This document shows, piece after piece, positions 1 to 33,140 of a stretch of 33,140 nucleotides of DNA. This DNA comes from Aquirufa sp. (GTDB lineage: Bacteria > Bacteroidota > Bacteroidia > Cytophagales > Spirosomataceae), in contig JBIILT010000001.1 of the NCBI GenBank assembly GCA_044338355.1, positions 1 through 33,140 on the forward strand, given 5' to 3'. The translations under genes and the position numbers were made by a program. The first letter of the stretch is position 1. Each line of letters begins with the position of its first letter. The notes beneath the pieces are model-generated. The model did not search any database. It saw nothing but the letters and a program-made list of their open reading frames with translations, and was not told the DNA's origin.

Positions 1-98
1 TGGGAATAAATCACGAACAATTGACTTACAAACATTTGGGTCGTCGTTACCGATTAACCGATATCGCGGGGAACGTTTTACCAGGATTAATCGCGTAA
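1..98 (+). CDS. 3' end of DUF1501 domain-containing protein (partial, begins before window)
   Basis: The frame from nt 3 reads GINHEQLTYKHLGRRYRLTDIAGNVLPGLIA*, matching the typical DUF1501 C-terminus (GxxHExLTYxxxGRxxRLTD). Stop TAA (96-98) overlaps the next ATG (TAATG). Confidence 0.8.
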   Translation, partial: GINHEQLTYKHLGRRYRLTDIAGNVLPGLIA

Positions 99-2197
99 TG
101 GGGAAAGTCGAAAAGATAGGGAATTTGATTTTGTGGGGCCTCCAAGGCTTCCTCGTTTTCCTCTTGATTTTCCAGTCGAGCTTTGCTTTACCGCTATCGG
201 GAATCGGCCATTTGCATCCGCTGATTTTACACCTACCCATCGGCTTCGGGGTTTTATTATTGGGTCTTTTTGCCATCAAAAATCAGTTGCCTTCCTTCGA
301 GGTTTTAGCTGAATTTCTGTTATTAATCACCGCGATTTTTTCAACATTTACGGCCATTTTTGGTTTGTTTTTGGCCAAAGAAGGCGGCTACGAAACGAGC
401 GCTTTGGACTGGCACCAGTGGTCGGGCGTCGCTGTGTCATTTGTGTATTTTGTTTGGGTACTGCTCCGCAAAAACCTCCTCGTGGGAGCGGGTCTTGGAT
501 TCATCGCCTTAGTGATTGCTGGCCACACGGGGGCGAGTATCACGCATGGGGAAGACTATTTGCGTTTTGGGGAGAAGGCGACAGAAATCACCTCAGAAAG
601 CGTAGTCTTTGAGGACATTGTCCAACCGATTTTAAAGGCCAAATGTGAGTCGTGTCACAATGACCAAAAGACAAAAGGCGCGCTCAAAATGAATAGCATT
701 GCGAACCTGATGAAGGGCGGAAAACATGGCGCGATTTGGAAGGCCGGGGATGCGTTAAATAGTCACCTCATTCAACGAATCAAATTGCCCATGAACGCGA
801 AGGAGCACATGCCTCCGCTGGGTAAAGCACAGTTGACTCCTGACGAAATTACGATTTTGACTTTATGGGTAAAAGAAGGAGCTTCTTTCGAAAAGAAAAT
901 GGGTCAGTTCAGTGCTGATTTTCAAAAGTTAATACAACCCGCTGCAGTAACAACAAACACAAAGTCCTACGATTTTTCAGCTGCGTCGGAATCAGCCATC
1001 GAATCCGTGAATACCCCATATTGCACGGTGTATCCGATTGCAAACGAATCCCCAGCATTGCAGGCAGATTTTTATGTAGCAGCAAAATTTGACCCCAAAA
1101 CGCTATCGGATTTATCTCAAGTCAGCGAGCAGTTAGTGGGCTTGCAGCTTTCTAAAATGCCCATCACAAACGAGTCATTGAATCTGGTTTCGAAGTTCAC
1201 GCATCTTGAAAAATTGAACCTAAATTTCACGTCCATTGACGATGCGGGAATAGCACAATTGGCTGGCTTAAATCAGTTAGAACAGTTATCTATATCCGGG
1301 ACGAAAGTAGGTAAATCAGGGGTTTCGAAATTGCTTGCAAAACTACCTGCATTAAAGGAAATTCATGTGTGGAGCACGAACCTTTCAACGGCGGATTTAG
1401 CAACCTTACGCAACCAATTTCCGAAGGTAACATTCGATGCTGGCTACATTCCAAAGGAGGAAACTTTGCAGATCAATCCACCCATTTTAGTGAATGAGAA
1501 TCTGATTTTAAAACCCGGCGAAAAACTTACGTTTAAACATACCTTGCGTGACGTGTTGTTCCGCTATACGGTAAATGACTCGATTCCAGATTCGACTTCG
1601 GTACTGCAAACAAGAGCGTCCATTGCTATCAACAATTACACTAAAGTACGCATTCTAGCCACTAAGCCCGGCTGGCTCGCTAGCAAGCCCATCGACATGC
1701 GGGTGTATAAATCTCAATTCATCCCAGCCCGCATAGAACTGCTAAGCACGCCAGACCCTACCTACCCTGCAGCAGGTGGTGCCAGCTTACACGATTTTGT
1801 GTTAGGTGCTCGAGAGGTAAAAGGGGTATCCAATTATTCCTGGCTTGGATTTAAAGAAACAGACTTCGATGCGGTCGCTACATTTGCGCAGCCGGCACCC
1901 ATCCATGGCGTAACCCTTTCGTATTTAGAGCGAACGGATTCAGACGTTTTTCCTCCGGTGAAGGTGGAAGTTTGGGCTGGAGATTCGCCTGATAAATTAC
2001 GTTTGATTACGAGCGTAAAGCCGGTCCAACCTAAAGAGAAAAATGGTTATTCGCCGCGTGGGATTAACATCCCCGTGACAGGAAGTCCGGCAAAATATTA
2101 CCGCATCAAAGCAGAGCGATTAAAAAGAATGCCCGCCTTTGTGGACAATAAGGGCAAGGGGGCTTGGTTACGGGTGGACGAAGTATTGTTTTATTAA
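98..2197 (+). CDS. Planctomycete-type cytochrome c domain membrane protein (N-terminal TM/DUF2231-like region, CxxCH, LRR, FN3-associated C-terminus)
   Basis: 699-aa ORF with HPLILHLPIG TM motif, IVQPILKAKCESCH heme site, EHMPP...LTPDEITILTLWVKEGA PSCyt1-like motif and LRR-like segments (LEKLNLNFTSI, LEQLSISGTKV). Coupled to the DUF1501 gene. Confidence 0.8.
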   Translation: MGKVEKIGNLILWGLQGFLVFLLIFQSSFALPLSGIGHLHPLILHLPIGFGVLLLGLFAIKNQLPSFEVLAEFLLLITAIFSTFTAIFGLFLAKEGGYETSALDWHQWSGVAVSFVYFVWVLLRKNLLVGAGLGFIALVIAGHTGASITHGEDYLRFGEKATEITSESVVFEDIVQPILKAKCESCHNDQKTKGALKMNSIANLMKGGKHGAIWKAGDALNSHLIQRIKLPMNAKEHMPPLGKAQLTPDEITILTLWVKEGASFEKKMGQFSADFQKLIQPAAVTTNTKSYDFSAASESAIESVNTPYCTVYPIANESPALQADFYVAAKFDPKTLSDLSQVSEQLVGLQLSKMPITNESLNLVSKFTHLEKLNLNFTSIDDAGIAQLAGLNQLEQLSISGTKVGKSGVSKLLAKLPALKEIHVWSTNLSTADLATLRNQFPKVTFDAGYIPKEETLQINPPILVNENLILKPGEKLTFKHTLRDVLFRYTVNDSIPDSTSVLQTRASIAINNYTKVRILATKPGWLASKPIDMRVYKSQFIPARIELLSTPDPTYPAAGGASLHDFVLGAREVKGVSNYSWLGFKETDFDAVATFAQPAPIHGVTLSYLERTDSDVFPPVKVEVWAGDSPDKLRLITSVKPVQPKEKNGYSPRGINIPVTGSPAKYYRIKAERLKRMPAFVDNKGKGAWLRVDEVLFY

Positions 2198-2199
2198 TA

Positions 2200-2478
2200 T
2201 TAGTTACCGTTCCAGCCGTCTTTAATTCCCTTTATTAAATCATCTGAGCTACCTACTTCATAACCAAATAACCCCGCGACAACCGCTAGATGAAAAATTA
2301 ATACCGCTTTTTGCCACATGGGACGCTCTTTCCAAGGTTGATCTTGATCAAATGGATCAAATGCTAAAGCAATTCCAAATCGAGTAGCAGCCTCTAAAGC
2401 CGAGTGTTTTATGAATAATTCGTATAGTCCAAAAAGAACGAAACCGATATACAGGTATTTGTTGAAAGATGTTTTCAT
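2200..2478 (-). CDS. Small hypothetical membrane protein (92 aa)
   Basis: Two hydrophobic segments and an LAFDPFDQ..PWKERP.WQ motif. A TATTTTTG -7 element lies upstream on the minus strand (2498-2505). Confidence 0.7.
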   Translation of the reverse strand: MKTSFNKYLYIGFVLFGLYELFIKHSALEAATRFGIALAFDPFDQDQPWKERPMWQKAVLIFHLAVVAGLFGYEVGSSDDLIKGIKDGWNGN

Positions 2479-2510
2479 GTGAATTGAATCTGTGATTCAA
2501 AAATAAAGAA

Positions 2511-2576
2511 TTACGCGTAATTATCCTTAATCCATTCACTAGGCGTTAAACCTGTTTCTGATTTGAATGCTTTTCT
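2511..2576 (-). pseudogene. C-terminal remnant of an AraC-family regulator
   Basis: The minus frame reads RKAFKSETGLTPSEWIKDNYA*, the AraC second-HTH signature (FKxxTGxTPxxW/Y). There is no start codon, and an in-frame stop lies about 10 codons upstream. Confidence 0.65.
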
Positions 2577-2634
2577 ACGAAAAAGGCTCAGAAAACTAAG
2601 CCCCCCTTAAATTCTCTTCCTAATTCAAAAGAGC

Positions 2635-2662
2635 AAAAAAAAGCACCTTCGAAAAGGTGCTT
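2635..2662 (-). terminator. Rho-independent terminator after the small lipoprotein gene
   Basis: Stem AAGCACCTT/AAGGTGCTT with a 4-nt loop; the A-run at 2635-2642 gives a U-tail on the minus strand. Confidence 0.8.
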
Positions 2663-2677
2663 CTTACTAAATAACGA

Positions 2678-2905
2678 TTACTTCGGTCGATAAATCGCTC
2701 CGGTTGCGAAATCGACAACGGCACCTGGCCAAAACAAAAGAACATCAGCAATTAACGCCCCCGCTCTAATCTCCCTTGCTGGCTGACCTACAGCAGGTTT
2801 TGTTCTTTGATACTCTGTAACTCTTCCGCCAAAAACGGTGGCGCAAGAACTCATAGATGCTAAAATTGCTAAAGCAAAAAGCGATCTGGTTAAAGATTTT
2901 TTCAT
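2678..2905 (-). CDS. Small lipoprotein/membrane protein (75 aa)
   Basis: Start reassigned to MKKSLTRS (2905). Signal peptide ends in a lipobox (MSS-C), and there is a C-terminal hydrophobic hairpin IADVLLFWPGAVVDFATGAIY. Confidence 0.8.
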   Translation of the reverse strand: MKKSLTRSLFALAILASMSSCATVFGGRVTEYQRTKPAVGQPAREIRAGALIADVLLFWPGAVVDFATGAIYRPK

Positions 2906-2953
2906 GTGGTTAAATTTAGTGAACCACAAGTTAGAATTTATTAACAAATTAAG

Positions 2954-3394
2954 CTACGACTTAACTGTTAATGTTGACCCCGTAATCTCAACTGTTAAAT
3001 TCGTTAAACCCCTTGTAGCTGGCCCTTTCACTAATGACCCATTAGCGCTAAATGCTGACCCGTGAGCAGAGCAGAAAAAAGAAGTCGTAGAACTGTTGTA
3101 TTCTACCGTTGCCCCTGCATGAGGACAAGAAGAAGAGAAGGCCGCAAAGCTAATGGCCGTATTTCCTATTGCGGTTCGAATGACGATGACCCCACTTTTG
3201 GCAATAAACTCATTCACATTCTTTAATTCTGTAGCTAAATTTACGGTCACACCTGTCGTGTTACCAACGGGAATTGTAGTGTTTCCTGGCGTAACAGGCT
3301 CCTCTTTAGAACAGGCCGCGGCCATACAAGCAACACAAGTGACTGCAAGGCCCCCCGTTAATTTATTCAAAAACTCTTCGCGATTTATTTTCAT
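2954..3394 (-). CDS. Rieske (2Fe-2S) domain lipoprotein
   Basis: CPHAG...CSAHGSAF Rieske ligand boxes and GPA motif. Tat-like N-terminus (INREEFL) with an AAAC lipobox. Confidence 0.9.
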   Translation of the reverse strand: MKINREEFLNKLTGGLAVTCVACMAAACSKEEPVTPGNTTIPVGNTTGVTVNLATELKNVNEFIAKSGVIVIRTAIGNTAISFAAFSSSCPHAGATVEYNSSTTSFFCSAHGSAFSANGSLVKGPATRGLTNLTVEITGSTLTVKS

Positions 3395-3483
3395 CTAATT
3401 AGCTGTTTATCAGACTTTAAACTAGAAAGAACTCCATTTGTTTTGAAAAAAACTCCCTAGTTATTAACAATCGCCTTTCGTCT

Positions 3484-3504
3484 TATTTAAAATAATTCTA
3501 AATA
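3484..3504. promoter_or_regulatory. Putative Fur-type operator, copy 1
   Basis: Near-palindrome TATTTAAAATAATTCTAAATA, repeated 60 bp downstream, in the divergent Rieske/TonB intergenic region. Confidence 0.6.
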
Positions 3505-3505
3505 G

Positions 3506-3538
3506 TGTTGTAGAATTCGCATCCACTACTTACATTTG
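3506..3538 (+). promoter_or_regulatory. Bacteroidota housekeeping-sigma promoter for the TonB receptor
   Basis: -7 element TACATTTG (3531-3538) with TTG upstream (3508-3510), sandwiched between the two operator copies. Confidence 0.65.
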
Positions 3539-3543
3539 CACTC

Positions 3544-3564
3544 TATTTAAAATTAGTCTAAATA
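3544..3564. promoter_or_regulatory. Putative Fur-type operator, copy 2
   Basis: Near-palindrome TATTTAAAATTAGTCTAAATA, 19/21 identical to copy 1, lying between the promoter and the GTG start. Confidence 0.6.
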
Positions 3565-3572
3565 AAATCTGA

Positions 3573-5996
3573 GTGAAAAACCGCCTTTTAGCCTTCTTAT
3601 TCATACTTCCTTTCTCTTCTATTGCACAATTAGGGGCTATTTCGGGGCAGATTACTTCCGAAACAAAGGAGCCACTTCCTGGGGCCACTATTGCGCTCGT
3701 AGGTACGGTACGCGGAGTAGAAAGTAATGCAAAAGGCAACTATATATTGAAAGGATTAAAGCCTGGTCAGTATACAGTCAAAGTGAGTTTTGTTGGTTAC
3801 AAACCCAGCCTAGTAGAAGTCACGCTAAAAGAAGGCGAGCAGCGTGAAGCAAACATTTCTTTAAGCGATGTGACAGAACTTCAAGGCGTTTCGGTTTTTG
3901 CCCAATCAGGGGTAAAAGGGAACACGTTTTTACCAGAGGTAAACGAATACACCATCACGGCTGGCAAAAAAAATGAGGTCATCCTGCTCGATAACCTGCA
4001 GGCTAATTTAGCGATGAATAATTCCCGCCAAATCTTTTCTAAAACTCCCGGAATATCCATTTGGGAAAGCGATGGTTCAGGCATCCAATTAGGAGTGGCG
4101 TCGAGAGGACTTTCGCCTAACCGGTCCTGGGAATTCAATGTGCGTATGGACGGTTACGACATTACTCCAGACCCAATGGGTTATCCGGAGGCCTATTACA
4201 CCCCACCGATGGAAGTTGTGGACCGCATTGAAATTATTCGAGGGGCGAGCTCGCTACAATATGGCCCACAGTTTGGAGGGCTAATGAATTTCGTCCTTCG
4301 CAAGCCTGATCTTTCTACGAAGCTGGTGGTTGAAAGCCAAAACACCACCGGAAATAATGGCCTCTTTAGCTCCTTTAATTACCTAGGGGGAACAGCAGGA
4401 CGTTTAAGTTATACTACCTACTACCAGAAGAGAGTAGGAAATGGATGGCGCCAAAACTCCTATTTTAACACGGACCACTCGCACGCAGAGTTATCCTACG
4501 CCGTTTCAAACAAACTTAAATTAGGGGCCCAGCTGACTTATATGTACACACAAAGTCAACAAGCCGGCGGTTTAACCGATTCCGAATTTGCCCAAAATGC
4601 CCAGCAAAGCAAGCGCGCTAGAAACTGGTTTAGCAATCCCTGGTTCATCTATGCATTGACTGCTGACTATGTTATTAATACAGAATCGAAACTAAGTTTG
4701 AAGTATTTTGGGACCACGGCTGAACGCAATTCCGTGGGCTTCACGAAGGCCATAAATGAGGCTGATCTTATGGGAAGCAGACAAGTAGACCGAGATTTTT
4801 ACCAAACAAACGGCATGGAATTGCGCTACCTACTAAACTACCGCCTAGGGTCTTGGAAAAATACGGTGGCCACAGGTCTTCGGTATTTCGGCGGTGAAAT
4901 GAAAAGAAAGCAATTAGGTGTGGGAAGCAATGGAAGCGGTATGGATTTTGACATTCAAGGATTGTATACTCGGGATTTGGTCTTCCATAATACCAATTAC
5001 GCTGCTTTTGCGGAGACGATTCTTCGGCCAATCGACCGGATCCTAGTTACTTTGGGAGCCCGTTTGGAACAAATCGAAACACATATGGCTGGACAATCTG
5101 GTCTGAGCGCCACTGGTTCACCCATCACGGCCATACCGAGTAGCCGAGGACGATCATTCGTCTTGCTAGGCGCTGGAGCAGAATACAAAGTGAGCATAAA
5201 TACGAAACTCTACAGTAATATCGCACAAGCTTATCGCCCTGTTTTATCCTCCGATTTATTACCTCCAGCGACCACAGACGTGATTGATCCTAATTTATCG
5301 GATGCCAAAGGTTTCAATTTCGACCTAGGCTACCGAGGAGAACTGGGGAATTACTTGACTTTTGATGTGGACTATTTCTACCTCGATTACGATAACCGAG
5401 TTGGGACCATTTCGCGCACAAATAGCGAAGGAAAAATCTTCCAATACCGTACCAATCTGGGTCATTCGGTTTCCAAAGGCGCAGAAGCCTATGTCGAATT
5501 TAGCCCTACGACAGCTTGGCTAAAAGGGACCAAAATAGGTAATATTTCTGTTTTTGCCTCCATCGCTGCTATCCAAGCGCGCTACCTCGATTTCAAAACA
5601 ACGTCTGTCGTAAACAACCAAATAGTGGAAGGGAATTTAGCTGGCAAATCAGTAGAAAATGCGCCCGAGAAAATCAACCGATATGGAATCACCTATTCGA
5701 AAAAAGGCCTATCCCTCAGCTGGCAAATCAGCGATATCGGTCAAGCCTTTGCAGACGCTAGCAACACCGTTGCCCCTAATTCCGCAGCGACCACTGGTTT
5801 AATTCCGGCTTACCAGGTGCAAGATATTTCTGGCTCATACAAGTTTAAAAAGTATGCACAGCTGAAATTTGGCGTAAACAACTTAACGGATGCGCGCTAT
5901 TTTACACGTAGATCTGGCGGTTATCCAGGGCCTGGAATTCTGCCGGCAGATGGCCGAACTTGGTATGTAGGTTTGAATGTGAAGTTTGTGAATTAG
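3573..5996 (+). CDS. TonB-dependent receptor (FecA-like, probable iron uptake) with N-terminal carboxypeptidase-regulatory-like domain
   Basis: 807 aa. Signal peptide, ISGQITSETKEPLPGATI N-domain, plug motif RIEIIRGASSLQYG, and C-terminal GVNNLTDARY...GRTWYVGLNVKF. Confidence 0.92.
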   Translation: MKNRLLAFLFILPFSSIAQLGAISGQITSETKEPLPGATIALVGTVRGVESNAKGNYILKGLKPGQYTVKVSFVGYKPSLVEVTLKEGEQREANISLSDVTELQGVSVFAQSGVKGNTFLPEVNEYTITAGKKNEVILLDNLQANLAMNNSRQIFSKTPGISIWESDGSGIQLGVASRGLSPNRSWEFNVRMDGYDITPDPMGYPEAYYTPPMEVVDRIEIIRGASSLQYGPQFGGLMNFVLRKPDLSTKLVVESQNTTGNNGLFSSFNYLGGTAGRLSYTTYYQKRVGNGWRQNSYFNTDHSHAELSYAVSNKLKLGAQLTYMYTQSQQAGGLTDSEFAQNAQQSKRARNWFSNPWFIYALTADYVINTESKLSLKYFGTTAERNSVGFTKAINEADLMGSRQVDRDFYQTNGMELRYLLNYRLGSWKNTVATGLRYFGGEMKRKQLGVGSNGSGMDFDIQGLYTRDLVFHNTNYAAFAETILRPIDRILVTLGARLEQIETHMAGQSGLSATGSPITAIPSSRGRSFVLLGAGAEYKVSINTKLYSNIAQAYRPVLSSDLLPPATTDVIDPNLSDAKGFNFDLGYRGELGNYLTFDVDYFYLDYDNRVGTISRTNSEGKIFQYRTNLGHSVSKGAEAYVEFSPTTAWLKGTKIGNISVFASIAAIQARYLDFKTTSVVNNQIVEGNLAGKSVENAPEKINRYGITYSKKGLSLSWQISDIGQAFADASNTVAPNSAATTGLIPAYQVQDISGSYKFKKYAQLKFGVNNLTDARYFTRRSGGYPGPGILPADGRTWYVGLNVKFVN

Positions 5997-6045
5997 GCCA
6001 CGGACATTGCAAGGCAATTTGGGCATTGTTTAAAGGGAAGACGGA

Positions 6046-6303
6046 TTAGTCGTAGTGAAAACGACATTTTGCGATTTGAATTTCGTCATCTACGATTCGG
6101 TAAATAAGCCGATGTTCTTCGTCAATTCTTCTGGACCAAAACCCAGCATAATTAAATTTTAGTGCTTCCGGTTTCCCAATTCCATCAAATGGATTTCGAG
6201 AAATGTCCTTAAGAATCTCATTGATCCGCTTGATTTTGTGCTTATCAATTTTCTGCCAATACAGATAGTCCTCCCATGAAAGCTCCGTGAATACAATTTT
6301 CAT
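6046..6303 (-). CDS. yoeB: Txe/YoeB family toxin
   Basis: WEDYLYWQ...PFDGIGKPEALK...GFWSRRIDEEHRLIY...CRFHY. Overlaps the antitoxin stop codon by 1 nt. Confidence 0.95.
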   Translation of the reverse strand: MKIVFTELSWEDYLYWQKIDKHKIKRINEILKDISRNPFDGIGKPEALKFNYAGFWSRRIDEEHRLIYRIVDDEIQIAKCRFHYD

Positions 6304-6554
6304 TATTCAGCGAGGTCCTTGTACACTTTCTTGCCTGCTTTTAATGATTCGATGGATTCGTCCAATCGTTGTTGATTCTTGCGAGAGGACAATTCATGCT
6401 GCGTACTTTTTAGCGAATTATACTCCTCTAAAGACATAATGACCACGCCTGAGTCTTTTCCTCTGTTAATAATAAGCGTGTCAAAACTTTCGGTCACACG
6501 ATCGAAATAGCTTTTAATATCTTTTCTAAAATCGGATAAGGTAGTCGTTAACAT
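6303..6554 (-). CDS. yefM: Phd/YefM family antitoxin
   Basis: Start reassigned to MLTTTLSDFRK (6554). Contains LIINRGKDSGVVIMSLEEYNSL and NQQRLDESI motifs. Confidence 0.93.
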   Translation of the reverse strand: MLTTTLSDFRKDIKSYFDRVTESFDTLIINRGKDSGVVIMSLEEYNSLKSTQHELSSRKNQQRLDESIESLKAGKKVYKDLAE

Positions 6555-6556
6555 TT

Positions 6557-6586
6557 TGTACAATTTAATGTACAATATTATGTACA
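6557..6586. promoter_or_regulatory. yefM-yoeB autoregulatory operator (three TGTACA palindromes)
   Basis: TGTACA at 6557, 6569 and 6581 (12-bp period) immediately upstream of the yefM start. This is the same core and spacing as the E. coli yefM-yoeB operator. Confidence 0.85.
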
Positions 6587-6677
6587 TAATTTTACAAAAC
6601 CAAAAATTTGTCTCTTTCCCATTGTTTAGAAACATACTGTCAACACCTGAAAATCGCTCCTACACGCGCCGCGAAAT

Positions 6678-6711
6678 AAAAAAGGGTTATGAATTTCTCC
6701 ATAACCCTTTT
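6678..6711 (-). terminator. Rho-independent terminator
   Basis: AAAAGGGTTATG/CATAACCCTTTT inverted repeat 19 nt after the stop at 6731. Confidence 0.8.
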
Positions 6712-6730
6712 GAATTATAGATTCAACATA

Positions 6731-7881
6731 CTATTTATCTACATGCTTTTTAAGTAAACTTTGAATAGAGAATAATAATAGTAAAATAGCCACTAACAAA
6801 ATTCCTACAAAAGCACCGCCGGCTGACATAAGTGAGGTCAATTGTTGCGCCGTCTTTTGGGCTTTTTCCTCATTCTGTTTAGCAATAGCCATCGCTAACT
6901 TCTCCCCATACAAATTAATGTATTTACGAAGAGTTGTATAAAGTCCATTTTGGCTATAATAATCTAAATCGCCAATGTAACCATCCAGTGCTTTTTTAAG
7001 CTCTTCATCCTCTAATGACGCCCCTATTATTAAAGATGCCACTTTAAAATAATCGTCTCGATCTTTCGAACTTGTAGAGGCTAATTTAGCATGCTCTTTT
7101 AACAAATTTACGGCTAAATCAACCCTTAATTTAGATGGGCGCTCTTCCATGTAGAAGCGCAAATAATCATAAAATAAATTGATTGATTTTTGGTCATCGA
7201 TGGAAATATCTTTTAATTCAATTCCAGACTGTAATACAAAAGTGTTTGCAAAATCCTCTTTAACTGCATTGGGATAGGCGGTTAATATATAAAAATGCTG
7301 AGGATAGGCTTCCTTCAAATAGTTAGTGCTCGTTTTCTTGATTAAAAAATGCATGGCCTCTATGACCGCTATTTTCCCACAATAATCCGCAGAATCAATC
7401 CCCCGTTTTGCGTAAACTTCATTTAACATGGAAGGAATTGCAGCAGGATTAGGAACAAAGGTTTTAATAGTAGCTGGACTACTAGTAGCAACAGCCGCAG
7501 TATCTGCATATTCGGAATATTCAGAATAATCAGAATAACTATCTTGAACCACATCGATCGAATCGCCTAATTTCACCCATTCCTCACTAGGTAAATCTTT
7601 TTTCAAACTATCAAGCCATAAATTGTATTGACTCTGCTCACAGGTGCTGACAACAGGAGCTGACACAACTGTCGAGGTGTCAACTTGATTTTGAATAACC
7701 TCTGATTTACTAATACTTACATCACATCCCTTCCGGTAGGAGTTGAATTAAAAATTAGCCAAATAATGCTTAACCCTAAGACCGTTAAACCGATCAAAGC
7801 ATTAATCTGAAACGTTCTTCTACCGATGGGAAATACGAATCTTTCCTCCATAGAATCCAAAAATGCACGAATTTTTTTCAT
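6731..7881 (-). pseudogene. Frameshifted membrane protein with N- and C-terminal TM helices (381 aa if repaired)
   Basis: The 5' part MKKIRAFLDSMEERFVFPIGRRTFQINALIGLTVLGLSIIWLIFNSTPTGRDVM* starts at 7881. The 311-aa track ORF is open upstream as DVSISKSEVIQNQVDTSTV. Removing one unit of the ACATC-ACATC repeat (7719-7728) fuses the two frames. Confidence 0.8.
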
Positions 7882-7964
7882 AATATTGTGTGTTAGTATA
7901 GTATAAAAATAACTTGAATTATTAATATAATTGCCAAAAATTCATATTATTTATTTAAAGGCTG

Positions 7965-8150
7965 CTAACACGGACGATAAATTGCCCCTGTCACAAAGTC
8001 AACAATTGCTCCCGACCAAAACACAATAACATCAGCGATTAACACTCCTGCTCTAACCTCCCTTGCGGGCTGACCTGGAGCTGGTTTTGTACGTTGATAT
8101 TCTGTCACTCTATCACCGAAAACGGTAGCATAAGAACTCATGGATGCTAC
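7965..8150 (-). pseudogene. 5'-truncated, decayed paralog of the 2678-2905 lipoprotein gene
   Basis: 7965-8141 encodes MSSYATVFGDRVTEYQRTKPAPGQPAREVRAGVLIADVIVFWSGAIVDFVTGAIYRPC*, 47/58 aa identical to the intact copy. The signal peptide is missing and the lipobox Cys is replaced by Tyr. Confidence 0.88.
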
Positions 8151-8267
8151 TTTGGCCTTTTTATTTATGAAACGGTAAAAAATCCCCCAATATTATATTC
8201 AGAAGTTACCTCGCCTCCTTTAACATTCAATATTTTTTTATATTTACCAAAACTAATAAACCTACCT

Positions 8268-9605
8268 ATGAAAAATCTATTCGCCGGAATCACCTTCCTT
8301 TTGATTCCTATTCTGGGATTTTCACAAACCAAAATCACTCCAGAAAACGCACTAAAAAGCTATTTAACTAATGGCGACGCAAACTACTCTTGGGAAATAA
8401 AAGATTCCACCAGTATGGGAAGCACAAAAGCTTATCAAGTATTACTAAGCTCCCAAAAGTGGCGCGGTATCAAATGGACGCACCAGCTCACCATTATCGT
8501 TCCGGGAACCATACAATATGATGGCGCGCTGTTTTTTATAGATGGAGGAAGCAACAAGGATGAGCTACCAAACTGGAGCAAAGACAGTCGCCTTTGGCCT
8601 GTCTTAGGTACTATCGCCATCAAAAATAAAGCGGTAGTAGCGATCATAAGACAAGTCCCTAATCAACCCTTTTTTGACGGTAAGACGGAAGATGAATTAA
8701 TCACCTATACCCTAAATGAATTCCGAAAAGACAAGGATTATTCTTGGCCATTATTGTTTCCGATGGTGAAATCAGCCGTGAAAGGAATGGATGCAGTTCA
8801 GGAAATTATTGCACAAAAAACGAAGCAAAAAATCAACGATTTTGTCATTTCTGGAGCGTCTAAACGCGGTTGGACGACTTGGCTTTCAAGTGCAATTGAT
8901 GACAAGCGAGTGAAGGCGATCGGTCCTATGGTGATTGATATGTTGAACATGCCTAAAACCTTAAGTTACCAGTTTGAAACCTATGGGGAATACAGTGATC
9001 AGATAGAGGATTACGTTAAAATTGGCATCCCGCAAAGCACGGAATCTCCGGACGGCAAAGCCATCACCTCCATGGTTGACCCTTATTCCTATCGAACAAA
9101 GCTGACGGTTCCTAAGATGATTTTTGTAGCGACGAACGATCCTTATTGGACGGCGGATGCTATTAAACATTATTTTGGCCAAATTCCTGGTAAAAATTTA
9201 ATCCATTATGTGCCAAACGCCGGACACGATTTAGCCGGAGGAAAACAGGCGCTGGAAGGATTGAGCGCCTTCTTTGGCCTAACTTTACAAAACAAAGAAT
9301 ATCCCGTAAGCACCTGGAATGTGGAAAAAGGAAAAGAAGGATTTGAATTAACCGTGCAAGCAAAACCGGAGGAGTTAGTAGAGGCGGCAATTTGGGCAAC
9401 CACCTCAGCGGATCGCGATTTCCGCAATAATTTATGGCTAACACGCCGAGTGAAATTAGAAGGTTCTACAGCAAAATATACCATCCCATATGTGAAGAAA
9501 GGATTCCAATCCTTCTACATGGACCTAAAATACAAAGATCCGAACGGCGGAACTTACACGGTGAGTACCCGCATATTTACGACGGATACGAACAATGTAT
9601 TATAA
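8268..9605 (+). CDS. PhoPQ-activated pathogenicity-related (PqaA) family alpha/beta hydrolase
   Basis: Start reassigned to MKNLFAG (8268), which gives a signal peptide. Motifs SQKWRG..WTH, QVPNQP, WPLLFPMVKSA, SGASKRGWTTW, VDPYSY and PNAGH. Confidence 0.9.
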   Translation: MKNLFAGITFLLIPILGFSQTKITPENALKSYLTNGDANYSWEIKDSTSMGSTKAYQVLLSSQKWRGIKWTHQLTIIVPGTIQYDGALFFIDGGSNKDELPNWSKDSRLWPVLGTIAIKNKAVVAIIRQVPNQPFFDGKTEDELITYTLNEFRKDKDYSWPLLFPMVKSAVKGMDAVQEIIAQKTKQKINDFVISGASKRGWTTWLSSAIDDKRVKAIGPMVIDMLNMPKTLSYQFETYGEYSDQIEDYVKIGIPQSTESPDGKAITSMVDPYSYRTKLTVPKMIFVATNDPYWTADAIKHYFGQIPGKNLIHYVPNAGHDLAGGKQALEGLSAFFGLTLQNKEYPVSTWNVEKGKEGFELTVQAKPEELVEAAIWATTSADRDFRNNLWLTRRVKLEGSTAKYTIPYVKKGFQSFYMDLKYKDPNGGTYTVSTRIFTTDTNNVL

Positions 9606-9636
9606 AAAAAGGGGGGCAATAAAAGCCTCCCTTTTT
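9604..9636. terminator. Bidirectional terminator between convergent genes
   Basis: A-run + GGGGGGC / GCCTCCC + T-run. Confidence 0.75.
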
Positions 9637-9660
9637 GTCTCAAACCCTAAACAAAATACT

Positions 9661-10218
9661 TTATTTCTTTTGAGATGCAGCTACCTCCGCTTTTAAAGTA
9701 GATGGATCGAACATGCGATAAATGGATACAATTTTGCCGTCTTTCCACCATAAAACCATATGAAGAGGCACCTTCGTTTCCATGTTTGTATATTTCCCTT
9801 TGCCAGTCCACATTCCCCAATAGCCTGTGGCTACTTTTCCATCTGTTGATGTGAACGTTTTAAGATCCCCAGGCTTTAATGACATAGTGATATCGCTGAA
9901 AATAGTATGAGTATACATATCCGCATTAATAAAGGCAGAGCGTCCTCCTGGACTAACTTTTATATTATTTAAGCTATCAACATTCTGGGCAAAACCATCA
10001 TACGCTTTCAGCGTATCTACAAATAATTCATGTGCAACTGAAGAATCCCCTTTCATGTAGGACTCGATCAATTCCTTCGCTTTGGCTGTCTTGTCATCTA
10101 AGGATACATAACTTCCAGCATCGGGATCACCAGAAGTAACAGCATCTGCCTTTTTTTCTGGTGCGTTACAAGCAAACATGGTTGCTAGTACGATCATTGA
10201 TAAGAATACTTTTTTCAT
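9661..10218 (-). CDS. NTF2/SnoaL-like fold lipoprotein, paralog B
   Basis: Lipobox MFA-C; WGMWTGKGKYTN...VPLHMVLWWKDGKIVSIYRMFD resembles a SnoaL C-terminal sheet. Paralog of the adjacent gene. Confidence 0.7.
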   Translation of the reverse strand: MKKVFLSMIVLATMFACNAPEKKADAVTSGDPDAGSYVSLDDKTAKAKELIESYMKGDSSVAHELFVDTLKAYDGFAQNVDSLNNIKVSPGGRSAFINADMYTHTIFSDITMSLKPGDLKTFTSTDGKVATGYWGMWTGKGKYTNMETKVPLHMVLWWKDGKIVSIYRMFDPSTLKAEVAASQKK

Positions 10219-10243
10219 TTTGATTATAGGTTAAACAGGTGAA

Positions 10244-10792
10244 TTATTTAGTTTTTGATGCAGCGACCTCCGCGTATAAAACTGTTGGGTCAAAATAGCG
10301 GTATTCAGTAACGATTTTATCGCCTTCCCAAATAAAGGCAAGATGTAATGGAGCCGAAATGTCTTTATTTGTAAACTTTCCTTTACCAGTCCACATACAC
10401 CAAACTCCGGTATGAACTCTTCCGTCAGCAAAAACGAAAGTCTTAATGTTATCCGTCGTTACCTTGATATCCGTGAAAAAATCATGGTTCATGCGCTCAT
10501 TCGCAGCAAAACCTGCACGTCCGCCAGGATTTGGCTTTGTTTTTCCGCCTTCTTGGTTAGCGGCCATTTGATCATAAATCTTAACCGTATCCACATAGAT
10601 TTCATAAATCTTTGTTGAATCATTTTTCATGTAGGCTTCCAAGGCCTCCCTTACTTTTTGAGACTTTTCATTTTGTGAAGAAAATGTTCCCGTATCTGGA
10701 TCAGAAGATGATGCGGTATCAGCCTTTTTTTCTGGTGATGTACAAGCAAACATCGTTGCTGCGATCATCAAGGGTAATAGTAATTTTTTCAT
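10244..10792 (-). CDS. NTF2/SnoaL-like fold lipoprotein, paralog A
   Basis: Start reassigned to MKKLLLPL (10792). Lipobox MFA-C; WCMWTGKGKFTN...PLHLAFIWEGDKIVTEYRYFD. Confidence 0.7.
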   Translation of the reverse strand: MKKLLLPLMIAATMFACTSPEKKADTASSSDPDTGTFSSQNEKSQKVREALEAYMKNDSTKIYEIYVDTVKIYDQMAANQEGGKTKPNPGGRAGFAANERMNHDFFTDIKVTTDNIKTFVFADGRVHTGVWCMWTGKGKFTNKDISAPLHLAFIWEGDKIVTEYRYFDPTVLYAEVAASKTK

Positions 10793-10824
10793 AATAAATA
10801 GTAAATTTAGAATAGTTAGTTTGC

Positions 10825-10922
10825 CAAATATAAGTATCATTTTGACACTAAAAACAAATTCTGTATTATTTTACTAAAATTAATGTAACAAAAAAGCCCC
10901 CGGTAGAATTACCGGGGGCTCT
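10825..10922 (-). repeat. 98-bp terminator+operator+promoter module, copy A
   Basis: On the minus strand: hairpin AGCCCCCGGTA/TACCGGGGGCT with T-tail, TTTG, palindrome AGTGTCA-AAA-TGATACT (10833-10849) and -7 TATATTTG. Aligns ungapped to 31414-31511. Confidence 0.88.
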
Positions 10923-10945
10923 GAAAATCAAAAGAATAAGATTAC

Positions 10946-11392
10946 TTAAATAACGAGAGATTCTTTAAATGACTTGTAACTTTCTATCATTTCATTGATA
11001 TAATTCTTCTTATCATTTTTCATTCTAGTTTTTACGATTCCAGTATAGGTATCCCCTAAATGATCATAAAAGAAATCAGTCGTAAAAATGGCCATTTCTA
11101 CCATGATGGGAAAGGTTTCCATTCCTTTTTCCTCTAGTAAATAGTGAACATTCTTCTTGTTTAATACCCCCTTCATTCTGCTTACAAAACCCGTTGACTC
11201 TAATCTCTTCAGTCGATTGGAAAGCATTTTGCTAGGCATTAACTCAGGAGCGGTTTTGAATTCATTAAAGGTGGATTTATGGAAAAATATCATATCTCTC
11301 AATATCAATAGAGACCATTTATCGCCTAAAACATCCAATCCAGTAGCTATAGGGCACAAAGATCGAAACATATCCTTATTGTTCTTTTTCAT
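10946..11392 (-). CDS. HxlR/DUF24 family winged-helix regulator with N-terminal Cys
   Basis: RSLCPIATGLDVLGDKWSLLILRD...LSNRLKRLE..G. ATG at 11392 is preferred, with a TATTTTTG -7 element at 11402-11409. Confidence 0.9.
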   Translation of the reverse strand: MKKNNKDMFRSLCPIATGLDVLGDKWSLLILRDMIFFHKSTFNEFKTAPELMPSKMLSNRLKRLESTGFVSRMKGVLNKKNVHYLLEEKGMETFPIMVEMAIFTTDFFYDHLGDTYTGIVKTRMKNDKKNYINEMIESYKSFKESLVI

Positions 11393-11416
11393 ATTGGCGC
11401 GCAAAAATAAGAATTG

Positions 11417-12289
11417 TTAGTTAAATCCGATTTTCGCTAAACCCTTATGGCTAATCACAATTGCCTCTAAAGCCGTTTCATTAAAACAAGCATCTTGCTC
11501 CACGAAATAATACTGCATTCCTGACAATTTCTTGTTGTCAAGAACACGTTTGAAATCAATTTTCCCGTTTCCTACTGGTGCGAAACGACCTTGATCATCC
11601 ATATCTTTTACATGCCAAATCTTGAAACGACCTGGATAACGCTTGAAATAAGCCACTGGATCTGCGCCTGCTTTCGTCACCCAATATAAATCCATTTGGA
11701 AATTAACATACTTCGGGTTGCAATTCTCTAATAAATAATCAATCACTACGGTTCCGTCTGCGTCTTTCACGAATTCGAAATCATGGTTGTGATACAATAA
11801 TTGTAAACCAGCGGCAGCACATTTCTCGCCTAATTTATCCAGGATTTGAGCTAAGTTTTTAGCCCCCCCCTTCATGGTCATTTTTTTCCCGTCATGTCCA
11901 AATAAGCCCATAGGAGGTACTGGAATGACAAAGTATTTAAATCCTGCCGTCTTTAGGTCAGCAATTTGCTGATCAATGTTTTCAAAATTAGCAGTTCCTT
12001 GGTGTGCAGAGATCGGAGTTAATTTCATCTCCGCTAAAAGGGATTTGAAATCCGCTGGAGATAAATTATAAAACTTGCCGTTTTCGTAACCCGCTGACTC
12101 CACGTTTACGTAACCTGCTTGTGCTACTTTTTCTAACGTCGCGCGCGCATCTTTCATCGCATCACGCACCGTGTACAAGGCTAATCCCCCAAAAGGCTTT
12201 TCGGCCCGAACATCTTTATCTGAAGGTTTAAAGGAAACCAGCGACAACGCCATGAAGGCGCCTATGATAATAATTGATTTAATTTTCAT
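11417..12289 (-). CDS. Sugar phosphate isomerase/epimerase (xylose-isomerase-like TIM barrel), exported
   Basis: GLALYTVRD, YHNHDFEF, QMDLYW, HVKD, VGNGKIDF and FVEQD motifs, with an N-terminal signal peptide. Confidence 0.92.
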   Translation of the reverse strand: MKIKSIIIIGAFMALSLVSFKPSDKDVRAEKPFGGLALYTVRDAMKDARATLEKVAQAGYVNVESAGYENGKFYNLSPADFKSLLAEMKLTPISAHQGTANFENIDQQIADLKTAGFKYFVIPVPPMGLFGHDGKKMTMKGGAKNLAQILDKLGEKCAAAGLQLLYHNHDFEFVKDADGTVVIDYLLENCNPKYVNFQMDLYWVTKAGADPVAYFKRYPGRFKIWHVKDMDDQGRFAPVGNGKIDFKRVLDNKKLSGMQYYFVEQDACFNETALEAIVISHKGLAKIGFN

Positions 12290-12360
12290 GGTTACTATAG
12301 TATGATTTTTGTTGAAAGTCGAATTTAATGTATTTATTTGATAAAATGGCTCACAATCGA

Positions 12361-12705
12361 TTATCGAAAATTCAATAAAATGCGTTTGCGGTCCTCATTC
12401 TCCTTCGCATTCTTATGATAAAGCTCCACGAAGACAATTTTGTCCTCTTCAGGGAAATGAGCATAAATCAACCGAAGTCCCGAATTAACTCCACGTCCTT
12501 TTAAAGACTTACAAGCTATTTTCTTCACCTTGATTACACAAGTGCTTAGCGCTAAATCGCTTATTTCAAAACTGAATGGTGGGCGCTCATTAGGAACGAC
12601 AATTAAGACCTGCTTAACTACCTCTATATCTTCAGGCAGCGAACGGTATTTCTTTATTAATGACTTTAGGTCTTTTTTATATTCCTCTAACTCTAGAAAG
12701 ATCAT
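12361..12705 (-). CDS. RelE/ParE-superfamily-like toxin
   Basis: Basic 114-aa protein (YKKDLKSLIKKYRSL..DI; KGRGVNSGLRLIY...VELYHK) with an ATGA overlap with the upstream antitoxin-like gene. Confidence 0.7.
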   Translation of the reverse strand: MIFLELEEYKKDLKSLIKKYRSLPEDIEVVKQVLIVVPNERPPFSFEISDLALSTCVIKVKKIACKSLKGRGVNSGLRLIYAHFPEEDKIVFVELYHKNAKENEDRKRILLNFR

Positions 12706-13508
12706 TGCTCCTCCTTCTCCTCTCCATAATTTCTAACGGAGAAAGGAGCCTCCCGATAAAATGCAAGTTCATAATTGATTACTTCCCCATCTTTAGTAGC
12801 AAGCCAGGGCAAATCTTTATGAGAATATTGGCTGATCGAAGCTGCTGACCAATCGCTCATTTGTTCAATCACGCGATCTATCACTTCTGTTTCACTGGCT
12901 TTCAACTCTTTTAAATTTGCTTTAACAAGCGGCAAATAGCGTGTTTGAGCATAGCCGCGATATACTGTTTTCACACGTTGCAATTGCTCCTTTTCAATCA
13001 TCTGCTGAATCAGTGAATCCAGTTTTTGAGGAACAGGGCCATAGGGTAATTTCCGGTATTTCGCACCCGTTAAATGCTCTTCATACAATTCATAATAATT
13101 GAAATCAGAGAAATAAAGGAGTTTATATAATACCGTTTCCCCTACATTTGGTTTTCCTGCGCAGCGCTCAAGCATGTAAAGCAATACATTTTTAAACTTT
13201 TCTGCGTGGAACTTGGGAATAGAAATTCGTTCTTTTTTTTCCAAAGATGGAGCGTCTTCGAACACAAAATCAGGATTCAATTCAAAGTCAGCCGACAAAA
13301 ATTCATCCAACGAAAACTCCAAGTGTATCGATAACTTTTGAAGCTCTAGGACGTCTACGCCCCTGTTTCCTAATTCAATTTGCGTTAAGGAAGATCTAGA
13401 AATCTGAACACTTTTCGCCAAATCCTCTTGAGACAAACCCTTCCTTTTTCGAAGTTCAGTCACCCGAAAACCAATATCTTTTTTAGTCAGCTTATCCTCC
13501 ATGTCCAT
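12702..13508 (-). CDS. XRE-HTH fused to DUF4065 (Panacea/SocA) antitoxin domain
   Basis: N-terminal LRKRKGLSQEDLA..VQISRSSLTQIELG, then LYKLLYFSDF, YGPVP and SHKDLPW Panacea motifs. Confidence 0.88.
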   Translation of the reverse strand: MDMEDKLTKKDIGFRVTELRKRKGLSQEDLAKSVQISRSSLTQIELGNRGVDVLELQKLSIHLEFSLDEFLSADFELNPDFVFEDAPSLEKKERISIPKFHAEKFKNVLLYMLERCAGKPNVGETVLYKLLYFSDFNYYELYEEHLTGAKYRKLPYGPVPQKLDSLIQQMIEKEQLQRVKTVYRGYAQTRYLPLVKANLKELKASETEVIDRVIEQMSDWSAASISQYSHKDLPWLATKDGEVINYELAFYREAPFSVRNYGEEKEEQ

Positions 13509-13532
13509 TCTGTTTTAATTTTGGGAATAAAA

Positions 13533-13586
13533 CAAAGATACACAATTGTTAGATAAAAGAACTATTAAATGTTTGATAATAAAACA
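13533..13586 (-). promoter_or_regulatory. Promoter and possible autoregulatory sites of the HTH-Panacea operon
   Basis: Minus-strand TATCTTTG (13533-13540). Two related 17-mers, TGTTAGATAAAAGAACT (13547) and TGTTTGATAATAAAACA (13570), the second with palindromic ends. Confidence 0.45.
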
Positions 13587-13600
13587 ATATGGGCTGTGCC

Positions 13601-13891
13601 CTAGTTAGCAAAGTGGGCCACTAAACTCTCCCACTCTTCCTCTAATGTATGTGACGGCCGCAATTTCTTGGCTCTAGCATACCAATAATCAGCGTTCCAA
13701 CTATCCCCTTCCTTTCGGTGCAAATAGGCATGTACCCAGGCTGCCTCCGCACCGGGTAATTGATCGACAAAATCGTGTGCTGTTTTCCAATCACCTTTAG
13801 CGTCATACCACAGACTTTTAAGTTGGGGTGAGAACGCCGGATCAGGGGCGTCTTGTGATAAAGATTCTCTGAATGATTTGCTGCTTTTCAT
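13601..13891 (-). CDS. Conserved hypothetical protein (96 aa)
   Basis: LWYDAKGDW..AH...WVHAYLHRKEGD..NADYWY motif of a widespread uncharacterised family. Confidence 0.85.
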   Translation of the reverse strand: MKSSKSFRESLSQDAPDPAFSPQLKSLWYDAKGDWKTAHDFVDQLPGAEAAWVHAYLHRKEGDSWNADYWYARAKKLRPSHTLEEEWESLVAHFAN

Positions 13892-13942
13892 AACGTAAAT
13901 ATGAATATAAAATAGTTATTTCACGGTCATCAAACATTAAAA

Positions 13943-15073
13943 ATGAAAAAGGCGACTACTCTACTTCTGCTATTTTTATCTATTCAATTAAGTGCGCAAT
14001 CTTCTTTATTTAAAAAAGTAGAACGAGTTTTAAAGGCCCAAATCATCGCCCAAGCGAACCAAAATTTAACCGAAAAGCCCATCACCGTTACCAGTTTTCA
14101 TAGTGAAAGATCTGCCGGTGGACGGCACGATTTTTTCTCCGAAGGAGATTATTGGTGGCCAGATCCTGCAAATCCCAATGGCCCTTACATTCAAAAAGAT
14201 GGACTAACTAATCCAGCCAATTTTACTGCACATCGCAAGGCGATGATACGCTTTAGCCAGATTGTCGCGAATCAAACTTCTGCCTATTTAATCACAGGGC
14301 GTCCTAATTACGCGAATCAAGCTATTAAACATATAAAAGCTTGGATGGTGGACACAACAACGATGATGAGTCCGCACCTATTGTATGCGCAAGCTATCAA
14401 GGGAAAAGTGACGGGACGAGGGGTTGGAATCATTGATATGATCCAACTGATTGAGGTTGCGAAAAGTACTGAGATTTTGGAAAAACGCCAGCTGATAAAT
14501 CCCGAAGATCGACTGCAAATTCATGCCTGGTTTACCAACTATTTACGTTGGGTAACCACGCATCCATACGGAATAGATGAGCGGGAGGCTAAGAATAATC
14601 ACGGTACGTGCTGGGTCATGCAGGTGGGTGCATTTGCCCATTTGGTGAAGGATGAGGTGCTTTTAACTTACTGCAAAGACCGTTTTCTGAATGTGATTTT
14701 ACCCAATCAGATGGATGAGCGCGGAGCCTTTCCATTAGAACTAAAGCGGACAAAGCCCTATGGTTATTCCCTATTTAACCTAGATGCGGTTATGACAACA
14801 GCTCATATTTTTAAGGTCAAAAATGCCTCCCTAAAAAAGGGGATCGACTTTTTGTATCCTTATGTTAAGGACAAAAAGAGCTGGCCATTTCCACAAGATG
14901 TGATGTATTGGGAGGAGTGGCCTGTAGCGGCGCCATTTTTATTGTTTGGCTATCAAGATTACGCTGAAGCTAGCTGGTATGAAACCTGGGAAAAACTAAC
15001 TCATTTTCCAGAAAATGAAGAGGTGATTCGGAATCTGCCTATTCGAAATCCATTGATTTGGTTAGTAGATTAA
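13943..15073 (+). CDS. Alginate lyase family protein (alpha/alpha toroid)
   Basis: Signal peptide, then HDFFSEGDYWWP, PYIQKDG..NP, GRGVGIID, NNHGT and ELKRTKPYGYS. Confidence 0.88.
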   Translation: MKKATTLLLLFLSIQLSAQSSLFKKVERVLKAQIIAQANQNLTEKPITVTSFHSERSAGGRHDFFSEGDYWWPDPANPNGPYIQKDGLTNPANFTAHRKAMIRFSQIVANQTSAYLITGRPNYANQAIKHIKAWMVDTTTMMSPHLLYAQAIKGKVTGRGVGIIDMIQLIEVAKSTEILEKRQLINPEDRLQIHAWFTNYLRWVTTHPYGIDEREAKNNHGTCWVMQVGAFAHLVKDEVLLTYCKDRFLNVILPNQMDERGAFPLELKRTKPYGYSLFNLDAVMTTAHIFKVKNASLKKGIDFLYPYVKDKKSWPFPQDVMYWEEWPVAAPFLLFGYQDYAEASWYETWEKLTHFPENEEVIRNLPIRNPLIWLVD

Positions 15074-15086
15074 GCTCTATCATTAG

Positions 15087-15114
15087 ACGAACCGTCTTTT
15101 CAAAGACGGTTCGT
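15087..15114. terminator. Hairpin between convergent genes (probable terminator)
   Basis: ACGAACCGTCTTT/AAAGACGGTTCGT perfect inverted repeat; no strong U-tail. Confidence 0.55.
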
Positions 15115-15171
15115 GCGTGACTTCTATTCATACACATAATCCATTCCTATCTTACATGACAAAAATAGGAC

Positions 15172-16488
15172 CTATAACTTTATTCCCCACGCTTTATTCA
15201 ATTTTCTGCCGAGTAATGCATTTGCAGCCGCATCGGTGAATTTTTCAGTTGTTGGATTCCAAGTCAACGATTTATTTACCTCATAGGCAATGTTTCCGAT
15301 GTTACAAACAGAGGCTGTTCTGTGGCCAATTTCCACATCGCAAATTGGCAGCGTGCGATTACGCATCGCAGATAAAAAGTCCTTATAGTGATTTGCGCTA
15401 TCGTAAACGCGCTTTTCATTTGGCCCAATAATACGATCCTTCAAGGCCGCATTGGATGTTTCTAACTTCTTTCTTTGAACACGTAACGTTCCCTCGGTAC
15501 CGACAAACTCGATGGCATTATTCCACTCCCAAGGCTGGTGAGTCATCTGAATTCCATTCGCGTAAGTATAGGTCAAGAATTCATTCCCATTCGATTTCGG
15601 AGCATCCACTCGTACGGGACCGCTTCCGTCCATATCCAATGCCCATTGTACAATATCAAACATGTGAGCGCCCCAATCCGTCATGCCTCCTCCACCAAAT
15701 TCCTTGTATTTTCTCCAATTAGGGAACACATCTTTTGAAATTGGGGGAGCTAATTCAGAATTAAACGAAACAGCGTCATTAGGTCCTAACCACTTCTCAA
15801 AATCTAATCCAGTAGGCAATTCTTCCGCCATTAAATTATACCCTGTTGGAGGGGGGCCTACATTCACTTTAATGGATTTCACTTCCCCTATGTAGCCATT
15901 ACGTATTAAATCGGCTGTTTGTCTAAACTCCGGCCAGGAGCGTTGCATGGATCCTGTTTGAAAAACACGCTTGTATTTCCGCGTCGCATCTACCATGGCA
16001 CGACCCTCTTTTACGGTCAACGAAAGTGGTTTTTCGCAATAAATATCTTTGCCGGCAGCAGCAGCGCGCACCGCCATGGCTGCATGCCAATGGTCTGGAC
16101 TAGCAATGACAACTCCGTCAATATTTTTAAGAGCCAACAGCTCTCTAAAATCTTGGTATTGGGCTATATCAGCATAGGCTCCTAGCGAAGATGATTTGGA
16201 ATAAATCTCTTTTACGCGATCTAAAAATAGATTTGCTTTTGCTTGATACACCTCTGATATGGCAGCAATACGAACCTCTCCTGTGGTCAAAAATGAGTTA
16301 GATAATCCCCTCCCCTGCTTTCCTGTTCCAATAAATCCTAAGTTAATAAGATCGCTAGGCGCCAAGTATGGAGAACCATCTGGACGAATTCCCCCCAAAA
16401 CATGTCGAGGAACGATAAAAAATGAGCCAAAGGCCAAACTTGCATTCGTTAGAAAATCACGTCTTTTAATCGAAGTTGAGGTTTTCAT
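15172..16488 (-). CDS. Gfo/Idh/MocA family oxidoreductase with Tat signal
   Basis: Start reassigned to 16488. KRRDFL Tat motif, IVPRHVLGG, GFIGTGKQG, ASPDHWH, YCEKP and DWGAH. Confidence 0.93.
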   Translation of the reverse strand: MKTSTSIKRRDFLTNASLAFGSFFIVPRHVLGGIRPDGSPYLAPSDLINLGFIGTGKQGRGLSNSFLTTGEVRIAAISEVYQAKANLFLDRVKEIYSKSSSLGAYADIAQYQDFRELLALKNIDGVVIASPDHWHAAMAVRAAAAGKDIYCEKPLSLTVKEGRAMVDATRKYKRVFQTGSMQRSWPEFRQTADLIRNGYIGEVKSIKVNVGPPPTGYNLMAEELPTGLDFEKWLGPNDAVSFNSELAPPISKDVFPNWRKYKEFGGGGMTDWGAHMFDIVQWALDMDGSGPVRVDAPKSNGNEFLTYTYANGIQMTHQPWEWNNAIEFVGTEGTLRVQRKKLETSNAALKDRIIGPNEKRVYDSANHYKDFLSAMRNRTLPICDVEIGHRTASVCNIGNIAYEVNKSLTWNPTTEKFTDAAANALLGRKLNKAWGIKL

Positions 16489-16644
16489 GAGGTAGGTTTG
16501 AGGTTTAATGTTGCGCTTAAAAATCAAATCAACTTAAAATAAATGGAATCCCCAAAATTTATAGAATTATTGTTCTAGAGACTAACAGCCTCTTTGTCAT
16601 ATCGTTAGAAATTTATTAATTTTCAGAAAGGTAAAATTTCCAAG

Positions 16645-19635
16645 ATGAAAAAATTACTTCTGGGCATAAGCTTACTCCTATTAGGTTGCCAAGATAAACA
16701 GCGGCCTAATCTCGCAAACACGCCTGAATTACAAAAAGCCTTGCAATCCATTCAGGTGTTGGACGGATTTGAAGTGGAGCTTGTCGCAGCAGAGCCTCTG
16801 GTGGAAGATCCCGTGGCCATGGAAATAGACGAAGATGGAAACTGGTACGTCGCAGAAATGCCGGGTTACCCATTGGATCTTAGCAAAAAGGGACAAATTC
16901 GAAAACTTATCGACACGAATGACGATGGCTATCCAGACAAAAGCATCGTCTTTGCAGACAGCCTTACGCTTCCCATGGGCGTCATGCGCTGGAAAAAAGG
17001 AATCCTAGTCGCTGATTCCCCTAATATCCTCTATTTCGAGGATACAGATGGGGATCAAAAGGCAGATAAAAGAGAGGTCGTACTGACCGGGTTTTCTTTA
17101 TCAAATCCACAACACAACATGAATACCCCGAAATTCGGGATAGATAACTGGATTTACTTGGGGCATTCGGGTGCGATCAACTCCTTTACGTATGAAGATA
17201 TTTTTGGGGATAAAGGGAAAGAAATTACGTTCCCGAACAAACCCGATGCCGCATTTTTACCTAAAAATGGAAACGGACGAAACGTTCGGTTTAAACCTGA
17301 TTCCTATCAGATAGAATCACTCTCGGGTGAAACACAATATGGGCACACGACGGATCCTTGGGGCCGACGGTTTTACACCGATAACGCGAATCATTTGTTC
17401 CATGAAGTTATTGATGCGCGCTATGTCAATGCGAACAAAAACCTAGTCATTGCAGAGGCGATGGAAAAAATTCCTGACCATGGAAATGCCTGTGAAATCT
17501 ATCCCATTTCCGAGAATCCGAATCATCAATTGTTAACAGATGTGGGGGTGGTAACTTCTAGTTGTGGAATCACGTGGTATGATGGTGGGGCGTTTGGTGA
17601 GAAATACAACAAGGTGACTTTCGTGGGAGAGCCAGTGCATAATTTGGTTCATGCAGATATTATCGAATCCCATGGGGCAACGTTTAAAGGGAAACGCTTG
17701 GTGGAGAAAAAGGAATTTTTGGCCTCAAAAGACCCCTGGTTTAGACCCGTTAATTTCTACGTAGGTCCAGATGGCGCCATGTATGTGGTGGATTATTACC
17801 GCCAATTAGTGGAGCATCCGGAGTGGATGTCGGAGGAGGTTAATAAAAGTGGCGCCTTGTATAATGGCTCGACTAAAGGCCGTATTTACCGCATCACGAA
17901 AAAAGGGTCGAAGGCAATGGATTGGATGAAATCTGTGAAGTTATCTACTAAATCTTCCGAGGATCTTGCTGAACTACTAACCCATGAAAACGGCTGGTAC
18001 CGTCGGACTGCGCAGCGTTTATTATTCCAGCGGGGAGACAAATCGGTCGCGCCGCAACTAAAGAAAATTGTTGCTAGGGATGAAAAATTAGGAGCGGTTC
18101 AGGCACTTTGGCTATTGCATGATTGGGGGATGGTGGATGCCAAAGATCTAGCGAATGCGCTGGGTTCTTCCACAGAGGGTATGCGCGAAAATGCCTTGCA
18201 AGTGGCCGATAGGCTCATTGATAAACCAGGGTTTGCGAAAAATGCCGACTTACAGAAACAACTAATAAGCTTAGCAGATGACCCATCTGCGCGCGTTCGA
18301 TTCCAATGGCTTTGTTCGTCAAGCTACATAGGACTACCTAATGCGGATCAGTTGCGGGCTAAAATTTTAGCTAAAGATATTGAAGACCCTTGGGCGGGAA
18401 TTGCGGCCATTGCTTCCTCGCAAGATAGCGAAGAAGAATTGCTAAAATCCTCCATTCGCACCTTAGGTGCAAGTCCTTCTACAGGCAAATCCACCATTTT
18501 TAGCTACCTCGCGGCGACGTTAGTTAAGAAGGGAGATCCTGCCTTCTTGTCTATAGCCATTGACCAAAATCCTTCGAATGACTGGTGGCAAGCTGCAATT
18601 TGGTATGGCGTTGCAACACTTATCAAAGAAGCAGGAGTGCCATTCCCGCTAGAAGAAAAACAAAAAGAGGCGCTGTTAGCATCGTTCATGCAGACAAACC
18701 AGCCTGAGCTTCGCACCTCTATTCTTTCGCTATTGAAATCTCTCGGACTTCCTAAAAACACGCACCAATTCGCTCTCGTAGAGCAACGATTTAGCCAATC
18801 AAAAGATACCCAATTTCAGCGAGATGCCTTGTCGCTGTTAGCCTTGCGTGGAGACGCAAAAACGCAAGCTAAATTAATCCAATACCTCTCTTCGAAAAGC
18901 CCCGTTCACTTGCAATTAGGAGCCATCGAATCCTTACCAAATACCTTAACTAAGGCCGATTTACAAAAGATAAATACCTATTATCCTTCGCTATCAGTAC
19001 CGGTAAAAAAAGCTTGGATTGCGTATTTACTAGAGCATGAAAATCAAGTGACCACCTTACTCCAAGAGGTAAAGAAAAACAATATAAAGCGTGCTGATTT
19101 AGCGTGGCCACAAATCGTGGACTTGATGAATTACTACGACACAGGCGTGCGTAAATTAGCCCGCTCGGTACTGGCTATATCGGAAGACCGAAAGGCCATC
19201 TTGCAAAATTACCTGCCAGCGGCAGAGAAGGTTGGAAATGCGGGAATGGGTCAAAAAGTCTTTGAAGCAAATTGTACTTCTTGCCACGCCATCAAAAATT
19301 TAAAGGGGGTGGATTTTGGCCCTAATTTAAATACCCTGAAAAGTAGAAACGCGCTCTCGATTATTACGGAAATTATTAACCCTAATAATTCCATTGCCGA
19401 TAAATATGGCCAGTGGAACATAGAATTAAATAATGGCACGCGTCTGACGGGAATTATTACTTCAGAGAACGATCAAACCATCGCAATAAAGTTAATGGGA
19501 GGAGTTATTCAAAACATCTCCAAATCGAACATAAAGTCTAAAAAAGACTTGCGCGTTTCGGCCATGCCGAATGGGCTAGAGTCGAACATCAGCGTGCAAG
19601 CGATGGCAGATTTATTGGCGTATATCAAGAAATAA
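16645..19635 (+). CDS. PVC-type heme-binding CxxCH lipoprotein (dehydrogenase-like propeller, HEAT-like repeats, cytochrome c)
   Basis: Lipobox LLG-C; GFEVELVAAEPLVEDPVAM; DPWFRPV..VGPDGAMYVVD; NCTSCH...GPNL; SAMPNGLE. Confidence 0.9.
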   Translation: MKKLLLGISLLLLGCQDKQRPNLANTPELQKALQSIQVLDGFEVELVAAEPLVEDPVAMEIDEDGNWYVAEMPGYPLDLSKKGQIRKLIDTNDDGYPDKSIVFADSLTLPMGVMRWKKGILVADSPNILYFEDTDGDQKADKREVVLTGFSLSNPQHNMNTPKFGIDNWIYLGHSGAINSFTYEDIFGDKGKEITFPNKPDAAFLPKNGNGRNVRFKPDSYQIESLSGETQYGHTTDPWGRRFYTDNANHLFHEVIDARYVNANKNLVIAEAMEKIPDHGNACEIYPISENPNHQLLTDVGVVTSSCGITWYDGGAFGEKYNKVTFVGEPVHNLVHADIIESHGATFKGKRLVEKKEFLASKDPWFRPVNFYVGPDGAMYVVDYYRQLVEHPEWMSEEVNKSGALYNGSTKGRIYRITKKGSKAMDWMKSVKLSTKSSEDLAELLTHENGWYRRTAQRLLFQRGDKSVAPQLKKIVARDEKLGAVQALWLLHDWGMVDAKDLANALGSSTEGMRENALQVADRLIDKPGFAKNADLQKQLISLADDPSARVRFQWLCSSSYIGLPNADQLRAKILAKDIEDPWAGIAAIASSQDSEEELLKSSIRTLGASPSTGKSTIFSYLAATLVKKGDPAFLSIAIDQNPSNDWWQAAIWYGVATLIKEAGVPFPLEEKQKEALLASFMQTNQPELRTSILSLLKSLGLPKNTHQFALVEQRFSQSKDTQFQRDALSLLALRGDAKTQAKLIQYLSSKSPVHLQLGAIESLPNTLTKADLQKINTYYPSLSVPVKKAWIAYLLEHENQVTTLLQEVKKNNIKRADLAWPQIVDLMNYYDTGVRKLARSVLAISEDRKAILQNYLPAAEKVGNAGMGQKVFEANCTSCHAIKNLKGVDFGPNLNTLKSRNALSIITEIINPNNSIADKYGQWNIELNNGTRLTGIITSENDQTIAIKLMGGVIQNISKSNIKSKKDLRVSAMPNGLESNISVQAMADLLAYIKK

Positions 19636-19787
19636 TGTAAGCCCGCTTTAGTGTGAACCCAGTTTAGCCTTCGTAACGGTGCCAAAGAATGGCGTATCCA
19701 TTGTCTCATTTAAACGCCAGCGGGGGAAATTTAAATTAGTAAACTATTTTTGGTTAATTTGATTCACCAAAACCTCCATAATCTCGT

Positions 19788-21377
19788 ATGAAAATTTTCG
19801 CACTACTCGTTTTTGTCTCGTTCGCAGGATTCGCACAAAACGCCTACAACCTCATTCCTTTGCCTAAAGAAGTTACACCTTCTGCAGGCCAATTTACCGT
19901 CAAAAAGTCTACGACCATTGGCTTTTCACATGCCGATTTCGCTCCCGTGGCTACTTTATTACAGGAATACTTGCAAGGAGCCAGCGGATATCCAATCACG
20001 GCAAAGTCAGCTAAATCAGCGGTCATTCAATTTTCGCAAAACAACACGTTAGGCGAAGAAGCTTACACGCTTTCCATCAATTCTTCTAAAATCAGCATTC
20101 AAGCAAAAACAGGAAAGGGCGCATTTTATGCCTTGCAAACCTTGCTGCAATTAATGCCTGCGCAAATCTATGCAGGGACAAAACTTGCGACAAACATCGC
20201 GATTCCAAACGTCCTAATAAAGGACGAACCTCGGTTTTCCTACCGTGGATTGATGCTCGACGTGGGCCGTTATTATTTTCCGGTCGCGTCGGTGAAACGT
20301 TTCATAGATTTAATGGCCGTTTATAAAATGAATACCTTTCATTGGCACTTAACAGAGGACCAAGGCTGGAGAATTGAAATCAAAAAGTATCCATTGTTGA
20401 CCTCGATTTCTTCTGTGCGCAAAGAAAGTATGTTGGGCCATTACGGGGACCAAAAATATGACGGAAAACCACATGGCGGATTTTACACCCAAGAGGAGGT
20501 AAAAGACATCGTCGCTTATGCGAAGAAAAAATTTATCGAGGTGATTCCTGAGATTGAAATGCCGGGCCATTCTCAGGCGGTTTTGGCTGCATATCCGCAA
20601 TTCGGGGCTAATGCAGATAAGCTCTATCAGGTAAAAACGAAGTGGGGCGTTTCAGAAGATGTGCTATTCCCAAGGGAGGAAACCTTTACGTTTTTGGAAG
20701 ACGTATTAACCGAGGTGATGGCACTTTTCCCAGGCCAATACATTCACATCGGTGGAGATGAATGCCCGAAAACGCAATGGAAAGAAAGTCGGTTCTGTCA
20801 AGATTTAATCAAGAAACTGGGCTTAAAAGATGAGCATGAATTGCAGAGTTACTTCATCCGTCGGATTGATAAATTCGTCACCTCAAAAGGCAAGAAACTT
20901 TTGGGTTGGGACGAAATATTAGAAGGCGGCCTTTCTCCGAATGCGATGGTCATGTCATGGCGTGGGACAAAAGGGGGAATAGAAGCTGCGAAGCAGAACC
21001 ATGATGTGGTGATGTCGCCTAATTCGTATTTCTATTTAGATTATTACCAAGCGGACCCTAAAACGGAGCCGCTAGCTATTGGTGGCTTGTTGCCATTGAG
21101 TAGAAGTTATTCATTTGAACCGAATCTTCCCGAATTAACGGCAGAAGAAGCCAAGCATGTGGTCGGTATCCAAGCGAATGTTTGGACGGAATACATTAGC
21201 AATATTGCTTACGCTGAATACATGACCTATCCACGTGCCTTAGCGCTTTCAGAAATAGCGTGGTCGGCAAAAGAATCGAAAAACTATGCTGATTTCAAAA
21301 AGCGTTTGACCGGCCATTTGCCAGCCATGGATGCCCAGAAAATTAACTATTCGAAAGCATTTTTAGCGCAGCCCTAG
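19788..21377 (+). CDS. GH20 beta-N-acetylhexosaminidase
   Basis: DEPRFSYRGLMLDVGR, HWHLTEDQGWR, HIGGDE catalytic motif and YLDYYQ, with a signal peptide. Confidence 0.96.
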   Translation: MKIFALLVFVSFAGFAQNAYNLIPLPKEVTPSAGQFTVKKSTTIGFSHADFAPVATLLQEYLQGASGYPITAKSAKSAVIQFSQNNTLGEEAYTLSINSSKISIQAKTGKGAFYALQTLLQLMPAQIYAGTKLATNIAIPNVLIKDEPRFSYRGLMLDVGRYYFPVASVKRFIDLMAVYKMNTFHWHLTEDQGWRIEIKKYPLLTSISSVRKESMLGHYGDQKYDGKPHGGFYTQEEVKDIVAYAKKKFIEVIPEIEMPGHSQAVLAAYPQFGANADKLYQVKTKWGVSEDVLFPREETFTFLEDVLTEVMALFPGQYIHIGGDECPKTQWKESRFCQDLIKKLGLKDEHELQSYFIRRIDKFVTSKGKKLLGWDEILEGGLSPNAMVMSWRGTKGGIEAAKQNHDVVMSPNSYFYLDYYQADPKTEPLAIGGLLPLSRSYSFEPNLPELTAEEAKHVVGIQANVWTEYISNIAYAEYMTYPRALALSEIAWSAKESKNYADFKKRLTGHLPAMDAQKINYSKAFLAQP

Positions 21378-21483
21378 ATTTTATCATGTGAAGTACCATG
21401 AAAAACAAATTAGGAGTTGAAGATTGGTGAATTAATCGCTCAACATTGGTAATTTTATACACTTATCAACAAACAAACTATAA

Positions 21484-22431
21484 ATGAATAAACTATTGGT
21501 GATTGGTGCGGGGGGTCAACTTGGATCCGAGCTCACCAAAGCCTTAGTCAATACACACGGTAGCGATGCGGTCATTGCAACAGATTTTCAGGAAAGTGTA
21601 AAATCTAAATTTGCCTATTGCCGCTTTCAAACCCTTGATGTATTAGACAAAGACGCTATTGCGAATTTGATACAAGAAGAAAAGATTACGCAGGTCTATC
21701 ATTTAGCTGCAATTCTTTCTGCTAACGGAGAGAAAAATCCCGTTCAGGCCTGGGATATTAACATGCGAGGTTTGTTAAATGTATTAGAATTAGCGAAAGA
21801 ATGTAAGCTGGATAAAGTGTTTTGGCCTAGTTCTATTGCTGTTTTTGGTCCAAATTCCCCTAAAACAAACACCCCTCAAGACGCCTTTAAAAATCCCACC
21901 ACAGTATATGGTATCTCTAAACTAGCCGGCGAACATTGGTGTGAATATTACTTTAATACCTACGGTGTAGACGTGAGAAGCCTACGTTTCCCAGGTCTAA
22001 TTGGCTATAAATCATTGCCAGGTGGTGGCACAACCGATTATGCTGTTGATATTTATTACAAAGCCGTAAACAAGGAGCCATTTACCTGCTTCCTTCAAAA
22101 GGACACGGCCCTGCCCATGATGTACATGGAGGATGCTGTGCAAGCTACCTTACAATTAATGGCTGCTCCTGCATCTAACATCCAAATCAGAACTAGTTAT
22201 AATCTATCTGGAATGAGTTTTTCGCCTCAAGAAATAGCGGAAAGTATTCGTTCTCACTACCCAGAATTTAGCATTCAATATGCACCAGATTTCAGACAAA
22301 AAATCGCAGATTCGTGGCCATCGAGTATCAATGATGACTGCGCTAGAAACGACTGGGGTTGGAAAGCCTCTTTTGGCCTAGCTGAAATGACGGCTGAAAT
22401 TATCACTAAACTACCACAACATTTAAAGTAA
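21484..22431 (+). CDS. tdh: L-threonine 3-dehydrogenase (SDR / NAD-dependent epimerase type)
   Basis: [20 protein letters not shown] and [10 protein letters not shown] motifs; lies 7 nt upstream of kbl. Confidence 0.88.
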
Positions 22432-22438
22432 ACGAGCC

Positions 22439-23632
22439 ATGTACGAACAATACAAGTCCTTCATCACGAAAGAAATTGATTCCATCAAGGAAGCTGGATT
22501 ATACAAAAAAGAGCGTGTCATTACCTCTCCACAATCTGCCGAAATTACCATTCAAGGCGGCGAAAAAGTGTATAATTTTTGTGCGAATAACTACTTAGGA
22601 CTTTCTTCGCATCCTGCCGTCATTCAAGCAGCGAAAGACGCGATTGATACCCATGGGTTTGGGCTGTCTTCTGTTCGCTTTATTTGTGGAACACAGGATA
22701 TTCACAAAACCTTAGAAGAAAAAATTTCGACCTTTTTGGGGACTGAAGATACGATCTTATATGCTGCTGCTTTTGATGCCAATGGGGGTGTTTTTGAGCC
22801 CTTATTAGGCGAGAAAGATGCGATTATTTCTGATGCGTTAAACCACGCTTCCATTATCGATGGCATCCGATTATGTAAGTCGATGCGCTACCGATATGAG
22901 CACAATTCGATGGACGATTTAGAGGCTAAGTTAAAGCAAGCGGTGGCGGATGGGGCCATTCAAAAAATGATTGTCACAGACAGCGTTTTTTCGATGGATG
23001 GCACCATTGCTCAATTAGATAAAATCGTCGAATTAGCGGAAAAATACGAGGCCTTGATTATGATCGATGAGTGTCACTCTTCTGGCTTCATGGGAAAGAC
23101 AGGACGTGGCGTGCACGAACTAAAAGGGGTGATGGGTAAAATCGATATCATTACCGGTACGCTAGGTAAAGCTTTGGGCGGAGCATCTGGAGGATTTACA
23201 TCCGGACGCAAGGAAATCATCGATTTATTAAGACAGCGATCTAGACCTTATTTATTTTCAAATACTTTAGCGCCATCCATTACTGGTGCATCGATTGCTG
23301 TATTTGATATCTTGTCTAAAACAACAGAATTGCGCGATAAGCTGGAAGAAAATACGGCCTATTTCCGGGAGAGAATTGTCGCTGCAGGTTTCGATATCAA
23401 ACCCGGCGAACACCCGATCATCCCGATCATGTTATATGATGCGATTATCTCACAAAAAATGGCGGAAAAGCTGTTGGAAAAAGGAATTTATGTGATTGGT
23501 TTTTACTATCCAGTGGTGGCGAAAGGACAAGCTCGAATTCGGGTGCAAATTTCTGCAGGACATACTAGGGAACAATTAGATCACGCGATTGCCTCCTTCA
23601 CCAGTGTTGGTAAGGAGCTGGGGGTAATTTAA
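22439..23632 (+). CDS. kbl: Glycine C-acetyltransferase (2-amino-3-ketobutyrate CoA ligase)
   Basis: [32 protein letters not shown] (PLP Lys), [12 protein letters not shown] and ARIRVQIS. Confidence 0.97.
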
Positions 23633-23663
23633 CGTTATCCATTACCCCCCCCCCCGTTATCCA
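23620..23663. repeat. Hairpin + C11 tract flanked by a 9-bp direct repeat
   Basis: Stem GGGGGTAAT (23620-23628)/ATTACCCCC (23641-23649); C11 at 23645-23655; CGTTATCCA at 23633-23641 and 23655-23663. Confidence 0.7.
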
Positions 23664-23675
23664 AGTGTTTACAAG

Positions 23676-25220
23676 TTACTTAATCTTCCAGACTGAAACT
23701 TGAAAGGGTTTCAAGGTGTTTTTGCGTTGCAAAAATTGGTTTTTCCCCATCAAATTAGGGGTCGCGCTGCGAAAATCACCATAGACGAATTCTTGCGTTT
23801 GATCAGATAAATTAACTGATACTAGCATCGTATTATCCCCTTCTTTTCTATAAAAACTATACACCTCGCTATTAGAATTGGAAACATTTTCGTGCTTGCC
23901 ACTAACAAAGGCGCTATAGCTTTGCTTCAATTTAATTACTTGCTTATAATAATTAAACAATGAATTGGGGTCCTTCATTTGTTCCTCTAACGAAATCCCA
24001 TCATTCGGTTTCAGATTTGCATTTGTCCACCAGTTTCCGGTGTTTTTATACCAAAATGACATTCCTTTCCCTTCCCCTGATTGATACCAGTCAAAGGCTT
24101 CACGCAGACCAATATCATTCCCATCCGTACCTCCATACGAATATACTTTGCCTTGCATGCCTATCTCTTGGCCATAATAAATAGAAGGAATCCCCCCTAT
24201 AAGTAACATCAGTGCCGCAGCGGCTTTTTGTTTCTCTAGGTTCGGCGCTAAAGTCGAAAATCGATTTAGATCGTGGTTTTCAATGAAAATAAGTTGATCT
24301 TTCCCTTTGGGTGTTTTATTCAAGATAATATCTGCATTCTTGATTAATTGCTGTTTGTCAAAAGATAAAATAGCCGTCTTTAATCCGAATCCAAACATCC
24401 TATCAACCGTCGCTTTTTCGAAGTATTCGAATCCATAGTCATTCCAATCTGCTTGCTCTGCGACAATGGTAATTTTAGGATTTACTTTTTTGATTTCGGC
24501 AATTAATGGTTTCCAAAATTCAGAGAAAAGATTAGTAAGCTTAGGTTTAGAATCTAAATGATCCATGGCATGATCTAATCTAAATCCATCTACGCCATCA
24601 TTGAACTTGCCATCTTGATTAGGATCAATGAAATAAGAAAACAGTTTGATATTGTAATCTAATACTTTAGGACTCTTTAAATTTACCGTGGTCGCCTTGA
24701 TTACTTTGCCATCAAACCCTTTTAATTCCTTTAGATCAAAAACCATGGTGGAAGGTACTTGATGCTTCTCGTCATCGAACAAAATATAGTCACTGTATTT
24801 TGAATTAAGGTTTCCTACGGCATCCTTCCACCACAAATGTTCTGATGTTACATATTGGGTTTCCATATCCATATAGAGCTTCATTCCTCTTTTATGAATG
24901 TCTTTGACTAATTCAATGTAGTCCTCCATCGTCCCAAATTCTGGATCTATTTTCTCAAAATCACTCGCAAAATAATTGTGGTAACAATCCGCTTCATAAA
25001 GAGGTAAGAGCAAGATGGACGTAACCCCAAGGTCTTGGAGGTAATCTAATTTTAAACGCAAACCATTTAGGTCGCCATTGTTATCTCCATTGCTATCATA
25101 AAAACTTCGCTGAAAAACATGGTAAATTACTTCCCCTTTAGTGATCTTTGGTTTAGTAGTTTGTGCCCAAATAAGGTTGCTTATTGTCATTAAAAGGCAT
25201 AATACAAGGTATTTTTTCAT
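23676..25220 (-). CDS. GH13 alpha-amylase family glycoside hydrolase
   Basis: RSFYDSNGD..GDL.G, DGFRLD (nucleophile), AE (acid/base), FIENHD and YYGQEIGM, with a signal peptide. Confidence 0.92.
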   Translation of the reverse strand: MKKYLVLCLLMTISNLIWAQTTKPKITKGEVIYHVFQRSFYDSNGDNNGDLNGLRLKLDYLQDLGVTSILLLPLYEADCYHNYFASDFEKIDPEFGTMEDYIELVKDIHKRGMKLYMDMETQYVTSEHLWWKDAVGNLNSKYSDYILFDDEKHQVPSTMVFDLKELKGFDGKVIKATTVNLKSPKVLDYNIKLFSYFIDPNQDGKFNDGVDGFRLDHAMDHLDSKPKLTNLFSEFWKPLIAEIKKVNPKITIVAEQADWNDYGFEYFEKATVDRMFGFGLKTAILSFDKQQLIKNADIILNKTPKGKDQLIFIENHDLNRFSTLAPNLEKQKAAAALMLLIGGIPSIYYGQEIGMQGKVYSYGGTDGNDIGLREAFDWYQSGEGKGMSFWYKNTGNWWTNANLKPNDGISLEEQMKDPNSLFNYYKQVIKLKQSYSAFVSGKHENVSNSNSEVYSFYRKEGDNTMLVSVNLSDQTQEFVYGDFRSATPNLMGKNQFLQRKNTLKPFQVSVWKIK

Positions 25221-25231
25221 TATAGATCGGA

Positions 25232-27151
25232 TTAAAAACTGGTTTGTCTCAAGATGGTTTTATTGAATGGAATTAAAGTGATATTCTGTATTTGATTCGT
25301 CGATTGGTTTATGGCATTCATGGTGATTTGGCCATTCGTGAAAGTTGCTTGATTCGCTTCTATGAATTTAAACCGAGTGGTTTCTGTAGGCTTATACATG
25401 ATATCATCAAAATTAGGATAATACGATTTCCCCTTCATCTCTAAAGCGTCAATAGGTTTTGCGAAAAATAAAGCCCCATGGCGAACATATTTTTCCTTAT
25501 TTAAATCTTCTTTTATTTGAATGTCAGCCTTAAATGCCATTTCAATTACGTCCTCTTTTGCAAATGGCCTGTCGAAAACTAAGAAGCCATTTTCAAGCGT
25601 ATATTTCTCTTTAGTATACACCTCCATCGCCCATTCAGGTTTTCTAATCTTAACTTTGAAAGAAGCATTGCCAGGATTTGAAATTTTAAAGGCAAAGGAA
25701 TTTTGAAAAGGATACTCGGTGATAGTTTCTATTGTTACGCTCTGATTATTTACGCTCGTTTGAAGGATATTAGGCATTAAAAGCACATTGACTAACGTGT
25801 TCGCGTTTTCTTTCAGCCACGCTTTTTCTAAAAAATAAGGTGTGATTCTTCCCGCATTGGGATTGCAACAAACTGCAGCATCTTGATGAGCTGGAGAGTA
25901 TTTGTATCTAGTTTGCTTTCTATTTGCTTCCTCTTCCCCATTTCTGGTGCCTAACATTTCGAACGAATTATCTGTTTTTAGATAGGCTATACAGGAATAA
26001 TTAGGGTTTCTTGAGCCTTGCGCGGCATTGTAAAAAATGGTTTCAATCGCTTCTGCAGTTTGGGGATTACCTTGTTTTTGAAACAAAACAGTGTAGCTAT
26101 CCACTAATTCGTGTAAGGAGCAATACTCATACCCGGTGGTAGCCGCATTCGCATATCTTTCGGAAATCCACTCATCCCCGGTGGCACCGCCAGTAGGTGT
26201 TGTCGTCTTCTCTATTCTTTGTAGGTAGATAGCTAGGGCAGATTTAATTTCTTTGTTATAGGAAGCATACGCTGCCACAATTAAGGGGCGTAAATGCTCA
26301 TAGGTATGAACCCCATGGCTGGATAATTTGTATGTCGGATTTAAAATAGAGGCTAGTTGAACGTCCTTTTCTGACTGATGCGTTTTACTAAAATCTTGGT
26401 ACAGAAATAAGGCGTAATCGGTATATTTTTTATTTCCTGTAATTTGATACATTTTATCTAAGACATCTGTAAATGTCAAGCCATGGGAAACTCCTCCGTT
26501 GAATTCTTTTCCGGATGAAAACGGACTAGACTTATAGATCGGATAATTTGTCATGACATTGTGAACCGCTTTCTCAATCGCTTTCCATACTGTTTTATCC
26601 TTTGAATATTCATAATATGCCAAAAGGCCTCTATACATCGTTGCCTTAGACCATAATTCTCCATTTTCCGTATTGAATTTATACCTCAACTCTTGATCAT
26701 AAATGCCAATGTATCCATCTTCGTCTTGTGTTTTCAACACCCTTTGAATATACTTTTCTACTTTATTTAGGCCTGCCTTATCATTTAAAAGAATGACATT
26801 TCTAATGTACCCATCCCACCAGTTAGATTGGGTTTCACTGTTCCACCATTTGTATTGCTCTGAACCTTCTGTGTCACCTTCTTTATTGTTCCCTAAATCC
26901 TTCATTTTTGAGTTTTTATGCAAACGAGCTGAACTATAGATGGGATCATTCATTAAATCAGGGACGATAACATCTAAATTCCCTACAAATCCTTCCACAT
27001 CTTTTTGCATTTGTGTTTTGATCCAGCCGGCAGGTTTTACACTTCCAAAGGGAAGTATTTGGTATTTTTCATTCCCCTTAATCGTGGATTCGGTTTGTGA
27101 TTTCACAAAGAAAAAAGCAAGCATGAATAACATGAGATAAATTTTCTTCAT
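25232..27151 (-). CDS. GH127/GH146-like beta-L-arabinofuranosidase domain protein
   Basis: VKPAGWI, QDEDGYIG, HGV, YEYC and CCNPN (Zn/Cys site of HypBA1-like enzymes), TEYPF, IRKPEW. Confidence 0.8.
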   Translation of the reverse strand: MKKIYLMLFMLAFFFVKSQTESTIKGNEKYQILPFGSVKPAGWIKTQMQKDVEGFVGNLDVIVPDLMNDPIYSSARLHKNSKMKDLGNNKEGDTEGSEQYKWWNSETQSNWWDGYIRNVILLNDKAGLNKVEKYIQRVLKTQDEDGYIGIYDQELRYKFNTENGELWSKATMYRGLLAYYEYSKDKTVWKAIEKAVHNVMTNYPIYKSSPFSSGKEFNGGVSHGLTFTDVLDKMYQITGNKKYTDYALFLYQDFSKTHQSEKDVQLASILNPTYKLSSHGVHTYEHLRPLIVAAYASYNKEIKSALAIYLQRIEKTTTPTGGATGDEWISERYANAATTGYEYCSLHELVDSYTVLFQKQGNPQTAEAIETIFYNAAQGSRNPNYSCIAYLKTDNSFEMLGTRNGEEEANRKQTRYKYSPAHQDAAVCCNPNAGRITPYFLEKAWLKENANTLVNVLLMPNILQTSVNNQSVTIETITEYPFQNSFAFKISNPGNASFKVKIRKPEWAMEVYTKEKYTLENGFLVFDRPFAKEDVIEMAFKADIQIKEDLNKEKYVRHGALFFAKPIDALEMKGKSYYPNFDDIMYKPTETTRFKFIEANQATFTNGQITMNAINQSTNQIQNITLIPFNKTILRQTSF

Positions 27152-27348
27152 GGGTAATTAGGATAGAGTTTGATGTAAGTAAGTTTACTTCTAGAGGTTG
27201 ATTTTCATATCGAGAAGAATGCTTGCCTCTTTTTTATAGTTCAAAATTATTTATTCAACATTGATTGGATTAACATAAATTTGTTAAACTATAAGACAAT
27301 ATTGAATTCTAATTGAATTTAATGATCAATTTAAGTTTATATTAAGCC

Positions 27349-28191
27349 ATGAAAGCGAAATTAGAAGATATTGCCTCCGAAAAAGGGCATTCCAGTTTTT
27401 ATGCCTATCGGTTTCGTGTCCCCTTTTTTGAATTTAAATGGCACTACCATCCTGAGTACGAATTGACATGTATTATAAAAGGAAAAGGTCACCGCATTGT
27501 AGGCAATTCCTATGAGCAATTTGTGGAAGGTGATTTAGTTTTATTGGGGACTAATTTGCCTCACACATGGTCCAATAAATTAAATGACGCTAGCCATTCT
27601 GAGGCCGTCGTTATTCAATTTTCAAAGGAATTAATCTCCCCCTTTATCGGGCTTAACGAAGGGCATTTGATAAAGCATATGTTAGAGGCTTCGGCTAGGG
27701 GAATGCGATTTGAGGCGGATGAAACATTTGGCTTAAAAATGCTCGAATTAACCGAGAGCAAAGGGATGGAAAGAATCACAAAATTAATTTCCTTATTAGA
27801 TGATTTATCCCAAAAAACAGCTGCCATTATTGCCCCTAATACATTTCACAATATCGTCTCTAAGAAAAGTGAAATGCGAATAAATACCGTTTGCGTCCAT
27901 ATCCAGAATAACTTTTACAACAACTTGTCTCTAAAAGAAGTGGCCGACCTGATAAGTCTAACGGAAAGTAATTTTTGCAAGTTTTTTAAAAAGGCAACTG
28001 GGACAACTTATTCTAATTATTTAAATGAAATAAGGATAAATGAGGCGAGTAGAATGTTAGTACAAACAGATAAAACTATTAGCCAAATATGCTTTGAATG
28101 TGGTTTCGAAACCTTGAGTTATTTTAATCGAGTATTTTTGAAAAAGAAGACGATTACACCTTCTTATTACAAAAAACTTCATTCAAAATAA
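27349..28191 (+). CDS. AraC family transcriptional regulator
   Basis: WHYHPEYEL cupin domain, GDLVLLGTNLPH, FCKFFKKATG and CGFETLSYFNRVF. Divergent from GH127-GH13. Confidence 0.95.
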   Translation: MKAKLEDIASEKGHSSFYAYRFRVPFFEFKWHYHPEYELTCIIKGKGHRIVGNSYEQFVEGDLVLLGTNLPHTWSNKLNDASHSEAVVIQFSKELISPFIGLNEGHLIKHMLEASARGMRFEADETFGLKMLELTESKGMERITKLISLLDDLSQKTAAIIAPNTFHNIVSKKSEMRINTVCVHIQNNFYNNLSLKEVADLISLTESNFCKFFKKATGTTYSNYLNEIRINEASRMLVQTDKTISQICFECGFETLSYFNRVFLKKKTITPSYYKKLHSK

Positions 28192-28286
28192 GGCTATCCT
28201 TTCATTCAATGCCGCCATTTTCATTTGTAAAATTTCGATTTTTAGACAATTTTCGGTTAATTTATTATTCTAACTCACTTATATCA

Positions 28287-29084
28287 ATGTCCACATTAAA
28301 AAGAATTTATAAAAGAAACACGCACAATGCATTTTTTAAAGCATTGGCGGGCTTTGGCAGAGTTTTAAACAGATTGTATGAAAATAAGAACTACGATCTT
28401 TACAGTAATGGGGAAGTAACTATTTTGCAAAAAATAGCTACACTGAATCCCTCGGTGATCATTGATGGCGGCGCGAATGTGGGAGATTACTCAATCATCG
28501 CAAATCAAGTGATGCCTAATTGCAAAATATATGCCTTTGAACCCGTAGAATCTACCTTTCAACAATTTCTTACTAATACGAAGGGCTTACAAAATGTCAT
28601 TCCGATAAAAAAGGGCTTTTTCAAAGAGACCTGTACATCAGAAATAAATCTATTTGATTCACATGAACATTGCTCCATTTACGATTTTGAAGGACTAGCA
28701 ACGAGTGCAGAGCAGAAGCAAACGATAGAGCTCGTGAGTGGTGATGATTTCATCAAAGAGAATAACATAGAAACGATTGACTTTCTAAAGCTCGATGTGG
28801 AAGGGGCTGAATTTGATGCTTTGCTTGGATTTGAAAAAGCAATTAAGAGTGGCAAAGTCAAGCTTATTCAATTTGAATATGGGTATATTAATATCTCTAC
28901 TAAGAAGTTACTCATTGATTATTATCAGTTCTTTGAAGCGCACGGTTACTTAGTGGGTAAAGTTTTCCCTAAGAATGTTGAATTCAGAGATTACCATTTT
29001 AAGCACGAAGATTTTATTGGGCCTAATTTTGTAGCTGTCAAAAAATCCGAAACTGCGCTGATTAACCTATTAAGCAAAAGTTAA
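28287..29084 (+). CDS. FkbM family methyltransferase
   Basis: Start reassigned to 28287. IIDGGANVG, AFEP, LKLDVEGAE and IQFEYG. Confidence 0.92.
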   Translation: MSTLKRIYKRNTHNAFFKALAGFGRVLNRLYENKNYDLYSNGEVTILQKIATLNPSVIIDGGANVGDYSIIANQVMPNCKIYAFEPVESTFQQFLTNTKGLQNVIPIKKGFFKETCTSEINLFDSHEHCSIYDFEGLATSAEQKQTIELVSGDDFIKENNIETIDFLKLDVEGAEFDALLGFEKAIKSGKVKLIQFEYGYINISTKKLLIDYYQFFEAHGYLVGKVFPKNVEFRDYHFKHEDFIGPNFVAVKKSETALINLLSKS

Positions 29085-29561
29085 TTTGCCATAAAGCGCT
29101 GCTAGCTTCGACTTCTGAGCCACTAATACTGCTCCCTCAATACTGGCTTTTTTAGCCTTCCATAATGCCGGCATCGAAACCTTCCCTCGCGAAAGGGAAT
29201 ACATCCAGAATAAATCGATGAAATTAAGGAAGAGATTAGCTCGATAAAAGGTGGATGCCTTTTCTATTTGAAACCCTAATTTTTGCAAGGTTCTGTCGTT
29301 GAAAAAATACGATGTCCCTACAATCGTCACCGATTCTGGAACCTGCTTGTTTTCAATCAAGGAAATGAGGTGCAATAACCCTTCCAAATGATACCCAAGA
29401 AGTCTGTTTCTTAATTCAATTCCGGGCTTATATTTTCTTAGCACAAACAGATGATCAAAGCCTTTTTCGATGATCAATACCGCTAGAAAAAAACCAGCCA
29501 AAAGAAAGAGAATGGATTCAATCCACACCAAGGCTTTTGGCTGTTTATAATAATCATTCAT
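29070..29561 (-). CDS. Hypothetical membrane-associated protein (possibly internally deleted)
   Basis: 163-aa ORF with an N-terminal TM segment and VGTSYFF..RT..KLGF motif; overlaps the FkbM 3' end by 15 nt. Confidence 0.7.
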   Translation of the reverse strand: MNDYYKQPKALVWIESILFLLAGFFLAVLIIEKGFDHLFVLRKYKPGIELRNRLLGYHLEGLLHLISLIENKQVPESVTIVGTSYFFNDRTLQKLGFQIEKASTFYRANLFLNFIDLFWMYSLSRGKVSMPALWKAKKASIEGAVLVAQKSKLAALYGKLTFA

Positions 29562-29587
29562 TCCTTATTTTTTATGCGCAATTGAAC

Positions 29588-29689
29588 TTAACTTAATAAT
29601 GACTTGATTGCATCTCTAAAAATCAAGGATAGAAATACAAGAACGCCCACCACAACTTCTTTTCGATACTTTTTTAAAAATTGATTCAT
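29588..29689 (-). CDS. Putative 33-aa single-pass membrane microprotein
   Basis: MNQFLKKYRKEVVVGVLVFLSLIFRDAIKSLLS*. Starts 5 nt after the upstream stop and fills the gap between two co-oriented genes. Confidence 0.5.
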   Translation of the reverse strand: MNQFLKKYRKEVVVGVLVFLSLIFRDAIKSLLS

Positions 29690-29694
29690 ACTAA

Positions 29695-29982
29695 TTATAC
29701 AACTCTTTTTCTACCAAGCAACAAATAAACGATGCCAGCAATGGTGCCTAAAAACCCTATAAAAATGAAGGCGATAGTCCACATGATTTTTTCATTTTTA
29801 TCGATTCTTTCAGAGCGCCAAACTTCTGACAATGCACTTACAACAAAAACCCCATTTGTTACCATTCCCACAATCAAAAGTTGTTCCGCACCAGGTAAGT
29901 GTAAAATCTTCATAAATGCACCTACTAGCACCAAAACCAAGCTGATGAAAAAGCTCCATGTAACAATCCTTCCTAGATTCAT
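29695..29982 (-). CDS. Small membrane protein, GldL N-terminal-like plus PLDc_N-like segment
   Basis: LVGAFMKILHLPGAEQLLIVGM (GldL-N-like) followed by EKIMWTIAFIF...GIVYLLLGRK. Confidence 0.75.
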   Translation of the reverse strand: MNLGRIVTWSFFISLVLVLVGAFMKILHLPGAEQLLIVGMVTNGVFVVSALSEVWRSERIDKNEKIMWTIAFIFIGFLGTIAGIVYLLLGRKRVV

Positions 29983-30078
29983 TGCGAATTATCTGATTTA
30001 AAAATCAAATTAAATGATAAACAATTACATAACCATAAGTCAGATTATTTATCTTGTTTCTCTAAACCAATCAAACCC

Positions 30079-30585
30079 TTGAAACAAGTTGACATCATCG
30101 CCCATTATTTCGAGAATGACGGAGATATTCCGAACAATATTCTCCCTGTGGTCATCTACAAAAATGCCCTTCAGTACGTTATAAATAAGGACTTTGAACA
30201 TTTATTTTGCCAAAATGGTTGGTCAAATAATTGGCACGATATCATATTAACTGAGGACCATTTTCACAGCAATACCCATGAAGTTTTAGGGTTACAAAGT
30301 GGTCAAGTGAGCTTAATGCTGGGAGGTAAAAATGGGAAAATAGTTTTGGTTGAAACTGGGGATGTTGTCATTTTACCCGCTGGGGTTGGACATTATTCAG
30401 TCGACAATTCTGTTGCATATCAATTTGTGGGTGGCTATCCTAACGGGGCTGATTGGGACCTAAAGTTTAGTTTAAAAAAGGAAGACAGCCATTCTATTTT
30501 GGCAGAAATCGCGAATATTGCTCTTCCAGATAAAGACCCTCTTTTTGGCATCGATGGCCCGATTTTAACGTATTGGAAATGCTAA
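30079..30585 (+). CDS. Cupin domain protein (YjlB-like)
   Basis: IPNN.LPV..Y, NGWSNNW, HFHSNTHEVLG, GDVVILPAGVGH and VGGYP; TTG start. Confidence 0.88.
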   Translation: MKQVDIIAHYFENDGDIPNNILPVVIYKNALQYVINKDFEHLFCQNGWSNNWHDIILTEDHFHSNTHEVLGLQSGQVSLMLGGKNGKIVLVETGDVVILPAGVGHYSVDNSVAYQFVGGYPNGADWDLKFSLKKEDSHSILAEIANIALPDKDPLFGIDGPILTYWKC

Positions 30586-30607
30586 ATTAAGCGTACTTTT
30601 GTGAATC

Positions 30608-31390
30608 ATGCATAGAAAAATTCCCCTGTTTTTAGCTTTTTTATTTGTTTCTTGTCAATTTTCATTAGCACAAAATAATCGCTTAACAACCTCGAATACC
30701 ATTGGTTGGTACAATTATTTTGGCACATTCAAATTATCAGAAAAGACCGGTATTCACACAGAATATCAATGGCGAAGAAACGACCTAATTTCAAATTGGC
30801 AACAAGGCCTATTGCGACTTGGGCTAAACTACAATGTGACACCAAGGGTCCTATTTAGAGTAGGGTATGCGTGGGCTGAAACGTTTCCCTATGGGGAATA
30901 CGCTCTCAATAAATTAGGTAGAGAATTTACAGAACATCGTATTTTCGAAATGGTTCAACTATCTCATAAAGAGGGCATTGTAGATATTTCACACCGATTT
31001 ATGTTAGAACAAAGATTTATCGGGCGATATAGTTCAGCGAATGAAATAACCGAAGACGAGTATCCGCTATCGAACAGGGGCAGGTATATGGTTCGCCTTC
31101 AAGTTCCTTTACGTGGTCGAGAGATAAAGGATAAAACAGCCTACTTTGCGGTATATGATGAGGTACTTGTTGGGTTTGGGGAAAATGTAAATGCTAATGT
31201 ATTTGACCAAAATAGAATTGGCATTTTGCTCGGTTATCGTTTCAATAAAACCCTCCGAATTGAAGGAGGATATTTAAACCAAACACTACAATTAGGTAGA
31301 CAAATAAATGGCTTAAATGTATTCCAAAATAATAATGGATTAATCATCAACGCCAACTTCAATTTTGATCTATCAAAACCAAACGATTAA
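30608..31390 (+). CDS. DUF2490 family outer-membrane beta-barrel protein
   Basis: Signal peptide, EYQWRR, QQGLLR.G, EHR, HRFMLEQR and FDQNR. A TACTTTTG -7 element lies at 30594-30601. Confidence 0.88.
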   Translation: MHRKIPLFLAFLFVSCQFSLAQNNRLTTSNTIGWYNYFGTFKLSEKTGIHTEYQWRRNDLISNWQQGLLRLGLNYNVTPRVLFRVGYAWAETFPYGEYALNKLGREFTEHRIFEMVQLSHKEGIVDISHRFMLEQRFIGRYSSANEITEDEYPLSNRGRYMVRLQVPLRGREIKDKTAYFAVYDEVLVGFGENVNANVFDQNRIGILLGYRFNKTLRIEGGYLNQTLQLGRQINGLNVFQNNNGLIINANFNFDLSKPND

Positions 31391-31413
31391 ATCACATAGA
31401 AACTTCAATGTGC

Positions 31414-31511
31414 AGAGCCTCTGGTAAAATTACCGGAGGCTTTTTTATTACATTATTTATTGAAAAAATAATATGTTTTTGTTTACGGTTTCAAAATGAT
31501 ACTTATATTTG
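31414..31511 (+). repeat. 98-bp terminator+operator+promoter module, copy B
   Basis: Hairpin AGCCTCTGGTA/TACCGGAGGCT with T-tail, TTTG, GGTTTCA-AAA-TGATACT (31487-31503) and TATATTTG. The 21-mer TCAAAATGATACTTATATTTG is identical to copy A. Confidence 0.88.
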
Positions 31512-31542
31512 AACAAATCTTTTCACCATAAACATTCAAAAA

Positions 31543-32283
31543 ATGAAAAAACAATTATTAATGGTAGCATTGACTTTAATAAGCTTTGCGCCATTCGCTC
31601 AACAAAAAACGAATACCATGAATTCCGCTTTTTGGAAAGTTAAAATGGGGCATTCTCCCTCTTTTGTTGATGCCACCGAAACATTTTTAACTAAATTTTT
31701 TCCGACAAAAGACGGCAAACCTCAAGTTTACGGATATAATATTACCGGGGGTAAACACCACGGAGAGCAATTGTTTTTAACCAATGTAGGGAAAAGCTTT
31801 GCTGATAGAGATGTGGTAACTCCCCCTACTATTGATAATATAAGATGGGGTGATAATTGGAACGCAACTATTGCGCCCCATATTGAAAGTATGACCAGTG
31901 ATATTTTAGTCTTTAAGCCTGAAATGTCTAACATCAGCGCGGACGAAAAGGCAGAAAAATTTGTGAACACGGAATGGACGGTTACCAATAGTTCCAAAGC
32001 GTTTAATGATGTCTTACTAAAAATGCCAAAAATTTGGAATAAACTAGGAAGAAAAATAGGGATTTGGGTGACATTTACGGGGGAAACTAGATATTATATC
32101 GTTAGATATTTGCCTACTGGATGGAAAGATTTAGACGATGCAAAAGATTCAGATTTTGCTATTGCTTGGGATGAAGTATATGGTAAAGGTTCTTGGGAAA
32201 AAGACGGTGTGATTTTTGCTAATGGATGGACTAGAACCGATCGTTTTATGATGACCTTAAATAAAAGATTAACTAGTAAGTAA
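31543..32283 (+). CDS. Exported hypothetical protein, probably two tandem dimeric alpha+beta barrel-like domains
   Basis: 246 aa with a signal peptide. The two halves share a beta-helix-beta-beta-(S/G)(F/W)xDxD pattern; the fold is an inference. Confidence 0.75.
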   Translation: MKKQLLMVALTLISFAPFAQQKTNTMNSAFWKVKMGHSPSFVDATETFLTKFFPTKDGKPQVYGYNITGGKHHGEQLFLTNVGKSFADRDVVTPPTIDNIRWGDNWNATIAPHIESMTSDILVFKPEMSNISADEKAEKFVNTEWTVTNSSKAFNDVLLKMPKIWNKLGRKIGIWVTFTGETRYYIVRYLPTGWKDLDDAKDSDFAIAWDEVYGKGSWEKDGVIFANGWTRTDRFMMTLNKRLTSK

Positions 32284-32306
32284 ATAGGTATCAATAGAGA
32301 GGTTAT

Positions 32307-32350
32307 TTAAACAGAAAAGCCGATCGTTTCCGATCGGCTTTTCTGTTTAA
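32307..32350. terminator. Bidirectional terminator, 20-bp perfect stem
   Basis: TTAAACAGAAAAGCCGATCG-tttc-CGATCGGCTTTTCTGTTTAA between convergent genes. Confidence 0.9.
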
Positions 32351-32382
32351 TACCCTAAAATAGTGTAAGGAATCCCTTAAAA

Positions 32383-33140
32383 TTATTTCTTAGCAGTTGT
32401 CGTTTTTAGAATCTTTAAAATAGGTGCATATGAGAAGCCATCAGGCATATAAGTCCCCATTTTAGATTTTTGTAATAATTCCGAATATCCGGGAATATTT
32501 AAGCCTATTCTGTATTTCATTAAATCTTCTAAACTGGAAAAAGCATCCCAAGACATGATTGTACTATGGCTAGATTCCAAAGTAGGGAAAGTCAATCTTC
32601 TCGCAACACCCCAAATTTTCATATTCATTTTTCCCATATTTTTTACATAGAATGGCTTCCACAATGCTTTATTTTCTGCAATAAAGCCAGATACATTTGC
32701 AGGTCTTCCAAAGTTAAATTGAACATACGTTGCATTACCAGGATCATAAGCTTCGTCCTCTGCAACATAAATATTTCTTTCATCTTTCACCCATTTATAT
32801 GATGCACCTAGTTTATTTCGTTGTTCAATTTCAGCTGGTGTAAGTACTTTATCGGCATAGTTCCACCAAGCAGACTTTGCGCTCAATAATTCATCAATGT
32901 TATTTGCCCACTGTGCAAAAACATAATTATACTCCCCTGGAGAATCTAGTTGATTAAGTTTTTGGACTTTAGACAAGGACCAATAAAGGATGTCCCCTTT
33001 GTTTACGGCCTCTTGGGCTACTTTTGCATTAAATTCTGTTTCTGCTTTTTCAAAGGCCTCTAAGTTGCCTTCAATTCTTACAGCATGTAAAGCAAATACG
33101 CGTTGGGCATTTGCCACATGTACCGTACATAATACGGCAA
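32383..33140 (-). CDS. Exported hypothetical protein with two-repeat architecture (5' end beyond window)
   Basis: The frame is open to the window edge: ..AVLCTVHVANA-QRVF (signal peptidase site). Two similar halves (F...E.....K......G....W.L / F..E....WKP......W.V). Confidence 0.8.
   Translation of the reverse strand, partial: AVLCTVHVANAQRVFALHAVRIEGNLEAFEKAETEFNAKVAQEAVNKGDILYWSLSKVQKLNQLDSPGEYNYVFAQWANNIDELLSAKSAWWNYADKVLTPAEIEQRNKLGASYKWVKDERNIYVAEDEAYDPGNATYVQFNFGRPANVSGFIAENKALWKPFYVKNMGKMNMKIWGVARRLTFPTLESSHSTIMSWDAFSSLEDLMKYRIGLNIPGYSELLQKSKMGTYMPDGFSYAPILKILKTTTAKK

What the first reader, a model, noticed from the sequence alone, without database searches (positions are those of the whole stretch)
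10825..31511. Duplicated 98-bp terminator-operator-promoter cassette in inverted orientation, 20.5 kb apart, in front of unrelated genes
Seen: the reverse complement of 10825-10922 aligns without gaps to 31414-31511 (75/98 by hand count). Both copies keep the hairpin and T-tail, identical hairpin-to-promoter spacing, the TTTG element and a perfect 21-mer TCAAAATGATACTTATATTTG. The flanking genes are not obviously homologous on either side (HxlR vs DUF2490 upstream; SnoaL-like lipoprotein vs 246-aa exported protein downstream), and both promoters point outward from the enclosed segment. Inference: a portable regulatory module that insulates a gene from upstream transcription and recruits it into one regulon, or a recombination point for gene-cassette exchange or an old inversion.
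Basis: partly seen in the sequence, partly recalled or inferred. Interest (0 to 1): 0.75.

Follow-up and report, generated by a model that had tools for sequence, protein, structure and literature searches.

The report
Copied promoter rewires gene into regulon
In a freshwater bacterium, a 98-base terminator-plus-promoter stretch that follows a likely redox-sensing regulator gene also sits, as a likely copy, in front of an unrelated exported-protein gene and would place it under that regulator, a neat but ordinary case of promoter capture with no sign of a DNA inversion.

Summary
Observation confirmed: 75/98 ungapped, identical 21-mer, E 1e-17 in the genome; the downstream genes are unrelated (NTF2/SnoaL fold versus tandem alpha+beta barrel). 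The organism is a Bacteroidota, likely Aquirufa. Each copy is an intrinsic terminator, an AT linker, a 17-bp palindrome (RGTATCA-WWW-TGATACY) and the Bacteroidota -7 box TAnnTTTG. The palindrome is one base shorter than the Bacillus HypR box, and the genome's only HxlR/DUF24 regulator gene ends 24 bp before copy A. The operator-promoter recurs 36 times in 17 of 64 congeneric genomes (0 in reversed controls), mostly before small exported-protein genes; a third, perfect palindrome lies just past the window end, downstream of a -7-like box. Copy A is the widespread junction. Copy B descends from an A-type junction and travels with the 246-aa gene among four upstream neighbours; its hairpin is destroyed in 2 of 5 genomes while the operator stays. 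Distant 246-aa homologs lack the operator (0 of 22). No inversion: four relatives are collinear, and no recombinase lies nearby. Verdict: a predicted, apparently undescribed HxlR-type regulon plus one promoter capture; known kinds of thing. Binding and sign of regulation are untested.

The parts
10825..10922 (-). Copy A: terminator + linker + operator + -7 promoter box, between the HxlR gene and the lipoprotein pair; the widespread (likely source-type) junction
10888..10922 (-). Copy A intrinsic terminator (13-bp stem, 4-nt loop, T6 tail), predicted to end the sugar-isomerase/HxlR transcript
10855..10858 (-). Candidate -33 TTTG, 22 nt from the -7 box; not conserved in all orthologous copies
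10833..10849 (-). Copy A 17-bp palindromic operator candidate AGTGTCAAAATGATACT
10825..10832 (-). Copy A Bacteroidota -7 box TATATTTG (TAnnTTTG)
31414..31511 (+). Copy B: the derived copy, in front of the 246-aa gene
31414..31448 (+). Copy B intrinsic terminator; intact here, destroyed in G073 and G079
31478..31481 (+). Candidate -33 TTTG of copy B
31487..31503 (+). Copy B 17-bp palindromic operator candidate GGTTTCAAAATGATACT
31504..31511 (+). Copy B -7 box TATATTTG
10946..11392 (-). HxlR/DUF24 (MarR-type) regulator, 148 aa, single N-terminal Cys in RSLCP aligned with HypR Cys14; likely cognate regulator; only PF01638 gene found in this genome
11417..12289 (-). Exported xylose-isomerase-like TIM barrel gene, 25 bp upstream of HxlR and likely co-transcribed with it
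10244..10792 (-). Lipoprotein 1 (182 aa), NTF2/SnoaL fold, first gene behind copy A
9661..10218 (-). Lipoprotein 2 (185 aa), 48% identical paralog, tandem behind lipoprotein 1
30608..31390 (+). DUF2490 gene; followed by copy B in only 3 of 15 genomes that hold it
31543..32283 (+). 246-aa exported protein, predicted tandem ferredoxin-like (dimeric alpha+beta barrel) fold; the gene that copy B travels with
32383..33140 (-). ~260-aa exported protein, cut by the window end; its start and a perfect palindrome lie on overlapping contig C217 (operator at C217:78-94)

Best explanation
Copy A is the terminator of the HxlR gene followed by a promoter whose spacer holds a palindrome that is likely the operator of that HxlR/DUF24 regulator, and copy B is likely a once-copied version of this junction that would put the unrelated 246-aa exported-protein gene under the same control. 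Shown by sequence: the anatomy, the shared descent of hairpin and linker, the recurrence of the operator-promoter before several unrelated exported-protein families, and the movement of the [promoter + 246-aa gene] block among four upstream neighbours. Inferred: the HxlR dimer binds the palindrome and represses (the site abuts the -7 box from upstream at A and B and starts 4 nt downstream of a -7-like box at the 260-aa gene, both positions that would block RNA polymerase; about 70% repressor versus activator); modification of its single N-terminal cysteine by quinones or other electrophiles/oxidants would release it. Inferred history: capture happened in a sister lineage (B is closer to the A-type junction of locus L177 than to this genome's own copy A), then the block moved by ordinary homologous or microhomology-guided recombination in a gene-shuffling island. 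The terminator is a passenger; the inverted orientation is incidental.
For: Palindrome RGTATCA-WWW-TGATACY versus HypR box GTATCAAAATTGATAC (PMC3351151 passages); HypR/YybR, YodB, HxlR are among the PDB relatives and the Cys aligns. Operator+(-7) pattern: 36 matches in 17 of 64 genus genomes, 0 in reversed controls. 17 of 21 genomes with the HxlR ortholog have the operator-promoter directly behind it; 17 of 33 metagenome matches have the ortholog within 600 bp, including contigs of 28% and 34% GC. Among 271 candidate TAnnTTTG promoters of this genome only A and B carry the palindrome with at most 1 mismatch. The palindrome occurs in a different position, found without using the -7 pattern, before close orthologs of the 260-aa gene in 6 of 6 genomes, so it is separable from the promoter box. 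0 of 22 distant 246-aa homologs have it. Descent: mutual best match among 206 terminators with the operator excluded; all 7 B upstream segments score best against the A-type copy L177. Hairpin lost, operator kept, in G073 and G079; the G079 loss is a DUF2490 deletion at a 9-bp microhomology.
Against: No binding or expression data. G017, G083 and G008 (85, 90, 71% complete) hold operator-promoters but no HxlR-family gene was found; assembly gaps are plausible (G083's lipoprotein contig starts 36 bp before the gene) but not shown. Four genomes keep HxlR with no operator behind it (G033, G036, G075, G028), and G033 has no exact relaxed palindrome anywhere. No operator was seen before HxlR's own operon, unlike HypR. 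The expected intermediate, HxlR directly followed by the 246-aa gene, is in none of 305 loci held. The element tree has weak deep support (54-59) and places the truncated G073 copy apart. Sites gathered with the pattern are conserved partly by construction, and the genomes are kin.
Confidence: 0.7

Rival explanations
1. Same copied promoter and same regulon, but the palindrome is read by another factor (another regulator, or an extended promoter element of a sigma factor) and the HxlR gene is only a neighbour.
For: Three genomes with operator-promoters lack a detectable HxlR; in the DUF3237 and SOUL-linked promoters the palindrome is imperfect, with the -7-proximal half best kept; half-site spacing is one base shorter than in the HypR box.
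Against: The site follows the HxlR ortholog across gene-order changes and across GC 28-41% lineages; it also occurs downstream of a -7-like box, which an extended sigma element would not; HxlR is the only PF01638 gene in G000 and in the single-contig genome G015.
Confidence: 0.15
2. The junction is a working, recombinase-free cassette-exchange point: the shared promoter and the shared ATGAAAAA signal-peptide starts let exported-protein genes be swapped behind the HxlR-controlled promoter repeatedly.
For: Behind the same HxlR junction different first genes occur: lipoprotein 1, lipoprotein 2 (G020), a 136-aa protein (G082, G030, L183, L187), or none; arrays vary from 1 to 3 lipoproteins; lipoprotein 1 of G073 is 77% identical to ours while HxlR is 97%; the B block has four upstream neighbours.
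Against: Breakpoints differ each time (23 bp before the hairpin, inside the hairpin loop, at the GH20 stop) and the whole island shuffles genes at many other junctions; only two hairpin-bearing copies in the 62% assembly; most first-gene changes fit simple deletion in tandem arrays; no A/B chimera seen; the one 5' UTR that looked A-like (L204) was inconclusive.
Confidence: 0.08
3. The two copies arose independently: a generic terminator, a generic Bacteroidota promoter and a converged operator.
For: The promoter of the DUF3237 gene (C106) also pairs an unrelated GC hairpin with the operator-promoter, so that architecture can arise without this hairpin.
Against: Hairpin 22/28 identical versus mean 8.6 and best 17 for other terminators; hairpin+linker z above 6; same spacing.
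Confidence: 0.04
4. The copies are inverted repeats bounding an invertible or once-inverted 20.5-kb segment.
For: Inverted orientation; G073 also has A and B inverted on one contig, 12.8 kb apart.
Against: G073, G006, G020 and G026 are collinear with the window, with single blocks running across A (G073) and across B (G026); no strand-change joints listed in six runs' contigs (tables cut, contigs only); arms only 75% alike; no recombinase in the window, one XerC-like gene and no resolvase in the assembly; in G073 B sits at a different site.
Confidence: 0.03

Closest known systems
Bacillus subtilis HypR (YybR) regulon, MarR/DUF24 family (PMC3351151; passages read)
   Same: PF01638 regulator with an N-terminal Cys aligned to Cys14; near-identical palindrome (GTATCAAAATTGATAC versus GTATCAAAATGATAC); regulator gene next to its target.
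   Different: Centre one base shorter; one Cys only (HypR uses Cys14-Cys49'); HypR activates hypO from -53 to -95, whereas here the sites flank the -7 box; targets are exported SnoaL/NTF2, DUF3237 and alpha+beta-barrel proteins rather than a flavin oxidoreductase; no self-operator seen.
YodB/QsrR/CatR one-cysteine quinone-sensing repressors (structure hit 5hs7; their mode of action and operators recalled, not retrieved)
   Same: Same family, one N-terminal Cys, repressor-type operator positions.
   Different: Different phylum and targets; inducer unknown here.
Horizontal regulatory transfer / switched intergenic regions / promoter capture (PMC5890482; passages read)
   Same: One gene family is found behind non-homologous upstream regions: AraC-linked direct repeats in distant homologs, the HxlR-type operator-promoter in the 84-100% clade.
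   Different: Here the switch is between paralog clades 33-40% identical, not alleles of one core gene, and the donor junction is identifiable, with its terminator carried along.
Bacteroidota sigma-ABfr promoter, -33 TTTG / -7 TAnnTTTG (PMC7366714; passages read)
   Same: -7 box perfect in both copies, 31-32 nt before the start codons.
   Different: -33 TTTG lies 22 nt upstream and is not kept in several orthologous copies.
Integron cassettes and invertible promoters/shufflons (features recalled)
   Same: A gene block with a hairpin that appears at different sites; an inverted repeat pair.
   Different: No attC cores, no integron integrase or invertase, variable breakpoints, no inversion seen.

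Membership tests
MarR/DUF24 (HxlR) regulon | Regulator with PF01638 winged-helix domain | tested here: met
   E 3e-14, above cut-off; PDB relatives PA1607, HypR, YdzF, HxlR, YodB
MarR/DUF24 (HxlR) regulon | N-terminal redox-sensing cysteine | tested here: met
   RSLCP aligns with HypR KEGCP; kept in all full-length orthologs printed
MarR/DUF24 (HxlR) regulon | Palindromic 16-20 bp operator in target promoters, linked to the regulator | tested here: met
   17-bp palindrome; 17 of 21 ortholog-bearing genomes have it directly behind HxlR; controls 0
MarR/DUF24 (HxlR) regulon | Regulator binds the operator and responds to an oxidant/electrophile | not testable with these tools
   needs gel shift, footprint, knockout
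HypR ortholog (two-Cys activator) | Second cysteine, 7-2-7 box upstream of -35, flavin oxidoreductase target | tested here: not met
   single Cys; 7-3-7 site abutting -7; targets are exported proteins
Bacteroidota primary-sigma promoter | -7 TAnnTTTG | tested here: met
   TATATTTG in both copies
Bacteroidota primary-sigma promoter | -33 TTTG | tested here: inconclusive
   present in both window copies, 22-nt spacer, but changed in several orthologs
Bacteroidota primary-sigma promoter | Transcription start a few bases after the -7 box | not testable with these tools
   only contigs were available; RNA contigs of two studies stop at 10802 and 10797, a weak hint
Intrinsic terminator | GC-rich stem followed by a T run, pairing kept across homologs | tested here: met
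   93% of cells paired in 20 copies, 2 pairs with changes on both sides, slid controls 37-69% (related sequences, so not a probability)
Horizontal regulatory transfer / promoter capture | Homologous genes behind non-homologous upstream regions, donor region identifiable | tested here: met
Integron gene cassette | attC cores RYYYAAC / GTTRRRY (recalled motif) and an integron integrase | tested here: not met
   no cores in 180 bp around either copy; sole tyrosine recombinase is XerC-like; assembly 62% complete
Invertible DNA (inverton/shufflon) | Near-identical inverted repeats, adjacent invertase, both orientations observed | tested here: not met
   75% identity, no recombinase in window, relatives collinear; raw long reads not available
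REP/MITE-type dispersed repeat or structured RNA family | Many copies or an Rfam match | tested here: not met
   2 copies in the assembly; 0 Rfam matches in the window

The most novel reading that the evidence does not exclude
Freshwater Bacteroidota carry a cysteine-sensing HxlR regulon made almost wholly of small exported, cofactor-less-looking proteins (SnoaL/NTF2, DUF3237, tandem alpha+beta barrels) that neutralise or capture quinone/humic or other electrophilic compounds outside the cytoplasm, and its membership is remodelled without a recombinase by exchanging signal-peptide genes behind a portable operator-promoter, a cassette array built from promoter and start-codon homology.
Probability: 0.15. 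Interest if true: 0.65.

Novelty: new member of a known kind. Interest (0 to 1): 0.33.

Why it matters
It gives a testable operator, a candidate regulator and at least eight families of uncharacterised exported proteins that would share one inducer in a widespread freshwater genus with cultured strains, which is a handle on their function. It also records a promoter capture with the donor junction still recognisable. It does not point to a new mobile element or a DNA switch.

Tried and rejected
Inversion: rejected by collinearity and no strand-change joints; one reference could not span both copies (20,687 bases against a 20,000 limit), so the two regions were laid apart, only contigs were served and the tables were cut, making this part weak. 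Gene+promoter duplication: rejected, downstream proteins unrelated, and the 246-aa and 260-aa proteins are not detectably related to each other. Rfam: nothing. Sigma-70 promoter scan: at chance level, as expected for this phylum. Viral contigs: no 246-aa relative and no motif match. Phylum-wide draw: no close HxlR ortholog in 400 other genomes at E 1e-35; family draw: 246-aa relatives in 1 non-genus genome of those searched. The 21-mer scan of species genomes gave 24 loci, 14 in Aquirufa-like/Cytophagales records and 10 in other taxa; 5 of those 10 were inspected and showed no matching gene context. Of 33 metagenome matches, 3 look unrelated (L175, L179, L201). An exact palindrome in HxlR-less G011 lies inside a coding region. 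The A-like 5' UTR of L204 was inconclusive. The MKK-start count is circular (a filter) and is not used. The QsrR/YodB operator sequences could not be retrieved. The protein atlas was not available for these sequences. RNA runs with small shares give no expression ranking. Earlier findings of the scan: none returned.
Full report
Observation. The reverse complement of 10825-10922 matches 31414-31511 at 75 of 98 positions without gaps, with the identical 21-mer at the end; it is the longest inverted repeat in the window. Against the whole assembly (1.74 Mb, 291 contigs, 62% complete) the match has E 1.2e-17 and there is no third full copy; the next hit (C106, E 4.5e-4) shares mainly the promoter part. 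Similarity falls to background on both sides. The genes downstream are unrelated: BLASTP finds nothing, the profile comparison aligns only the signal peptides, and the models differ in fold: NTF2/SnoaL-like for the 182-aa lipoprotein (pLDDT 84; best Foldseek hits polyketide-cyclase and epoxide-hydrolase folds, E about 1e-6) and a tandem ferredoxin-like alpha+beta barrel for the 246-aa protein (pLDDT 88; best hit 2pgc, E 1.3e-6, TM 0.57). Named records carrying the 21-mer in the same gene context are Aquirufa and Cytophagaceae assemblies, so the genus is likely Aquirufa.

Anatomy. Each copy has four parts. (i) A 13-bp stem with a T tail, 93% paired across 20 copies with two pairs changed on both sides (kin, so supportive only). 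(ii) An AT-rich linker, the least conserved part (mean identity 0.65 versus 0.76 for the hairpin; the higher values for operator and -7 box there are partly set by how the copies were found). (iii) A 17-bp palindrome, at 10833-10849 and 31487-31503. (iv) TATATTTG, the Bacteroidota -7 box TAnnTTTG (PMC7366714, passages), 31-32 nt before the start codon. A TTTG lies 22 nt upstream of the -7 box in both copies but is changed in several orthologs.

The palindrome is likely an HxlR/DUF24 operator. Its consensus RGTATCA-WWW-TGATACY is one base shorter than the footprinted HypR box GTATCAAAATTGATAC (PMC3351151, passages). The gene ending 24 bp before copy A is the only PF01638 gene found in this genome; its single cysteine aligns with HypR Cys14. 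A 26-bp operator+(-7) pattern with up to 2 mismatches gives 36 matches in 17 of 64 genus genomes and none in reversed controls; 14 of the 17 have the HxlR ortholog. Of 21 genomes with the ortholog, 17 have the operator-promoter directly behind it; G033, G036, G075 and G028 do not. In metagenomes 17 of 33 exact matches have the ortholog within 600 bp, including contigs of 28% and 34% GC with other gene orders; 13 more precede the same target families or their remnants; 3 look unrelated. Within this genome only A and B among 271 candidate -7 promoters carry the palindrome with at most one mismatch. An independent test: a weight-matrix scan ranked a perfect palindrome at C217:78 first; C217 overlaps the window's last 32 bases and holds the start of the ~260-aa gene. 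There the palindrome begins 4 nt downstream of a TAnnTTTA box, and the same holds in 6 of 6 genomes with a close ortholog, while 5 of 5 distant homologs, second genes in operons, lack it. A site found on either side of the -7 box fits a repressor rather than a sigma element. Against: G017, G083 and G008 have operator-promoters but no HxlR-family gene was found (85, 90, 71% complete), and no operator was seen before the HxlR operon itself.

The regulon. First genes behind the operator-promoter: lipoproteins 1 and 2, two further SnoaL_2 lipoprotein families, a DUF3237 protein with a signal peptide (C106 in this genome), 136-, 125- and 297-aa exported proteins, the 246-aa protein and the 260-aa protein. 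In one search, where no start filter was applied, all 17 sites but two had a signal-peptide-type MKK/MKN gene within 80 nt or reached the locus end; one faces a convergent gene and one has its gene at 105 nt. For the lipoprotein family, 19 of 20 close loci have the palindrome with at most one mismatch (the exception is cut by a contig start) and 0 of 9 distant loci examined do (9 of the distant matches were returned as loci). What these proteins do is not shown; their folds are common in cyclases, isomerases, cofactor-less monooxygenases and ligand binders, and with a cysteine-sensing regulator an electrophile/quinone response is my inference.

History of copy B. Copy A is the junction between HxlR and the lipoproteins in ten genomes of the genus. 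Copy B occurs in five (G000, G017, G026, G073, G079) and three metagenome loci, always before the 246-aa gene (84-100% identical). With the operator and -7 box excluded, A and B are each other's best match among 206 terminator-like sites (z 6.1, 6.6; hairpin 22/28 versus best other 17): common descent, not convergence. All seven B upstream segments score highest against the A-type junction of L177 (62 for the window's B, against 54 for this genome's own A), and in the tree six of seven B copies form a clade (support 86) nested among A copies with weak deeper support, the truncated G073 copy falling apart (49 elements, shorter ones left out). So the copy was probably made in a sister lineage. 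The block then moved: it follows DUF2490 in G000, G017, G026 and L204, a long sulfatase-like gene (label from its sequence, recalled) in L181/L196, the cupin gene in G079 and GH20 in G073. In G079 DUF2490 was deleted between its start and the hairpin loop at a 9-bp microhomology; in G073 the block is joined at the GH20 stop codon and only the hairpin's 3' end remains. The operator and -7 box survive in all. DUF2490 is followed by B in only 3 of 15 genomes. The 22 distant homologs of the 246-aa gene examined have no operator (best 3-7 mismatches); 18 show instead a direct repeat (AGACAA ... GGACAA) facing a divergent AraC-like gene. The family thus runs on two different regulatory modules. The predicted intermediate, HxlR directly followed by the 246-aa gene, is in none of the 305 loci held.

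No inversion, no cassette machinery. G073, G006, G020 and G026 align to the window in one orientation and order, with unbroken blocks across A (G073) and B (G026). Contigs of six runs showed no strand-changing joint; the loose ends at each copy were the flanks of the other copy (contigs only, tables cut). There is no recombinase in the window, one XerC-like gene and no resolvase in the assembly, no attC cores (recalled motif), no Rfam match and nothing in viral contigs. The surrounding island gains and loses genes at many junctions, so movement of the B block needs no special site.

What is known. The regulator works like the one-cysteine MarR/DUF24 repressors and its site resembles the HypR box, but it is not a HypR ortholog (one Cys, other site position, other targets). 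The capture is a case of horizontal regulatory transfer or promoter capture (PMC5890482, passages). I found no description of this regulon: a search for Aquirufa, HxlR and regulon listed 10 of 45 papers, none mentioning Aquirufa, and the 15 of 40 Aquirufa papers listed are taxonomic or ecological by title and abstract start; subscription journals and supplements were not searched.

Verdict. Real, non-random and explained: a likely new member of a known regulator family with a predicted regulon of exported proteins, plus one traceable promoter capture. Interest 0.33. Binding, inducer, sign of regulation and protein functions remain untested.

Noticed in passing
window 2684-2862 and 7971-8149: 179-bp direct repeat, 79% identical: a start-less second copy of the 74-aa lipoprotein gene, another fragment duplication in this island.
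   Followed up: partly
window 32283 to 31538 joints in runs X1 and X3 (table 5c): Contigs join the end of a 246-aa-family gene to the start of another after 14-16 bases: tandem arrays of this family exist in other strains.
   Followed up: no
window 32307-32350; G000 C217:149; C76:5040: A GCCGATC...GATCGGC hairpin flanks the 260-aa gene on both sides and occurs once elsewhere; relatives have a different hairpin between the 246-aa and 260-aa genes.
   Followed up: partly
L056-L073, L078 upstream regions: Conserved direct repeat (AGACAA ... GGACAA, about 21 bp apart) between distant 246-aa homologs and a divergent ~380-aa membrane-linked AraC-like gene: a second predicted operator.
   Followed up: partly
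window 6046-6635 and 12361-13508: Two toxin-antitoxin-type modules: YefM-YoeB, and an HTH-Panacea antitoxin followed by a 114-aa protein with no Pfam match; both are patchy among relatives.
   Followed up: no
window 9661-10792 and orthologous loci: The lipoprotein array varies from 1 to 3 genes, and lipoprotein 1 is 77% identical in G073 where HxlR is 97% identical, suggesting allele replacement.
   Followed up: partly
window 21378-21483: The GH20-Tdh spacer holds the 3' remnant of a 170-aa gene that is intact in G026 and G006; G073 has the 246-aa block at this same site.
   Followed up: partly
L210 (G006:C9), L190, L200; G033, G036, G075, G028: Orphan operator-promoters facing a convergent gene, and HxlR genes with no target behind them: members of the regulon are lost as well as gained.
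   Followed up: partly
G000 C87:1028: An intergenic site one mismatch from the relaxed palindrome between divergent oxidoreductase-like and transporter-like genes; possible further target or chance (7 real versus 2 control sites at this stringency).
   Followed up: partly
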